Shown here one piece after another: positions 1 to 64,000 of a stretch of DNA of 64,000 nucleotides. The DNA is from a virus. The stretch covers positions 1-64,000 of IMG/VR virus record IMGVR_UViG_3300011115_000717. One strand, 5' to 3'. The notes beneath the pieces were generated by a model. The model ran no database searches. It saw only the letters and a list, made by a program, of their open reading frames with translations, and was not told the DNA's origin. Within the stretch, counting starts at the first letter, position 1, and every line of letters starts with the position of its first letter. The translations under genes were made by a program, and so were the position numbers.

Positions 1-271
1 TTTAACAAAATATAATTTAGTTGGAGACAAAATAACGTATACAAACGAACAAACAGGTAAATTGTTTAGAGTTTATGAAGAATTAAAATCTACCTGGATG
101 CTTACCGGAGCGACATATGATCCCCCAGCATTTCAGGGTGGTTGGGATTTATCGAGTGGATGTTCAGACTTTGCTATAGATAAGTTCTATGGATTCCTTA
201 AATATGAAAATGGAAATACTGCTATGTATGGAGTTGCTTCAGATTTAACTTGTTTATCAATTACAGATTAA
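1..271 (+). CDS. hypothetical protein, 5' truncated by window edge
   Basis: Frame is open from position 2 (LTKYNLVGDK...) through the track ORF to TAA at 271. Confidence 0.6.
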   Translation, partial: LTKYNLVGDKITYTNEQTGKLFRVYEELKSTWMLTGATYDPPAFQGGWDLSSGCSDFAIDKFYGFLKYENGNTAMYGVASDLTCLSITD

Positions 272-286
272 AAATAGGAAAAATAT

Positions 287-841
287 ATGAATTTTAATAA
301 TAATCATTTTGTGTCAGGAGAATCGTATTCAGGAGATGGTGTAAACACATTTACACGAGATAGTTTAAATACAAATCCGGGATTAGATGTAGGGCTTTAT
401 ACAGAAACTAAAAACGAAACTGCACCATCAGAATATAGTAAATATATTAATTTTAACTTTACTATTAAAAAAGTAATAAAAATACATAAACATTTAATAG
501 GATCCGGAGACATAATAGATTATGTTACGTCTATTACTGGTATTAAAAGATTTATAATTTATATTACAAAAGGTAATTGTGGATGTGAAAATAGAAGAAA
601 AAAATTCAATAAAATTTTAACGATTCCTTATTATACTATATCTATTAATAATTTTTCATATATTGATGAAATTGTAAGCGGCTACAAAAAAGAAACAGTT
701 AAAATTAAATCAAATTCAACTTCTTTTGATCAAATTTCAGCTGAACATATGCAAGGTCATATTGCACTATTTGCACCAAAACAAACATTGGTTACACAAT
801 CAAAAAAATCAGGTTGTGGGTGTGCAAATAAAAAACGTTGA
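287..841 (+). CDS. hypothetical protein with two CGC motifs
   Basis: 184 aa ORF with AGGA upstream; GSGDIIDYVTSITGIK...NCGCENRRKKFN and C-terminal SGCGCANKKR. Confidence 0.7.
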   Translation: MNFNNNHFVSGESYSGDGVNTFTRDSLNTNPGLDVGLYTETKNETAPSEYSKYINFNFTIKKVIKIHKHLIGSGDIIDYVTSITGIKRFIIYITKGNCGCENRRKKFNKILTIPYYTISINNFSYIDEIVSGYKKETVKIKSNSTSFDQISAEHMQGHIALFAPKQTLVTQSKKSGCGCANKKR

Positions 842-866
842 CAATTCAAATAATATGTGATATAAT
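838..866 (+). promoter_or_regulatory. sigma70-type (early) promoter
   Basis: Perfect TTGACA (838-843), 17 bp spacer, TATAAT (861-866). Confidence 0.85.
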
Positions 867-887
867 ACAATTAACGAAAGGTTACAC

Positions 888-1181
888 ATGGAAATTAAGT
901 ATTTTAAGATGATGAATGGTGAAGAAGTAATTGCAAAAGCCAAAAAGGTAAACTCTGATTGGTACATGGAAGACCCTGCTCAAATTATTCATTTACAGGA
1001 ATATAAGCTAGGGTTAGCAAACTGGCTACCGTACACAACAATCAAAGAAGGTGCATTGATTCCTAGTACCGCAATCATGTTTGCTACTGATGTAGCAGAA
1101 GACATGATTGAATATTATGGTCGGTGGGTTGACCCAAATCTTGTTGTAGAACAAGATGCAGTTACTGAAGTGACTAAGTAA
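888..1181 (+). CDS. small Sm-like fold protein of T4-like phages
   Basis: IKYFKMMNGEEVIA...MEDPAQI...LANWLPY pattern; GAAAGG RBS. Confidence 0.6.
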   Translation: MEIKYFKMMNGEEVIAKAKKVNSDWYMEDPAQIIHLQEYKLGLANWLPYTTIKEGALIPSTAIMFATDVAEDMIEYYGRWVDPNLVVEQDAVTEVTK

Positions 1182-1186
1182 TTTTA

Positions 1187-1193
1187 ATAAATA
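1187..1193 (+). promoter_or_regulatory. T4-type late promoter (ATAAATA)
   Basis: Intergenic ATAAATA 5 nt before the GTG at 1199. Confidence 0.55.
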
Positions 1194-1198
1194 TTTGC

Positions 1199-1480
1199 GT
1201 GTTTAAAGGCAAATATAAAAAGAAACTATCTGATGGTTCTTTGGCTACGTATTCCACAAATGATGTTGTTATGTTTCATGGAAAATTATACGCAGCCAAA
1301 GAACCTATTTCTTTGTCTCCACTAGAAAACACAAATTCATGGACTTTTGTTGGCTCTACTGAAATTTTTAATTCAGACAACCCACCGTTAAATCCAGAGA
1401 TTGGACAAATCTGGGTTAAAGATGGTATATATTATTCTTATTACTACGATGGTAACAACTATGCTTGGGTTGCTATTTAA
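1199..1480 (+). CDS. small putative virion/fibre-associated protein
   Basis: C-terminal PPLNPEIGQIW...YYYDGNNYAWV resembles the PGFTHGDRW...YVNDGNTPQWV segment of the 52091 fibre protein. Confidence 0.55.
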   Translation: MFKGKYKKKLSDGSLATYSTNDVVMFHGKLYAAKEPISLSPLENTNSWTFVGSTEIFNSDNPPLNPEIGQIWVKDGIYYSYYYDGNNYAWVAI

Positions 1481-2805
1481 TTTACTAAAACTATAAGTTC
1501 TAGAATAGAAGTAGTTTCTCGTTCTAATCTAAGAAATATATTTGTATTCAATCTGGTTTCTGTACCAGCAAATACAAACGCAGCACCTTCGGTTCCAGGT
1601 GTACCAAGTAAATAAGACAAACCTGTTAATGGAATTGAACAATTTCTGTCAGCAAAAGCACTAATAAGTGTTCCATAATTTCTAGAATCCGATAAATCAA
1701 TTTTGAAATTAATATCACGAACAAATGAACCAGCTGTAATTGTTAATGTATTTGTTACAATTTCATCAACATAAATTTCATTTATAGTTGTGTTAGATAA
1801 CAGTAACGGTATTTGAAAATCTGTTGAAGGGACAAAATCAGTTACCACAGATTTTCTATAAGTTAAGTGATATAATTTTAACAGTTCTAAAGATATCGGT
1901 GTGGTAATTGGTGTGTTGGTTGATAAATTTAAACTTTTTAAAGTTGTATTCTGGTACCACGATTTTAAAATATCATAAGTTGCAGTAGTCAAATATCGCA
2001 ACTCAAATTGTTTTTTATTCTGATACTCAATAAATCTAGTAAAGACACCCGGGTCAACGTAGTTATATCTAACGACACCGTTGATGGTTTCGTCATAGTT
2101 TAATGCTTCGATACTTGGGATACCGCGCATATACGTAGATACTAAACTATTCTGAAAATATAGATTTTCATTTGTGATCGTAGATGATTGGGATAGTAAT
2201 ACAACTTCTGATCCATCATTTAACACAGTAAAGTTTTTAACCGGAATACGTCCAGTGTTTGAAGTACTCTTTTCGACTTCAACATATTCTTCATAACCAA
2301 AATCACTACCGTATAAACCAAGGTACTTAAGGTTTAATGGGTCATTATTTGGTAACTTAGACAGTAAAATATTTGCTGTAGAACCATTAATGGTTGTAAA
2401 CTGAATTGCATCTGTAAATAAGTTTGCATCATATATGCCAGCTGCTAATCCAGATGTACCAGTTAAACCAGAAAAATATAAAAACTCATTATATGCTCCG
2501 GTTTTTCCCTGCAAAGTAAATTGACCAGACCACGTTGTCTTTGCACCTGTATCGATGTTTACGTAAACACCAGAACTAAACGCACAAGTATTACCAACAG
2601 ACATAGTATCAAAAAAGATTTTTAAGAATTTTAAATCGTTTGAATTTTTACTATGAGAATAATTAAAGAAATAACTATTTCCCGAAGCCAAAATATTTGG
2701 AGTCGATTGAATAATTCCTTTAGTTAAACATGGATTTGCTGTTGCCCCAACAAATTCCAAAGTAAAGGATTGTGTTGATTTTACTACTGTTAGTGGGACA
2801 GCCAT
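1477..2805 (-). CDS. hypothetical putative structural protein
   Basis: 442 aa, Ser/Thr/Asn-rich, beta-strand-like; downstream of a late promoter. Confidence 0.6.
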   Translation of the reverse strand: MAVPLTVVKSTQSFTLEFVGATANPCLTKGIIQSTPNILASGNSYFFNYSHSKNSNDLKFLKIFFDTMSVGNTCAFSSGVYVNIDTGAKTTWSGQFTLQGKTGAYNEFLYFSGLTGTSGLAAGIYDANLFTDAIQFTTINGSTANILLSKLPNNDPLNLKYLGLYGSDFGYEEYVEVEKSTSNTGRIPVKNFTVLNDGSEVVLLSQSSTITNENLYFQNSLVSTYMRGIPSIEALNYDETINGVVRYNYVDPGVFTRFIEYQNKKQFELRYLTTATYDILKSWYQNTTLKSLNLSTNTPITTPISLELLKLYHLTYRKSVVTDFVPSTDFQIPLLLSNTTINEIYVDEIVTNTLTITAGSFVRDINFKIDLSDSRNYGTLISAFADRNCSIPLTGLSYLLGTPGTEGAAFVFAGTETRLNTNIFLRLERETTSILELIVLVN

Positions 2806-2807
2806 AT

Positions 2808-3728
2808 TTAACTAGCCATGTATGAAATTATTTGTGTGGATGACTTGGCGCGAATATAAATTTTATTCAGGTTGATTACATCCAAGAAAACATTCTGACC
2901 AGGATCAAGTTCATATCCTGTAACTGCAGCACCATCTGAGTGAATATAGATCAAGTCTGTATTCGCAGAGGATGCTTTCAGATTTACGCCACTCCCGGAA
3001 GTATAACCAGAAGCCAACAACCAAGTAACTCCAGTTGTTGCGGTAACTCTGCCAGCAGTAAACACTGATGGTCTTGCCGCACCAGACGCAATCAAGGCTG
3101 CGTTCAGGGTAGTCATCAACCCATAGATGGCAGTCATTCCAGTTAGAATATTTGTATCATTGATACCAGCGGTACCCGTTACAGTAACATTTTGTGATAC
3201 ACCACCAGAGAGACCTTCAACTCTCAGAGCAGAAGTAGATCCATAATTTTGTACGTAGATAACTGGATTAATACTCGCAGTTATATTAATATCTTGGAGA
3301 TAAACTTTAAGAGCATCGCCAGATACACCGATGGCTGTATTGCCTACAGTGACAAGAGCAGAGCGAATAAAAGGGTTACCATCGTAACCATATACCTTAA
3401 TGCTGGAGTTCGTATACGTGAGAGGAATGCCCCCAGTGATCGCTATGGGAGCTCCGCTGACACCAAGGACACTTACGGTCCCCTGAACAGTTACAGGACC
3501 TCCTGCGCTATTTCCTTGTACAATTATAGGCGTAGTAAAATTAACAATGTTTGCAGTGATACCTGCTGATAGGATGACAGGTAGCGGGGTAGTACTACTG
3601 ACAACTGTAGAGCTGGCAGTATTACCATAGGCCATTTTAAAGACCTGGTAATGACTACCGCTTACTTCATTGGTAGCAAGAGAGGCGGTAAGTCCTGATG
3701 CAATATTTACTGTAATATTATTTGCCAT
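2808..3728 (-). CDS. putative virion structural protein, G-x-T/S-rich
   Basis: 306 aa, Gly/Thr/Ser/Val-rich; GGAG RBS and CTAAATA upstream. Confidence 0.65.
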   Translation of the reverse strand: MANNITVNIASGLTASLATNEVSGSHYQVFKMAYGNTASSTVVSSTTPLPVILSAGITANIVNFTTPIIVQGNSAGGPVTVQGTVSVLGVSGAPIAITGGIPLTYTNSSIKVYGYDGNPFIRSALVTVGNTAIGVSGDALKVYLQDINITASINPVIYVQNYGSTSALRVEGLSGGVSQNVTVTGTAGINDTNILTGMTAIYGLMTTLNAALIASGAARPSVFTAGRVTATTGVTWLLASGYTSGSGVNLKASSANTDLIYIHSDGAAVTGYELDPGQNVFLDVINLNKIYIRAKSSTQIISYMAS

Positions 3729-3747
3729 TGATACTCCGAATCACATA

Positions 3748-3754
3748 TATTTAG
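3748..3754 (-). promoter_or_regulatory. late promoter (CTAAATA)
   Basis: tatttag on the + strand, 19 nt upstream of the 3728 start. Confidence 0.6.
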
Positions 3755-3767
3755 GGTATTATAAGTA

Positions 3768-3796
3768 TTGATATTTTTTTTAAATTCTGGTATAAT
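3768..3796 (+). promoter_or_regulatory. sigma70-type promoter of gp33, probably leaderless
   Basis: TTGATA, 17 bp spacer ending TGG, TATAAT; ATG 6 nt downstream. Confidence 0.7.
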
Positions 3797-3802
3797 ATCT
3801 AC

Positions 3803-4039
3803 ATGTATCTAGACGAAAATATAAAATTAACATTTTCAAGCAAAGTACTTGAAAGAGTACAAAAAACAAAATTATCATATATGGATTGTGTGTTGGAATT
3901 GGCAGAGGAAATGAATATTGAACCAGGTGCTGCTGGGAAACTTTTAACAAAACCTTTAATTGAAAAAATTCAAGAAGAAGCAAAAGAATTGCATCTTATG
4001 AAAGCAGTTAAAGGAAAAAAGTTACCGATTGATGGTTGA
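3803..4039 (+). CDS. gp33: late transcription coactivator gp33
   Basis: FSSKVLE...LSYMDCVL...EPGAAGKLLTKPLIEKIQEEA...KLPI; immediately before gp32. Confidence 0.9.
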   Translation: MYLDENIKLTFSSKVLERVQKTKLSYMDCVLELAEEMNIEPGAAGKLLTKPLIEKIQEEAKELHLMKAVKGKKLPIDG

Positions 4040-4063
4040 CATTCACCCTAAATATGATAGAAT
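4036..4063 (+). promoter_or_regulatory. gp32 promoter: sigma70-type with embedded late CTAAATA
   Basis: TTGACA (4036-4041), 16 bp spacer, TAGAAT (4058-4063); CTAAATA at 4048-4054. Confidence 0.7.
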
Positions 4064-4069
4064 AAACAA

Positions 4070-4116
4070 ATCAAGGTAGGTCCTTGATAATTTTCATGGT
4101 CTGGGTAGTCCCCAGA
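4070..4116 (+). promoter_or_regulatory. two hairpins in the gp32 leader
   Basis: ATCAAGG-TAGGT-CCTTGAT and TCTGGG-TAGTC-CCCAGA directly before the GAAAGG RBS. Confidence 0.6.
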
Positions 4117-4129
4117 GAAAGGTCACTAT

Positions 4130-4993
4130 ATGGGATCGTTTTCAGATTTTAAGAAGCGTAGTAAGAATTCTATCGAGGACTTGAGCAAGAAGCTAGTCAG
4201 CCTGAATAGTAAAGAAAACTATAAGGATGATCGGTTTTGGAAGCCAGGAGTTGATGCATCCAAGAATGGTTACGCTGTAATTCGTTTTCTTCCGTCCATT
4301 GAGACCGAAGAAGTTCCCTTCATTAAACTTTATACTCACGCCTTTAAGGGCAAGGGTGGCTGGTTTATTGAAAATTGTCGCACCACATTTGGCGAAAAGT
4401 GCCCAGTGTGCGAAGCCAATACCGAACTCTGGAACAGTGGATTAGAGGAGGACAAGGACATTGCACGATCACGTAAGCGTAAGCTTAATTACATCAGCAA
4501 TATTTTGGTCATCAGCGATCCATCAAATTCAGAAAATGAAGGTAAGGTATTTCTCTTCAAGTATGGAACAAAGATCTTTGAGAAGGTTCAGGCACTTATG
4601 TCTCCTGAATTCAAGGATGAGACTCCCGTTGATCCCTTTAATTTCTGGGAAGGCGCAGACTTCAAACTCAAGATTCGTAATGTCGGTGGTTATGTAAACT
4701 ACGACAGAAGTGAATTTTCAGCTCCAGCACCATTGTTTGGTGGAGATGACAAGAAGCTTGAGGTTCTGTGGAAGAAGCAATATGCTTTGGCTGAGTTTGT
4801 GAATCCTACTGGCTTTAAGTCATATGACGAAGTCAAGGAGCGATTCAAGAAGACTGTTGGGGATGATATCCGCGAACAGTTTGATGAGGCAAATGAGAAG
4901 ACTGTTGAGGATGACTCAGCAGTAGAACAGATTCCATCGGAAGATACCGATACTCTGGACTACTTCAAGTCTCTAAAGAGTAAACAAGACTAA
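4130..4993 (+). CDS. gp32: single-stranded DNA-binding protein gp32
   Basis: DDRFWKP...NGYAVIRFLP...HAFKG...IENC...CPVCE...EGKVFLFKYGTKIF...PFNFWEGADFKLK. Confidence 0.97.
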   Translation: MGSFSDFKKRSKNSIEDLSKKLVSLNSKENYKDDRFWKPGVDASKNGYAVIRFLPSIETEEVPFIKLYTHAFKGKGGWFIENCRTTFGEKCPVCEANTELWNSGLEEDKDIARSRKRKLNYISNILVISDPSNSENEGKVFLFKYGTKIFEKVQALMSPEFKDETPVDPFNFWEGADFKLKIRNVGGYVNYDRSEFSAPAPLFGGDDKKLEVLWKKQYALAEFVNPTGFKSYDEVKERFKKTVGDDIREQFDEANEKTVEDDSAVEQIPSEDTDTLDYFKSLKSKQD

Positions 4994-4995
4994 AG

Positions 4996-5017
4996 AGAGC
5001 CCCTGAAAAGGGGCTCT
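4996..5017. terminator. intrinsic terminator hairpin between convergent genes
   Basis: AGAGCCCCT-GAAA-AGGGGCTCT followed by a T-rich tract. Confidence 0.85.
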
Positions 5018-5019
5018 TC

Positions 5020-5682
5020 TTATTTTACTCTATATGATGGTGTGCTAGAAATTTGATTAGCGGTCATAGTAAATAAAGACTGTGAGTTTTGAATGGTAAC
5101 GTGTTCACTGTCATAATCTTTTGAACCTTTATCTTTATTTGATTGGTTTACTGTTGATGCAATATTTTCAAAGGCAGGTTGTAACATCTTCAATGTATCT
5201 TTTTGAAGTTTTTTTCCTGTCATTTGTTTAATTTTTTTATCCATTTCATCTAACATAGCTTCATTATTTTTTATATTATCTGCTGTTGGCGATTTTGCAT
5301 TTAATTTTCTTGTTTCTGCCTGTATCATAGGAGCTGTTGGTGCTTTTGGAATCAAAGCTTTTATTAACTCTACTCCCTTTGGTCTATTTTTATCAACTTT
5401 TAATTTCTCAATAGTTTCTGCTTGAGGTATTGCAGCCTGTGGAATAATAGCAGATGGTTTAAAAGCAGCTGGTGCAGTTGGATTAAGTAATTTTTGAGAA
5501 CTTAAAATTGCTGGATTTTGTGTATTAAGTAATTTTGGTGCATTTAAAAGTGATGGAATAGTATTAGTTGGTTGTGGTGTAACAGGAAGTGTTGGTGTCG
5601 TTGGTGGTGCAGATAATTTAATTTTATCCATAGCACTTTCTTTACTATCTGTTCCCAACATTGCTTTTTTATTTTTATCCAT
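5020..5682 (-). CDS. Pro/Lys-rich protein at the gp29 (tape measure) syntenic position
   Basis: 220 aa low-complexity ORF directly after gp51; function inferred only from position. Confidence 0.45.
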   Translation of the reverse strand: MDKNKKAMLGTDSKESAMDKIKLSAPPTTPTLPVTPQPTNTIPSLLNAPKLLNTQNPAILSSQKLLNPTAPAAFKPSAIIPQAAIPQAETIEKLKVDKNRPKGVELIKALIPKAPTAPMIQAETRKLNAKSPTADNIKNNEAMLDEMDKKIKQMTGKKLQKDTLKMLQPAFENIASTVNQSNKDKGSKDYDSEHVTIQNSQSLFTMTANQISSTPSYRVK

Positions 5683-5684
5683 AT

Positions 5685-5876
5685 TTATCTCATTAAATCA
5701 GAATTATATTGTTCTTGTTTGTTTTGATTTTCTTCTTCGAGATGACTTTGTAACATGTTTAAATATATTTCATATTCCCATGGATACATATTTTCAATCT
5801 CAGATACTGATAGTCTCTGTGAATTTGTTAGTAAGAAGACCATTTTATAATAGTCAACTAAACTAAAATAATTCAC
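5685..5876 (-). CDS. gp51: baseplate hub assembly catalyst gp51-like
   Basis: SLVDYYK...LSVSEIENMYPWEYEIYLNML; follows gp26. Confidence 0.8.
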   Translation of the reverse strand: MNYFSLVDYYKMVFLLTNSQRLSVSEIENMYPWEYEIYLNMLQSHLEEENQNKQEQYNSDLMR

Positions 5877-5878
5877 GC

Positions 5879-6556
5879 TCAGGTAAAAAAACGCAAAAAG
5901 CCCTCAACAACAATAGTTTCTTCTCCATTAGCAACATCATAAGTTAATTTAGGACCATCTTTTAAGAAGTTTTTTAAGAGTTTAATTTCACTTAAATAAA
6001 TTTCATCTAAGATTTTAGTAATATCACTGGACTTAAATAAACTAATATCATGTCTTTTATTACCAATGGTTATCACTTTTATGATTTTAGTTAATAACTT
6101 ATCGTCATCAATTGATGTTAAATCATAATAATCACATACTTTTGGTTGTGATACTGTTAAAATAATATTTTTGTTAGTTGAAATATCTTTTGTTAAAGCT
6201 CCATTATTAAATTTAATATTGGGGATGTTTAATTCAAAATTAACTGGAATCGGACCATCCAAAGATAATTTAATATTTTCTTCTACACTTTTAGCTCTTA
6301 TCTGTAAGAATAAAAATTCTAAGTCAGCAAGATATAACTGTTCTGGGTTTTTAATATTAGAGCAACTTTTTAAAATATTACAGATATTTTTTAATATGCT
6401 ACCAACATGAGTTTCTTCTGAAATAATAGATATAGTTTTTTGGTCTCTTATTTTGAAAGGGCTATAGAATACATCAGTTCCACTCACAGGTAAAACTGTT
6501 TTGTATTCTGGTTGCGCAGTTTTTATATCATTTAAAATTGTATCAATGTCTGTCAT
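5879..6556 (-). CDS. gp26: baseplate hub subunit/chaperone gp26
   Basis: PEYKTVLPVSG...YSPF...DLEFLFLQIRAKSVEE...EGFLRFF. Confidence 0.88.
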   Translation of the reverse strand: MTDIDTILNDIKTAQPEYKTVLPVSGTDVFYSPFKIRDQKTISIISEETHVGSILKNICNILKSCSNIKNPEQLYLADLEFLFLQIRAKSVEENIKLSLDGPIPVNFELNIPNIKFNNGALTKDISTNKNIILTVSQPKVCDYYDLTSIDDDKLLTKIIKVITIGNKRHDISLFKSSDITKILDEIYLSEIKLLKNFLKDGPKLTYDVANGEETIVVEGFLRFFT

Positions 6557-6563
6557 AGTGTTA

Positions 6564-7157
6564 TTAATCTGCTTCTAGAGTAAGATCGTAATATCGAAAA
6601 GCAAAACGTACAGTTATTTTTAAATATTCATTGGTGTTTAATGAAGAAAATTGAATAGGTGCAATCTCTACAGGAAAAATTTCATAAAACTTATATGTTG
6701 CTGTAGGTGTACCATTCAAATTAAGAACATCTAATGTCATTTGATTATTTTTTACTGAAACACCATAATATTCACTTATCCAAGCCTTTGATCCTGAGCC
6801 TGGATTTTGGTAATATAAATTTTTCATCCAATTATCAAAAGCCTGTGGTAATCTATAATCACCAAAAACAGGAAACGTGACAAGCACACCGTCTTTATAG
6901 GAAATACCTCTAGGTTGAGATCTCCCTAATCCTGGACCAGCCAAACCATCAGCTTGTGTATTTATTACGACGTCAGGAAGTAATACTGTTTCAGCAATAT
7001 ATGTTTTTGGTGCACCATCCCCTCCTGGGTTTGCAGTAAAGAAACTAGGTAAATACTCCCCAGAAAATTTAATTAAAAATCTGTTTGCTCTTTGTAAACC
7101 ACCAGAAGCCGTAATTTTTTCTTTTAATGCTGAGATTGAGGTATTGATATCAGGCAC
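6564..7157 (-). CDS. tail-tube-fold baseplate/tube initiator (gp54-like)
   Basis: GLQRANRF...FDNWM...YEIFPVEIAPIQFS...TVRFAFRYY; lies between gp4 and gp26. Confidence 0.7.
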   Translation of the reverse strand: MPDINTSISALKEKITASGGLQRANRFLIKFSGEYLPSFFTANPGGDGAPKTYIAETVLLPDVVINTQADGLAGPGLGRSQPRGISYKDGVLVTFPVFGDYRLPQAFDNWMKNLYYQNPGSGSKAWISEYYGVSVKNNQMTLDVLNLNGTPTATYKFYEIFPVEIAPIQFSSLNTNEYLKITVRFAFRYYDLTLEAD

Positions 7158-7566
7158 AGAATATGTCCTTTTCTGTTAAAATTTGAAATTGCATTTGATG
7201 TTTTTCACAAAATTTTTCTGCTGCATTCCATTTTGCTTTATTGATTTCAAAAATTAATTTGTCTTTACTTGACGCTGATTCTTTTAGGTGAACCTGTTTT
7301 AATGGTTTGACTTCTACTATAATTGATTTGTGTATATTATTTTGTTCAACTTGAATCAAAAAATCAGGAATATATCTATGTACTTGTTTGTCAACAGGAT
7401 GAACATATGGAATTTCAATTTCCTCAAATGACCATTTTTTGATCTTTTCACTTTCATCAAAAAATTTACAAACTCTTCGTTCCCACAAAGATCTACATTT
7501 TATGGAGTTTTTAGATCCTATGTATTTGTTAGGGTTTTTAGGAGTAAATGTAGTTTTATATGCCAT
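7150..7566 (-). CDS. gp4: head completion nuclease gp4
   Basis: PKNPNKYIG...RSLWER...WSFEE...IPY...HRYIPDF...VEVKP...NKAKW...F.ILTE. Confidence 0.92.
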   Translation of the reverse strand: MAYKTTFTPKNPNKYIGSKNSIKCRSLWERRVCKFFDESEKIKKWSFEEIEIPYVHPVDKQVHRYIPDFLIQVEQNNIHKSIIVEVKPLKQVHLKESASSKDKLIFEINKAKWNAAEKFCEKHQMQFQILTEKDIFCA

Positions 7567-7575
7567 GGACTAGAA

Positions 7576-7601
7576 TATTTAGGTTATATTCCTGCTAAAT
7601 A
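7576..7601. promoter_or_regulatory. divergent late promoters for gp4 and gp48
   Basis: CTAAATA on the - strand (7576-7582) and on the + strand (7595-7601). Confidence 0.7.
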
Positions 7602-7608
7602 ATTTTAT

Positions 7609-8412
7609 ATGCCAGTCTATCGCTATCCTCTTGATCCATATGATGTTGAAATACCATTTTGGTGTGCCTTTAAATGTGCTGAATATTCTGTGATTAATGA
7701 AAAAAGAACAAGAGCACATATAAATGCGAATCCAATAGCTACAATTCTGTTACCTTTTACTGGTGAACCTAAGATGACAATGGAACATAAATTTGTAGAA
7801 GGTACTAATCCAGTGGGTCCAGTTTTGAGTCTGGCTGGACTTAAAAATTCAAGTGGTGGTGATGAGGGATTTTTAGAAAGACTTTCTGCACCAGCTGCCG
7901 CTTTTTATGAAACAACATTCACTACGGATACTTATAGAAGATTTAGTAATGTTACGGAAGCTTCAATGACTAGTGAAGCACGCAGAACGTTTACTTTTAA
8001 ATATTTACTTGTTCCAAAAAATGACAATGAAGCAGAAGCTGTTGATAATATAGCAAAAACTTTTCGGAATTTGTCTTATCCTAAAATTGTTCCAGGGTTA
8101 CCTGAAAGAAGTATGCCACAAAATATTTGGACTATATCTGCTATTGGTAATGTTGCTGGCGCAGAAAGTGATCCCAGTATAACTAATAGTTGGTTGGGCG
8201 ATCCGTTACCATGTGTCTTACAACACATGGAAGTTGATAAAGGAGACCCAGCAGATCCAGTTTTAAAGATTCTTCCCAACTCAAAATCTTTAATGACTTT
8301 ATTAACTATTACGTTTTTAGAATTTGAAACAGGAACTTATGCTCCTGACTTTCAGGGTGGTCTATTATTATCAAAATCTGAAGTATCATATTTAGGGGAC
8401 GCAGCAGGATGA
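7609..8412 (+). CDS. gp48: baseplate tail-tube cap gp48-like
   Basis: RRTFTFKYLLVPKNDNEAEAVDNIAKTFR...YP...PCVL...LTITFLE; precedes gp53. Confidence 0.75.
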   Translation: MPVYRYPLDPYDVEIPFWCAFKCAEYSVINEKRTRAHINANPIATILLPFTGEPKMTMEHKFVEGTNPVGPVLSLAGLKNSSGGDEGFLERLSAPAAAFYETTFTTDTYRRFSNVTEASMTSEARRTFTFKYLLVPKNDNEAEAVDNIAKTFRNLSYPKIVPGLPERSMPQNIWTISAIGNVAGAESDPSITNSWLGDPLPCVLQHMEVDKGDPADPVLKILPNSKSLMTLLTITFLEFETGTYAPDFQGGLLLSKSEVSYLGDAAG

Positions 8413-9317
8413 CATATTTTACAAATTTTCCTAAAATTAAATCTACTATAAACAATAAATCTATAGGTATGATTGATATTTCTTTTGGTCTAGACTATGA
8501 CCCAGAAGAATTTTCTTTTTCTACTACTTCAATGGGTACATTCAAAACTGTTGGTAATTTATCAGCTAGTATTTATGCAAAAAATGCCAATAATTTTTGG
8601 GGTTTAATGTTTGCAAATGAACAAATAAACCCATGGACTTTTTTACAAGAAACTCCTTCAGAGTTTATTAATTCAAATAAAGATTATACAGCTTTTTATT
8701 GCAAATATAATGGAACAAAATTAGACCCGAATGCTTATGTCCAATTACAACCAGATGATATCATTGTAAATGGTGTATATGAGTCTGGAACTACCGCAGC
8801 ACAAAGTATGTTTACAAATTATGATACATATTTTGATAATTATGGCACTAATATAGTTGTAAAAGGATTTGGGGATACAAAAAAAGCTCAAATATCTAAA
8901 ACCATTGGATCGACTGCCTCTTATGATTTAACGAATGTAGATAATCAATCGGGGGCAGTTTATCTTGTTATTTTACGTAAAGGTTCTACCGGATATTATA
9001 TTGCAAATTCGCCTCCTGGTTTCGGTTATGGTACTATAATAAACCTAAAATCATATTCATATCTTGCATCATCAGCTTTCTTTTCTAAGAAAGATATAGC
9101 AAGCATAGTATCACCAGTATCATTAATTGAGGTGAATGATTCTATACAAACAGTAGTAAATGGTGATGCACCATCTGCACTTGCAGAAGAAGTATTGACA
9201 GAACAATATACTCAAATTTCTACAGAACAATCATATGCCAACACATATCAGGCTACTTCTACTGTAAAATATTTAAATAACAGTGATCTTGGTACTATTC
9301 TTAAAAAGTTAATTTAA
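8409..9317 (+). CDS. gp53: baseplate wedge protein gp53-like
   Basis: MTYFTNFPKI N-terminus and LysM-like LSASIY...FWGLMFANEQINP. Confidence 0.75.
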   Translation: MTYFTNFPKIKSTINNKSIGMIDISFGLDYDPEEFSFSTTSMGTFKTVGNLSASIYAKNANNFWGLMFANEQINPWTFLQETPSEFINSNKDYTAFYCKYNGTKLDPNAYVQLQPDDIIVNGVYESGTTAAQSMFTNYDTYFDNYGTNIVVKGFGDTKKAQISKTIGSTASYDLTNVDNQSGAVYLVILRKGSTGYYIANSPPGFGYGTIINLKSYSYLASSAFFSKKDIASIVSPVSLIEVNDSIQTVVNGDAPSALAEEVLTEQYTQISTEQSYANTYQATSTVKYLNNSDLGTILKKLI

Positions 9318-9320
9318 ATT

Positions 9321-11777
9321 ATGCAAAATCCTATTTCGACACCATTACAATCGATTATTTTAAAATCACGTTTATCCACAGGTGATTCTGATTTTGATAT
9401 TGAATTGATGAAAAATAATAAATTTTGTCAATTTGAACGTATGGAGTTAGAAGAAAGTATTAACAATATTTTTCCTACGGGTGCTCTTATTGTTAGAGAT
9501 ACTAGTGATATAGTGACTTACATTGCTACAAAGGAAATTAAATCAATTATTGTTTCTATAGGTGATCCTGATGATAGTAGCTCTGAAAAATATGAATGGA
9601 CTATTACATCAATAACGTATGCCAATAATGCTATCTCTGAAATAGATCAAAGTTTTGTAGTTATCTATTTTACAAATAAACTATTCCAAGAATCTCAAGG
9701 AAAATCATTTTATGACGAGATTACTTATGAAACAAATTCTAATGGCGAAGTAACTGCAAATCCACGTTCTTTGTGGTATATATCATATCCATTTGTAACG
9801 ACACCCGAACATATTATCAAAACATATGGATACAGATCAGTTTTTTCAAAACCATTATTTAATCTGAGAGATTCTGAAGGTAACGATATAATATTAAAGG
9901 GTTGTGGTATAAACAATAATATTAAAAATAACTTTGAACCTAAAAATGCTGTTTTGTTTAGACCCAAAGTGGCAGATGCAAATAGAGAAGAACAATACCA
10001 AACGAATATAATTTCATATTTAAATTATATTTTTACATATGCGGTTAGTGCTCCTACTGAAAGTAATCAGTTAAAACCTTATTATATGTTTTGGACTGAT
10101 TTTACAAATTGTTTAAATTATAAATTTTTTGATCTTCGCAGTGATTTAGCTACTGACAAATATAAATTTGATCTCGATCCTACTGATCCATATCATATCC
10201 AACCATATGGTGTGTATGATTCACCTGATGTTCAACGTCTTTTAAAAGATGTTGATGGTGAAGAGATTGAATGTAAAAAAATATATGTACTAGTAACAAA
10301 TCCAGCTACCAGTATTATTAATAAAAATTATTATTATATTCGAAGCACACCAATATACATGGAAATACCAGAATATGGTCTTTCTGGATCAACTACTGAT
10401 CCTGTTAATTTGATGAGCCCATATTTAAGCGACTCTGCAAATACACATTTAACCACAGTCACCAACTATACAGAAAATGTTTCTGGTGGCGTGACCTATA
10501 GTATGAGAACTATGGCTCTAGAAGATGCCAATTTAACATATCTACCAGATCGAGGATTTAATGGGTATGCATCCGATTTTACTCAAAGCAATACAAAAAT
10601 TAACACAACTGATGCTGTTGCGTCATACGAATTTTTATTAAATCATATTCAGGCTACTCCTCTTGGTTTACGTGATTCATATCAACAACCAAATCCACAG
10701 ACACCGTTATATCCATTTAACGATAATCCCTACATGTGGCAATATATGTACGATCTAACTCGAACACATCCAAATTTAGTTAGAGTTGAAGATGGTGATG
10801 TTGTATCTGTGAAAGAAGTTGATTTTTATAAAGACTTGTCAGATTTATTATATACCGATGGTGGAGATATATTTTCTCAAACTGTAATTACTGCATTATT
10901 AGAATCTGTTACTTTAAATAAAGTTTTGCGTGCCAAATATAAAGCAATGGGTGATAAAAATAATTATGATAATTATCGCCGAAAGCAATTAGAACAAACT
11001 GAAAAAGAAAATTTTGTTGCCAATGTCTTATGTTGTATTGGTGAAGATCTCGCAGCAAAAGAAGATTGGTTCTTTGCTAAAATTACAGGATTTATTCCAG
11101 ATAATAGAAAATTACGTGATGGTATTGGGATTGAAGGAAACGATATAAAACTTGGTGCTGTTGCTGATGCTTGGTTATATTCGTGGAAAAAATTAGAACC
11201 TGGACCTCTTTTTGTTGGTTTGACTGCAGGCGTAACTGCTGATATTGAAAGATTTGCATCATATCATAGTATGATGCATGGATGGACAACCAGCCCATGT
11301 ATAGGTTCAACTGGTATGCCAGATCCATATTTTATTAATACAACTTATGATGCCAACGGTATACCCGCCATGAAACATGGTGGTTCGTTTACTGGTATGG
11401 CATCGTGGGCAATAAATCTTAACGAACGGCTAAACGGACAAAATGATAATATGCATACCAGTCCCAGCGCACCTGGAGAAAAGGGTACCGATACTAAAAA
11501 CTACAGAGGACCAGGATATTTTAAAGATAATATCACTACCAATGGTCAATTTGCGTATAAACCAATTGGATTTACTGGAAGTCTTTTTAACCATAGTAAT
11601 GCTTTACCAAATGGTCCTGGTTACGATAAATGGGAATCAGCTTCACATATTGTAAAAATGTACAAAATTAGAGTGAATAAATTAAGAGAGATGGGTTGCA
11701 TACCTCCTGCACCAAATCTAGATAATGAATATATGTATTACTTTATTGCGGAAAACGCAGTTGACGGAATCTGCTAA
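9321..11777 (+). CDS. large baseplate hub-like protein (gp27-like N-terminal part with expansions)
   Basis: N-terminal LEESINNIFPTGALIVRD resembles the start of T4-like hub proteins; position after gp53. Confidence 0.5.
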   Translation: MQNPISTPLQSIILKSRLSTGDSDFDIELMKNNKFCQFERMELEESINNIFPTGALIVRDTSDIVTYIATKEIKSIIVSIGDPDDSSSEKYEWTITSITYANNAISEIDQSFVVIYFTNKLFQESQGKSFYDEITYETNSNGEVTANPRSLWYISYPFVTTPEHIIKTYGYRSVFSKPLFNLRDSEGNDIILKGCGINNNIKNNFEPKNAVLFRPKVADANREEQYQTNIISYLNYIFTYAVSAPTESNQLKPYYMFWTDFTNCLNYKFFDLRSDLATDKYKFDLDPTDPYHIQPYGVYDSPDVQRLLKDVDGEEIECKKIYVLVTNPATSIINKNYYYIRSTPIYMEIPEYGLSGSTTDPVNLMSPYLSDSANTHLTTVTNYTENVSGGVTYSMRTMALEDANLTYLPDRGFNGYASDFTQSNTKINTTDAVASYEFLLNHIQATPLGLRDSYQQPNPQTPLYPFNDNPYMWQYMYDLTRTHPNLVRVEDGDVVSVKEVDFYKDLSDLLYTDGGDIFSQTVITALLESVTLNKVLRAKYKAMGDKNNYDNYRRKQLEQTEKENFVANVLCCIGEDLAAKEDWFFAKITGFIPDNRKLRDGIGIEGNDIKLGAVADAWLYSWKKLEPGPLFVGLTAGVTADIERFASYHSMMHGWTTSPCIGSTGMPDPYFINTTYDANGIPAMKHGGSFTGMASWAINLNERLNGQNDNMHTSPSAPGEKGTDTKNYRGPGYFKDNITTNGQFAYKPIGFTGSLFNHSNALPNGPGYDKWESASHIVKMYKIRVNKLREMGCIPPAPNLDNEYMYYFIAENAVDGIC

Positions 11778-12583
11778 TGGCTAAAAAAATAACAATCCTC
11801 GGAACAAATATATTAAAAATTCAAACAGGTAATGCTGTTGCTAATAGGGATGTATATACTTGTGCAAATCCAAAAATTACCACCGGTCAAGTAGAAGCAC
11901 CATATACTTTAGAAGAATGCTATGATCTTTTTCCAGAAATTAAAAAGATTGCTCTTGCTTTAGGTGTTGGAAATACTTATAGTTTGGAGGCTAGTTTTGG
12001 TTTAAGTGGTTCTACCAGTGGAATTTGTATATGTGGTTTATCTGGTGCATCAGGTTTGGGTATAGCAGGTGGTTCTGGTGGATTTACTTTAATCTTTGGG
12101 GAACCAGATCCAGAATGTGTAAACATTTATAATATATTGGGTAAGGATTGGGCTGGATGTTTTTGGCCTGACCCAATGGCAACCTTTAGTTGTAACTGTC
12201 CATTATACGGTGATATGTATGAAAACTTCTTAAAGTATCGCTTAGGATCTGCAACTTTTTGGGATACACCAATCAATGTACCTATTGAACGTCAAGACTT
12301 TATAGAATCAATCAAAGAATTGATTGAAATCACAATTGCTGGTGATTTGAGTCAACGCCCGGGCGATATTGTATATTTAAAAATGGATGATCCTACGGGG
12401 TTGGCTACTCTTAGTGATGATAATCCATCACAACACGTAAAAACTGGGTACTATTATATTATGCGTGCTAAAAATGTAATAAAAAATGATGGTGGACATA
12501 CTACAATTTTATCTTTGAGTACTATGACAAATTCTAGGTTCTATAAACCATATGCAGAAGACAAACCATATGAGTCAATTTAA
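11777..12583 (+). CDS. hub-like C-terminal module protein
   Basis: IEITIAGDLSQRPGDIVYL...TGYYYI...HTTILSL matches the C-terminal signature of gp27/GpD-like hubs. Confidence 0.5.
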   Translation: MAKKITILGTNILKIQTGNAVANRDVYTCANPKITTGQVEAPYTLEECYDLFPEIKKIALALGVGNTYSLEASFGLSGSTSGICICGLSGASGLGIAGGSGGFTLIFGEPDPECVNIYNILGKDWAGCFWPDPMATFSCNCPLYGDMYENFLKYRLGSATFWDTPINVPIERQDFIESIKELIEITIAGDLSQRPGDIVYLKMDDPTGLATLSDDNPSQHVKTGYYYIMRAKNVIKNDGGHTTILSLSTMTNSRFYKPYAEDKPYESI

Positions 12584-12597
12584 GTATAGAAATTACC

Positions 12598-12604
12598 CTA
12601 AATA
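12598..12604 (+). promoter_or_regulatory. late promoter (CTAAATA)
   Basis: Intergenic, 9 nt before the gp25 ATG. Confidence 0.6.
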
Positions 12605-12613
12605 AATGGGTAC

Positions 12614-12997
12614 ATGGAAAAAATAGATTTTGATATTCTTTTAGCTACAATACCTTCTACAAATGACAGGCAAGATGTATCTTTGGTTGAAGGTAGCTAT
12701 ACTATAGCACAACAAATAAAAAATATTGTATTATTAAATAAATCAGAAAATAGTTTTAATCAGGGTTTAGGAACAGATATTCAAAATTTGTTAAGTGGAA
12801 ATCTTGTAGATGTATATCTTGCTGTTGATCAAATCAATACAGCAATAATATATTCAATTCAAAATATATACAATGTTAGAACTAGAATAACTAATAATTT
12901 GGGTATCTTGGATATTAGAGTTAGGTATGATTATCGTACCAAAACATCATCTACCCCAAACCAAGAAGTAACAATAAGAATGGATACAAATATATGA
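12614..12997 (+). CDS. gp25: baseplate wedge gp25-like
   Basis: IAQQIKNIVLLNKSENSFNQGLGTDIQNLL; size and position before gp6. Confidence 0.8.
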   Translation: MEKIDFDILLATIPSTNDRQDVSLVEGSYTIAQQIKNIVLLNKSENSFNQGLGTDIQNLLSGNLVDVYLAVDQINTAIIYSIQNIYNVRTRITNNLGILDIRVRYDYRTKTSSTPNQEVTIRMDTNI

Positions 12998-14082
12998 ATT
13001 ATGATTATAGTACACTAAATGTAGGCAAACTTGATTATGATTCTATCAAATCAAGTTTAGTAACATTTTTACAAAAATATCCACAATTTGCAAATTATGA
13101 TTTTGCAAACCAAGCATCAGCCATCAATATGTTCTTGGATATTTTGTCTACAAATACTGCATATAATGGTTATTATTTGCATTCTGTATTAACAAATTCT
13201 TTTCCAACAACAGCTTCAACAAAGCGCACGTTACTTTTAAACGCTGGTTTACATGGTGCGTTTATTTCTGATAGTGTTTCTTCTCGGTGTACGGCAACAA
13301 TACAAAATAAAGAAACTACTGCTATTCCAGCATATAGTGTTTTTAATGGAACACAATCAAATGGATCTCCGTGTTCGTTTTATAATATAACACCTATCCC
13401 AGTGACTGTTGATGATAATACAACGGAGGTTTTGTTAGTTGCGGGAAAGACAATAACCGAATTTAGTAATTATGACCAGACAAAACAGGTAATTTCTATT
13501 CCTCTATCATATGATCCATCTACTGTTTCTTTTGGTTCTTATGCTACTGATGGTAGCGAAGTTTCATGGAGCAGAGTAGATAAATTTTCAAATAATTCTG
13601 GAACTAAAATATTTACTGTTTTAAACGGTCCTAGTGTTTATTATGTTACTAATAATATTTCTGGAGCAGAACTTATTGCAGGTGCAGCAGTTTGTCGAGC
13701 CCTAGAGTCTTCGGGAACTGTAACTGATTCTGCAGTAATTTCAAATGCAAAAAATTATCCTAATGTGACTATAGTAACTCACACAGTTCCAACTGGTGGA
13801 AGAGATGGAACAACCAAAGATTATATTCGAACATATACTCAGTATGCTGTAAATACAAGAGATAGAATTGTAACAGAATATGATTATAAAGATGCAATCT
13901 ATTCGTTTTTGATTGGTAAAGGTATGACAATAGCATATACCGACATTGTTATTAGTAGCCCAGATGTGGGTCAGATTAAATTTTATGTTCCCAATTTGTC
14001 AGTGGACTTACAAAGTGAATTACTTTTAGATTATCTTGCCGTTAGAAAAATTGCTGGTATCATGCTATCATACGGACCATAA
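12994..14082 (+). CDS. gp6: baseplate wedge gp6 (short, 362 aa)
   Basis: LDYDSIKSSL..FL...FANYDF...LDILSTNTAYN and TGG...RDRIVTEYDY. Confidence 0.85.
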   Translation: MNYDYSTLNVGKLDYDSIKSSLVTFLQKYPQFANYDFANQASAINMFLDILSTNTAYNGYYLHSVLTNSFPTTASTKRTLLLNAGLHGAFISDSVSSRCTATIQNKETTAIPAYSVFNGTQSNGSPCSFYNITPIPVTVDDNTTEVLLVAGKTITEFSNYDQTKQVISIPLSYDPSTVSFGSYATDGSEVSWSRVDKFSNNSGTKIFTVLNGPSVYYVTNNISGAELIAGAAVCRALESSGTVTDSAVISNAKNYPNVTIVTHTVPTGGRDGTTKDYIRTYTQYAVNTRDRIVTEYDYKDAIYSFLIGKGMTIAYTDIVISSPDVGQIKFYVPNLSVDLQSELLLDYLAVRKIAGIMLSYGP

Positions 14083-14083
14083 T

Positions 14084-14686
14084 ATGACATTATTTTATAG
14101 TTTTACAAAAGACTCAGTTCAAACTGGTATTGAAAGAATTGTCAATACTACTTTTAAATTGCTGCGTGAACAGCGTATTTCAGAAAAAGAATGGGATGGT
14201 GATAAGATCCATATTAAGAACCAATTTCCATCCTGGGTACAAAAACAATATGATTCTGATCCAACTACAGCCCCGGTAATTGATTTTTTTACATATTATT
14301 ATAGATGGCTTTTTGATTATTCAGACGGCTATGGAATGGGCTTTTATCTTGAGGATTTAAGAGATATTCATTATGTACCAGATGCATTTTTGCAAGCATA
14401 TGCAGATTTGGTGTTCTCTGGTAATTTAAATTTTGTAGAGTATCCAGGACTTTTTAATAATTTTAGAAGATTTTATATGACATATGATGTCTATACCAGA
14501 ATACGTGGTACACAAGAAGGTATGGCGTATATTTTAAAAAGTTTATTTGGTGTAACAACTGTTAGTATTGTTGTAACATCTGGTGGTAGATACACAATTA
14601 CATCAGATTTGGATTCTTCTTATCAAACACTCTTTAAAACTTTAGCGTGTCCTTTTTCTTTTCAAATAACTTTTGAACCTGCCTAA
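14084..14686 (+). CDS. baseplate wedge initiator gp7-like (short)
   Basis: NQFPSWV...IDFFTYYYRWL...RGTQEG..YILKSLFG; ATG 14084 preferred over TTG 14036. Confidence 0.65.
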   Translation: MTLFYSFTKDSVQTGIERIVNTTFKLLREQRISEKEWDGDKIHIKNQFPSWVQKQYDSDPTTAPVIDFFTYYYRWLFDYSDGYGMGFYLEDLRDIHYVPDAFLQAYADLVFSGNLNFVEYPGLFNNFRRFYMTYDVYTRIRGTQEGMAYILKSLFGVTTVSIVVTSGGRYTITSDLDSSYQTLFKTLACPFSFQITFEPA

Positions 14687-15153
14687 TGAATTTTTTAAAT
14701 AAATGTATTGCTTTGGCTATGTCTTTGGCTTCCCGTGGGTTTACAAACAAAAAAGCTTTTGTTTGGGAAAAACAATTACGTGTATTGTCGTGCTTTGGTA
14801 ATGAATCAATTTTACCTTGCCCAAATTTAATTAAAAGTGAAAACCACGGAGGTCATTACTGTGGTGCATGTGGGTGTGGTGATACTCCATATACTCAATT
14901 ATTAGTAAATGGTAAAGCTTATTCTAAATTGGATTATCCGTATCTTTCATGTCCAATGAAGATGCCAGGGTTTTCAAATTATGAACCAGCAAACCCTAAA
15001 GAAATTGAAGAAAACAATAGAAAAACTCAAATTGAAATTTATGATATTATGGAACTGGATAAAATTATTGTGTCAAATCCAGACCCATCTGATGTAGAAT
15101 ATCAAGTTTTTGAGAAAATGGCTAAAATTAAAAGTTCTCAAGAGCCTAAATAA
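14686..15153 (+). CDS. Cys-rich putative metal-binding protein
   Basis: R..SC...CP...YCGACGC...K......SCP. Confidence 0.65.
   Translation: MNFLNKCIALAMSLASRGFTNKKAFVWEKQLRVLSCFGNESILPCPNLIKSENHGGHYCGACGCGDTPYTQLLVNGKAYSKLDYPYLSCPMKMPGFSNYEPANPKEIEENNRKTQIEIYDIMELDKIIVSNPDPSDVEYQVFEKMAKIKSSQEPK
15146..15152 (+). promoter_or_regulatory. late promoter (CTAAATA)
   Basis: 9 nt before the gp13 ATG. Confidence 0.55.
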
Positions 15154-15161
15154 TTTTTGTA

Positions 15162-15962
15162 ATGGATCCAACAAACAAAGAAGAATTTATTGGTTTTTGT
15201 AAACGAGCTTTAGGCGAACCAGTTGTCACGGTCAATATTGGGGCAACTCAAGCTGATGATCGTTTGGATGACTGTTTAAGCTATCTAATGGAAAAGCATT
15301 TTGACTTTGTTCATAGAGCTCTGTTTGCTTATAAAATTACCGCAACCGATTTATCACGCCAGTATATCAATACTGATAATATGGGTGCTGCACTTGGCTC
15401 TAGTGGTGGATGGCCTAGCGCAGACCATATTTTAACTATCAGTAAAGTTTATCCTATTACTTCTACTGTTGGTGATTACATTTTTGATCTACGTTATCAG
15501 CTATCCATGCAGGATTTCTTTGGTATCTTCTTTAACCAAGGACAAGCATCGTATGGTGCATTATCCAATTACGAGATGGCAAGAAGTTATATTAAAACTA
15601 TTGAAATGGATTTTTCATATCCAGTTGCATATACATTCTCAAAAGCTACATCAAGACTCTTTTTAGATACAGGAACAGATAGACTCAAAGTAGGAAGTTA
15701 TTTGATGTTTGAAGCTTATGTTGCAATTGATGTAGACTTATATCCAAAAATATGGAAAGACCGTATTTTTAAACGATACTATACGGCTACATTGAAAAAA
15801 CAATGGGCACAGAATCTTATGAAGTTTTCTGGTGTTCCGTTGCCCGGTGGTGCACAAATGAATGCACCTGCTCTTATGGCTGATGCATTACGAGAAATCG
15901 AAGAGATTGAAGATAAGATAACCAAGATGTACGAGCCACCACCCGATATGCAGATAGGTTAA
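15162..15962 (+). CDS. gp13: neck protein gp13
   Basis: CKRALGEPVVTVN...HFD...FDLRYQL...Y.TA.LKKQWAQNLMKFSGVPLPGG. Confidence 0.93.
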   Translation: MDPTNKEEFIGFCKRALGEPVVTVNIGATQADDRLDDCLSYLMEKHFDFVHRALFAYKITATDLSRQYINTDNMGAALGSSGGWPSADHILTISKVYPITSTVGDYIFDLRYQLSMQDFFGIFFNQGQASYGALSNYEMARSYIKTIEMDFSYPVAYTFSKATSRLFLDTGTDRLKVGSYLMFEAYVAIDVDLYPKIWKDRIFKRYYTATLKKQWAQNLMKFSGVPLPGGAQMNAPALMADALREIEEIEDKITKMYEPPPDMQIG

Positions 15963-15966
15963 AACT

Positions 15967-16881
15967 ATGACAATCAACCCATATATTCAAGACGATACTG
16001 GACAACAAGATTTGATGGAATCTATCACCATCGAAATTATTCAAGGTACCGGAAGAGATGTGGTATATGTTCCACGTCAATATGCAAATATTGATAAAAT
16101 CTTTGGTGAAGATATGGGTACGTCATTTTCTACATCTTATACGATTGAAGCATACGTTAAAACCAATACTGGGTTTAAAGGTACCGACATCATTAATCAG
16201 TTTGGTATTGAAGTTAAAGATCAACTTACTTTGGTGATTGCAAAGAAAAGATTCAGGGATATAGTAAGTGCAGCAGAACCTGCAATCATTCGTCCACGTG
16301 AAGGCGATTTAATTTATTTTCCTTTATCCAAAAGTATATTTGAAATCAACTTTGTAGAACATGAAAACCCCTTCTACGCATTAGGCAAACTTTATAGTTA
16401 TGAATTGACATGCGAAATGTTCAGTTATAGTATGGAAAAAATTACCACTGGAAATACTGCTATTAATGAGATTTATGACAATGCCTTTAGAACCTTCTAT
16501 AACCTATATGTGTACAATCTTGTAGGTGCTACTTCTTTCTATCCAGGACAATACGTGCAACAAAGTGGTATTTCTGGTAGTTCTGGTGGATTTGGTCAAA
16601 TTGAATCTTGGGGTGGTGAAACTTATAGTCCCGTCCTTATCAATATTATCAGCGGAAGCTTCAGCACGGCTTCTACCTTTAGAGCCCTCGGAGATACGGC
16701 TGGAGTCTACCAAGGGCTCACAGCGTCTATTAGCTCCATTATTCCTGATACTAATAGATACATGTCCTACGGACCAAACAAGACTCTCAAAGGAAATAAT
16801 GAGGATTTTGAACAAGAAAGATTTGCAGATAATGTGGTCCCATTTGATAACACGGATCCATTCTCGGAAGGTAATTATTAA
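15967..16881 (+). CDS. gp14: neck protein gp14 with a G-x-T/S-rich insertion
   Basis: E.IQ..G.DV.YVPR...IFGED...FGIEVKD...RPREGDLIYFP...FEINFVEHENPFY.LG. Confidence 0.93.
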   Translation: MTINPYIQDDTGQQDLMESITIEIIQGTGRDVVYVPRQYANIDKIFGEDMGTSFSTSYTIEAYVKTNTGFKGTDIINQFGIEVKDQLTLVIAKKRFRDIVSAAEPAIIRPREGDLIYFPLSKSIFEINFVEHENPFYALGKLYSYELTCEMFSYSMEKITTGNTAINEIYDNAFRTFYNLYVYNLVGATSFYPGQYVQQSGISGSSGGFGQIESWGGETYSPVLINIISGSFSTASTFRALGDTAGVYQGLTASISSIIPDTNRYMSYGPNKTLKGNNEDFEQERFADNVVPFDNTDPFSEGNY

Positions 16882-17537
16882 TGTTTCAATATTACTACGG
16901 CGCATATCTTCGAAAAGTAGTTATTGCTTTTGGTACTCTATTCAATAATATCTATGTTGCCCATCCAGAAAGTGGAGTTGACAAAAATATTCGTGTCCCG
17001 TTAACCTATGCACCAAAAGAAAAGTTTATTCGTCGATTATTAGAAGAATCATCTATTACGGATGATACCAAATTGGGTGTACGTTTACCGCAGATGAGTT
17101 TTGCAGTTAACCAGATTGCCATTGATCCAAGCCGTAGACGTAACAAAATAAATACGGATGTATATGATGTTGTTGCAAATCAAGGCAAACTAATGTTTGT
17201 TGAAGTTCCTATTAACATAACATTTAATTTGTTTATGTATACACGACATATTACAGATACTTTACAGATATCTGAGCAAATTATTCCATATTTTAATCCA
17301 GAATTTAATTTAAAAATTAACTATGGTGCAAATAGAGATGATACTACGGTACCGTTGGTTATCATGAATGGTATCAATTTAAATGAACGATATGATGGGG
17401 ACTTCGGCAGTCGCCGCCTAAATATGTCTAGTATTGGATTAATTGCTAAAGGTTATATGTTTGGTCCAGCCAATGGTAACCAAGCTGTTGATCTTCTTGA
17501 AGATTATAATCTTGATGTGCAAGCTATGTTAGAATAA
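16881..17537 (+). CDS. gp15: tail sheath stabilizer/terminator gp15
   Basis: RKVVIAFGTLFNNI...VPLTYAPKEKF...LPQMSF...QI.EQIIPYFNP. Confidence 0.93.
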   Translation: MFQYYYGAYLRKVVIAFGTLFNNIYVAHPESGVDKNIRVPLTYAPKEKFIRRLLEESSITDDTKLGVRLPQMSFAVNQIAIDPSRRRNKINTDVYDVVANQGKLMFVEVPINITFNLFMYTRHITDTLQISEQIIPYFNPEFNLKINYGANRDDTTVPLVIMNGINLNERYDGDFGSRRLNMSSIGLIAKGYMFGPANGNQAVDLLEDYNLDVQAMLE

Positions 17538-17539
17538 AA

Positions 17540-17989
17540 ATGAAAGATGTAAATAAAAATTTAGAACAGTTTTTTCATATAGACTCCACAAACGAAACTA
17601 TCAAACAAGAAATTGTAAAACCTGGTGCTACTGGACCAGCAAGTGAAGATTACGATTTTGCCAGACAGAATTTAAGAAATCTTATTTCTAGTGGGGCAGT
17701 TAGTTTAGAAGGAATAATGAAAGTTGCTATTGAATCTGATAATCCAAGAGCATATGAAGTTCTTGCTACTATGATTAAAACAATAGCCGATATCAACGTA
17801 AATCTAATGGACGTATCTACAAAATTTGCAGAAACAAATAAAGTTACTGTAAAAAATAATACAAATAATTCAATATTTGTTGGTACAACTAAAGATCTAC
17901 AAGCCTTATTAAAAAAAGAAAAAGATTATGTGGAGGCAGAAATAAATGAGTCAACCCAGAACCGGATATCGGTCAAACCCGAATCTTAA
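17540..17989 (+). CDS. gp16: terminase small subunit gp16
   Basis: DYDFARQNL...ESDNPRAYEV...NNSIFVGTTKDLQ.LLK. Confidence 0.92.
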   Translation: MKDVNKNLEQFFHIDSTNETIKQEIVKPGATGPASEDYDFARQNLRNLISSGAVSLEGIMKVAIESDNPRAYEVLATMIKTIADINVNLMDVSTKFAETNKVTVKNNTNNSIFVGTTKDLQALLKKEKDYVEAEINESTQNRISVKPES

Positions 17990-19604
17990 AGCCCCTGGTA
18001 TAAATGTCAATTATACTAAAGAACAATTTGACGAATATGTCAAGTGTGCTCGCGACCCAATTCACTTTATTGAAAACCATATTAAAATTGTAACTCTAGA
18101 TAAAGGTTTAAGTCCCTTTATCTTATATGATTATCAAAAAAACTTTATTCAGTCTATTCACGATAACCGATTTGTGGTATCAAAGTTTCCTCGACAGAGT
18201 GGTAAATCCAGTTGTGTACTTGGATATATCAACCATTATGTAAACTTTCATCCAGATGTTAAAGTTGCTATTCTTGCAAATAAACAAAAAACTGCAACTG
18301 AATTATTTAATAGACTTCAGTTAGCCTATGAAAATTTACCACAGTACTTACAACAAGGTGTGCTTGAGTGGAATAAAACTTCACTAAGTCTTGAAAATGG
18401 TTCCTCCGTTATGTGTGCGGCTACTTCGGCTTCAGCTATCCGTGGTGGTTCTTATAATTTTCTATTGTTAGATGAGTTTGCATATCTTCCACAAAATATT
18501 GCAGAAGAGTTTTATGCATCTACGTATCCGACCATTTCGGCGGGTACTACCTCAAAAATTATAATTGTTTCTACTCCTCATGGATTAAACCATTTTCATA
18601 ATACTTGGATTAATGCATGTAGACCCGAAGGACATCCACTCAAGAATAAATTTGTTCCAGTAGAAATTAGCTGGAGACAAGTTCCTCTGTATCCGGGTGG
18701 TCCCAACAGAGATGATGCATGGAAAACCGAAACTATTGCAAATACCAGTGCAGAACAGTTCAATCAAGAATTTGAATGTTCCTTTATTGGATCTTCCAAT
18801 ACACTTGTTTCATCATCTAAGCTGAACATTTTAGCCCCCAATGATCCTATTGAACAAACCCCAGAAGGTTTAAGGATCTTCGAACAGCCAGATCCAAACG
18901 GTATTTATTTTATAATGGCAGACGTTTCTCGTGGACAAGGTCAAGACTATTCTGCTTTTATTGTTATAGAAGGCAGTCAATCACCATATAAAGTTGTTGC
19001 AAGCTTTCAAAATAACACCATTAGCCCGTTCTCTTTTCCAACTACCATTAAAGTGGTAGCCGAAAAATATAATGAAGCTTATGTGCTTATTGAGGTAAAT
19101 GATGTTGGTGGACAAGTTGCGTCAATACTTTATAACGATCTAGGTTATGAAAATTTGCTTATGACTCAAAATAAAGGAATGAAGGGTCAAGTATTGTCTC
19201 AGGGATTTGCTCGCGGTAGAGCTGAATTTGGTCTCAGAACAACCACGCAGACCAAAAAAATTGGTTGTGCAGTACTCAAACGGTTAGTGGAAGAAGACAA
19301 AATCTATTTAAACGACGAACGGATCATGAAAGAACTGATGTCGTTTGTATCAAAAGCAAACAGTTTTCGGGCAGAAGATAACCACAGTGATGATTTGGTT
19401 ATGTGTCTAGTATTTTATTCTTGGTTAACTCGCCAAGAGTATTTTGCTGACTTAATTGAGACTGCTAAGAATAAATATTCTCAGAATGAAACAAACCCGG
19501 AAGATGACAATACATTGTTTATGATGAGTGCAGATGAACGGGATCCAGATGAAGTCACAAAAGATGGTTGGTCGGATGGAAATTTTGTTTGGTTTCCGAC
19601 ATAA
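17946..19604 (+). CDS. gp17: terminase large subunit gp17
   Basis: Walker A PRQSGKS, Walker B LLLDE, STPHG, QEFEC, nuclease ADVSRG and DDLVM. Confidence 0.97.
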   Translation: MSQPRTGYRSNPNLKAPGINVNYTKEQFDEYVKCARDPIHFIENHIKIVTLDKGLSPFILYDYQKNFIQSIHDNRFVVSKFPRQSGKSSCVLGYINHYVNFHPDVKVAILANKQKTATELFNRLQLAYENLPQYLQQGVLEWNKTSLSLENGSSVMCAATSASAIRGGSYNFLLLDEFAYLPQNIAEEFYASTYPTISAGTTSKIIIVSTPHGLNHFHNTWINACRPEGHPLKNKFVPVEISWRQVPLYPGGPNRDDAWKTETIANTSAEQFNQEFECSFIGSSNTLVSSSKLNILAPNDPIEQTPEGLRIFEQPDPNGIYFIMADVSRGQGQDYSAFIVIEGSQSPYKVVASFQNNTISPFSFPTTIKVVAEKYNEAYVLIEVNDVGGQVASILYNDLGYENLLMTQNKGMKGQVLSQGFARGRAEFGLRTTTQTKKIGCAVLKRLVEEDKIYLNDERIMKELMSFVSKANSFRAEDNHSDDLVMCLVFYSWLTRQEYFADLIETAKNKYSQNETNPEDDNTLFMMSADERDPDEVTKDGWSDGNFVWFPT

Positions 19605-19613
19605 AAAATAGTA

Positions 19614-19621
19614 TATAAATA
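19614..19621 (+). promoter_or_regulatory. late promoter (TATAAATA)
   Basis: Exact T4 late consensus upstream of the GAGG RBS of the sheath gene. Confidence 0.8.
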
Positions 19622-19636
19622 CTAACGAGGAACAAT

Positions 19637-21496
19637 ATGGCATTCAAAACAGCACCATCTAATGTAACACCAGTTAATCCATTTAACGATTTTTTGGATC
19701 CAAGTAAGGCAAAATGGGTACGAGAAATACCATTAGACGATGTGACTAAGCGCGCCGTAATAGCATTCTCTGCAGGAAATTATAATACTACAATAGGTGG
19801 CGGACCAGCAAACAGAGGTTTAACTGCTTCTGGTTTATATGGATTATTAAGAATTGCACAAGCTTCTAATGTACCCGAAGTTCAACTATATCCAAATGTA
19901 ACTGGGACTAACCCTTCTGCATACGATATCTCCACTCAATCGTTTGTATACGATAATCCAACTATCTTTGTGAATCATTTAAATAGTATTCATAACAATA
20001 TTAATAATGTTATACGTCAATTCATTCCTCCTAATACATGGGATGCCAAGGATGCAAATGGCGTATCGGAAGCTCCTCTATCAAATATTTCTACAACAAA
20101 TGCATTTAATTTTGTAAATAATATATTTTTACCTGGATCATATACAGGAAATACATTAACTGCACAGTTACCGGCTTTAACCGGTGTTGCTACTACTATA
20201 GAAGGCCAACAAGACTATATTGGAAGAGGAATTACCGGAGCATTTACTAATCTCGATACAGTTAATCGAGAGTATTATTTAAGTAGAACGGGTATGGAAT
20301 TTTATACCGTACTCACAGCTCTTGCATATGGCGCAAAAGTAGTTGTTTGTGGCAATTATAATTCCTTAGCAAGCTTTGCCCCTCCACTTAGTGTAATGAC
20401 TAATATAGATGCATTTATTACTTTAGATATGGGTACTTACCTTGACGGGCAGGGTATTACCTCTGCCACATCAGATTCACGTTTAATATATGGTGGAAGT
20501 GAAAATGCATATGCTCTAGGTAATACATTTAATTTCTGTCACGGTCTTACTGCACAATGGTTAAATAGTATTTACACAGAAATTACGAAACGAAATAATT
20601 TAGTAAATAGTTCATTAGATGATAATGCGCCGGTGGCGACTAAATCAGCTTATATTATTCATGCTGGGTTGTCTGGTGCCGCTATCTCACTGGCACAAAA
20701 CTCAATAAATAATACTTTTAGTGATGTATATCGTTATCCTGGTTTTAACGGACAATCATCATTATATCAAAATGTTCTTAATACTGATGGATTGACCGCA
20801 TATACATTATTAGAAGAGCCATATCTTAATAGATTAATGTGTGTAATGGGAAAGAAAAATCTAGATATCAATAGTTCTAACTTTGGACATCCTTCAACAA
20901 AAATACTTAGAATACAAATTCCTCTAGTTGCAGATGTAGCAGGTTCAATACAACGAGCGAAAGCAAATAATAGTATTTACCAATCTTCTGTGGGTCTTGT
21001 AAATTCTACAGTTTTAAATGTTGATAGTATAACACCAACAATCAATAGTAATAGTAGTCAGGCTAATACTTTACGAGAGAGACGTGTTAATTTCTATATT
21101 CAAGCAAGTAATGGTAAATATATTTTATCTACAGATTTAGTTGGGGCAACATCACCACTAGGACTAATTGGTATAGAAGATAGAGTTGGTGTTACGTCAA
21201 TGAAACGTGTAATTACGAAACTTACACAAGATCTTTTAGATGGGTTTGTGGGAGTACTTAATAATGAAAGTACGCGTACAACAATAGTTAATGCTATTAA
21301 AACTGCAATTGACCTTAATGACGGATTACGTAATTCATTAATTAAACCAACAGAGGTAGTAGTAAACCCTGTTACAAACAATAATACGTTAATATCTGTA
21401 ACAGTAACGTTCTACCCAAGGCAAGCATCATTTGGGACAGAGGGAGATTCAAACATTCTTGGTTATTCTCTAACAGTTACTGCTTCTACTGTATAA
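19637..21496 (+). CDS. gp18: tail sheath protein gp18, highly divergent
   Basis: Position between gp17 and gp19; the C-terminal third aligns loosely to the sheath core (P..DVAG...RVNF...DRVGV...NNESTR). Confidence 0.7.
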   Translation: MAFKTAPSNVTPVNPFNDFLDPSKAKWVREIPLDDVTKRAVIAFSAGNYNTTIGGGPANRGLTASGLYGLLRIAQASNVPEVQLYPNVTGTNPSAYDISTQSFVYDNPTIFVNHLNSIHNNINNVIRQFIPPNTWDAKDANGVSEAPLSNISTTNAFNFVNNIFLPGSYTGNTLTAQLPALTGVATTIEGQQDYIGRGITGAFTNLDTVNREYYLSRTGMEFYTVLTALAYGAKVVVCGNYNSLASFAPPLSVMTNIDAFITLDMGTYLDGQGITSATSDSRLIYGGSENAYALGNTFNFCHGLTAQWLNSIYTEITKRNNLVNSSLDDNAPVATKSAYIIHAGLSGAAISLAQNSINNTFSDVYRYPGFNGQSSLYQNVLNTDGLTAYTLLEEPYLNRLMCVMGKKNLDINSSNFGHPSTKILRIQIPLVADVAGSIQRAKANNSIYQSSVGLVNSTVLNVDSITPTINSNSSQANTLRERRVNFYIQASNGKYILSTDLVGATSPLGLIGIEDRVGVTSMKRVITKLTQDLLDGFVGVLNNESTRTTIVNAIKTAIDLNDGLRNSLIKPTEVVVNPVTNNNTLISVTVTFYPRQASFGTEGDSNILGYSLTVTASTV

Positions 21497-21515
21497 TACT
21501 TCTAAAGGTTCTTAA

Positions 21516-22088
21516 ATGGCTAATAATCAAACAATTTCAGAATTTAAAAATGGATTTAAAGGTGGAACTCGCGCCAATAGATTCAATGTTGTGTTTAATT
21601 GGCCCACTGATATTGAAAATCCACCCACGACTTTAATTTATCATGCAACTGCAGCAAAATTACCAGAATCAGAATTGGGTAGTATTTCAATACCATACCG
21701 TGGGCGGGTAGCACATTATGCTGGTGACCGAGACTATAAACCATGGACTGTTACCTTTATTGATGATACTGGAACTAATGCATCATGGTTAGCGTTTCAC
21801 CAATGGGCTGATTTATTAAGTTCACACACACAAAATACTGTTGCTGATACAACGTATTCTAATGGTGAAAATTTAAAAGAAATTATTTTTAATCAATTAA
21901 GAGATCCTAGTTCTGGTGGCACTGATACAACTACCGGCCATACAACGTTTAGAACAATAAGCTTAAAACATGCGTGGCCATCTGAAGTCGGTCAAATTGG
22001 TTTAGATATGGGTGAAGGTGGTAGTTTAGTTTCATTCAGTGTAACATTTACATATGATTATTATGATATTACTGGGGGTATAAGCTAA
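21516..22088 (+). CDS. gp19: tail tube protein gp19
   Basis: GGTRANRFNV...AKLPES.LG.I.IPYRGR...AGDR...WTVT..DD...AWPSEVG.I.L...FSVTFTYDYY. Confidence 0.92.
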   Translation: MANNQTISEFKNGFKGGTRANRFNVVFNWPTDIENPPTTLIYHATAAKLPESELGSISIPYRGRVAHYAGDRDYKPWTVTFIDDTGTNASWLAFHQWADLLSSHTQNTVADTTYSNGENLKEIIFNQLRDPSSGGTDTTTGHTTFRTISLKHAWPSEVGQIGLDMGEGGSLVSFSVTFTYDYYDITGGIS

Positions 22089-22090
22089 AC

Positions 22091-22669
22091 ATGGATCTAT
22101 CATCATTTAAAAGTGCTTTTTCTGGAGGTACTCGCGCAAACCGATTTTTGGTAAGCGGGAGTATTGGTGTTGGTCCAGTATCCACAGTACTCACAGCTAG
22201 AACATTTCATATAAGATCTACTTTTATTCCACCTATTACAAACATAACATTAGAATTACATGGTTATGGTAGAAAAGTACATATTCCTGGTGATAGACAA
22301 TATGCTCCGTGGCAAATATCTGTATATGATGATATAAATGGTTCTTCTACTTCTGGTTCAGGTACTAGTACTGTAAATTCCAATCTATGGAGAGATTTTT
22401 CAATTTGGCATAATAAAATTAATAATCATGTAAATAATAATAGTGATGCTGTTACTGGAACATCTTTTACTCTTTATAAACAAACTTGGCAAATTCAACA
22501 TTTAGATTTAGATGGTGTTGCCATAAAAACCTTTACTATGAATGGTTGCTGGCCAAAAACTATAAGTGCCATAGATCATAATATGACAAATAGAAATTTT
22601 TTGAATACTTTTTCAGTTGTTATGTTATACGATGATATTGTAATTGATGGTGCTGATACCCAAGCATAA
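22091..22669 (+). CDS. second tail tube (gp19-like) paralog
   Basis: GGTRANRF...GRK..IPGDRQY..W...GCWP..IS.I...FSVV..YD. Confidence 0.85.
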   Translation: MDLSSFKSAFSGGTRANRFLVSGSIGVGPVSTVLTARTFHIRSTFIPPITNITLELHGYGRKVHIPGDRQYAPWQISVYDDINGSSTSGSGTSTVNSNLWRDFSIWHNKINNHVNNNSDAVTGTSFTLYKQTWQIQHLDLDGVAIKTFTMNGCWPKTISAIDHNMTNRNFLNTFSVVMLYDDIVIDGADTQA

Positions 22670-22693
22670 AAATAAATCTTGATTTAATTGTAC

Positions 22694-22700
22694 CTAAATA
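22694..22700 (+). promoter_or_regulatory. late promoter (CTAAATA)
   Basis: Intergenic, upstream of the portal gene. Confidence 0.65.
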
Positions 22701-22715
22701 TTGTGAAAGATCAAC

Positions 22716-24281
22716 ATGGCTATAGAATTTTTTGGATTTGAATTTGGAAAGAAACGCCCGGAAGAGTCCCCAGATGTAATGGTAGGACCGAAGCGATTAG
22801 TTGCTACAGAAGACTTTGACGGTACTGTAGCAGTAGAAGCCGGTGGTGTATTCGGTACATACATCGACTATTCTACTACGCTTAAAGACGAAAATGCGAA
22901 TATCGTTCAATACAGAAATATGTCACTCTACCCTGAAGTAGATGCGGCTGTTGATGAGATTGTAAACGCATCTATTGTCTGGGGTACAGACCGTAAACCT
23001 ATTAAATTGGATCTTACGACTGTTCCATTATCAGATCAAGTAAAACGTAAAGTCCATAATAGCTTTGATCGCATTCTAAAGATGCTTGATTTTAATGCTA
23101 AAGCATATGAAGTTTTTAGACGTTGGTACGTCGATGGTAAATTATTTTATTACATTATTATTGACGAAAAGAATCCAAAAGAAGGTATCAAGGAATTGAT
23201 TCCTCTGGATCCACTCAAAACTAAGAAAATTAAAAATATAGAAAAAGAAGCCGCAAGTGTAGCTTCTGGTACAGTTGCTTTAATTAAAAATATTGAAGAG
23301 TTTTATCTATATTCAAATACAGATAAAGATTCGTACATTACAACTCCAAATCAAGGAATTAAAATTTCCAAAGATGCCATTTCATATGTCCACTCTGGAA
23401 TGGTTGATTTAAACACTAAACGTGTAATTGGTTATTTACACAAAGCCATTCGTCCAGTGAATATGCTTCGACAACTTGAAGATGCCTTGATGGTATACCG
23501 TGTTGCTCGTGCACCTGAACGTAGAGCATTTTACGTCGATGTTGGTCAGTTACCTAAACAAAAAGCCGAACAATATCTTCGTGATATGATGTCACGATTC
23601 AGAAACAAGATTGTATATAATCAGGGTACAGGAGAAATTAAAGATGATAAAAATTTTCTATCGGTTCTTGAAGATTATTGGATTCCACGTAGAGAAGGCT
23701 CCAAAGGAACAGAAATCCAAGTGTTGCCAGGTGGACAAGCCATGTCGCAAATCGAAGACGTTGACTACTTCAAAAAGAAGTTGTTCGCGGCACTAAATGT
23801 TCCGAGTAGTAGACTTGATGCCAGTAGTGGTTTTAATATGGGTCGAGCAGCAGACATCTCAAGAGAAGAACTTAAATTCTATAAGTTCATTGAGCGTCTT
23901 AGACATCAGTTTAGTCAAATCTTTTTACATACATTACGTGTTGAACTATTGTTGACTGGTACATTGACAGAAGAAGATTGGAATTCAGTAAAGTATTATT
24001 TTCAATTTGAATTTAACACTGACAATTATTTCTGGGATCTGAAAGAAGCCGAAATTCTTTCTGAACGATTAAAAATGGTTTCTATAGCTGAAGGTTATGT
24101 TGGAAAATATATCTCAAATAGCTATATCAAGAAAAATGTTTTACGTCTTACAGATGAGCAGATTAAGATTATGGATATGGAAATCCAAGAAGATAACATG
24201 AAACTACAAGCTGAACAAGCTGTTCTTGCTGCACAACAACAAGCAGCAGGAGTCCCACCAGAGGAAGCAGCCGCTACATGA
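22716..24281 (+). CDS. gp20: portal vertex protein gp20
   Basis: YRNMSLYPEVDAAVDEIVN, FRRWYVDG, YLHKAI, RAPERRAFYVDVG, EDYWIPRREG. Confidence 0.97.
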   Translation: MAIEFFGFEFGKKRPEESPDVMVGPKRLVATEDFDGTVAVEAGGVFGTYIDYSTTLKDENANIVQYRNMSLYPEVDAAVDEIVNASIVWGTDRKPIKLDLTTVPLSDQVKRKVHNSFDRILKMLDFNAKAYEVFRRWYVDGKLFYYIIIDEKNPKEGIKELIPLDPLKTKKIKNIEKEAASVASGTVALIKNIEEFYLYSNTDKDSYITTPNQGIKISKDAISYVHSGMVDLNTKRVIGYLHKAIRPVNMLRQLEDALMVYRVARAPERRAFYVDVGQLPKQKAEQYLRDMMSRFRNKIVYNQGTGEIKDDKNFLSVLEDYWIPRREGSKGTEIQVLPGGQAMSQIEDVDYFKKKLFAALNVPSSRLDASSGFNMGRAADISREELKFYKFIERLRHQFSQIFLHTLRVELLLTGTLTEEDWNSVKYYFQFEFNTDNYFWDLKEAEILSERLKMVSIAEGYVGKYISNSYIKKNVLRLTDEQIKIMDMEIQEDNMKLQAEQAVLAAQQQAAGVPPEEAAAT

Positions 24282-24703
24282 TGAGCTCATTAAGAATTGA
24301 AAAACTTATTGGTGAGCTTTCAGAAGGAAATGAAGATCTGTTTGCTGAAGGTCTCATGCAAGAATTGGAGATTCGAAAGCAAGAAATTTGTAAGAATTTA
24401 TCTATCAAAATTTTTGAATCTATAGTCAAGGAACCCGTAGATAAGACTGTAGATGTGAACAATGACGTTAAACAACTGATAGAAACTATTACCCACACAG
24501 AATCACAAAAAAATATAAAAATGCAATTTAAAAATGCATCTATTCTAAATATTTCTGAAAATGATATTAAACCAATTAAAATGCTTTTTGACCAACTCAG
24601 CCAAGACAATCAAAAACTTATGGCAAAAAATTTATTTGAGAATCAGCAGCACTTTAAACAAACTTTGGAATTTGCTAAAAAAGTAAAAGGACTCACAAAA
24701 TGA
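24278..24703 (+). CDS. hypothetical head-morphogenesis protein
   Basis: 141 aa ORF coupled to the portal gene and the downstream core gene. Confidence 0.6.
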   Translation: MMSSLRIEKLIGELSEGNEDLFAEGLMQELEIRKQEICKNLSIKIFESIVKEPVDKTVDVNNDVKQLIETITHTESQKNIKMQFKNASILNISENDIKPIKMLFDQLSQDNQKLMAKNLFENQQHFKQTLEFAKKVKGLTK

Positions 24704-24990
24704 CCGACAAACTAGCCCTGATCGAATCAATCGTTAACGAAAACGCAGTAGATTTTCGTCAAATAGTTAATCAAGTTTTACTTGAAAAATTATCTGTTCG
24801 TCTTGAAGAAGAGTATCAAGATGTTTCTAAGACCATGTTCACCCTTTCTGAAGCAGATGAAACCGAAGAAGAAGCAGAGGGCGAAGAAGAAGCCGATGAA
24901 ACTGATGAAGAAGAGGAAACCGAAGAAGGCGAAGAGCTTCCACAAGATTTCCAGAATGACCGCCAACGTCACAGTTACGGAGCGTACTAA
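24700..24990 (+). CDS. acidic prohead core protein (gp67-like)
   Basis: Small, with a very Glu-rich C-terminus; between gp20 and gp21. Confidence 0.65.
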   Translation: MTDKLALIESIVNENAVDFRQIVNQVLLEKLSVRLEEEYQDVSKTMFTLSEADETEEEAEGEEEADETDEEEETEEGEELPQDFQNDRQRHSYGAY

Positions 24991-24992
24991 AC

Positions 24993-25637
24993 ATGAAACT
25001 TATCACCGAATTAGTAGAAGATGTAAAATACATTGAAGAAAGCAATAAAGACGGTGGTAAGGATTATTACATTGAAGGAGTATTCCTTCAGAGTGAAGTA
25101 CAAAACCGCAATGGTCGCGTATATCCTACCCCAACTTTAATCAAAGAGTGCCGTCGATATATTCGTGAATATGTCGATAAGGGTCGTGCATTGGGTGAGC
25201 TTAATCATCCAACTGGTCCAACGGTAAATCTTGATCGTGTATCACACATGGTCAAATCACTCAATGAGTCTGGTAGAGATATCATTGGTCGTGCAAAAGT
25301 TCTTAAAACTCCAATGGGTGACATTGTTAAAAACCTCATCGCAGAAGGAGCTAAACTTGGTGTTTCTAGCCGTGGTATGGGCTCGCTCAAATCACGTGGC
25401 GGTTACCAAGAAGTTCAAGAAGATTTCATGTTAGCAGCCATTGATATCGTTGCTGACCCTTCTGCCCCAAATGCTTTCGTAAACGGAATCATGGAAGGTA
25501 AGGAGTGGGTATGGGAAAATGGTATTCTTCAACCACAAGTTATTGAGTCCTATCATCAGACAATCAAGAAAAGTTCAAGCCGAAATCTTGAAAAGAATAT
25601 GATTCACGTATTCAAGAAGTTCTTAAAAAGTATATGA
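24993..25637 (+). CDS. gp21: prohead core protease gp21
   Basis: MKLITE, IEGVFLQ, NRNGRVY, ALGELNHP, LGVSSRGMGS, DIVADPSAPNA. Confidence 0.97.
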   Translation: MKLITELVEDVKYIEESNKDGGKDYYIEGVFLQSEVQNRNGRVYPTPTLIKECRRYIREYVDKGRALGELNHPTGPTVNLDRVSHMVKSLNESGRDIIGRAKVLKTPMGDIVKNLIAEGAKLGVSSRGMGSLKSRGGYQEVQEDFMLAAIDIVADPSAPNAFVNGIMEGKEWVWENGILQPQVIESYHQTIKKSSSRNLEKNMIHVFKKFLKSI

Positions 25638-26137
25638 GAAATTCATCTTTAAAACTTTTGTTTTATATTTCTGAAGCATCTGGCTTTAGTCGTTCTTCTA
25701 GGTCTGTTGGTCCATCGCCATCAGTGGAAGCCTTAACTAAAACAAAGCCTGGTATTCCAATGCCCAAATCAAGTGGAACAAAGAAAATTTATCCGGGAGT
25801 AGATCCAAGAGTTTTGGGGAAGAATAACAAAGCAGGACAATTAGCAGCAGAAGCTGGAGAGTTTGCTAATAATTTACGCTTAATCCCAGGTAAAGATCTA
25901 CCGGGTGCTGGAACTACTGCAATCACTACTGGTGAGATGGCACTCGAACTTTCTAGATCATTTAATGCTCCTGCTATATTACAAGCAGAAGTAGATGCAC
26001 AACAAGAAGGTGTACGTAGTATGTCAAATGTTAGTAATTTTTATAAAAATCTTGGTAATGCCCCGGTATCTCCATTACGACCAAAATCTTCGTTAATCCA
26101 AAGTATTACAGATTTGCTAAAAATACCAAAACCATAA
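25634..26137 (+). CDS. hypothetical protein between gp21 and gp22
   Basis: 167 aa, ATGA-like overlap with the end of gp21, Pro/Lys/Ser-rich. Confidence 0.6.
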   Translation: MRNSSLKLLFYISEASGFSRSSRSVGPSPSVEALTKTKPGIPMPKSSGTKKIYPGVDPRVLGKNNKAGQLAAEAGEFANNLRLIPGKDLPGAGTTAITTGEMALELSRSFNAPAILQAEVDAQQEGVRSMSNVSNFYKNLGNAPVSPLRPKSSLIQSITDLLKIPKP

Positions 26138-26176
26138 TTTTTATAGTATTGAAAAATACTGAACTCACATAATTAA

Positions 26177-26183
26177 CTAAATA
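26177..26183 (+). promoter_or_regulatory. late promoter (CTAAATA)
   Basis: Upstream of the AAGGA RBS of gp22. Confidence 0.7.
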
Positions 26184-26203
26184 ATAAAGTATAAAGGATC
26201 AAC

Positions 26204-27184
26204 ATGAGCAAACAATCAAATAACGACTATTTAATGAGTATTATCAAGGAAAACGTAGGCGCACAACAAGACTTTACCTATGATGCAAATGGTAAAGGTG
26301 GCTATGCCTCAAACGGTGCTACTAGTTTTATTGCCCAACCTGTTGCCCCAATGGGGATTGCACAGATGAATCAGGCTTCCCGTAATCCAAAGGCACCTGT
26401 TGATAATGATCAATACGCAATGGAACAAGAAGAAGAAGACGAAGAAGAAATGCAAGAGGCAATTGATTTTGAGAATAGCCTCCGTTCACTTTTGGCCGAA
26501 GTAAATGTATCTGAAAATTTCTTCATCCAAGCCAAGACAATTTTTGAGTCAGCAGTTGACCAAAAGTTAAAGGCTATTGCTAATGAGATTGCACCAGCTC
26601 TTCAAGAAAACTTTGAATCTAAGCTTGGTGAAATCACCGTAAACCTTACCGAAAAAATTGATGACTATCTAGATTACGTAGTCGAAGAGTGGATGCAAGA
26701 TAACCAATTAGCAGTCGAAGGTGGTATCAAATCTACCTTGGCTGAGAACTTCATCTTGGGTCTCAAGAAACTCTTTGAAATGCATTACGTTGATGTTCCT
26801 GCCGAGAAGTACAATGTCATTGATGGTCTCTATGAGCAGACCTCACATCTTCAAGGCGACCTCAACCATGTTCTGAATGAGAACATTGCCCTCAAGAAAC
26901 AACTTCTTATCTCTGAATGCGCTGGTATCTTTGTAAATGAAACCAAGGATCTTGCTGACACTCAGATTGAAAAGCTTGCTTCACTCATTGAAAATATTGA
27001 GTTTAGCACCCTAGAAGAATACAAAACTAAACTTTCTACTCTCAAGGAACACTACCTTGGAAGCAGAGTTGCCATCCCAGAACAGTATGTTCCGGAAATG
27101 ACATTTAGCAAGGCTGCAAGTGTACCAACCACTCTAATCGAGAATTACACTCACACCTTAGACCGTTTGGCTAAGAAACTTTAA
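26204..27184 (+). CDS. gp22: prohead scaffold protein gp22
   Basis: A.TIFESAV...KIDDYLDYVVEEWM..N.LAVE.G.K..LAE.F..GLK.LF..HY.DVP. Confidence 0.93.
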   Translation: MSKQSNNDYLMSIIKENVGAQQDFTYDANGKGGYASNGATSFIAQPVAPMGIAQMNQASRNPKAPVDNDQYAMEQEEEDEEEMQEAIDFENSLRSLLAEVNVSENFFIQAKTIFESAVDQKLKAIANEIAPALQENFESKLGEITVNLTEKIDDYLDYVVEEWMQDNQLAVEGGIKSTLAENFILGLKKLFEMHYVDVPAEKYNVIDGLYEQTSHLQGDLNHVLNENIALKKQLLISECAGIFVNETKDLADTQIEKLASLIENIEFSTLEEYKTKLSTLKEHYLGSRVAIPEQYVPEMTFSKAASVPTTLIENYTHTLDRLAKKL

Positions 27185-27189
27185 ATTTA

Positions 27190-27196
27190 CTAAATA
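27190..27196 (+). promoter_or_regulatory. late promoter (CTAAATA)
   Basis: Upstream of the AGGAG RBS of gp23. Confidence 0.75.
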
Positions 27197-27224
27197 ATTT
27201 TAATCCACAGGAGATACTAATAAA

Positions 27225-28670
27225 ATGAGTTACCGAGATGAAACCCCGTATGATATTTTAACTGAAAAATGGAATCCCGTGCTTAAGCACGAGGCACTTC
27301 CTTCAATTGGCAATGAATGGAAAACTAAAGTTACTGCAGTTCTACTTGAGAATCAAGAGCAGAACATGCGTGACCAATATCTAACTGAAATATCAACAGG
27401 AAATGATATTGGTGGTGTAGTTTCTGCTACCGCCCAAGGTGGTGTCCGTGGCTACGATCCGATTCTTATCAGTCTTGTTCGTCGTGCTATGCCGAATTTG
27501 ATGGCATATGACATTTGCGGCGTACAACCGATGACCGCCCCAACTGGACTCATCTTTGCGATGCGTGCCAAGTACGGCGATAGTTCAAGTGTATCTACAA
27601 ACTTAAACAATGAAGCCCAATTCCAGGAACCAGATCCTCGTTTCTCTGGTATTTCTGGTCCGTCTGGTGGTTTCGTTGCACAGGGTGGTATTACTGGAAG
27701 TGGTGTTAACCCAACTGGTACTGCAGCTGGATCATATCCTACTGTTGGTAACTTTAATAATGCAAAAAATCAAGCTAACTTTGACTCAATGAGAGCAATG
27801 TTAACTTCATCTGGCGAAAATTTAGATTATGCTGCTTCAACTTCTGCAACAAATGTTATGAATAAGATGTCCTTTACGATTGACCGTGTTGCTGTAGCAG
27901 CAGGTAGCCGTGCACTGAGTGCAGGTTACACAGTCGAATTGGCACAAGATCTTAAGGCTGTTCACGGTCTTGACGCAGAAGCCGAACTCGCAAATCTTCT
28001 CAGCACTGAAATTCTTGCTGAAATTAATCGCGAAATCGTTCGTTCTATCTACTGGGTTGCAAAGCCTGGTACACAGCAATCTGATATTACTACTGTTGGT
28101 ACCTACAATCTGGATCTAGATTCAGATGGTCGTTGGTCTGCTGAACGTTTCCGTGGTCTGGTCTTCCAGATTGAACGTGAATGCAATGCCATCGCTAAGG
28201 AAACCCGTCGTGGTAAGGGTAACTTCGTCATCGTATCTTCCGATGTCGCAAGTGCACTCGCTATGTCAGGCTTCTTGAATCTCTCACCAGCCATCAATAC
28301 CCAACTCGCAGTTGATGATACCGGCAGCACTTTTGCTGGTCTACTCAATGGTAAGCTGAAAGTCTACATTGATCCGTATTCACAGCTTGGTGTTAACTTC
28401 TTCTGCGTTGGTTATAAGGGTGAGTCTCCGTATGATGCAGGTGTATTCTACTGCCCATACGTTCCACTCCAAATGATGAGAGCTATTGATCCGGGTACCT
28501 TCCAACCTCGTATCGCGTTTAAGACACGTTACGGTATGGTTGCTAACCCATACGTTCTCAAGGGAGACGGTACACCATATGGTTCAGATTTTAGCAATCA
28601 AAATGGTGCTAATCAGTACTACCGCCTCACTCGCGTCACTGGTCTGCATGGTAACACCTACGGTACTTAA
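27225..28670 (+). CDS. gp23: major capsid protein gp23
   Basis: EKWNPVL, LLENQE, DPILISLVRRAMPNL, GVQPMTAPTGLIFAMR, ELAQDLKAVHGLDAEAEL, YCPYVPLQM, FQPRIAFKTRYG. Confidence 0.98.
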   Translation: MSYRDETPYDILTEKWNPVLKHEALPSIGNEWKTKVTAVLLENQEQNMRDQYLTEISTGNDIGGVVSATAQGGVRGYDPILISLVRRAMPNLMAYDICGVQPMTAPTGLIFAMRAKYGDSSSVSTNLNNEAQFQEPDPRFSGISGPSGGFVAQGGITGSGVNPTGTAAGSYPTVGNFNNAKNQANFDSMRAMLTSSGENLDYAASTSATNVMNKMSFTIDRVAVAAGSRALSAGYTVELAQDLKAVHGLDAEAELANLLSTEILAEINREIVRSIYWVAKPGTQQSDITTVGTYNLDLDSDGRWSAERFRGLVFQIERECNAIAKETRRGKGNFVIVSSDVASALAMSGFLNLSPAINTQLAVDDTGSTFAGLLNGKLKVYIDPYSQLGVNFFCVGYKGESPYDAGVFYCPYVPLQMMRAIDPGTFQPRIAFKTRYGMVANPYVLKGDGTPYGSDFSNQNGANQYYRLTRVTGLHGNTYGT

Positions 28671-28693
28671 TACGTAGGATAGAGTTTATAAAC

Positions 28694-28726
28694 AAAAACC
28701 CTCGGGCTAAACACCCGAGGGTTTTT
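28694..28726. terminator. bidirectional intrinsic terminator
   Basis: AAAAACCCTCGGG-CTAAACA-CCCGAGGGTTTTT between convergent gp23 and gp3. Confidence 0.9.
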
Positions 28727-28751
28727 CATTGGTTTATATGTTTTTTAAAAA

Positions 28752-29231
28752 TTAATCAAAATCGTAATATGAATAGGTAAATGTAACTCTTGCTTTCATT
28801 GGTGTACTGTCACCAAGATCAGACCTAAAAGTAAGCGCACTTAAAGCAGTTGGAATTACATAATGAAACACTGCAGTTTTGTTGATTGGATAATAATTAG
28901 ATCCAAGAACTTGTAAATATGCAGTGGTTGCCCATGTTCTATACATTTCATTGTCTTTATCGTTAGAAATATTACCGATAGATGACATCCAATCATATAT
29001 GCTTTTCCAGTTTTCGATATTTTCATCTACAATAAATTCGAGAGCAAGTGCTTCAAATGTAAATGTATTTGTAGCAACCGGAATCTGTACACCAAGAGTA
29101 GTAGGCTGTGGGCTTACACTTAATTGAATACCAGGTAACGAAACTGTTTGACCAAACAATTCAAGTTTACTGTCTCCTCGGTCTATAATAAATTTATAAC
29201 AATTTGATAATAATGGATTGATGTTTGTCAT
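28752..29231 (-). CDS. gp3: tail tube terminator/completion protein gp3
   Basis: N.L....YKF...Q.VSLPGI...L.LEFIVDEN.ENW..IYDWM...P..LS.L.F...VTF.Y. Confidence 0.85.
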   Translation of the reverse strand: MTNINPLLSNCYKFIIDRGDSKLELFGQTVSLPGIQLSVSPQPTTLGVQIPVATNTFTFEALALEFIVDENIENWKSIYDWMSSIGNISNDKDNEMYRTWATTAYLQVLGSNYYPINKTAVFHYVIPTALSALTFRSDLGDSTPMKARVTFTYSYYDFD

Positions 29232-29866
29232 AGTAAATAATCTTCTGGATTATCAGACCAACTCTGTGGATCTGATGCTTCGTTGTCGGGAATATAAGGT
29301 AGTTTTAACTCTTCCTTTTTGTATTTTCTTTTCTTTCTATTTTCATTAATTGCCTTTTCCCATTCAGCATTTAATGAGTCAAATAATTCTTCGGATGGTT
29401 CTTCTCTATCTTCTTCTTCATCAATTTCTGAATCCTGAAGATGTTCTTCATAAATTTCTTGTACAAAATCAATAAATTGTGGATCGGAGAACAATGCCCA
29501 TGCAACATCCATGTTATCGTGATCTGATTCTATTTCTGCTAATATAACATCATCCTTTAAACCATTCATGAATTCCAAATACGAATTGTACATATTGAGA
29601 ATATCATCAGATGGTTCTGCCAGATAGATAACATGTTTCATTAAAATAGTAATCGAAGTTTCTTTAATATTAGCCAAATAAGAAGTCACACGCAAACATT
29701 CAATTACCTCACCATCTGGAGTTGATGTTGTATAAAAGACAATCTTAGCCGGGTTTGAGAGAACGACTTCGTCTGGTGATTCATCCACCATTGATATTAA
29801 CTCTTCACCACTAGAGAGTTTAATAACTTTTATAGACGATGAAGCTTTGGGATCTGTTTCTACCAT
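29228..29866 (-). CDS. Sm-like protein with acidic C-terminal extension
   Basis: IKVIKLSSGEELIS...LSNP; downstream of uvsW as in many T4-like phages; GAGGAGG RBS. Confidence 0.65.
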   Translation of the reverse strand: MVETDPKASSSIKVIKLSSGEELISMVDESPDEVVLSNPAKIVFYTTSTPDGEVIECLRVTSYLANIKETSITILMKHVIYLAEPSDDILNMYNSYLEFMNGLKDDVILAEIESDHDNMDVAWALFSDPQFIDFVQEIYEEHLQDSEIDEEEDREEPSEELFDSLNAEWEKAINENRKKRKYKKEELKLPYIPDNEASDPQSWSDNPEDYLL

Positions 29867-29882
29867 GCTTCCTCCTCAATAC

Positions 29883-29889
29883 TATTTAT
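29883..29889 (-). promoter_or_regulatory. late promoter (ATAAATA)
   Basis: tatttat on the + strand, just upstream of the RBS of the 29866 gene. Confidence 0.55.
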
Positions 29890-29901
29890 CCAAAACAAGT
29901 T

Positions 29902-31398
29902 TTATATTTTGATCTTAAAAACTTTATGATCAAACTTTTCTTTTTTGTATATTTTAATACGTTGTTCAAAATGTTTCAGCACATGATTTTTATAACTTTT
30001 CCATGACATATCATCAACGATATCAAACACCTTTAGTGTTTGTTTAATTGCAGACGTTCTTAATCCACGCCCAATGCTCTGTAATAAGCGTATTACTGAT
30101 TTTGTCGGTGATGCAAAGATAATATTGTCGAGATGTACAATATTAATACCTGTGCTGGTAGTACCAAAAGAGGCAACAAGAATGGCATTTTTTTCTTTGT
30201 CGATTATCTTTCGAATAAATTCTCTATTTTCTGCATCAACTTTACCTGAAATGAAGTATACTTTCTTTTCTGGATATTGTTTTTGAATCAACTCATAAAG
30301 TGGTTTACCATGCTTTTCAACATAGTTAAAAAGAACCAATGTATTACCTTGGGTTTCACCACACAATTTTACAATAAAATCATTGCGTTTTGAATTTTCA
30401 ACCAAATAAGCCATTTCGTCTTGATATTTTAATTTTTTGACTCTATGCCTAGTTTGCTCATCATAATCCAAAACAATACAGTCTATCCCAAGCTTTGCCA
30501 GTACTCCTTTACTGATCAGCCCCCTTGTTGTTATAAACTGTACAGATGGCCCTAGCGTGCCCTCTATTGAGAGTTTATGCGCCAAGGTCTGATCCAGCGT
30601 ACCTGTAGTCCCGAGCCTAAACCAAGCCTTTGTCAGTTTTTTACCAATATTGACCAAAGAGTCTGCTTTTACAAGATGACACTCATCAAAAATTACAGCC
30701 TCGAACTGATCAAACCATTCTTTAGGAAGTTTGTACACAGACTGCCACGTAGATACGACAACTGGCTTATCTGTTAATTTTTCCTTGCCAGCACTGATTT
30801 TATGTACAAATTTTGTTACAGACCAAGATTTATCATTTTTTGAATAATCAAAGAAGTCTGCTTCCATCTGCTGAACTAACCCAACAGTGGGGACTAATAA
30901 TAGAATTTTCTTGGGAGCCTTTAGGCAGTACCGTAATAAGTATCGAATTATTAGATAAATTATAAGCGACTTACCACTACCCGTTGGTGATACTACAACA
31001 GATCGGGCATGTGTTAATGCGTGTAAGACAGCATTTTTTTGATGTGGATGTGGGATTACAGGTTCTTTTTTAACAGTGACATTTAAAGTTTTATAAAATT
31101 CATCAAATGATTCAGAATTTATGTCAATTGGATCTACAGTTTTATCATCAAAAATAACATTGTAATGTCGTTCATCACAGAATCGTTTAAGATATGACTT
31201 GAGTCCGCATGGAAGTGTAGAACTATTAATCTCATATAATTTAATTTTTCCATCCCATATACGAGATTTGTATAAGGGCATGTATTCTGCACCTGGAACC
31301 TTAAATGAAAAATAAGAACGAAGTTCTCTTTTTACAGAATCTTCGCAATCAATTTTATATTTTGTATGGTCTTCTGCTGATGCAATGATATTATACAC
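29902..31398 (-). CDS. uvsW: SF2 DNA helicase UvsW
   Basis: WDGKI, SPTGSGKS, DECH, GTTGTL, STGINI, LQSIGRGLR. Confidence 0.97.
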   Translation of the reverse strand: MYNIIASAEDHTKYKIDCEDSVKRELRSYFSFKVPGAEYMPLYKSRIWDGKIKLYEINSSTLPCGLKSYLKRFCDERHYNVIFDDKTVDPIDINSESFDEFYKTLNVTVKKEPVIPHPHQKNAVLHALTHARSVVVSPTGSGKSLIIYLIIRYLLRYCLKAPKKILLLVPTVGLVQQMEADFFDYSKNDKSWSVTKFVHKISAGKEKLTDKPVVVSTWQSVYKLPKEWFDQFEAVIFDECHLVKADSLVNIGKKLTKAWFRLGTTGTLDQTLAHKLSIEGTLGPSVQFITTRGLISKGVLAKLGIDCIVLDYDEQTRHRVKKLKYQDEMAYLVENSKRNDFIVKLCGETQGNTLVLFNYVEKHGKPLYELIQKQYPEKKVYFISGKVDAENREFIRKIIDKEKNAILVASFGTTSTGINIVHLDNIIFASPTKSVIRLLQSIGRGLRTSAIKQTLKVFDIVDDMSWKSYKNHVLKHFEQRIKIYKKEKFDHKVFKIKI

Positions 31399-31404
31399 TG
31401 CAAT

Positions 31405-31411
31405 TATTTAT
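31405..31411 (-). promoter_or_regulatory. late promoter (ATAAATA) of uvsW
   Basis: 6 nt upstream of the GTG start. Confidence 0.55.
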
Positions 31412-31415
31412 GCCA

Positions 31416-31853
31416 TCATGAGATACCGTTAACAAGCTTATTCCAATCAATCGCAGACTTAATAGAGAAATTTCTATTAGTTAAAACCTTTAAAAAATCT
31501 TCTACCATTTTAACTTTAATTTCAAGAATATTTAAATCGGTTACAATTTTTAATAAGATAGGATCTGCTTCTAAAAATTTATCTAGATCAGTTTTTAATA
31601 ATTTCATTTGAAATGGATCTTCACCCCATTCTATCAACTCATCTTGAGTTGCGTGACCAGTGTAAATCTTCCATTTTCTCAATCGCATGATTAAAAATGC
31701 ATTATTTAATTTTTGTAATTCTATCTTAAGGTCTGCGTGTATATTTAAGTACTTACCATGTATAGCAGGAGTTCTTATAGCTTCTTTACCTAACTCTGTA
31801 GAGTCTATTAAAGAATCTTTTTTAATGTTATCTTTAAGGGTTTCTAAATTCAT
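31416..31853 (-). CDS. uvsY: recombination mediator UvsY
   Basis: D..ID..ELG.E....P..HGKYL...W..YTG...DLDKFLEAD...R.F.IK.AIDW. Confidence 0.9.
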   Translation of the reverse strand: MNLETLKDNIKKDSLIDSTELGKEAIRTPAIHGKYLNIHADLKIELQKLNNAFLIMRLRKWKIYTGHATQDELIEWGEDPFQMKLLKTDLDKFLEADPILLKIVTDLNILEIKVKMVEDFLKVLTNRNFSIKSAIDWNKLVNGIS

Positions 31854-31862
31854 TATAAGTAT

Positions 31863-31928
31863 ACTATAGAGTATCCTTTAAGAAAAGTCAAGATATATCT
31901 TGATTATTTATTAAAAATATGTTATAAT
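31863..31928. promoter_or_regulatory. divergent sigma70-type promoters (uvsY and glycan island)
   Basis: - strand TTGACT (31886-31891), 17 bp, TATAGT (31863-31868); + strand TTGATT (31900-31905), 17 bp, TATAAT (31923-31928). Confidence 0.7.
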
Positions 31929-31956
31929 ATTGTTTATAAGTATCCTTTAAATTAAA

Positions 31957-32640
31957 TTGAATATGATTATAGATCTAAGACAAATACCTACCGTATGGAT
32001 TAATCTTGATAGTGCTACTGGCAACGCATCAATCATGAACGAAAGATTTCGTGAGCACAGATTTTCCAACACCCATCGCAAATCAGCCTTACAAATAGCC
32101 CCACCACACGGGACACCAGATACAATCAAACATTATGTTGGTTGCGCTCAATCACATATTGATATTTTAGAGGATATGCGATATGATTGTCCTCTTCTAA
32201 TTTTAGAAGACGATGCTGAATTTACACCAGATTTTCATCCTCAAATCGAAGTAAAAGATGATACGGATGCTGTGTATCTTGGAGTTTCTTCTGGTAACCA
32301 ACATTATATTACTAAACGTATAGATAAACATTATATGCGTATTGGTAAAATTTTAGCAACACACGCAATTTTATATCTGAATAAAGATTATAGAAAAACT
32401 GTTGCTGACATAGCTAAAATTTTTGCTTATAGATTAAAGATTCCATTTGATAATGGATGTGCATTAGTACAAGAAAGATTTAATGTTATTACTCCAAATA
32501 AACCTTTTTTTGTTCAAGCTAATGCAAGACAAAGTGCTAATCAATGGGAAGTAGTAACCTCTAAACCATTGGTAGACAAGAATAGCGAGTTTCCTATTCG
32601 AGACCAAAATGTTAAATTAGAAATACAGGTGCCAGCATGA
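31957..32640 (+). CDS. glycosyltransferase, GT25-like
   Basis: VWINLD...GCAQSH...LILEDDA...VYLG...THAI. Confidence 0.8.
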   Translation: MNMIIDLRQIPTVWINLDSATGNASIMNERFREHRFSNTHRKSALQIAPPHGTPDTIKHYVGCAQSHIDILEDMRYDCPLLILEDDAEFTPDFHPQIEVKDDTDAVYLGVSSGNQHYITKRIDKHYMRIGKILATHAILYLNKDYRKTVADIAKIFAYRLKIPFDNGCALVQERFNVITPNKPFFVQANARQSANQWEVVTSKPLVDKNSEFPIRDQNVKLEIQVPA

Positions 32641-33425
32641 TATCATGTCAAACTATAGGAACTAATGGTAGATTTGGTAACCAAATGTTTCAATATGCTA
32701 CTCTTTATGCTTTAGGTAAAGAATTAAATTATAAGATTGGTGTACCATATAAACAACGTAGTCCAAACGATAAATTAGATTTTTGTTTGTCAGATGCGTT
32801 TGACCTGTCGGCATCAGATTCATCTCAAAATTTTATGAGTTCTATGTATATAGAACCTCACTTTAATTATGATGCAAATATCCATAATATTCCAGACAAT
32901 TGTGATATTAGAGGCTATTTTCAAACAGAAAAATATTTTAAAAAGTATAAAAAAGATTTAATTAATAAAGAATTTAAATTTAAACAATCTATAGAAACTC
33001 AAGCAAATGAATTATTTGCAGGAAAAAATTCTGAATTAGTTTCTTTGCATATGCGATTAGGTGATTATTTAAATGTACCAGAATGTCACCCCGTATGTTC
33101 TATTGAATATTACAAAGAATCTCTTAAATTAATACCTGCTGATGTACAAATAATATTGTTCAGTGATGATTACGGTGTTGCAAATAATATTATTAAACAT
33201 TTAGGTAGACATGTAATGATGTATGGCAGCAATGATAAATTTTTAGATATGTGTTTAATGACAAAATGTGAATATCATATTATTGCAAACAGTTCATTTA
33301 GTTGGTGGGGATCTTGGTTATCGAATAGTAAAAAAACCATTGCACCAAAACAATGGTTTGGCTCTTCACCAAATATGCCAAAAAATTGGGATAGTATTTA
33401 TTCTGACGGCTGGGATATTGTATGA
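32637..33425 (+). CDS. alpha-1,2-fucosyltransferase-like, GT11
   Basis: GRFGNQMFQYA, GYFQ.EKYF, HMRLGDY, FSDD, IIANSSFSWWG. Confidence 0.93.
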   Translation: MISCQTIGTNGRFGNQMFQYATLYALGKELNYKIGVPYKQRSPNDKLDFCLSDAFDLSASDSSQNFMSSMYIEPHFNYDANIHNIPDNCDIRGYFQTEKYFKKYKKDLINKEFKFKQSIETQANELFAGKNSELVSLHMRLGDYLNVPECHPVCSIEYYKESLKLIPADVQIILFSDDYGVANNIIKHLGRHVMMYGSNDKFLDMCLMTKCEYHIIANSSFSWWGSWLSNSKKTIAPKQWFGSSPNMPKNWDSIYSDGWDIV

Positions 33426-34219
33426 AAAATTATTCAGATATTACTTTTATAATACCATTGCGATGTGAATCTAAGTCTCGTTTATTAAATTTAGATATTA
33501 TACTTCATTGGATTAAATCTAAATTTAATTCTCCTGTTATTGTAAAAGAAAATAATACTGACCCTATTGGTCAAAATATTTGTTCTAAGTATGATAATGT
33601 ACAATATATATTTGAAAAATCTGACAATACTATTTTTCATCGTACTAAATTATTAAATGATATGATCCTAGAATGTAAAACAAAATATATTTCTAATTTT
33701 GATTGTGATGTAATATTACCAGTAGAAAATTTAAATTTGGCTTTACAGTTATTAAAACACAAATACGATTTTGTATACCCATATACTTATGGTCATGGAT
33801 TTCAAAAAAGAATACATCATTCAAATTGGGAAAAATTTAAAAAATCTTTAAATTTAGATGATTTAAATACAGATTTATGGATAGCTGGGGTCGGACATTG
33901 TTTTATTGCAAAAACTGATAGTTACATTAAAGCATATGGAGAAAATGAAAATTTTATAGGATGGGGACCAGAAGATTTGGAACGATTTAAAAGATTTAAA
34001 AAATTAAATTTTAATACAACACATCTTCCTAATAGTTATTTTATATATCATATTGAACATCTAAGAACACAAAATTCTTGTAATTTGCATTCTGATTTTG
34101 ACAATAATAATAAATTAGAAAAAAAATTAAATTTAATGGATAAAGAAAATATAATTAACTATTATAAAAATTTAGATTATGTTAAAAATCGAAAATTTAA
34201 TAGTGAAATTTCTGTGTAA
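33422..34219 (+). CDS. GT-A glycosyltransferase (GT2/GT7-like galactosyltransferase)
   Basis: ITFIIPLR, DCD motif, GENENFIGWGPED, YHIEH. Confidence 0.8.
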   Translation: MKNYSDITFIIPLRCESKSRLLNLDIILHWIKSKFNSPVIVKENNTDPIGQNICSKYDNVQYIFEKSDNTIFHRTKLLNDMILECKTKYISNFDCDVILPVENLNLALQLLKHKYDFVYPYTYGHGFQKRIHHSNWEKFKKSLNLDDLNTDLWIAGVGHCFIAKTDSYIKAYGENENFIGWGPEDLERFKRFKKLNFNTTHLPNSYFIYHIEHLRTQNSCNLHSDFDNNNKLEKKLNLMDKENIINYYKNLDYVKNRKFNSEISV

Positions 34220-34240
34220 TATTTATTATATTATATAAAA

Positions 34241-35233
34241 ATGAACAGAAAAAAAATTAAATATAAAAAAATAATAATTTGGGGTCACCCATTATATTCT
34301 CATACACATTCTTATATTCATGAAGCATATTATAAAGCTTTTAAATATTTGGGATATGATGTTTACTGGTTTGATGATAAAAATTACCCTATTGATTTTG
34401 ATTACAATAATTGTTTATTTATTGGAGAAGGCTTTGCTGCTGATAATTTACCTTTAAATAATACAAGTTGTTATATGATAATGTATTGTCCATCACCGGC
34501 AAAATATATTGAAGCTGGAGTTGGTCGGTATATTGATATAAGAATGGCTGCAACAGATTTTAAAGATCATATACAAGAATATTCTTTAGATAAATCTTTG
34601 GTAACAAATATAGGTCCCTCGTGTTATTATGAGCCAAAGACAAATAACAATATAATAATTAAAAATAATTATGTAAATTATTCAATTAAAGATTTTGATA
34701 AAATTTATATATCTTGGGCTACAAATTTATTACCTTGTGAAATAAATTTTGATGATATGCATCTACCACGAGAAAATAATATATATTATTGTGGAACTAT
34801 ATCATATTCCGGTGAATGTGAAACTGTCTCAAATTTAAATCCATTTATAGAATCATGTAAAGAATATAAAATAAATTTTATACACAATGATTGTTGGCAT
34901 AACCCATTAACAAGTGCACAAGTTATTGAATTATCAAAAAAATCTATTTTGGGTATTGATATTCGTGGGAAAAAACACATAAAAGAAAATTTAGTAACAT
35001 GTAGAGTATTTAAAAATATAAGTTACGGTCATCTGGGGTTAACAAATTCACTTGCAATATACGAATCAATGGATGGTAATTGTATTTACAATATAGATAC
35101 CAAACAACTCTTTCATGATGGTATAAATAATAAAAACAATTATAAATTAATAAAAAAAGGTATGAATTATGTTAAAAATAATCATACGTACCTTAATAGA
35201 ATAAATTCTTTGTTAGAAGTAGTCAATATATGA
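34241..35233 (+). CDS. putative GT-B glycosyltransferase (CgeB-like C-terminus)
   Basis: HTHSYIH N-terminus; CRVFKNISYG...TN...HTYLNRI. Confidence 0.6.
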   Translation: MNRKKIKYKKIIIWGHPLYSHTHSYIHEAYYKAFKYLGYDVYWFDDKNYPIDFDYNNCLFIGEGFAADNLPLNNTSCYMIMYCPSPAKYIEAGVGRYIDIRMAATDFKDHIQEYSLDKSLVTNIGPSCYYEPKTNNNIIIKNNYVNYSIKDFDKIYISWATNLLPCEINFDDMHLPRENNIYYCGTISYSGECETVSNLNPFIESCKEYKINFIHNDCWHNPLTSAQVIELSKKSILGIDIRGKKHIKENLVTCRVFKNISYGHLGLTNSLAIYESMDGNCIYNIDTKQLFHDGINNKNNYKLIKKGMNYVKNNHTYLNRINSLLEVVNI

Positions 35234-36168
35234 ATATATTAGTTATAAATCATTCTGTAGAAAATTGTGGCGTATATCAATACGGTAAACGTGTTGGTCA
35301 CATTCTAAAGAAATCAAAAAAATATAAATTTATTTATTTAGAACAAAATTCTCAAGAAGAACTAGATCAAAATATTGAAATATATAAACCAAAAATTATA
35401 ATATATAATTATTTAGGTGGAACAATGCCTTGGGTAAATCCATATACCGTGGCTAACATAAGATCTAAAAATATTAAACAATTTTTAATTGTACATAATG
35501 GTGGATATGCGCAGTTTTTTGATTATTATTTACACCAAGACCCTTATTACAACTCGTCTGATAATATAAATTTTGCTTTAATGCGGCCTTTATTTGATTA
35601 TAAGCCCAAAACAGCAAAACATAATACCAATATTATTAAAATAGGGTCTTTTGGGTTTGGGTTGAGGTGTAAATATATACATGATATATGTAATATAGTA
35701 AAACAACAAATGTCCAATAAAAATGTTGAAATTAATTTACATTTAACAAATGCTCATTTTTCAAATGGAAATGATATAGATGGTATTAAAACAGATTGTT
35801 TAAATATTTTATCTGGTACTAATATAAAATTAAATGTCACAACTGATTTTCTATCCGATAAACAAATTTTAGATTTTTTATATAATAATAATTTAAATAT
35901 ATTTTTCTATGAAAAGTATAATTTTTATAATGGGATATCATCCACTATTGATTATGCTCTTTCGGTAAAAAAACCACTTGCCATATGTCAAAGTAATATG
36001 TTTAGTCATATATGGGATGTTACCCCATCAATTTGTGTAGAAAATAATTCTCTAGAAAATATTATTAATAATAAATTTACTCCGTTATTAGAAAAAGCTA
36101 CTAGTTGGAACAATAAAAATTTTATTACTCATATGGAATCAATTATAGAAAAAGTTTTAAATGTTTAA
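35230..36168 (+). CDS. putative glycosyltransferase (GT-B-like)
   Basis: CGVYQYG, IGSFGF, GISSTIDYALS.KKPLAI; island context. Confidence 0.5.
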   Translation: MNILVINHSVENCGVYQYGKRVGHILKKSKKYKFIYLEQNSQEELDQNIEIYKPKIIIYNYLGGTMPWVNPYTVANIRSKNIKQFLIVHNGGYAQFFDYYLHQDPYYNSSDNINFALMRPLFDYKPKTAKHNTNIIKIGSFGFGLRCKYIHDICNIVKQQMSNKNVEINLHLTNAHFSNGNDIDGIKTDCLNILSGTNIKLNVTTDFLSDKQILDFLYNNNLNIFFYEKYNFYNGISSTIDYALSVKKPLAICQSNMFSHIWDVTPSICVENNSLENIINNKFTPLLEKATSWNNKNFITHMESIIEKVLNV

Positions 36169-36775
36169 TTCATTAGCTAAACAAGATCAATTTGTAGTAA
36201 ATTTTTTAAATTTTAAAGAATACGGATTTTATGTTGATATAGGTAGTCATTTTTCACAAAAAAATAATAATAGTTATTTTTTTCAAACTTTAAATTGGAA
36301 AGGTTTGACCGTTGAAATAGATAGTATCTATAACGAAAGTTATCTTACACGTAAAGATAATACACATATAAACCAAGATGCATGTCTAATTAACTATAAG
36401 TTACTTTTTAAACAATGTAATTTTCCAAAAACTATTGATTATCTTTCATTAGATGTAGATGAATTGAGTTTGTCTGTTTTACAAATATTACCTTTTGATG
36501 AATATAGTTTTTCTATTATTACTATAGAACATGATGCTTATTTACATGGTGATACGTATAGATTACCACAACGAAATTTGTTAAAAGACCATGGATATGA
36601 TTTAATTTGCTCAAATGTTTTTGTCGAACAAACTGGTTATAATATTAAAAATTCTCCTTTTGAAGATTGGTATATTAAACCAGAATATTTTGATAAAACT
36701 TTGATAGAAACAATTCGTAGTGAATCAGAGTACCCGTCCCAAATATTAAACAAATTTAAAAATATTAAAAGATAA
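36161..36775 (+). CDS. FkbM-like SAM methyltransferase
   Basis: S..KQD.FV, YVDIG, NNSY, WKG..VE, IDYLSLDVD, ITIEH, EDWY. Confidence 0.8.
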   Translation: MFNSLAKQDQFVVNFLNFKEYGFYVDIGSHFSQKNNNSYFFQTLNWKGLTVEIDSIYNESYLTRKDNTHINQDACLINYKLLFKQCNFPKTIDYLSLDVDELSLSVLQILPFDEYSFSIITIEHDAYLHGDTYRLPQRNLLKDHGYDLICSNVFVEQTGYNIKNSPFEDWYIKPEYFDKTLIETIRSESEYPSQILNKFKNIKR

Positions 36776-36781
36776 ATTTTT

Positions 36782-37549
36782 ATGAAACCACAATTGGGTG
36801 TCATGTTAACATGTTATGACGAAATTGAAGCTGTAAAATATGCTGTTGAACAATTTAGAATATATTATCCAGATACAAAAATTTATTTAGTTACTGAAAG
36901 TAAAGAACAACAATATATTAAAATTTTTAAAAATGATAAAAATATTAAAGTTAATTATGTAGAAGATAGTATGAGTTTTTATTATAATACTCCAAATTTA
37001 CCTATAATATACCAAACAGCTGATATCCAACTTAAAATTAAAAAAGCAGTTTTATGTTTTTTAACACGATTAAATGATGCAATAAAATATTGTGATTCTG
37101 ATTATATGCTTTTAATGGACCCAGATGTATTAATACGAGGTCAGCTTACTATTTCCAATGAAAAAAAATTATTAGGATCTCTTGCTAATTCTGGTGTCCC
37201 TAATAATATTAAAAATATTCTATCTAACATAGAAGGTGCTATACCTATAGATCGATGGGGAGCCACTCCAGGTATATTTCATACAGAAACATTCAAAAAA
37301 GCTTATTTAAAATTTTTAAGTATAGAAAATTTATTAACTCAATTAACAATGAATTGGTATGCTATGTATGCTCATGATATTATTATACCAATAATGTTTT
37401 CTTTAATTGGAGAAAGAGAATATTACAATAATGATTTTATTGAATGTAATACTGACCCAAATTGGAAAAATACAGATAAAAAATTAGTGCATCATTTTAA
37501 AAAATATTATAAAAACGCAACATATAAATTTCCTTGGTGGAGAGATTAA
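36782..37549 (+). CDS. putative GT-A glycosyltransferase
   Basis: GT2-like N-terminus, LLMDPDV DxD-like motif, C-terminal VHH. Confidence 0.55.
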   Translation: MKPQLGVMLTCYDEIEAVKYAVEQFRIYYPDTKIYLVTESKEQQYIKIFKNDKNIKVNYVEDSMSFYYNTPNLPIIYQTADIQLKIKKAVLCFLTRLNDAIKYCDSDYMLLMDPDVLIRGQLTISNEKKLLGSLANSGVPNNIKNILSNIEGAIPIDRWGATPGIFHTETFKKAYLKFLSIENLLTQLTMNWYAMYAHDIIIPIMFSLIGEREYYNNDFIECNTDPNWKNTDKKLVHHFKKYYKNATYKFPWWRD

Positions 37550-37550
37550 T

Positions 37551-38177
37551 ATGAATATACATGAATTTTTTGCAGAAAACAATTTAGATGAAAGAATAAG
37601 AAATACATATTTTCCAGATTATACCTATAAAGGAACTGTCATAGAAGTTGGTGCTGCAACGCCTTCATTTCTTTCATTTTCAAAACATTTTGCCTTAAAT
37701 GGTTGGAGGGCTATTTTAATTGAACCCAATCCATATTTTGTTGAACAACATAAAAAATTATCAAATGAAATTTATGAATATGCTTGTTCTTATGAAGATG
37801 CAGATAATGTAGATTTTACTATCTACCATCAAAATATCGGTGATATAACAGACCATTCGTTTTCTTCTTTTTATTTAAAAGAAGAATATCAACTAATGTC
37901 TAATAATATTGCTCAAACTTTAAACACTACTTCTATAAAAGTAAAAACTAGAACTTTAGATACTATTATAAAAGAAACAAATATAACTAATATTGATATT
38001 TTATCTATTGATGTTGAAGGTTGGGAATTAGAGGTACTACGGGGTTTAACCATTATGAAACCTAAAATTATAATTTTAGAAAATTTATTTAATTGGCCAA
38101 GCTACAGAGAATATGTATGTAGTTTAGGTTATACCTTTGTAAAACATGATACCTTTGATGATATCTATAGTTTATGA
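37551..38177 (+). CDS. FkbM family methyltransferase
   Basis: IEVGA, GW.AILIEPNP, RTLD, IDILSIDVEGWELEVL.G. Confidence 0.9.
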   Translation: MNIHEFFAENNLDERIRNTYFPDYTYKGTVIEVGAATPSFLSFSKHFALNGWRAILIEPNPYFVEQHKKLSNEIYEYACSYEDADNVDFTIYHQNIGDITDHSFSSFYLKEEYQLMSNNIAQTLNTTSIKVKTRTLDTIIKETNITNIDILSIDVEGWELEVLRGLTIMKPKIIILENLFNWPSYREYVCSLGYTFVKHDTFDDIYSL

Positions 38178-39100
38178 ATAACATAGCATTTATTACAGGA
38201 ATTTTAGGACAAGATGGAACCTATTTACGTAAGATTCTTTTACAAAAAGGATTTACTGTTATTGGGTTTGACAGAAATATAACAGCCAAAAATAATATTG
38301 ATGATGGTGCAATAATTTTAGAAATAAATTTAACAGACCGAACAAATGTTTTAAATTTATTTAAAAAATATTATCCCTCACATGTTTACAATTTAGCAGG
38401 TGTTTCTAATGTATTTGACCCTTGGAAAAATACAAATGAAATGATTCAACATACAATACAAATACCTCAAAATTTTATGGATTGTATAATGACGGTTTCA
38501 CCTAATACAGTATTTTGTCAAGCTTCTTCGTGTTTAGTTTTTGGTAATACAGATACAAAACGACAAAATGAAAAAACTTCTCGTTCTCCTTTATATCCTT
38601 ATGGATTATGCAAAAATTTTATTGATGAATTAATAAAAAGTTATAGAGAAGAAAAGGGAATGCATTTTTGTTCTGCTATTTTATATAATCATGACTCACC
38701 ATATAGAGGAAATAAGTTTTTTATAAAAAAACTAATAAATTTTGCAAAATCATTAAAAAACAATAGAAATCAAAAAATAGATTTTTTTAGTTTAAATGTT
38801 TTAAAAGATTTAGGTTTTGCTGGAGATTATATGGAAGCGTTTTATTTAATGTCTCAAGCAAAGATTAAAGATGATTATATTATTTCGAGTGGAAAACTTA
38901 CAAATTTATTAACTGTAGTTGAACAAGTTTCCCAGTTAGCTGAATTAAATATACTTGATTATATCAATATAAATAATAATGTAAAACACAGTGAAGCATT
39001 ATTATTTGGCGATAATTCTAAAATTACAAATGAATTAAATTGGCAACCCTTGGTACAATATAATGAAATTGTTGATTTGATTTGGAATACTAATCTTTGA
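38174..39100 (+). CDS. Gmd-like extended SDR, divergent (possible 4-reductase)
   Basis: ITGILGQDG, YNLAG.S, YGLCK, ILYNHDSP.R, D.GFAGDY; QASSCLVFG replaces QASSSEMFG. Confidence 0.75.
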   Translation: MNNIAFITGILGQDGTYLRKILLQKGFTVIGFDRNITAKNNIDDGAIILEINLTDRTNVLNLFKKYYPSHVYNLAGVSNVFDPWKNTNEMIQHTIQIPQNFMDCIMTVSPNTVFCQASSCLVFGNTDTKRQNEKTSRSPLYPYGLCKNFIDELIKSYREEKGMHFCSAILYNHDSPYRGNKFFIKKLINFAKSLKNNRNQKIDFFSLNVLKDLGFAGDYMEAFYLMSQAKIKDDYIISSGKLTNLLTVVEQVSQLAELNILDYININNNVKHSEALLFGDNSKITNELNWQPLVQYNEIVDLIWNTNL

Positions 39101-39147
39101 GTGTTTATTGTATATTACTATGTATTTTTTTATAAAAAAGGATCGAT

Positions 39148-40374
39148 ATGAATAAAATGTCTTTATTGTCAATGGGAAATTTATATGTTTCAGATTTTTT
39201 AGCAGAAGGTGAAAAACCGCGTGGTGGAAAATATCCGTTAGAAATGGTTTTAGACCCACAACTTAATGCCCCAAGATTATCTACAGTTGCCCCCAGTGGA
39301 GTAATGTATGGTAAATATTGGTATAGATCGGGTATTAATCTATCTATGAAACACGAATTAAAAAATATTGTAGATACAGTTATATCACGATATGATCTTG
39401 TAGAAAATGATATTTGGTTGGATATTGCTTGTAATGATGGTACTTTATTATCATATGTCCCTAAAACTTGTATTAGAGTTGGAATTGATCCAGCTGATGA
39501 TACTTATGTTGCTGAATCAAAACAACATGCAAATGTAATTATTCAAGATTATTTTTCAGTTAATTCATGGAAAAAAACAGTTTTTGGTGATAAAAAAGCA
39601 AAAATTATTACTTCTATTGCAGTATTTTATGATTTGGATGATCCTACATCTTTTGTTAAAGATATTAAAAATGTACTTGATATAAATGGTATGTGGGTAT
39701 TACAATTAAGTTATACTCCCCTCATGATTAAACAAAAGGCATTTGATAATATATGTCATGAACATGTTTACTATTATTCTCTTGAAAATTTAAAAATCTT
39801 ATTTGATTCGTGTGGTATGAAAATTGTTGATGTAGAATTAAATGATGTTAATGGCGGATCATTTAGAGTTTTTGTTATGAACAAAGATGCAAATCAAACT
39901 TCTTATGGAACTGCACCATTACGGGATGTAGCAGATTATCGTGTTGAATCTATGTTGGCTTATGAAAAATCTTTAAATCTATCCAGTAAAAAAACCTGGG
40001 ATGATTTTATGGTAGAAATTTCTAATTTAAAAACACAAGTTGTTGAATTTATTAAACAAGCTAAAAAAGATGGTAAGCGAGTATGGGGATATGGAGCATC
40101 TACCAAAGGAAATACTTTACTTCAGTATTTTGGTTTAGATCATACTATGATTGATGCAATAGCAGAACGAAGTTCCTATAAATGGGGTCTAAAAACTGTT
40201 GGAACTAATATTCCTATTAAATCTGAAGCAGAAATGCGAGAAGAACAACCAGATTATTTACTTGTACTTCCTTGGCATTTTATTTCTGAATTTATTGAGC
40301 GTGAAAAAAATTATTTGGGTAAAGGTGGTAAATTTATTGTTCCGTGCCCAAATTTTCAAATTATTGGTATATAA
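39148..40374 (+). CDS. NDP-hexose 3-C-methyltransferase
   Basis: YWYRSG, LDIACNDG, FDNICHEHVYYYS, NGGSFR, YGASTKGNTLL, PDYLLVLPWHF. Confidence 0.9.
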   Translation: MNKMSLLSMGNLYVSDFLAEGEKPRGGKYPLEMVLDPQLNAPRLSTVAPSGVMYGKYWYRSGINLSMKHELKNIVDTVISRYDLVENDIWLDIACNDGTLLSYVPKTCIRVGIDPADDTYVAESKQHANVIIQDYFSVNSWKKTVFGDKKAKIITSIAVFYDLDDPTSFVKDIKNVLDINGMWVLQLSYTPLMIKQKAFDNICHEHVYYYSLENLKILFDSCGMKIVDVELNDVNGGSFRVFVMNKDANQTSYGTAPLRDVADYRVESMLAYEKSLNLSSKKTWDDFMVEISNLKTQVVEFIKQAKKDGKRVWGYGASTKGNTLLQYFGLDHTMIDAIAERSSYKWGLKTVGTNIPIKSEAEMREEQPDYLLVLPWHFISEFIEREKNYLGKGGKFIVPCPNFQIIGI

Positions 40375-41331
40375 ATGAAAATTGCTTTAGTTGGTCCGGG
40401 TATTATGGAAATCCCCCCTCCCCGTTGGGGGGCAGTAGAAATGGTTATATGGGACTGTGCAACCATTTTACGTAATGCTGGGCATTCGGTTTCCATTATT
40501 AATACACCAAATACACAAAATATTATTGATGAAATAAATAATGATACTTTTGATATTGTACATCTTCATTATGATGTATTTGCTTATATTATGCCTTTTT
40601 TAAAAGCAAAAGTTAAAATTATATCAAGTCATTATCCCTTTATAAATAATATTGCTCAATATAAATCTGATGGATATGATAAAGTTATAGGTCATATTAT
40701 TAATAATAAAGATTTTTATATTTTTGCTTCATCGCAAAAAGATATTAATACATTTATAAGTTATGGTGCTGATATAAATAAAACATTTTTGTGTAAATTG
40801 GGAGTAGAAAGCAATTCATATAATTTTGAAACCACACCAACATATAATAAAACTTTATGTTTTTCTCAGATTGTAGATAGGAAAAGACAACACCTAATTC
40901 AAAGTATTGATTCTATAGATTTTATTGGAAGATATGATAATTCAAACTTTACTAATATGAAAGCATATAAAGGTGAATTTGAAAGAAAAACCTTAAACAA
41001 TGAAATAACAAAATATTCTAATTTTATTTTACTAAGTAAAGAAGAAAATACTACACCATTGGTAGTTAAAGAAGCTCTTATATGTGGACTAGGGGTTGTT
41101 GTAAGTGAAGCTGTTGCTTATGAATTAGATACCAGTTTAGATTTTATTTCAGTTATAGAAGAAAATAAAATACATGACTTGGATTATATTCAATTAGTTC
41201 TAGAACAAAATAAAAAAATATCAATTTTATCCAGAGACAGAATTCGATCTTATGGTATAAATAACTTTGATATATCAAATATTATATTAAATGAATATCT
41301 TGTTAAATTAGAAAGTTTATTCAATGTGTGA
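40375..41331 (+). CDS. GT-B glycosyltransferase (GT4-like)
   Basis: IPPPRWGAVE, RKRQ, LLSKEENTTPLVVKEAL.CGL. Confidence 0.8.
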   Translation: MKIALVGPGIMEIPPPRWGAVEMVIWDCATILRNAGHSVSIINTPNTQNIIDEINNDTFDIVHLHYDVFAYIMPFLKAKVKIISSHYPFINNIAQYKSDGYDKVIGHIINNKDFYIFASSQKDINTFISYGADINKTFLCKLGVESNSYNFETTPTYNKTLCFSQIVDRKRQHLIQSIDSIDFIGRYDNSNFTNMKAYKGEFERKTLNNEITKYSNFILLSKEENTTPLVVKEALICGLGVVVSEAVAYELDTSLDFISVIEENKIHDLDYIQLVLEQNKKISILSRDRIRSYGINNFDISNIILNEYLVKLESLFNV

Positions 41332-42127
41332 TTATACTTTTTTTTATGTAGTAGGTGGAAAAGATTTATATTACGAACAATTAAAGCTATCTCTTCAAAG
41401 TTTAAAACGACTCAATAAAAAATATAAAGTTAAAATTTTAGATATTGGAAGAAAAATGACTTCATATGAAAATATAGAAGTTATTTATATAGATAAACAT
41501 ATAACAGAAGCACATGTTTTTTGGCAACACAAATATTATTTGTGTCAAATGTTGGATACAAAATATGGTATATATCTTGACTGTGATACTATTATATGCT
41601 ATGATAAGTTAGAAGAACTTTTTTTACAACTTAATGAATCTATTGGTGTTATTCCTCATTTTTATATTCAAAATTTTAATGATGTTTTAAAATATTTTAA
41701 TAATAATAAAGTTCAAGAATATTATATAAATAACCATCATACACCAAATGATTGTTTTTATACAGGTGGCGTGTTTATGTTTTCTAATAATAAAATATGT
41801 AAATCCTTTTTAAAAGCTGTTTATGATTTACATGACAATATCTATGGCAAAACCGGTGCATATATAAATGGGCTTACTGATGAAACATTTATATCTACAC
41901 TTTTAAGAAAATACTCTCATATTAAATTAAATGGTTCAAACAATCATTGTTCTGCAAACATGATGCCGTTAACTTTGTATAATGATATATTAATTGGAAA
42001 AAATCCTTTTGATGAAACCTATGAGCCTATTTTTGTATTACATGGATCTTCAGAGCGACAAAAACAAGGCCAAGATTATGATGGCTTATTAAAAGAAAAA
42101 ATTACAGAAATGTGGAATATATTATGA
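41324..42127 (+). CDS. GT-A glycosyltransferase (GT8-like)
   Basis: SLQSL, K..L...IYLDCD, GGVFMF, DET. Confidence 0.65.
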   Translation: MCDYTFFYVVGGKDLYYEQLKLSLQSLKRLNKKYKVKILDIGRKMTSYENIEVIYIDKHITEAHVFWQHKYYLCQMLDTKYGIYLDCDTIICYDKLEELFLQLNESIGVIPHFYIQNFNDVLKYFNNNKVQEYYINNHHTPNDCFYTGGVFMFSNNKICKSFLKAVYDLHDNIYGKTGAYINGLTDETFISTLLRKYSHIKLNGSNNHCSANMMPLTLYNDILIGKNPFDETYEPIFVLHGSSERQKQGQDYDGLLKEKITEMWNIL

Positions 42128-43098
42128 AAATTGCTTTAGTTGGTCCTGGTATTATGGAAATTCCACCCAAAAATTGGGGTGCAGTTGAATCATTGATTTG
42201 GGATTATTCAGAATATTTAAAAGAAAAAAATATTGAAGTAGATATCATTAATAATCCAGATCTTCATTTAGTAGCAAATCATTTAAATAGAACACATTAT
42301 GATTTTATACATGTACAATATGATGACCACGCAGGTCCTCTAAGCAAATTATTAACCAAACCATTTTGTAGTACTGCGCATTATGGTTACATTAAAGAGC
42401 ATCATTCTAATTATGGTAATTGGGATTATGTCTATCAAGGTTTTTTAAAAAGCCCAGGTATCATATCATTATCTCCAGAAATAACTAAACTCATTAAAGA
42501 ATCAGGTTATAAAGGATTTATACGTACTTTACGAAATGGGTCAAGAACTAAAGATTTTAAATTTTCTGATAATCCAACCAAAGAAGCAGTATGTTTAGGT
42601 AAAATTGAAACCAGAAAAAGACAAGCTGATCTTGCTAATGTGTGCCAAAATAAATGTATGGTGGATTTTATCGGTCCTATTGCTGATAATAGATTTAAAG
42701 AAAATAATACATGTAAATATGGTGGTGTGTGGACTAAAGCTGAGTTGTATGAAAATTTAACTAATTATCGATGTTTGGTATTATTAAGTAATGGGGAAGC
42801 TGCGCCACTGGCAGTAACGGAAGCTTTAGCTGCCGGGTTAAGTATTGTTGTTTCCGAAACCGCTGCAGGTAATCTTGATAGAACTTTACCCTTTATCTAT
42901 GTTATACCTGATGGCTGTTTAAATGATTCTGTAGTACCTATTGTACAAAAAGCTATTTGGAACAACGATAAATATAGAACAGATATTAGACAATATGCTG
43001 TAGAATATTTTGATTGGTCTGTGATCTGTGATGAATATATTAATATAGCCAAGGATTTTATAAATGAAAATTGCGTTTCTGACAATAGCCACATATAA
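42124..43098 (+). CDS. GT-B glycosyltransferase (GT4-like), paralog of 40375
   Basis: MKIALVGPGIMEIPP..WGAVE, RKRQ, LLSNGEAAPLAVTEALAAGL; start 42124 chosen from paralogy. Confidence 0.82.
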   Translation: MKIALVGPGIMEIPPKNWGAVESLIWDYSEYLKEKNIEVDIINNPDLHLVANHLNRTHYDFIHVQYDDHAGPLSKLLTKPFCSTAHYGYIKEHHSNYGNWDYVYQGFLKSPGIISLSPEITKLIKESGYKGFIRTLRNGSRTKDFKFSDNPTKEAVCLGKIETRKRQADLANVCQNKCMVDFIGPIADNRFKENNTCKYGGVWTKAELYENLTNYRCLVLLSNGEAAPLAVTEALAAGLSIVVSETAAGNLDRTLPFIYVIPDGCLNDSVVPIVQKAIWNNDKYRTDIRQYAVEYFDWSVICDEYINIAKDFINENCVSDNSHI

Positions 43099-43771
43099 AT
43101 ATGCTGCGTATGCTTTTAATTTGATTGAGAGTTTAAATAAATATGCATTTACTGATACCACAAATGATATATCTTTAATAGTTTGTAGTGATCATAACAT
43201 TGTGTTTGACAATAATAAAAGGGTAAAAGGATATGTTCAACATATTACACATATACCATTTCCGTTAATTTCTTTAATGAGGTATCATTATTACTCAAAT
43301 CTAGAATTAATATTACAAGAATATGATTATGTATATCATATTGATTGTGATATGCAGTTAAATGATGTAGTATCAAATGAAATTTTAAGTAATACTGTAT
43401 GTGTTGAACATCCTGGGTTTCTTGGTGATATATCACACGAACAACTTCCCTTTGATAGAACAAACAACAGCAATGCATATGTTTCATTTACTTCTGGAAA
43501 AAAATATTACCAAAATTGTTTTCAAGGCGGTAAAACTTCTTTATTTTTAAAAATGTGCACAGAATTAAAACATAAAATTGAAGAAGATCTTCGTAACAAT
43601 TATATTGCTTTGTGGCACGATGAAAGTTATATGAATAGATATATGGTAGATAATCCACCAGATTTAGTATTACCATTTGTATATGCATATCCAGAATTAT
43701 ATGATCTAGGACCTATTAAAAAAATTATTCATTTGCATAAAAATCATTTAGAAATTAGAAAAACAAATTAA
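43064..43771 (+). CDS. GT6 (ABO/alpha-1,3-Gal(NAc) transferase family) glycosyltransferase
   Basis: IAT.KY, YDY...DCD, HPG, AY.......YY...F.GG, A.WHDES..NRY. Confidence 0.9.
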   Translation: MKIAFLTIATYKYAAYAFNLIESLNKYAFTDTTNDISLIVCSDHNIVFDNNKRVKGYVQHITHIPFPLISLMRYHYYSNLELILQEYDYVYHIDCDMQLNDVVSNEILSNTVCVEHPGFLGDISHEQLPFDRTNNSNAYVSFTSGKKYYQNCFQGGKTSLFLKMCTELKHKIEEDLRNNYIALWHDESYMNRYMVDNPPDLVLPFVYAYPELYDLGPIKKIIHLHKNHLEIRKTN

Positions 43772-43779
43772 TAAATTAT

Positions 43780-44760
43780 ATGAAACAAAAAATTGCAATT
43801 ATAAGTGGTGTCAACGGTCAAGATGGTTCTTATTTATCAGAACATCTTTTAAGTTTGGATTATCTAGTTATAGGACTCAAACGAAGAACAAGTACTATTA
43901 CCACTGAAAGAATTGATAATATCTATAATAATCCAAACTTTAAATTGGAATATTATGATTTAAACGATGCATCTGCTTGTTACAAATATATAAATCAATA
44001 CCAACCCAACGAAATTTATAACCTTGCAGCTCAGTCTCATGTAAAGGTTTCTTTTGATATCCCAACTAACACAGTAGATGGAATTGTTCATGGTACATTA
44101 AATTGGCTTGAAGCAATAAGAAATACCAATACTTCTATTAAATTTTATCAAGCATCTTCTTCTGAAATGTTTGGTGATAGTCCAATTACAGAAGATACAG
44201 GATATAATGAAGATTCACCTTTAGTCCCTGTCTCTCCATATGCGGCTGCAAAAGTATGTGCACATAACTTGGTGAATATTTACAGAAGATCATACGGATT
44301 ACACGCCTGTTCGGGTATTTTGTTTAACCATGAATCCCCAAGGCGTGGTGAGACATTTGTTACCAGAAAGATTACTCTTGCTGCAGCCAAGATAAAACTT
44401 GGTTTACAAAACAAACTATATTTGGGTAATCTAACAGCAAAAAGAGATTGGGGATTTGCTGGTGATTATGTAAAAGCCATGCATCTTATGTTACAACATC
44501 ATATTCCAGCTGATTATATAATTGCAACGGGAAAAACACATTCTATTCAAGAATTTGTAAAAGAAGTATTTGATTATGCTTCGTTAGACTATAATGAATA
44601 TGTTGTGGTTGATTCAAAACTTTTTAGACCAATTGAAGTCCCTTATTTGCTTGGAAATTCAAGTAAAGCTCAAACCGATTTAGGGTGGAAACCTGTGATT
44701 GATATGAAACAATTAGCGCACATGATGTATGATGCAGATTTAAAATTATTACAGACTTGA
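43780..44760 (+). CDS. gmd: GDP-mannose 4,6-dehydratase
   Basis: GVNGQDGSYL, YNLAAQSHV..SF, YQASSSEMFG, SPYAAAK, GILFNHESPRRGETFVTRKI, LGNL.AKRDWG. Confidence 0.96.
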   Translation: MKQKIAIISGVNGQDGSYLSEHLLSLDYLVIGLKRRTSTITTERIDNIYNNPNFKLEYYDLNDASACYKYINQYQPNEIYNLAAQSHVKVSFDIPTNTVDGIVHGTLNWLEAIRNTNTSIKFYQASSSEMFGDSPITEDTGYNEDSPLVPVSPYAAAKVCAHNLVNIYRRSYGLHACSGILFNHESPRRGETFVTRKITLAAAKIKLGLQNKLYLGNLTAKRDWGFAGDYVKAMHLMLQHHIPADYIIATGKTHSIQEFVKEVFDYASLDYNEYVVVDSKLFRPIEVPYLLGNSSKAQTDLGWKPVIDMKQLAHMMYDADLKLLQT

Positions 44761-44784
44761 CATTTACACCATTTGTGGTATAAT
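44757..44784 (+). promoter_or_regulatory. sigma70-type promoter of gp55, probably leaderless
   Basis: TTGACA, 16 bp spacer ending TGG, TATAAT; ATG 6 nt downstream. Confidence 0.8.
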
Positions 44785-44790
44785 TGACTA

Positions 44791-45369
44791 ATGGCAAAGG
44801 ACAAAATAAAAAAATCAAAGAAACCAAAAAGCAAAGATGGAGATTACGTTGATAACTCTGTCTTGTATCAAGAGTTAGTTGAATATAAAAAGAAAAAGAA
44901 TGATGCAGAAAACTCTGGTAAAAAGAAACCAAAGTTACCTGATTATGTTGGTGACGCAATTTTAAAAATTGCAAACCGATTATCTTTTCGCCCAAACTTT
45001 GCCAATTATACCTACCGGGAAGAAATGGTATCGGATGCAGTTTTAAACTGTGTTACCTATATTGATAATTTTGATCCAGATATTTCTAAATCCCCATTCG
45101 GATATTTGACCCAGATATGCTGGTTCTCGTTTGTTCGTATAATCAACAAAGAGAAAAAAGAAAAGTATATTCAATTTAAAGTTGCTCAAAACCAAAATAA
45201 CCCAGAGTTTCATAGATGGTTTAATGAAACTTTTTCTGGAGTCGAAAATGGGTTTAAGGATGCATTTGGTATTGGTGAACCAGAAGTAGAAAAAATGGAT
45301 AAACTGCTTGAAGGTAAAAGAAAAGGTCGAAAGAAGAAGACCCAAGATGGAGGTTCCTTGAATGTGTAA
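44791..45369 (+). CDS. gp55: late sigma factor gp55
   Basis: YVDN...IANRLS.RPNF.NYTYREEMVSDA..NC..YI.NFDP..S..PF.Y.TQI....F.R.I.KEK. Confidence 0.96.
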   Translation: MAKDKIKKSKKPKSKDGDYVDNSVLYQELVEYKKKKNDAENSGKKKPKLPDYVGDAILKIANRLSFRPNFANYTYREEMVSDAVLNCVTYIDNFDPDISKSPFGYLTQICWFSFVRIINKEKKEKYIQFKVAQNQNNPEFHRWFNETFSGVENGFKDAFGIGEPEVEKMDKLLEGKRKGRKKKTQDGGSLNV

Positions 45370-46420
45370 AGCGATTATCTTGAATGATAGTCACTTTGGA
45401 TTCAAAGGTGATTCCACTGTTGTAAACGAATACTTTATTCGGTTCTTTGAGGAACAACTGTTTCCTTATATCGAAGAACATAAAATTCAATATGTATTTC
45501 ATTTGGGCGATTTGTTTGATCGCCGAAAGTATATTAATTTTAGAACTCTAAATCAAGTTCGAGAAAGAGTATTTGATGTCTTTGAAAAGTTGGGTACAGA
45601 GAACCACATTATCTGTGGAAATCATGATACCTTTTTCAGAAATAATAATTCATTAAATTCATTAACTGAAATGTTGTCCAAGTATAAAAACTGGACGGTA
45701 TATTCGGAACCAACAGACTTACAGTTTGGTCCAAACAAAGAATATTCAGTAGCATTGCTTCCGTGGATCAATTCTGAGAATGAAGATCGATCAGGTACTT
45801 TTATCAAAGAAAGCAATTCTACGATCTTATTGGGTCACCTTGAGTTAGCTGGCTTTCAAAGTATTCGTGGTGTCTTTATTGATGCGGGTTACGATCCCAC
45901 ATACTTTAGTCGTTATGAGTATGTGTTAACCGGACATTATCATGTATCTTCTCGTAGAGATAATATTCATTATCTTGGTACACAATATCAAATGGCTTTC
46001 TCAGATGTATGGGAGAAAAAAGGATTCCATGTATTTGATTTTGCAACCCGAGAACTTGAGTTCATTGAGAACCCAATGAAACTTTTTTATACCATAGACT
46101 ATAACGAAGATGAGAAACTAAAATTAGACTATGAAACATACAAAGATTCATATGTTAAAATCTTTGTAAAGAAGAAGACTAAACCACTTCCTTTTGAAAA
46201 GTTTATAGATAAATTTTATGAAGCCGGAGTTGCTGACTTATCTATCTCAGAAGAAGTTCCACAAACAACAGAAGCTCTTGATATTGATATAGAAAAAGAT
46301 ACTCTACAGTTGTTGTATGAAGAGATCAACAACATAGAAGAGAAACTTGACAAAAACTTCTTACATGATATTATCACTACAACATATCAAACTGCACTCG
46401 TAGGTGACATAGATGATTGA
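45362..46420 (+). CDS. gp47: recombination endonuclease subunit gp47 (Mre11-like)
   Basis: DSHFG, HLGDLFDRRK, GNHD, LPWI, GHLEL, GHYH. Confidence 0.95.
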   Translation: MCKAIILNDSHFGFKGDSTVVNEYFIRFFEEQLFPYIEEHKIQYVFHLGDLFDRRKYINFRTLNQVRERVFDVFEKLGTENHIICGNHDTFFRNNNSLNSLTEMLSKYKNWTVYSEPTDLQFGPNKEYSVALLPWINSENEDRSGTFIKESNSTILLGHLELAGFQSIRGVFIDAGYDPTYFSRYEYVLTGHYHVSSRRDNIHYLGTQYQMAFSDVWEKKGFHVFDFATRELEFIENPMKLFYTIDYNEDEKLKLDYETYKDSYVKIFVKKKTKPLPFEKFIDKFYEAGVADLSISEEVPQTTEALDIDIEKDTLQLLYEEINNIEEKLDKNFLHDIITTTYQTALVGDIDD

Positions 46421-48134
46421 ATTCAAAAAAATACGTATTAAAAACTTTGGATCATTTGGTAACTCGTTTTCCGAGATTGAGTTGGATAACTATAAGTTAA
46501 CTCTTGTAACAGGTACCAATGGACACGGTAAGTCATTTGCGTTTTTAGATTCAATAACCTTTGCACTCTTTGGTAAGCCATTTCGTCCTGTAAATATTCC
46601 TCAACTAATCAATAGTATCAATAATAAAAATTGTGTTGTTGAGATTGACTTTTTCAAGGGTAAGACCAAATATATGGTCAGACGGGGATTAGCCCCTAAA
46701 ATTTTTGAAATCTATAAGGATGACATTTTATTAGACCAAAATGCCAAATCTAAAGATTATCAGGAGATGTTAGAGCAAAATATTTTAAGTTTTGGTTATG
46801 CTGCTTTTAAGCAGGTAGTTATTCTGGGGAAAAGCTCTTTTACGCCCTTCATGCAATTAACCCCCGCAGAGCGCAGAAAGATCATAGAAGGGCTCCTGGA
46901 CCTCGATATCCTTGCTGAAATGGCAACGGTGGTGAAGGGCAAACTCTCAGATCTTAAAGGACACATTCAAACTACTCAAAGTTTGATGACCATTACGAAT
47001 GAAAAATTAAAGTCCCAAAAAGAGATACAAAAGCAGGTTAAACAAAATTACGATGATTTGATAGATCGAAATAATAATAAAATTGCAGAACTTCATGCAA
47101 AAGATAGTGTTCTGGTAGCCGCATATAATACAGCAACCAGTACTTTAAATGATTTAAAGACTAAAAGTACGGAATTAGACAAAAAGATCTTTAAATTTAA
47201 GAATTTTGTTTCTATAGAAAGTAAATTGTCTGTACAATATGAGACGTTATGTGCAGAAATATTAACAACTGAATCACAACAGTCATGTAGTTGCTGTGGT
47301 CAAGATTTGACCGAAGCAGTTAAATGTGAAATTTTGAGTTCTAAGTATAGTAGACGAGACGAGTATAAAACGGCACTGGAAGAGGTTTCTGTAAAACTCA
47401 AAGAACTTACCGAATTGGAGGAAACAAAAGAGGAATTACAGACAGTGTTGAAGAAGGCAGTAATGGACCAGACCATGGCTACTAGGGAAAAGCAAATTCT
47501 CCAAAACCGTATTGAAGAATTAACGGAAGAAAATGCTGATCTTGAAACGAAGCATCTGGACAACAACGAAATTTATGATACAATCAAAACTACCGAGCAA
47601 GAGATTAAGAGTCAAACGAAAATTTATCAAACGGCAATCAAAGAGCAGATTCATTATGATGTTGTGTATGATCTTCTGCGTGATGGCGGCTTAAAAAGTA
47701 AGATCATTCGACACTATGTTCCGGTCATCAATAATTTTGTTAATAAATATCTAGAGAAACTGAATCTATATGTTGATTTTAATTTGAACCAAGAATTCAA
47801 AGAAACAATCAAATCAAGATATAGAGATGAGTTTTCCTATCTGTCCTTCTCAGAAGGAGAGAAGCAAAGAATTGATTTAGCAATTTTGATGACTTGGCGA
47901 GAGATAGCAAAGATGAAGAATAGTTTAAACTGCAACCTATTGATATTTGATGAAATACTTGATTCATCATTAGATGCAACGGGAACTGAAAACTTCTTAA
48001 AGATACTGACCAAAATGAAAAACAAATGCTCAGTTTTTATCATCTCACACAAGAGTGATCAACTCATTGATAAATTTGATCAAGGAATACAGATAGAGAA
48101 GAAAAATAATTTCTCTAGAATAAAAACAACGTAA
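46413..48134 (+). CDS. gp46: recombination ATPase subunit gp46 (Rad50-like)
   Basis: GTNGHGKS, coiled coil with CSCC hook, FSEGEKQRID, FDEILDSSLD, ISH. Confidence 0.96.
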   Translation: MIEFKKIRIKNFGSFGNSFSEIELDNYKLTLVTGTNGHGKSFAFLDSITFALFGKPFRPVNIPQLINSINNKNCVVEIDFFKGKTKYMVRRGLAPKIFEIYKDDILLDQNAKSKDYQEMLEQNILSFGYAAFKQVVILGKSSFTPFMQLTPAERRKIIEGLLDLDILAEMATVVKGKLSDLKGHIQTTQSLMTITNEKLKSQKEIQKQVKQNYDDLIDRNNNKIAELHAKDSVLVAAYNTATSTLNDLKTKSTELDKKIFKFKNFVSIESKLSVQYETLCAEILTTESQQSCSCCGQDLTEAVKCEILSSKYSRRDEYKTALEEVSVKLKELTELEETKEELQTVLKKAVMDQTMATREKQILQNRIEELTEENADLETKHLDNNEIYDTIKTTEQEIKSQTKIYQTAIKEQIHYDVVYDLLRDGGLKSKIIRHYVPVINNFVNKYLEKLNLYVDFNLNQEFKETIKSRYRDEFSYLSFSEGEKQRIDLAILMTWREIAKMKNSLNCNLLIFDEILDSSLDATGTENFLKILTKMKNKCSVFIISHKSDQLIDKFDQGIQIEKKNNFSRIKTT

Positions 48135-48139
48135 CCGTC

Positions 48140-48328
48140 ATGAACCCAGAAAATTTTGAAAAATTTAATAACCGTCCGAATCAGAAGATGTTTAAGTCAC
48201 AAAACGGAAAGAAGCGCAATCAGCGTGAACGCCGTAATAATCGGTATCAAGTAAAAAATATAATAAATGACTTGATTGTTAATGTGGATCCAGTGTATAA
48301 TAAGCCTAATCATAATGACGAAAACTAA
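48140..48328 (+). CDS. small basic hypothetical protein
   Basis: 62 aa Arg/Lys/Asn-rich ORF filling the gp46-gp45 gap. Confidence 0.5.
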   Translation: MNPENFEKFNNRPNQKMFKSQNGKKRNQRERRNNRYQVKNIINDLIVNVDPVYNKPNHNDEN

Positions 48329-48977
48329 ATTAAAACTATCGCGTACCACACTCAGTATTTTAAAAAATCTAGCCGGAATCAATTCTAACTTATTGATTAA
48401 GCCGGGTAATGTAATCAAGACGGTTTCACCAAGCAAGACTTTGTTTGTTGAAGCCCAAGTCGAAGAAGACTTTCCGGTTGAGGTTGCTATCTGGGATCTT
48501 GGACAGTTCCTTGGAGTAGTTAGCCTGTTTCAAGATCCAGAGTTTGAGTTTGATGACAATTGTGTAACAGTTCAATCAAATAACTCTGCAGTAAAGTATT
48601 TCTATTCTGCTCCTGCCCTACTAACTGTTCCTACAAAGAACTTGATCATGCCTGCAGTATTGTATGAGTTTCCACTCACACAGGCTACTTTTTCTGAACT
48701 AAGCAAGGCATCTGCAGTGCTACAAGTCAGTGATCTTGAAATGCGTGGAGAAGATGGTGTAGTCTCTCTTACCGTATCTAAGAAGAATGATCCTAGTTCC
48801 AACTCATATACAGTAAATGTAGGCAAAACCGACGGTGATTTTTCTTATACTCTTGATATGTCAAATCTAAAGTTACTTCAGGGTGATTACACTGTATCTC
48901 TAACCGATACTGTTGTAAGTCGTTTTGCCCATGATACTATGAGTCTGAATTATTATATCGCCGTCGAAAAGAACTGA
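48315..48977 (+). CDS. gp45: sliding clamp gp45
   Basis: KLS..TLSILKN...IN...I.DL.QFL...Y.IA.E; ATG 48315 preferred. Confidence 0.95.
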   Translation: MTKTKLKLSRTTLSILKNLAGINSNLLIKPGNVIKTVSPSKTLFVEAQVEEDFPVEVAIWDLGQFLGVVSLFQDPEFEFDDNCVTVQSNNSAVKYFYSAPALLTVPTKNLIMPAVLYEFPLTQATFSELSKASAVLQVSDLEMRGEDGVVSLTVSKKNDPSSNSYTVNVGKTDGDFSYTLDMSNLKLLQGDYTVSLTDTVVSRFAHDTMSLNYYIAVEKN

Positions 48978-48984
48978 GGTAACT

Positions 48985-49938
48985 GTGAGTAATGTTTCCG
49001 ATATTTCGGATTTGATTTGGGTCGAAAAGTATCGTCCAAAATCAATAAATGATTGTATTCTTCCCCATAGCCTGAAAAGCACATTTGAAGGCATTGTAAA
49101 AAACAAGAAGATGCCCAATTTGATGCTATGTGGTAAACCCGGTACAGGGAAAACCACAGTAGCACGGGCTTTGTGTAATGAATTGGATATTGACTATATT
49201 ATCATCAACTGCTCCGAGCAGAATGGTATTGATACCCTACGAACAACAATTCGTTCGTATGCATCAACCAAAGCATTGAATGGTAACAAAAAGGTTATTA
49301 TTCTTGATGAGTTTGACTATGCAAATCCTCAGTCTATGCAGCCAGCACTACGCGGTGCAATGGAAGAGTTTGCAGTCAATTGTAATTTTATTTTGACATG
49401 TAATTACAAAAGTAGAATTATTGATCCGATTCACAGTCGCTGTACTGTTATTGATTTTGTATTCCCACCCAATGACCGATCTGTAATTGCATTAAAAATG
49501 CTTGGTAGATGTCAGCATATACTAAAGTCTGAAAAGATCAAGGGTGAACCAGAAGTTTTGGCGAGTCTCATTGTCAAACATTTTCCCGATTTTAGACGGG
49601 TTATCAATGAGATGCAAAGATATTCGGCACATGGTGAGATTGATATCGGTATTCTTACCAATACAGAAGACAGCGATATTAAAGAATTGATTGCGTTCAT
49701 GCGCAAGAAAGACTTTGGTTCTTGTCGTAAGTGGGTTGCTACGAGTTCAGAAACAGGCTCTCCTGATTTTTATAGAAAGATCTATGATATCCTGTATAAC
49801 TGTCTCAAAAAGCCTTCTATCCCATCAATGATTCTGATTATCTCGGATTATCAATACAAATCTGCATTTGTGGCTGATCAAGAAATCAATAACATGGCAA
49901 TGATTTGTCAGTTAATGATGGAATGTGAGTTTGAATAA
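48985..49938 (+). CDS. gp44: clamp loader large subunit gp44
   Basis: WVEKYRP, GKPGTGKT, ILDEFD, Q.ALRG..EEF, SRC, FPDFRR. Confidence 0.96.
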   Translation: MSNVSDISDLIWVEKYRPKSINDCILPHSLKSTFEGIVKNKKMPNLMLCGKPGTGKTTVARALCNELDIDYIIINCSEQNGIDTLRTTIRSYASTKALNGNKKVIILDEFDYANPQSMQPALRGAMEEFAVNCNFILTCNYKSRIIDPIHSRCTVIDFVFPPNDRSVIALKMLGRCQHILKSEKIKGEPEVLASLIVKHFPDFRRVINEMQRYSAHGEIDIGILTNTEDSDIKELIAFMRKKDFGSCRKWVATSSETGSPDFYRKIYDILYNCLKKPSIPSMILIISDYQYKSAFVADQEINNMAMICQLMMECEFE

Positions 49939-50318
49939 TGCAATTAAAAGACTTTCTGAATAGTATCAATTCATCTAAAGAAAACCTATTAGATGCAGAT
50001 GTCAAATCAGAAAAATTGTATTTACCGTTTATTGTAAATAAATGTCTATCATATTTTCCAGATACATTATTTACAGTAAATCAGATTAATCAGGTACCTC
50101 ATATTGATAAAAAAATGCAATATGATTATTTGTTATACTCTGTTCGAGCCAAGAAGCGATTTGCTCCTTGGATTAAAAAGGTAGAAGATTCTAAAATTGA
50201 GTTATTAAAACAAGCCTATCATATTTCTGAAAAGAAAGCCTTAGAGATAGCAGATTTGATTAATGAAGATCAATTAGCTGAAATCCTACAATCGCAGTAT
50301 ACTGGCGGACATAAATAA
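49938..50318 (+). CDS. gp62: clamp loader small subunit gp62
   Basis: LNSIN..K, Y.PFIVN.CLS...DT, QYD..L...R.KKRF.PW. Confidence 0.93.
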   Translation: MQLKDFLNSINSSKENLLDADVKSEKLYLPFIVNKCLSYFPDTLFTVNQINQVPHIDKKMQYDYLLYSVRAKKRFAPWIKKVEDSKIELLKQAYHISEKKALEIADLINEDQLAEILQSQYTGGHK

Positions 50319-50339
50319 CTCTGTTACTGAGGAGTTATT
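50311..50339 (+). promoter_or_regulatory. late promoter within an RBS-sequestering hairpin upstream of regA
   Basis: ATAAATA at 50311-50317; stem AATAACTC (50314-50321) / GAGTTATT (50332-50339) overlaps GAGGAG. Confidence 0.6.
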
Positions 50340-50762
50340 ATGTCGATTAATAATGATATATTTAAAGGGGTAGGTGTCCCTGTCAAACTTTTAAAACCAG
50401 ATAATTATTTGGTAATCAAAGAAACACTTGAACGTATTGGGGTTAGCCCCAAAAATAAAAAGGTTCTTTATCAATCATGTCACATTCTTCATAAAAATGA
50501 TAATTATATAATTGCGCATTTTAAAGAATTATTTAAATTAGATAATTTAAAATCAGAAGTATCAGAAGAAGATATATCCCGTCGTAATGCTATTATTAAT
50601 TTATTAGAAGAATGGGATCTGATTGAAGTTCTTGATGAAAGTTTGATGGAAAATATCATGCCAATTAATGGACTAAAAATTCTTCAGTATAGTGAAAGAG
50701 ATACCTGGGATCTTATCCCAAAATTTAATACAGGAACCCTTAGAAAATTTTTCTCGGAGTGA
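50340..50762 (+). CDS. regA: translational repressor RegA
   Basis: PDNYL.IKETL.RIG...LYQSCHILHK...Y.I.HFKELF.LD...RRN.I..LL..W. Confidence 0.96.
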   Translation: MSINNDIFKGVGVPVKLLKPDNYLVIKETLERIGVSPKNKKVLYQSCHILHKNDNYIIAHFKELFKLDNLKSEVSEEDISRRNAIINLLEEWDLIEVLDESLMENIMPINGLKILQYSERDTWDLIPKFNTGTLRKFFSE

Positions 50763-50765
50763 ACA

Positions 50766-52046
50766 ATGCATAAAATTACACTGTGTATGATCGTAAAAAA
50801 CGAATCGCATATTATTAAAGAATGTTTGGAGTCAGTTGCAAAGTACATTGATTATTACGTAATCTGTGATACGGGATCAACCGATGCAACCAAGACTATT
50901 ATTAAAGAGTATTTTGATTCAGTCAATATTCCCGGTGAAATCCATGACCACGAATGGGTTGATTTCGGATTTAATAGAACAAAAGCATTTGACCAATGTC
51001 GTGGAAAGACAAAATGGGTCTTGATGATTGATGCTGATGATTATATTGAAGGTAATATGCCTACAAACTTTGATGATACTATTGATGGTTATTCCGTTAA
51101 TATCATGAGAGGTAATTTTCAGTGGAAGCGTGTTCAGATTTTTAATCTTGATAACAAGCACTGGAAATACGAAGAACCAATTCACGAGTATCCAATTGCT
51201 GAACTGCCAATGAATGTACATCACTTGAATGGTGAATATGCATTCCAAGTTCGTACAGCAGGATATCGTACAATTTCTTGTGCAACTCAACAAGAAAAAT
51301 ATTGGAAAGATTATCTTCTATTAGAAGCAGCCTTACTTAAAGATCCAACCTCTTTACGTAAACAATTCTACCTAGCACAATCTGCATTTGATTGCCAGAA
51401 GTTTGATTTAGCTGAACAAGCTTATCAGAAGCGTGTTGATATGGGTGGGTGGAATGAAGAAGTTTTCTTTTCTCAACTTCGTGTAGCCTTTTGCAGAGAA
51501 CTGCAAGGTAAACCTGTTGAAGAAGTTGCAGATGCTTTTCTGAAGTCATGGGAAATTCGACCATCAAGAGCAGAACCTCTTTATCATCTATCTTGTGTCT
51601 ATCGCAAACACGGAAGACCAGCCCCAGCGTTTATGGCTGCTGTTCAAGCGTTATCGATTCCAAAACCAGAAAATGATATTTTGTTTGTAGATTCAGATCC
51701 ATATATTTGGGGAATTTTAGATGAAATTACTTCTACTGCACACAGTGTAGGTAAATTCCATTTAGGGTTACAGGCTGCAGATAGACTATTAAATGAAAGT
51801 TTGATTCCACCGGATCAAATTGAAAGAGTTCAAAAGAATCGGCAAGCATACTACAATAAAGTTATTGAGATTCAGGCACACATTGCTGAACAAAATAAAG
51901 CTAAAGTAGAAGCACAAGCTAAAGTAGATACTAAAGTAATTCCATCTACTACATTAAGTTTGACAAAACCAACTGTAAGTATGTCACCTCCAACAAAAGT
52001 ATATGGGCAGGAACATAAATTCAAGAAAAAGAAAGTAAAAAAATAG
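50766..52046 (+). CDS. GT2 glycosyltransferase with TPR-like repeats (SunS/SgtA-like architecture)
   Basis: LCMIVKNE, DTGSTD, W.DF...R, IDADD, IHE, then helical repeats (FYLAQS, P.RAEPLY.L). Confidence 0.88.
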   Translation: MHKITLCMIVKNESHIIKECLESVAKYIDYYVICDTGSTDATKTIIKEYFDSVNIPGEIHDHEWVDFGFNRTKAFDQCRGKTKWVLMIDADDYIEGNMPTNFDDTIDGYSVNIMRGNFQWKRVQIFNLDNKHWKYEEPIHEYPIAELPMNVHHLNGEYAFQVRTAGYRTISCATQQEKYWKDYLLLEAALLKDPTSLRKQFYLAQSAFDCQKFDLAEQAYQKRVDMGGWNEEVFFSQLRVAFCRELQGKPVEEVADAFLKSWEIRPSRAEPLYHLSCVYRKHGRPAPAFMAAVQALSIPKPENDILFVDSDPYIWGILDEITSTAHSVGKFHLGLQAADRLLNESLIPPDQIERVQKNRQAYYNKVIEIQAHIAEQNKAKVEAQAKVDTKVIPSTTLSLTKPTVSMSPPTKVYGQEHKFKKKKVKK

Positions 52047-52059
52047 TATCTAGTACGAT

Positions 52060-52066
52060 CTAAATA
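52060..52066 (+). promoter_or_regulatory. late promoter (CTAAATA)
   Basis: Intergenic, upstream of the collagen-like gene. Confidence 0.6.
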
Positions 52067-52090
52067 TTATACTAAGCCATACATTTATGT

Positions 52091-54277
52091 ATGGCTAGTT
52101 CTTTTAATACCATGAATGATATATCTAAATCTATTAAACTAATTAAAGAGTGCCAATATTTAACTATTGGTTCTGATTATTTTATAGTAGATCATGTCTC
52201 CAATCCAACTACAATTAAAATAGGACATGGATTCGGTGAGATCAAATTAAAAGATACCAAAAATAATGAATTTATTTTAAATGGTAATTTAAATAAAATT
52301 GGACAATTATTTAAACCAAATAATCTCTTTGAGGTTGTTGGTGGTTCGTCCTATATTTTAAAAACTAATATTGATACTTTTCAATTAAATAGCGAATGGA
52401 AAGAATTTCCTACAGCCACTTTGGTTGAACAATTCATTGATGTTGGTGTTGGTGTTTCAAGTAAAATATTTGTTGAAAAGTCTTCAAATAAAGTTGTTAA
52501 ATTTGTTGGTAATTTAAATAAAATAAACAGTTTATTTGAAGAAATTCTTATTGCTCCTGTTACACCACATCCTGTTTTAATCGTAGAACAACAAAGATCC
52601 GTAAGAACTAAAACAATTCCCGGACCAATTGGTCCAGTTGGTTTAGCTGGCGTTCAGGGTGAGATGGGTCCAACTGGTATTATTGGTACACCAGGTACCA
52701 AAGGAGATACTGGAGAAAAAGGAGACAAAGGTGACCAAGGAGACAAAGGCGATCAAGGAGAAATTGGACCCGTTGGTGAAATTGGTCCACCTGGTATACA
52801 GGGCATACAAGGAATACAAGGTCCACCTGGACAAGATGGTAGTGTCGGTCCTCAAGGTGATGTTGGACCTCAAGGATTGGTTGGTCCGCAAGGTATCCAA
52901 GGTAAACCAGGATCGAATGGACAGAATGGCAAAGATGGAATCCAGGGCGCGATTGGACCTCAAGGTCCGATGGGCGAAAAAGGAGATCGCGGCGAGAAAG
53001 GCGAAAAGGGAGATCGAGGCCAAAATGGTCTACAAGGAATCCCAGGAGTTGCCGGTACAGTTGGACAAAAAGGCGATAAAGGTGACAAAGGAGAGATAGG
53101 TCCTATAGGAATATCTCCTGTCATAACAGCCGAATATCCTGTTATATTAAAAGAAGGAAAAATTTCTTTTGATGCTCAAAAAATAACAGCACTACTTGAT
53201 CAATTTAAAAATCAAGATATACAAAAAGCAATTGATAGTTTTGCAAAAACTGCTACACCAGGTGGTGGTGGTTTAGGTATTTTATTCCTAGGATCCAGAG
53301 TTTTAAAATCAGTTAATGATATTAATTTTACTGGTAGCGGTGTTACAGTTATACAACGTGGTAAAGGTGTAGAAGTAAATATTCCTGGTGGATCTGGTGG
53401 AGGTGGTGCAGTAAATAAAATTATTGCTGGTAGTGGAATTTTAGTTTCTCCTTCTGGTGGTACTGGTGATGTAACTATAACAAATCTGATATCTGTAAAG
53501 GCTACTGAAGGAACTATTCAAGTTGCTAATGGTAGTGATTTATTTGGAGACTCGGGATTTAGATATAATTATTCGACAGATGGTTCGTTACAGACACCAA
53601 AATCTTTTAAATTGGGAACCCTAGATCCAGATAGTTTTTTACAGTTTCATGATGGATCACAACAATTTACAGCTGCCAACACCTTTACATATGGAACAAC
53701 TGCATCACCTGGATTTACTCATGGTGATCGGTGGATGTCTTCCGATACCGGTATTGAATATGTTTATGTCAATGATGGTAATACTCCGCAGTGGGTTCAG
53801 CCTACTAATACAAGTGGTGGGCAAGCATATTCTCCAGTATATGGTTCATTCTATGACACCACAACTCAAGGTGCTACTTTAGGTAATACTGGATATGCAA
53901 TGACGTTTAATTCAACAGATTACTCAAATGGGGTATCTATTGTAAGTAATAGTCGTATAACATTAGATTATACTGGAATATATAATGTTCAATTTTCTGC
54001 ACAGTTGAATAAATCAACTGCTTCAAAGTCCCATATTGATATTTGGCTAAGAAAAAATGGAACAGATATATCAAATACAAATACTTCAATGTCTTTAGCC
54101 GGATCAGATGCTAAAACAGTAGCGGCATGGAACTTTTTTGTAGGAGTGACTGCAGGAGATTATCTTCAACTTATGTGGGCTACAGATGATACAAATAGTA
54201 ATATTTTATATCAGACCGCAACTTCTGTGCACCCAGCCACACCTTCCATCATTTTAACCGTAAATAAAACAAATTAA
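52091..54277 (+). CDS. collagen-like fibre protein with BclA/C1q-like C-terminal domain
   Basis: 55 consecutive Gly-X-Y triplets; C-terminal YGSFYD...TGIYNVQFSAQL...WLRKNG...GDYLQL. Confidence 0.85.
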   Translation: MASSFNTMNDISKSIKLIKECQYLTIGSDYFIVDHVSNPTTIKIGHGFGEIKLKDTKNNEFILNGNLNKIGQLFKPNNLFEVVGGSSYILKTNIDTFQLNSEWKEFPTATLVEQFIDVGVGVSSKIFVEKSSNKVVKFVGNLNKINSLFEEILIAPVTPHPVLIVEQQRSVRTKTIPGPIGPVGLAGVQGEMGPTGIIGTPGTKGDTGEKGDKGDQGDKGDQGEIGPVGEIGPPGIQGIQGIQGPPGQDGSVGPQGDVGPQGLVGPQGIQGKPGSNGQNGKDGIQGAIGPQGPMGEKGDRGEKGEKGDRGQNGLQGIPGVAGTVGQKGDKGDKGEIGPIGISPVITAEYPVILKEGKISFDAQKITALLDQFKNQDIQKAIDSFAKTATPGGGGLGILFLGSRVLKSVNDINFTGSGVTVIQRGKGVEVNIPGGSGGGGAVNKIIAGSGILVSPSGGTGDVTITNLISVKATEGTIQVANGSDLFGDSGFRYNYSTDGSLQTPKSFKLGTLDPDSFLQFHDGSQQFTAANTFTYGTTASPGFTHGDRWMSSDTGIEYVYVNDGNTPQWVQPTNTSGGQAYSPVYGSFYDTTTQGATLGNTGYAMTFNSTDYSNGVSIVSNSRITLDYTGIYNVQFSAQLNKSTASKSHIDIWLRKNGTDISNTNTSMSLAGSDAKTVAAWNFFVGVTAGDYLQLMWATDDTNSNILYQTATSVHPATPSIILTVNKTN
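52622..53116 (+). repeat. collagen Gly-X-Y repeat (55 triplets)
   Basis: GPI GPV GLA ... GEI GPI GIS, counted from the translation. Confidence 0.95.
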
Positions 54278-54282
54278 TAAAG

Positions 54283-54289
54283 ATAAATA
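54283..54289 (+). promoter_or_regulatory. late promoter (ATAAATA)
   Basis: 7 nt before ATG 54297. Confidence 0.55.
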
Positions 54290-54296
54290 TTAACAC

Positions 54297-55928
54297 ATGG
54301 CACTAGATTTCCCTACATCACCAGCACTGAATGAAATTTACACATATGGTGGTCGTTCCTGGAAGTGGAACGGAACTGCATGGGATGTTTATAGTACCGT
54401 AAGTGGTGATGTTGTAACAAAACTTAATGGTTTGACTGGTGGTGTAACTCTTGCTGCTGGGTCAAATATTACTCTAACTCCAGTTGGTAATACCATTACT
54501 ATTGCGTCTTCTGGTGGTGGTGGTACTGGTAGTGGTGCGACTGGTGCAACTGGAGCAACGGGTCCACAAGGAAACACAGGTCCAGTTGGAGATTATGTAA
54601 GCACATTCAATGGACTCACAGGTGCTGTAACTGGTGTAACTCTTGGTGGTGCAGCCTTTACAGGACTCGTATCTTCTACAGTTGGATTCTCTGGTCCTGG
54701 AACAAATCTCATAGGTAACGCATCTGGATTGACTGCTGGTAGTGCTTCTAAAGTTCAAATTTCTGAAGCAGCAACAAGTACCGTGCATTATCTGGCTCTT
54801 GCAACTGGTACTGGTAACACTGGAATTTATATTGATACATCTGCTCCAAGATGGACATATACTCCGAGTACAGGATTACTGACTACCCCAACAGGAATTT
54901 TAACAGCACCGACTATAAATTCTAGTGGCACTGTTTATACAAATAATATTAACACTTATGTTTATGGTAATCCAATTACTATTTCTAGTGATGGTGGAAT
55001 TAATATAAATGAAACAAGTGGTACGGGTCTTGATGTGAATACCATTGGGACTATTCGTATGGGTGATATTTCTGGATTTGATAATGGTTATATTTTTGCT
55101 ATAAATGAGAGTGCTGGAGAAGTAGACTTTAGTGGTATGAGCATAATAAATGCTGGAGGAGTAGTTACAACATTCAATGGACTATATGGTGCAGTTACTG
55201 GTGTCAGTAAATTGAATGGTCTTTCAGGTGGCGTAACTCTCGCAGCCGGTACAAATATCACACTGACTCCCGTAGGAAATACAATTACCATTGCGTCTTC
55301 TGGTGGCGGTGGTGGAAGTTCTGTATATGGAGTTACTGCAAGTCTTGACTTCTCTGAAAATATTAATGGAATTCGATTGACGATTGGAGGAACTGGTAGC
55401 AATGGAACTGATCTTTCAGTAATAAATAAAGCAATTTCAATAGTTCCAACAATTTCTACATCGGGTGCAACATATTCATGTGTTTTTGTTTCTGCAACAC
55501 CTTCATATTCCACCGCCACATCGCAGTGGGCTGCAAAATTAATTTTGAAACCACCATTTGGAACAGGTGTTACATCTGCCAGTACTATTATTGCTGCCCC
55601 AATAACACAAATTTCTTTATATGTTACAGGATTAACTGGAAATACATATACAGATAATTGGACAAATATTTCAGGATCTGATTTGTATCATCAAGACGCA
55701 ACCTATGTAACTAAAACTCTCACAGGAATTACATGGGTTTCAGATAGTATGTTCTTAAACTGCAAAGTTTTAGGACTCACATCAGCAGATCACACTCCAG
55801 AGGATGCAATTCTAGAGGGTGTTAATTTCGAGATAAATAATATACTGGGAGGCACAGGGTTCGACATAATCGGACATGCTCCCGAAGGCACATACGGTAA
55901 GTACACAATTAAATGTTTAGGTCAATAA
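54297..55928 (+). CDS. fibre-like virion protein with internal repeats
   Basis: MALDFP.SP...W.WNG.AW N-terminus, GATGATGATG, duplicated NGL.GGVTLAAG.NITLTPVGNTITIASSGGGG. Confidence 0.75.
   Translation: MALDFPTSPALNEIYTYGGRSWKWNGTAWDVYSTVSGDVVTKLNGLTGGVTLAAGSNITLTPVGNTITIASSGGGGTGSGATGATGATGPQGNTGPVGDYVSTFNGLTGAVTGVTLGGAAFTGLVSSTVGFSGPGTNLIGNASGLTAGSASKVQISEAATSTVHYLALATGTGNTGIYIDTSAPRWTYTPSTGLLTTPTGILTAPTINSSGTVYTNNINTYVYGNPITISSDGGININETSGTGLDVNTIGTIRMGDISGFDNGYIFAINESAGEVDFSGMSIINAGGVVTTFNGLYGAVTGVSKLNGLSGGVTLAAGTNITLTPVGNTITIASSGGGGGSSVYGVTASLDFSENINGIRLTIGGTGSNGTDLSVINKAISIVPTISTSGATYSCVFVSATPSYSTATSQWAAKLILKPPFGTGVTSASTIIAAPITQISLYVTGLTGNTYTDNWTNISGSDLYHQDATYVTKTLTGITWVSDSMFLNCKVLGLTSADHTPEDAILEGVNFEINNILGGTGFDIIGHAPEGTYGKYTIKCLGQ
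54414..55316 (+). repeat. internal ~37 aa duplication (54414-54524 and 55203-55316)
   Basis: VTKLNGLTGGVTLAAGSNITLTPVGNTITIASSGGGG vs VSKLNGLSGGVTLAAGTNITLTPVGNTITIASSGGGG. Confidence 0.9.
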
Positions 55929-55938
55929 GGAGACTCTA

Positions 55939-57435
55939 ATGGGCGTTAATATCAAGGGCGGTAATAATTCAGCGGGTTTAGCAAATGTGAGTTCCACATA
56001 CGAACTACAGGTGGTGACTCCTATAACTGAAGTCGATGCAGGTTTCGTACAGTTGAGTACGGAAATTGACGCGGGAGATGTCACAGGAACGCGTTCCGTG
56101 GTTGCACTTGAAGCCTCTGACGACTATCGCCTCCGTGTGGGTATTGACCAGACTGTGTTCAATGCTTCCTTTGAAGGCACAACACTCCTGACTACTACCT
56201 GGAGTCAGTTGCTAACTACAGCAACCACTGCCCAAGCCAACGGATTTATGTCGCTTAACTCTACTCCAAGCACAGCCAGTGGTGCAGCAGCGTATGTGCG
56301 TACTCATCGACACTTTCCTACATTCGGAACTTATCCCACCTACTGTGATATGTGGATTCGTGAAGCCAATACAGCGGCTACAAACTCCATCAGCGAATGG
56401 GGATTTCTGTATCTCACTGCACAGGCTACACAACAACCCATTGACGGTATTTATTTCCGCCGCATTTCAGGCGGACAGTTGTACGCAGTAGTCACGAACA
56501 ACTCCACAGATATTGCGTCAGCCGCCATCACCACCACCAATGTGCCGCCCCGTGATGGTGTGGGTGCATTTGACGCAACAGAATCCAATCACTATATGCT
56601 TACCTACCACAATGATGTGGCTCGGTTCTGGATCAACGATGTCATCGTTGCAGAATTGGCTTGCCCTGCTGCTCAGGCACAGTTGACTTCTTCGTCCAAT
56701 AATCCTGTTGGTTTCCGTGTTCTTAATACGGGTGTTGCATCAGTTGGACGGCAACTTACTGTTGGATTTGTAAATGTAGGATTGGGTGATCAAAATGTCA
56801 ATAAGCCGTGGTCTCATGCTCTCTGTGGTATGGGTAATGGTGCGTATCAGTTTGCAAACGGTAACACACCTGGTCCAACCGTGAAACGAACCGCTGGTAC
56901 AAGCGGACACCCTGCAAGCGGAACTGTTCGTATTGCAGGTACATGGACTGCAACATCAGCACCCGCACTAAACGAACTTGGTGGATTGTGGACAACTCCT
57001 GCTATGTCAACACTAGCATCAGATGCTGACTATCCTGTGTTTGCATTTCAGAATCCAACAGGTACGGCTGTACTGCCAGGTAAGACTCTGTATGTTACAG
57101 GTGTTCGTGTGGGTGAGGCGTTCGTCTCGGCTGCGGCTTCCACCAATGCCATGTTCCTGTCCTACATTATTGCGGTTGGAAACAGCGCATCGGGTACTGG
57201 CACAGCAGATGCAGCAACAACGGTTTCGGGTAAGTCTGTTACTATTGGTGGTCACGGATTCATTGCAACCGAAGTAGTAGGTAACTATAAACCAGGATTT
57301 GAAATGCGTTTTGATTCTCCACTAATGGTTCCTGCGGGTCAGTATTTTACATTCATTGTTCGTCCGTTTGGTACAGTAGCATCAAATACTCTTGTGATTA
57401 CATGCAGTCTTGCAGTGAACGGATACTTTGAATAA
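55939..57435 (+). CDS. putative virion appendage/receptor-binding protein, paralog A
   Basis: 498 aa, beta-rich; AGGAG RBS; colinear with the 57741 protein. Confidence 0.65.
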   Translation: MGVNIKGGNNSAGLANVSSTYELQVVTPITEVDAGFVQLSTEIDAGDVTGTRSVVALEASDDYRLRVGIDQTVFNASFEGTTLLTTTWSQLLTTATTAQANGFMSLNSTPSTASGAAAYVRTHRHFPTFGTYPTYCDMWIREANTAATNSISEWGFLYLTAQATQQPIDGIYFRRISGGQLYAVVTNNSTDIASAAITTTNVPPRDGVGAFDATESNHYMLTYHNDVARFWINDVIVAELACPAAQAQLTSSSNNPVGFRVLNTGVASVGRQLTVGFVNVGLGDQNVNKPWSHALCGMGNGAYQFANGNTPGPTVKRTAGTSGHPASGTVRIAGTWTATSAPALNELGGLWTTPAMSTLASDADYPVFAFQNPTGTAVLPGKTLYVTGVRVGEAFVSAAASTNAMFLSYIIAVGNSASGTGTADAATTVSGKSVTIGGHGFIATEVVGNYKPGFEMRFDSPLMVPAGQYFTFIVRPFGTVASNTLVITCSLAVNGYFE

Positions 57436-57716
57436 TGGCACTTCTTCAAATAATACAATCTCAAAATGGTGTTCCTGCCAATTATTGGAAAATTACATCT
57501 GTAGTTTTCAATTTGAGTGGATCGTGCACCATAAGAGTTGATGGGTATTTTGATGAGACTGCTCGGAGAGATAATTATGATGCTATGAAGTATTTTTCCT
57601 ACACAGTGGATTCTGCAAATATGGCAACTGTATTTCCAACAGGATTCAATCTTATGGCTGCGTATGATTATGTGAAAACACAAGTAGAGTTTTCGTTTGG
57701 TTCTGTTGATGTGTGA
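57435..57716 (+). CDS. small fibre-associated/chaperone-like protein
   Basis: Y.KI...Y..E.AR...AY.Y.K....F....DV pattern seen after phage fibre genes. Confidence 0.5.
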   Translation: MALLQIIQSQNGVPANYWKITSVVFNLSGSCTIRVDGYFDETARRDNYDAMKYFSYTVDSANMATVFPTGFNLMAAYDYVKTQVEFSFGSVDV

Positions 57717-57740
57717 TTATTTAATTGAGAAAGAATATAA

Positions 57741-59243
57741 ATGGGTATTAAACTTCAAGGTGGAAACGATTCAACTAATCTGACAAGTGTGGATGCTCTG
57801 AATCAACTCAGAGTAACTACACCATTAACAGGAGTGTGTGCAGGATTTGTACAAGCCAGTGTTGAGAATGATGTGGGTGATGTGCTTGGATCTCGTGAAG
57901 TACTTGTACTTGAAGCCTCCGATGACTATCGTCTTCGCAGTGGTCTAGATCAGACGGTATTTAATACTACCTTTGAAGGTACCGTTCTACACACTTCGAT
58001 ATGGTTTCAATCTTTGTCTGTTATGACTACGGGAGTAGTCAATGGTTTTTTAACATTGAATGCTGGACTTAATACTGCTGCTGCTTCTGTTGCATATGTT
58101 CGTACCTACAGACAGTTTCCAGTCTTTGGAACTTATCCCACCTATGTTGATATGTGGGTTCGTGAATCTTTACCCGATACTACCAATTGTATTAGTGAAT
58201 GGGGTCTGATCTATACAGTCGCATCTGCTACACAACAATTAACTGATGCTATATGTTTTCGCCGTACTTCAAGTGGTCAGTTACGAGTGGCTATTGTAAA
58301 TAATAATATTGATGTAGAAGAAGAGGCTGTCAATGTGACAGGAGTTCCTTCTCGACATGGTGTTGGTATGTATGATCCATCACAATCTAATCATTATTTG
58401 ATAACAGTCATGAATGATATAGTTCGGTTTTGGATTAATGATACACTCGTTGCAGAAATAAAATGCCCTTCTGCACAGGCAAATTTTTCATCTGCTTCTG
58501 CTCTGCCTGTTGGGTTTCGTGTCCTAAATCTTGCTGCTACATCCACATCACGACAAATTTCAATAGGTTATGTGAATGTAGGCTTGGGAGATCAGAATAC
58601 CAACAAACCGTGGAGTCATGTATTAAGTGGTATGGGTCAAGGCTCATATCAAGTACAACAGGGATCCGCAACAATTCTAGGAACAGTTACTCGCTCTGGT
58701 GCAGGATTAGCAGGACATCCAAATAGTGCAACTGTTCGTGCTGCTGGCACATTTACACAAAGTTCAGGTCCATCAACAGGTAGTCTTGGTGGACTGTGGA
58801 CATCACCCGCAATGTCTACACTCACAACAGAATTTGAGTATCCAATATTTTCTTATATAAATCCTGTGGGTACTGCTGCTATTCCAGGTAAGACTCTATA
58901 TGTTACTGGAATTCGTATTGGTGAGACCAGTGCAACTGTGGCAGCAGCAGCGGGTGGTATGTTTCTATCTTACATTGTTATGCCTGAGTCATCAGGATCA
59001 AGTATGGCAACTACAGACTCAGTAACAAACACATCGGGTAAATCTATAGTTATGGGTGGACAAGGATTTGCTTCAACTGATGTGGCGGGAACCATGAAGC
59101 CAGGATTCGATATGTCTTTTCCTTCTCCTCTTGTTATTCCTGCTGGTAAATATTTAATTATTGGAGTCCGTTTATCAGGAACTACAGCATTAAATACTCT
59201 TGTAGTAACGGGAAGCGTTGCAGTCAATGGATACTTTGAATAA
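57741..59243 (+). CDS. putative virion appendage/receptor-binding protein, paralog B
   Basis: 500 aa; shares LEASDDYRLR, FP.FGTYPTY.DMW, NKPWSH, PGKTLYVTG, AVNGYFE with 55939. Confidence 0.65.
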   Translation: MGIKLQGGNDSTNLTSVDALNQLRVTTPLTGVCAGFVQASVENDVGDVLGSREVLVLEASDDYRLRSGLDQTVFNTTFEGTVLHTSIWFQSLSVMTTGVVNGFLTLNAGLNTAAASVAYVRTYRQFPVFGTYPTYVDMWVRESLPDTTNCISEWGLIYTVASATQQLTDAICFRRTSSGQLRVAIVNNNIDVEEEAVNVTGVPSRHGVGMYDPSQSNHYLITVMNDIVRFWINDTLVAEIKCPSAQANFSSASALPVGFRVLNLAATSTSRQISIGYVNVGLGDQNTNKPWSHVLSGMGQGSYQVQQGSATILGTVTRSGAGLAGHPNSATVRAAGTFTQSSGPSTGSLGGLWTSPAMSTLTTEFEYPIFSYINPVGTAAIPGKTLYVTGIRIGETSATVAAAAGGMFLSYIVMPESSGSSMATTDSVTNTSGKSIVMGGQGFASTDVAGTMKPGFDMSFPSPLVIPAGKYLIIGVRLSGTTALNTLVVTGSVAVNGYFE

Positions 59244-59244
59244 C

Positions 59245-59272
59245 TTGACTTTAATTTTCTTTATGCTATAAT
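59245..59272 (+). promoter_or_regulatory. sigma70-type promoter of dUTPase, probably leaderless
   Basis: TTGACT, 16 bp spacer ending TGC, TATAAT; ATG 6 nt downstream. Confidence 0.75.
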
Positions 59273-59278
59273 AGTCAC

Positions 59279-59797
59279 ATGTTCTTAGACTACTTTAAAG
59301 TTTCTCCAAATATTCCAGATCCAAACTTTCAGACCAAAATGTCTGCCTGCTTTGATCTAGCCGCATATATTCCATCTACTGAAAAAGTAAAAATTTATGA
59401 TGGAAAAAAGGAAAATTCCTTTCTTCCAGATCATGATGGAGAAAAAGGTCAAGATTACATCACCCTAATGCCTTCTGAAAGGGCTCTAATTCGCACAGGC
59501 TTGACTTTTAACGTGCCCCAAGGATATTCTGTCCGAATACACCCTAGATCAGGAATGGCTCTTAAATACGGTCTTACGCTTGCAAATTGCGAAGGCGTAG
59601 TCGATGAAGATTACACCTATGAGACCAAAATTATCATGATCAATACTAGCACAGATCCTGTCAGAATCTATAATAGAGATAGAATTGCACAGGCTGAACT
59701 CGTAAAGTATGAACAGCCAACGCTAATGGAAATTTATACAGAACCGAGTCTCAAGTCAGACCGTATCGGTGGGTTCGGTAGTACTGGAATCAGTTGA
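59279..59797 (+). CDS. dut: trimeric dUTPase
   Basis: SACFDL, PRSG, GVVDEDY, RIAQ, RIGGFGSTG. Confidence 0.95.
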   Translation: MFLDYFKVSPNIPDPNFQTKMSACFDLAAYIPSTEKVKIYDGKKENSFLPDHDGEKGQDYITLMPSERALIRTGLTFNVPQGYSVRIHPRSGMALKYGLTLANCEGVVDEDYTYETKIIMINTSTDPVRIYNRDRIAQAELVKYEQPTLMEIYTEPSLKSDRIGGFGSTGIS

Positions 59798-60025
59798 TTT
59801 CTTTTTAGAAAATTTAATTGATTTAAATTCTTTCCAGACTAACCAAACTACGAATACGACAACTGGAAAATACCAGAATGCCCATTCGGATGCTTTGTCT
59901 GGAGTATTGAAAAAAGAATTTTCAGAGACTGTGTGAATATGTTCACCAGTCTTTGTCTTTAATGTGACAAATTCAGGACTAGTACATGAGGCGAGAAAGA
60001 GAATGATTGGAAGTAAATATTTCAT
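59756..60025 (-). CDS. lipoprotein with C-terminal TM helix (u-spanin-like)
   Basis: MKYLLPIILFLASC lipobox; WAFWYFPVVVFVVWLVW TM segment followed by a Lys-rich tail. Confidence 0.55.
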   Translation of the reverse strand: MKYLLPIILFLASCTSPEFVTLKTKTGEHIHTVSENSFFNTPDKASEWAFWYFPVVVFVVWLVWKEFKSIKFSKKKSTDSSTTEPTDTV

Positions 60026-60453
60026 TTGTTGCTCCCTGCTGCTGAACCAAAGTAGAACCCAACAACGGCAAGTAGAACTTGACGATTTTCTTCTGCTAAG
60101 AAATATCCTGGAATTTCAATAAAGTATTTACGAGTTGTTTCTGGAATGAATCCAAAGATAGCATCTGGTTGTTTCTGTGAAATTTCTACAAAGGTAGGAA
60201 TACCAAAGAACGGTAAGACGAATGGAGCAGCCACAACTGCAAATAGGCAAGCAAGTACAATAAGACGACGAACATTCTTACCTACATCTATTGGAACTCG
60301 TTGAACAGCCTTATCTTGATTTTCAGTAGTTTGAGTATTTGCTTTGAGCATTTGCTCAAACATCTCTTTTTGATCCTGAGCCCGTTGAGCCCAGTACTTG
60401 AAAAGAAACCCAGTAGCAGTTCCACCAATTAATGATATGAGTTGTTCAGACAT
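60022..60453 (-). CDS. holin-like membrane protein
   Basis: Hydrophobic segments RRLIVLACLFAVVAAPFVLPFFG and VLLAVVGFYFG, a 3TM-holin-like ending. Confidence 0.55.
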   Translation of the reverse strand: MSEQLISLIGGTATGFLFKYWAQRAQDQKEMFEQMLKANTQTTENQDKAVQRVPIDVGKNVRRLIVLACLFAVVAAPFVLPFFGIPTFVEISQKQPDAIFGFIPETTRKYFIEIPGYFLAEENRQVLLAVVGFYFGSAAGSNK

Positions 60454-60461
60454 AATATACC

Positions 60462-61079
60462 TCAGTTCTTTTGATGTGAAAGTTGAATCTCAATCGACTC
60501 TTTGATAGCCTTAAAATGTTTCATTAAAATTTCTTCTTCTAGTTGTGGCTCAAAGTCTTCATGCCATTGAAGTAAAATAAATCCAATATTAATACCTTTA
60601 TTTTTTAAAGGAAGACATGCATAATCTGATACATTTTCATCTTCAAAGAACCCTTTGGTGTAACTTTCAGGTAATGACCGAAGAGGATAAATTAAATTTT
60701 TATTATCTAAAACATGGACCAATAAGGGAATAAACATAGAACATAAACTTGCTTTTAATTTTATTACCTGTGAGTTGTATCCTTTATGAGAGGATTCATG
60801 TGTTACAGAAAATTTACGCATGGAAATTCCATCCATAAAATAATCTCCATTATGAAACTGTAAAATGCTTGCTCTCATGCACTTTGTGGTAACTCTAAGT
60901 TCTGTTAATAATTCGTGTATTTCTGTATGAATTTCAATAAAATTATCTGTTTTTATTCTAGACTTTACAAATTTCATAATTCCATATACACCCCCGATCA
61001 CACCTACCATAATAAGAGAAATAATGTCTATAAATTTGGTATAATCGATGAGAGATAACAGCATATATTGAAACTCCAT
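60462..61079 (-). CDS. membrane protein with N-terminal TM and GAF-like domain (T4 holin T-like architecture)
   Basis: TM IISLIMVGVIGGVYGIM then R.SILQFHNG..F..G.S..KFSVTHE...PL...IGFI.L; start 61079 preferred because 61088 abuts the promoter. Confidence 0.55.
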   Translation of the reverse strand: MEFQYMLLSLIDYTKFIDIISLIMVGVIGGVYGIMKFVKSRIKTDNFIEIHTEIHELLTELRVTTKCMRASILQFHNGDYFMDGISMRKFSVTHESSHKGYNSQVIKLKASLCSMFIPLLVHVLDNKNLIYPLRSLPESYTKGFFEDENVSDYACLPLKNKGINIGFILLQWHEDFEPQLEEEILMKHFKAIKESIEIQLSHQKN

Positions 61080-61091
61080 TGGGCGCATTAA

Positions 61092-61130
61092 TATTTATAT
61101 TCTTGACTATGGGGTGTAATGTGGTATAAT
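61092..61130. promoter_or_regulatory. divergent late (TATAAATA, -) and sigma70-type (+) promoters
   Basis: tatttata at 61092-61099; TTGACT (61103-61108), 16 bp, TATAAT (61125-61130). Confidence 0.75.
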
Positions 61131-61137
61131 ATACACC

Positions 61138-61458
61138 ATGAATAAAGATGAATTGTTCCACCTACACGAAGACATTTGCCGTCGTGCCTTAGTTATAATG
61201 CGGGCAAAATCCGCCGATTACTCCTCTGGATCAGACCCTTTTGCTAACTTTAAGCGAGGAGAGATACTGGGGTTTGCGAGTGCCGAAGAGGGGTTAATGT
61301 TGCGAGTAGTCGATAAAATCTCACGTATTTCCACTTTTCTTAAGAAGGGTGAACTAAAAGTGGGAAATGAGAGTGTTCAAGACAGTATTCTTGATGTTAT
61401 TAATTATATGATTTTACTTCAGGGGTTGTTGACAGATAAAGAAACCAAATCATTATGA
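61138..61458 (+). CDS. DUF1599/nucleotide-modification-associated, MazG-like all-alpha protein
   Basis: K.ADY....DPFANF...G.MLR..DK.SR...ESV.D...D..NY. Confidence 0.7.
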   Translation: MNKDELFHLHEDICRRALVIMRAKSADYSSGSDPFANFKRGEILGFASAEEGLMLRVVDKISRISTFLKKGELKVGNESVQDSILDVINYMILLQGLLTDKETKSL

Positions 61459-63962
61459 AATTTTATACAGCATGTGCTCTTAAAGGGAACAAGGTTCTTG
61501 TTCGTGGATATCGTAATGGTGCCCGTTTTACGGACACTGTTTCATTTAAGCCCTCGCTGTACGTTCGTACCGACAAACCAACCAAGTATACCACTTTGAC
61601 AGGTGTCAAGGTTGGTCGTATTGAGTTTGAGACATTATACGAATGTCGTAAATTTCTTGACCAATACAGAGAACTAGATGATTGCCCGATTTATGGAAAC
61701 ACTGATTTCATTACTCAATATATCATGGAGACTTATGCGTCTGAGGTGGAATACGATCTTTCCAAGATCAAAGTAGCCTACTTGGACCTTGAATGTGAGA
61801 CGGAAGGTGGATTCCCTAATCTTGATGCGCCTAATGAACGCATCAACTTGGTGACGATTCGTATCTCTGGTGTTAATTATGTTATCACCATGAAGCCCGT
61901 CAAACTTCCGGACTGTAAAGTTATTTTAGTTGCTTCTGAAAAAGAATTGATTAAAAAGATTTTTGATATTTTGAAACACTGCGACCCAGATATTTTGACT
62001 GGGTGGAATATCAAACTGTTTGACATGCCTTATATCATTGGTCGTGCAAAACTATTCTTTGATGAAAAAGAAATTCAAGGATGGATGCCATTTGGGCTGA
62101 TGAAAATGCGTATTACTAATATTGGTGGTAAAGATTATACACTATATGAGTTTCCAGGATATACTATTCTCGATTACATGGATTTGTATAAGAAGTTTTC
62201 CGGAACTAACCAAGAGAGTTATGCCCTAAATAATATAGCAAAGGTAGAACTAGATGAACAAAAACTGGACTATACCGAGTATGGGTCATTGCGTGAGTTT
62301 TATACGCAAAACTTTCAAAAGTTTGCTGAGTACAATATCCAAGACGTGGTCTTGGTTGAGCGACTTGAGGATAAATTAAAGTTAATTGATCTTGCTGTTT
62401 CGATTGCATATGAAGCCAAGATCACCTTTGATACAGTCTTCTTTGCTACACGTATTTGGGAAACCATTTGTTGTGACTATCTTGCCAAACAAAACATTGT
62501 TCCACCACTAAAGACTAAGTACGCCAAGGACGAGCAGTTCATTGGTGCATATGTCAAGGATGTTATTCCGGGTCTGTATAAAAATGTTGTGAGTTTCGAT
62601 GCAACATCTCTATATCCATCTATTATCATTGGTTGGAACATTTCACCCGAGACATGTATTGTCAAGAATTCATCATTGAATGCGGATGACTTTTTGCGTA
62701 GCAAGCGCAAAGAGATTCCAGACATGATTCAAGATGCTGTTGATCAGAATGCATGTTTGGCATGTAATGGTTCAGTCTTCTCAAATACTGTTAAGGGATT
62801 CATTCCTACTTTGATTGAGATTACTTTTAATCAGCGTCAGGAAGCCAAGAAGAAGATGATCAAGTTGGAGAAGGAATACGAGATCTCGAAAGATAAGAAT
62901 CTTATTCCATTGATTGCTGCGCTTAAGATTCGCCAATCTGTGAAGAAGATTTTGGCTAACAGTCTTTATGGTTGTCTCGGTAATCCTGCCTTCACATACT
63001 CATCACCAGAACTTGCAACAGCAGTGACTGTTACGGGTCAGGTTATCATTCGCTCTGCTGAAGAACAAATGAATGCTTATATCAATAAGGTGATGAAAAA
63101 TAAAATTACAAAGGATTATGTCATTGCCGTTGATACGGATTCTGTTTATCTAAATCTTGAAGATATTATTTTTAGAGTCTCAGAAGGTAGTCCTATTAAA
63201 GATGTCACTTCCTTCATCGATAATATTTGTGAAAACAATATTCAAAAAGAATTAAGTGGGAGTATGAGCCTACTTACAACTAAATTGAATTGTCTCTCTA
63301 ATAAAATTGTATTTAAGCGCGAAGCAATTGCATCAGTTGGACTGTTTGTTGCCAAAAAGAAATATGCATTGCTGTTAAATGATCTTGAAGGTATTCGTTT
63401 TAGTGAACCTAAGCTAAAGATCATGGGTCTTGAATCTGTTCGCAGTAGTACCCCGGGTATCGTTAGAGCAAAACTCAAAGAGTGTATCATGATTATTATG
63501 ACACAGAATGAGGACAAGTTACGTAAGTATGTGAATACATTTTACGATGAATTTATCAAGTTACCTATTGAGGATATTGCATCACCAAGAGGAGTTAAAG
63601 GTATTTCAAAGTACACGAGTAATGCTGATATATATAAAGGTGGTACACCAATAGCAACAAAGGCAGCACTGTTACATAATGCATATGTCAAAAAAATGCA
63701 TATCGATAAAACAGTTCCGTCTATCAAAGAAAATGATAAAATTAAATTTGTCTTTGTAAAGGTCCCAAACCCATATGGAACCAATGGCAAAGATGGTGTG
63801 ATGGGATTCATCAATAAATGCCCACCAGAATTTGAATTGAAAAAATATATTGATTTAGAGAAACAGTTTGAAAAAACCTTTTATGAACCTCTTGACAATA
63901 TTTTACAAGTTATTAAATGGTCGATCAGTAACAAAATTACACTTGAATCTTTTTTTGGATAA
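61455..63962 (+). CDS. gp43: family B DNA polymerase gp43
   Basis: Exo DLE and GWN...FD.PY; SFDATSLYPSII; K..ANSLYG; DTDS; KKKY; KIMGLE..RSSTP. Confidence 0.98.
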   Translation: MKFYTACALKGNKVLVRGYRNGARFTDTVSFKPSLYVRTDKPTKYTTLTGVKVGRIEFETLYECRKFLDQYRELDDCPIYGNTDFITQYIMETYASEVEYDLSKIKVAYLDLECETEGGFPNLDAPNERINLVTIRISGVNYVITMKPVKLPDCKVILVASEKELIKKIFDILKHCDPDILTGWNIKLFDMPYIIGRAKLFFDEKEIQGWMPFGLMKMRITNIGGKDYTLYEFPGYTILDYMDLYKKFSGTNQESYALNNIAKVELDEQKLDYTEYGSLREFYTQNFQKFAEYNIQDVVLVERLEDKLKLIDLAVSIAYEAKITFDTVFFATRIWETICCDYLAKQNIVPPLKTKYAKDEQFIGAYVKDVIPGLYKNVVSFDATSLYPSIIIGWNISPETCIVKNSSLNADDFLRSKRKEIPDMIQDAVDQNACLACNGSVFSNTVKGFIPTLIEITFNQRQEAKKKMIKLEKEYEISKDKNLIPLIAALKIRQSVKKILANSLYGCLGNPAFTYSSPELATAVTVTGQVIIRSAEEQMNAYINKVMKNKITKDYVIAVDTDSVYLNLEDIIFRVSEGSPIKDVTSFIDNICENNIQKELSGSMSLLTTKLNCLSNKIVFKREAIASVGLFVAKKKYALLLNDLEGIRFSEPKLKIMGLESVRSSTPGIVRAKLKECIMIIMTQNEDKLRKYVNTFYDEFIKLPIEDIASPRGVKGISKYTSNADIYKGGTPIATKAALLHNAYVKKMHIDKTVPSIKENDKIKFVFVKVPNPYGTNGKDGVMGFINKCPPEFELKKYIDLEKQFEKTFYEPLDNILQVIKWSISNKITLESFFG

Positions 63963-64000
63963 TACATCAGAACGGAATGTTAAGAAATGGTAAAGACCTT

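What the first reader, a model, noticed from the sequence alone, without database searches (positions are those of the whole stretch)
1477..55928. Candidate phage-encoded virion O-glycosylation system with a G-x-[T/S]-[A/G] sequon
Seen: the same short motif recurs in non-homologous virion proteins. Exact GLTA occurs in 2808, 9321, gp14, gp18 (three times) and 54297. GLSG occurs in 2808, 9321, 11777 (twice), gp18 and 54297. GLTG occurs in 1477 and 54297, GISG in gp14 and gp23, GITG in gp18 and gp23, plus many GAT/GNT/GST/GVT. Manual counts of G-x-[ST] are about 13 in the 306 aa 2808 protein and about 15 in gp18, against about 4 in the 835 aa polymerase; I saw no GLTA in replication or enzyme proteins. 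The window also encodes a GT2-TPR enzyme and 15 glycan genes. Established: Thr residues of G-x-T triplets in spore BclA proteins are O-glycosylated, and GT2-TPR enzymes glycosylate proteins or peptides. Inference: the GT2-TPR primes G-x-T/S sites and the island extends and methylates the glycan, coating the whole particle. Such a coat could aid stability, protease or grazer evasion, or host attachment.
Basis: partly seen in the sequence, partly recalled or inferred. Interest (0 to 1): 0.88.

Follow-up and report, generated by a model that had tools for sequence, protein, structure and literature searches.

The report
Candidate sugar-tagging motif on phage particle
An uncultured freshwater T4-like phage has about six times too many Gly-Leu/Ile/Val-Thr/Ser-Gly/Ala sites in its particle proteins and carries an enzyme of the type that adds sugars to proteins, so its particle is probably sugar-coated at these sites, though no chemistry has shown this.

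Summary
In the head-tail-baseplate module, G-[LIVM]-[ST]-[AG] occurs 21 times against 3.2-3.9 expected. This holds when residues are shuffled only within 8-residue blocks (0 of 1000 shuffles reach 21). Non-structural proteins (5 vs 5.1), T4 structural proteins (3 vs 3.4) and cyanophage S-PRM1 structural proteins (9 vs 9.7) show no excess.

Sites are conserved in orthologues down to 35% identity. They also arise at different positions in a homologous sheath of a relative.

The 50766 protein is a GT-A domain plus TPR-like repeats. Its closest solved relatives are ThuS/SunS and GmaR, all protein or peptide glycosyltransferases. In all related contigs with regA at 60% identity or more, where sequence continues, it follows regA and precedes fibre genes, here a collagen-like one. 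This mirrors C. difficile sgtA-bclA3. The upstream sugar-gene island is swapped between near-identical strains.

Caveats:
- No chemistry exists.
- One relative with the enzyme shows no excess outside its fibres.
- Fibres are motif-rich in fragments where no enzyme was found.
- Bare G-x-[ST] is barely enriched.
- Surface exposure was not measured.

The scan has reported the same pattern on other phage DNA. Verdict: a probable new variant of phage virion glycosylation.

The parts
50766..52046 (+). GT-A (GT2) plus TPR-like protein glycosyltransferase candidate, 426 aa, directly after regA with a 3-nt gap
   Evidence: Pfam Glycos_transf_2 on residues 6-97. AF2 model pLDDT 85: GT-A fold 1-165, paired helices 175-387. 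Foldseek top hits ThuS 7msk and SunS 7msn, E 1.5e-15 to 4e-15. Profile against PDB: GmaR 1.4e-14, SunS 2.6e-10. D89-A-D-D92 invariant in 20 homologues. No hydrophobic segment.
52091..54277 (+). Collagen-like fibre protein, 728 aa: 55 GXY triplets at residues 178-342 and a C-terminal domain with a weak BclA_C match
   Evidence: Pfam Collagen 2.1e-26. BclA_C E 2.2e-4, 21.6 bits, below the 38-bit cut-off. Tail-fibre PHROGs. CTAAATA late-promoter-like box upstream. Sequence.
54297..55928 (+). Gly/Thr-rich fibre-like protein, 543 aa, with 6 G-[LIVM]-[ST]-[AG] sites, a GATGATGATG stretch and an internal duplication of KLNGL[TS]GGVTLAAG.NITLTPVGNTITIASSGGGG
   Evidence: No Pfam or PHROG family.
31957..44760 (+). 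AT-rich (26% GC) sugar-gene island. Holds GT25-like, GT11, GT2/GT7C, FkbM methyltransferase, two GDP-mannose-dehydratase-type enzymes, sugar C-methyltransferase, GT1/4 and GT6. No membrane proteins.
   Evidence: Replaced by other sugar genes in relatives whose flanks are 96-100% identical.
19637..21496 (+). gp18 tail sheath, 619 aa, with 5 sites at residues 61, 198, 303, 344 and 385
   Evidence: 5 vs 0.3 expected. Conserved in homologues of 67-70% identity, and three of five sites conserved at 35% identity. Absent from T4 and S-PRM1. Four sites lie in a region missing from the 431-aa sheaths of G004 and G005.
2808..3728 (-). Fibre- or spike-like protein, 306 aa, with 5 sites (6 counting GMTA) and a C-terminal jelly-roll domain
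   Evidence: 5 vs 0.5 expected. Three sites kept in all four orthologues of 39-42% identity and two more in two or three of them, with class-preserving substitutions. AF2 is confident only for residues 192-306. Jelly-roll matches Z about 8, not decisive. CTAAATA box upstream.
9321..11777 (+). 818-aa baseplate-region protein of unknown family, 3 sites
   Evidence: 3 vs 0.2 expected. Orthologues in G003 and G004 also carry 3 sites each.
11777..12583 (+). 268-aa Gly-rich baseplate-region protein: 2 GLSG plus GASG in a Gly/Ser-rich stretch
15967..16881 (+). gp14 neck protein with 2 sites (residues 201, 250) in a C-terminal extension beyond the T4 neck domain
   Evidence: Pfam T4_neck-protein covers residues 3-171 only. 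Sites.
27225..28670 (+). gp23 major capsid protein with 2 sites (residues 142, 155) in a Gly/Ser-rich stretch
   Evidence: Pfam Gp23 2.4e-137. The stretch differs from T4 and S-PRM1 gp23.
1477..2805 (-). 442-aa protein next to 2808: 1 GLTG and 5 G-x-[ST]-[AG] sites
   Evidence: 5 vs 0.6 expected for G-x-[ST]-[AG].
8409..9317 (+). 302-aa baseplate-region protein with 3 G-x-[ST]-[AG] sites
   Evidence: 3 vs 0.6 expected.

Best explanation
The 50766 protein is a soluble protein O-glycosyltransferase (possibly O/S) of the GT-A plus TPR type, like SunS, ThuS, GmaR and SgtA.

Proposed mechanism, all inferred:
- It is made together with the replication genes, being translationally coupled to regA.
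- It transfers a first sugar to Ser or Thr in G-[L/I/V]-[S/T]-[G/A] sites, more loosely G-x-[S/T]-[G/A], on newly made late proteins in the cytoplasm.
- Its primary substrates are the fibre proteins encoded directly downstream.
- In this lineage, scattered sites on sheath, capsid, neck extension and the 2808, 9321 and 11777 proteins have been recruited as additional acceptors.
- The strain-variable island (31957-44760) supplies GDP-6-deoxyhexose-type donors, further glycosyltransferases and methyltransferases that extend and methylate the glycan, giving strain-specific coats.

Shown here: the motif excess and its conservation, the enzyme's fold and family, and the synteny.

Inferred: that the enzyme acts on these sites, that the island extends the glycan, the timing of expression, and any biological role.
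For: - Order-specific, lineage-specific excess: 21 vs 3.2-3.9 in the core virion module, none in non-structural proteins, T4 or S-PRM1.
- Motif-level conservation: in gp18, 12 of 16 aligned motif residues are identical in a homologue of 35% overall identity, and the hydroxyl residue is kept at all 4 aligned sites.
- In the 2808 family, three sites are kept in all four orthologues of 39-42% identity and two more in two or three of them, with I/L/M/V, S/T and A/G exchanges.
- Independent gains: the G004 sheath (31% identical) has 4 sites at other positions. Non-fibre proteins of enzyme-bearing relatives: G004 33 vs 10.1, G003 19 vs 8.9.
- Enzyme identity. ThuS glycosylates both Cys and Ser (PMC12457901). 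GmaR adds GlcNAc to flagellin (PMC9638930). SgtA, a GT-A plus TPR enzyme encoded directly upstream of bclA3, adds O-GlcNAc to Thr or Ser of G-P-T repeats (PMC7157674).
- Synteny: regA then the GT2 in 77 of 81 loci. Every locus with regA of 60% identity or more, where sequence continues, has the GT2 followed by fibre genes. Loci with regA of 55% or less go from regA to other genes, most often the dUTPase, without it.
- Position 3 in relatives' fibre proteins is enriched for T (293 vs 76), S (146 vs 56) and C (49 vs 3.2), and depleted for N (17 vs 44).
- No membrane protein, flippase or polymerase candidate was seen in the island.
- Virion proteins that are internal in T4 (tube, portal, protease, scaffold) carry no site.
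Against: - No glycan, mass shift or expression data exist.
- G005 has the enzyme (56% identical) but no excess outside its fibres: 6 vs 6.9.
- Fibres in G007, G008 and G010 are motif-rich (9 vs 2.0, 29 vs 2.1, 8 vs 1.3) although no such enzyme was found. These records are only 19-24% complete.
- In fibres, G recurs with period 3 and N precedes the motif in 22% of cases (N-G-x-T-G-x-V), which suggests a structural repeat.
- G-x-[ST]-[AG] is mildly enriched (1.5x) in S-PRM1, which lacks the enzyme.
- The neighbours of the Tunturi_5 homologue (36% identical) lack the motif.
- Many Cys instances sit at homologous positions, so they are not independent.
- Exposure of the sites was not computed. The 2808 model is unreliable exactly where its sites lie.
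Confidence: 0.55

Rival explanations
1. The motif is purely structural. G-hydrophobic-Ser/Thr-small would be a turn or strand-capping element of the beta-rich, trimeric fibre and insertion domains used by this phage lineage. It would be conserved for folding reasons. The glycosyltransferase would act on something else, or only on the collagen-like fibre.
For: - Period-3 Gly and the N-G-x-T-G-x-V context in fibres.
- Fibres are motif-rich in fragments without a detectable enzyme.
- G005 has the enzyme but no core excess.
- S, T and C are near-isosteric, so their shared enrichment could be structural.
- The 2808 sites lie in a repetitive region that a monomer model cannot fold, as expected of an intertwined trimer.
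- G-x-[ST]-[AG] is 1.5x enriched in S-PRM1.
Against: - The excess occurs in unrelated folds: sheath insertion, capsid loop, neck extension and baseplate proteins.
- No extended sequence context is shared and no shared Pfam domain was found.
- It is absent from T4 and S-PRM1 for the G-hydrophobic form.
- It arises at non-orthologous positions in homologous sheaths.
Confidence: 0.25
2. The glycosyltransferase and island modify the host cell envelope or a host protein during infection, for example to exclude superinfecting phages or prevent re-adsorption. The virion motif would be unrelated.
For: - Sugar-gene islands are common auxiliary genes of aquatic T4-like phages (general knowledge).
- The island has a sigma-70-like early promoter.
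- The island is hypervariable, as O-antigen loci are.
Against: - No flippase, polymerase, initiating phosphoglycosyltransferase or any clear membrane protein was found in the island.
- The 50766 protein resembles cytoplasmic protein or peptide glycosyltransferases, not envelope enzymes.
- Its fixed position ahead of fibre genes and the motif excess would be left unexplained.
Confidence: 0.12
3. The sugar genes glycosylate phage DNA bases, as T4 glucosylates hydroxymethylcytosine and other phages attach diverse glycans.
For: T4-like phages and others do this (cited in PMC12619734; bioRxiv 10.1101/2023.12.21.572611).
Against: - No thymidylate-synthase-type dCMP hydroxymethylase was found (PF00303), although the record is only 59% complete.
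- ThyX and a dCTP deaminase/dUTPase point to ordinary thymidine synthesis.
- The 50766 fold matches peptide glycosyltransferases.
- This reading does not explain the protein motif.
Confidence: 0.04

Closest known systems
Clostridioides difficile SgtA with BclA3 (PMC7157674)
   Same: - A soluble GT-A plus C-terminal TPR enzyme is encoded immediately upstream of a collagen-like surface-fibre gene.
- SgtA adds beta-O-GlcNAc to Thr (and accepts Ser) that follows Gly-x in G-P-T triplets, the same G-x-T core as the motif here.
   Different: - This system is phage-encoded, in a T4-like genome.
- The collagen region of 52091 is not G-x-T rich.
- Candidate sites are mostly single G-[LIV]-[ST]-[GA] words scattered over unrelated virion proteins.
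- Direct sequence homology to SgtA was not tested, because no SgtA sequence was available by reference.
SunS / ThuS glycocin glycosyltransferases (PDB 7MSN, 7MSK) and Listeria GmaR
   Same: - Best full-length fold matches: E about 1e-15, about 395 aligned columns.
- Best profile matches: GmaR 1.4e-14, SunS 2.6e-10.
- All share the GT-A plus TPR or helical-repeat architecture, are cytoplasmic, and act on peptide or protein Ser, Thr or Cys (PMC12457901, PMC9638930).
   Different: - Identity is only 17-21%.
- Whole-chain rmsd is 13-14 A, because the domain orientation differs.
- Their substrates are one bacteriocin precursor or flagellin, not a set of virion proteins.
- GmaR's antirepressor domain is absent here.
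Mycobacteriophage virion glycosylation (Freeman et al. 2023, as described in PMC12619734)
   Same: Phage-encoded glycosyltransferases decorate virion proteins of a tailed phage.
   Different: - There, glycans sit at the C-termini of capsid and tail-tube subunits.
- Here, candidate sites are internal short motifs, the tail tube has none, and the enzyme type and phage lineage differ.
Chlorovirus and mimivirus virion glycosylation (PMC9614988, PMC5408694)
   Same: - The virus encodes GDP-mannose dehydratase, fucosyl- and other glycosyltransferases and sugar methyltransferases.
- The enzymes are cytoplasmic and independent of the host.
- In mimivirus, collagen-like fibrils carry the glycans.
   Different: Those are eukaryotic giant viruses with different enzymes and acceptor sites. 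No homology between the systems was shown here.

Membership tests
GT-A plus TPR cytoplasmic protein/peptide glycosyltransferases (SunS, ThuS, GmaR, SgtA type) | N-terminal GT-A (GT2) domain with an acidic DxD metal- and nucleotide-binding motif | tested here: met
   Pfam PF00535 3.7e-13 on residues 6-97. D89-A-D-D92 invariant in 20 homologues of 54-79% identity. GT-A strands and helices in the AF2 model.
GT-A plus TPR cytoplasmic protein/peptide glycosyltransferases (SunS, ThuS, GmaR, SgtA type) | C-terminal TPR or TPR-like helical-repeat domain | tested here: met
   AF2 gives ten helices between residues 175 and 387, pLDDT mostly above 90. Foldseek matches to consensus TPR proteins and the OGT TPR domain, E about 1e-6. 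The profile matches CTPR-rv4. Pfam TPR models themselves did not fire at E <= 0.001.
GT-A plus TPR cytoplasmic protein/peptide glycosyltransferases (SunS, ThuS, GmaR, SgtA type) | Whole-chain similarity to solved members | tested here: met
   ThuS 7msk_A E 1.5e-15 and SunS 7msn_A 4e-15, TM 0.54, 392-395 columns. HMM against PDB: GmaR 1.4e-14, SunS 2.6e-10, ThuS 2.2e-7.
GT-A plus TPR cytoplasmic protein/peptide glycosyltransferases (SunS, ThuS, GmaR, SgtA type) | Soluble, without a membrane anchor | tested here: met
   No 19-residue window with mean hydropathy of 1.6 or more.
GT-A plus TPR cytoplasmic protein/peptide glycosyltransferases (SunS, ThuS, GmaR, SgtA type) | Encoded next to its protein substrate | tested here: inconclusive
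   The gene is followed by fibre genes in the related loci where sequence continues. In the window the next gene is collagen-like. That these are substrates is not shown.
GT-A plus TPR cytoplasmic protein/peptide glycosyltransferases (SunS, ThuS, GmaR, SgtA type) | Transfers a sugar to Ser, Thr or Cys of a polypeptide | not testable with these tools
   Needs an enzyme assay or glycoproteomics.
BclA-type collagen-like surface glycoproteins | Collagen G-X-Y triple-helix region | tested here: met
   52091: Pfam Collagen 2.1e-26. Uninterrupted GXY run at residues 178-342.
BclA-type collagen-like surface glycoproteins | C-terminal BclA_C (C1q/TNF-like) domain | tested here: inconclusive
   PF18573 E 2.2e-4, 21.6 bits, below the curated cut-off of 38 bits. 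No structure was predicted for this domain.
BclA-type collagen-like surface glycoproteins | Thr-rich G-x-T (GPT) triplets as O-glycosylation sites | tested here: not met
   The 52091 collagen region is dominated by GPQ, GEK, GDK and GIQ triplets with few Thr in the third place. Only 54297 has a short GATGATGATG run.
Mycobacteriophage-type virion glycosylation | Glycans on C-terminal extensions of the capsid and tail-tube subunits | tested here: not met
   The gp23 sites are internal (residues 142, 155). Both tail-tube paralogues have no site. The feature is taken from PMC12619734's account of Freeman et al. 2023.
T4-type DNA base glycosylation | Hydroxymethyl-pyrimidine synthesis gene (thymidylate-synthase-type dCMP hydroxymethylase) | tested here: inconclusive
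   No PF00303 match in the 108-kb record, whose estimated completeness is 59%. ThyX is present.

The most novel reading that the evidence does not exclude
A large clade of uncultured freshwater T4-like phages uses one conserved SunS/GmaR/SgtA-type priming enzyme that reads a four-residue sequon, G-[L/I/V]-[S/T, perhaps C]-[G/A], on outward-facing virion proteins. Strain-swappable sugar cassettes then build different glycans on that primer. The result would be virion 'serotypes': a sequon-directed, phage-autonomous protein glycosylation system in phages of (presumably) Gram-negative hosts.
Probability: 0.4. Interest if true: 0.8.

Novelty: new variant of a known kind. Interest (0 to 1): 0.7.

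Why it matters
Virion glycosylation among tailed phages is established only for mycobacteriophages, where it affects antibody recognition. If true here, it would have several consequences.
- A short, predictable sequon read by a phage-encoded enzyme would make virion glycosylation predictable from sequence in environmental T4-like phages.
- It would explain why sugar-gene islands in these phages are hypervariable.
- It would give a compact enzyme-plus-tag pair for protein glycoengineering.
- It would bear on particle stability, grazing, adsorption and decay of phages in lakes.

The claim can be tested directly with one recombinant enzyme and a few peptides.

Tried and rejected
Explanations rejected:
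- **DNA-level motif:** the codons of the copies differ.
- **Global or local composition artefact:** the excess survives shuffling within 8-residue blocks.
- **General property of T4-like structural proteins:** T4 and S-PRM1 show no excess for the G-hydrophobic form.
- **Shared Ig-like, Big_2 or other domain signature:** no Pfam or PHROG family is common to the motif-bearing proteins, and their sequence contexts differ.
- **Genome-wide dipeptide bias:** non-structural proteins show none.

Tests that were negative or uninformative:
- **Independent test in Tunturiibacter phage Tunturi_5** (enzyme homologue, 36% identical): its Ser/Thr-rich neighbours carry no G-[LIVM]-[ST]-[AG] excess. This is negative but not decisive.
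- **Structure of the 2808 protein, to place its sites:** pLDDT is below 50 over residues 48-190, where the sites lie, so nothing can be said. Its C-terminal jelly-roll matches are generic, Z about 8.
- **Exact TATAAATA late promoters:** not over-represented. Only gp18 has one. A looser CTAAATA box is seen by eye.
- **Genome-contig scan:** it gave only a 3-kb contig in a Terrimicrobiaceae bin and a weak Parabacteroides hit.
- **Literature:** no paper in the held library describes this system in T4-like phages.

- Several IMG/VR records were not held (L002, L004, L006, L090, L141).
- PMC10527164 (Freeman et al. 2023) is not held.

Full report
**What the window is.** The window is the first 64 kb of a single 107,928-bp IMG/VR record, 36% GC, estimated 59% complete. 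It belongs to an uncultured freshwater T4-like myovirus. Family searches give this map:
- gp32 (4130), hub (5879), gp4 (7150), tube cap (7609), gp25 (12614), gp6 (12994), gp13 (15162), gp14 (15967), gp15 (16881), gp16/gp17 (17540, 17946);
- gp18 sheath (19637), two tube paralogues (21516, 22091), gp20 (22716), gp21 (24993), gp22 (26204), gp23 (27225), UvsW (29902);
- a 26%-GC sugar-gene island (31957-44760);
- gp47, gp46, gp45, gp44, gp62 and regA (45362-50762);
- a GT2 enzyme (50766), a collagen-like fibre (52091), three large Gly/Ser/Thr-rich proteins (54297, 55939, 57741), dCTP deaminase/dUTPase (59279) and gp43 (61455).

The nearest cultured relatives are cyanomyoviruses, at about 53% gp23 identity.

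- In an unbiased scan of reduced-alphabet 4-mers over 36 structural proteins, G-h-[ST]-G (16 vs 3.3) and G-h-[ST]-A (12 vs 2.4) are the strongest high-count words after the collagen repeats. In 113 other proteins they are at expectation.
- In the core head-tail-baseplate module, G-[LIVM]-[ST]-[AG] occurs 21 times against 3.2-3.9 expected, even when residues are shuffled only within 8-residue blocks (0/1000). It ranks first among all 24 orderings of its four residue classes.
- Each position is enriched conditional on the other three.
Bare G-x-[ST] gives only 106 vs 90.
- Codons vary between copies.
- T4 structural proteins (3 vs 3.4) and cyanophage S-PRM1 structural proteins (9 vs 9.7) show no excess of the G-hydrophobic form. 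S-PRM1 shows a mild 1.5x excess of G-x-[ST]-[AG].

**Conservation and turnover.**
- The five gp18 sites are kept in six homologues of 67-70% identity.
- Three of the five are kept, with class-preserving changes such as GLTA to GVSA, in a homologue of 35% identity.
- They have no counterpart in T4 or S-PRM1 gp18.
- Four of them lie in a segment absent from the 431-aa sheaths of relatives G004 and G005. This segment is probably a peripheral insertion, by analogy with other sheaths. That is an inference, not a test.
- The G004 sheath has four sites of its own at different positions.
- In the 2808 family, three sites are kept in all four orthologues of 39-42% identity and two more in two or three of them. 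They fade in more distant homologues.
- The gp14 sites lie in an extension beyond the T4 neck domain. The gp23 sites lie in a Gly/Ser-rich stretch that differs from T4.

**The enzyme.** The 50766 protein has a Pfam GT2 domain at residues 6-97. Twenty homologues of 54-79% identity keep D-A-D-D. The AF2 model (pLDDT 85) shows a GT-A domain followed by paired helices at 175-387.
- Foldseek's best matches, over nearly the whole chain, are ThuS and SunS, the glycocin S/O-glycosyltransferases (E about 1e-15). TarS, RmlT and plain TPR proteins follow.
- A profile search of PDB sequences puts GmaR first (1.4e-14), then SunS and ThuS. GmaR is the Listeria flagellin O-GlcNAc transferase, which has a GT domain followed by a TPR domain (PMC9638930).
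- ThuS modifies Cys and Ser (PMC12457901).
- C. difficile SgtA is a GT-A plus TPR enzyme encoded immediately upstream of bclA3. It adds O-GlcNAc to Thr or Ser of G-P-T repeats (PMC7157674).
- The phage enzyme has no hydrophobic segment.

**Synteny.** The family is large in metagenomes. In 77 of 81 viral contigs the gene directly follows regA.
- Every contig whose regA is at least 60% identical has the enzyme followed by fibre-like genes, wherever sequence continues.
- Contigs with regA at 55% identity or less run from regA into other genes, most often the dUTPase, without it. The enzyme plus fibre cluster is therefore a clade-specific insertion.
- After de-replication, proteins downstream of the enzyme carry 439 sites vs 131 expected. 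Upstream proteins carry 15 vs 11.
- There, however, Gly recurs with period 3 and Asn often precedes the motif (N-G-x-T-G-x-V). Part of the fibre signal is therefore repeat structure.
- At position 3, T (293/76), S (146/56) and C (49/3.2) are enriched, N is depleted, and Q reflects collagen G-h-Q-G. Many Cys sites are at homologous positions.

**Whole records.** Outside collagen-like or Gly-rich proteins, the counts are:

| Record | Enzyme status | Observed vs expected |
|---|---|---|
| Window | present | 20 vs 7.5 |
| G004 | present | 33 vs 10.1 |
| G003 | present | 19 vs 8.9 |
| G005 | present | 6 vs 6.9 |
| G007 | not found (fragment) | 5 vs 3.1 |
| G008 | not found (fragment) | 7 vs 4.1 |
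| G009 | not found (fragment) | 7 vs 3.4 |
| G010 | not found (fragment) | 2 vs 4.6 |

The fragments lacking the enzyme show no significant excess, yet the fibres in G007, G008 and G010 are motif-rich. Co-variation is thus suggestive but imperfect, and the 'negative' records are only 19-29% complete. A distant homologue of the enzyme in jumbo phage Tunturi_5 sits beside Ser/Thr-rich proteins that lack the motif.

**The island.** It holds GT11, GT6, GT2/GT7C, GT25-like and GT1/4 enzymes, an FkbM methyltransferase, a sugar C-methyltransferase and two GDP-mannose-dehydratase-type enzymes. It has no clear membrane protein. Relatives whose flanking genes are 96-100% identical carry other sugar genes in the same place: HAD phosphatase, nucleotidyltransferase, epimerase, another C-methyltransferase, and GT15. 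That the island acts on the same product is inference.

For the DNA-glycosylation rival, no PF00303 enzyme was found, and ThyX is present.

By eye, CTAAATA late-type boxes precede gp20, gp23, 7609, 2808 and 52091. Sigma-70-like promoters precede the island, 44791 and 59279. The enzyme is coupled to regA.

**Verdict.** The best reading (about 0.55) is a phage-encoded protein O-glycosyltransferase that marks fibre proteins and, in this lineage, scattered G-[LIV]-[ST]-[GA] sites on other outer virion proteins. A strain-specific glycan would then be built by the island. The main rival (about 0.25) is a purely structural motif.

The scan has reported the same pattern on other T4-like phage DNA many times. 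Those notes are not independent evidence.

Noticed in passing
window 31957-44760; L008:101-3995; L009:833-4029; L020:1-2994: The sugar-gene island is a swappable cassette. Contigs with 96-100% identical flanking genes (gp47 to regA) carry different sugar genes at the same place: HAD phosphatase, nucleotidyltransferase, epimerase, another C-methyltransferase, GT15 and a GT34-like enzyme. Several of the families (GT6, GT7C, GT11, GT15) are best known from eukaryotes and giant viruses.
   Followed up: partly
fibre genes downstream of the enzyme in L032, L041, L054, L057, L060, L061, L068, L069, L073, L075: G-[LIV]-Cys-[GA] is 15 times over-represented (49 vs 3.2) in relatives' fibre proteins, often as ...T-G-V-C-G-S-G... 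Cys is the residue that SunS-type enzymes glycosylate. Many copies sit at homologous positions, so the count is not independent.
   Followed up: partly
window 54297-55928 (residues 42-76 and 305-339): An internal duplication of about 35 residues (KLNGL[TS]GGVTLAAG.NITLTPVGNTITIASSGGGG), with a second repeated element TFNGL[TY]GAVTGV. This N-G-x-T-G-x-V word also dominates the motif context in relatives' fibres.
   Followed up: partly
window 15967-16881 (residues about 200-212) and 27225-28670 (residues about 141-153): The neck protein gp14 and the capsid protein gp23 share a nearly identical short peptide, SGISG(S/P)SGGF, inside otherwise unrelated proteins.
   Followed up: no
window 55939-57435 and 57741-59243: Two paralogous 500-aa proteins, rich in Gly, Thr and Ala, with no family match and no motif excess (0 vs 0.5 each), lie in the fibre cluster with a 93-aa gene between them. 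They are conserved in relatives at 61-76% identity.
   Followed up: no
window 21516-22088 and 22091-22669: Two adjacent tail-tube (gp19-like) paralogues. A third tube-like gene lies at 6564-7157 on the minus strand.
   Followed up: no
window 19590-19636, 22690-22715, 27195-27224, 3729-3760 (-), 7580-7608, 52060-52090; 44720-44790, 59210-59278: CTAAATA/TATAAATA late-type boxes lie about 20-30 nt before gp18, gp20, gp23, 2808, 7609 and 52091. TTGAC(A/T)-N17-TATAAT early-type promoters precede 44791 and 59279. These were seen by eye only. The exact TATAAATA is not over-represented in the window.
   Followed up: partly
L206 (JBIPMC010000373.1, 3,067 bp): A 48%-identical fragment of the enzyme lies on a 3-kb contig binned into a Lake Mendota Terrimicrobiaceae (Verrucomicrobiota) genome. 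This is either a binning artefact or a hint at the host group.
   Followed up: no
loci L117-L143, gene directly after the enzyme: In the sister clade (regA 60-68% identical), a conserved small gene of 131-147 aa sits between the enzyme and the fibre genes. The window has no such gene.
   Followed up: no
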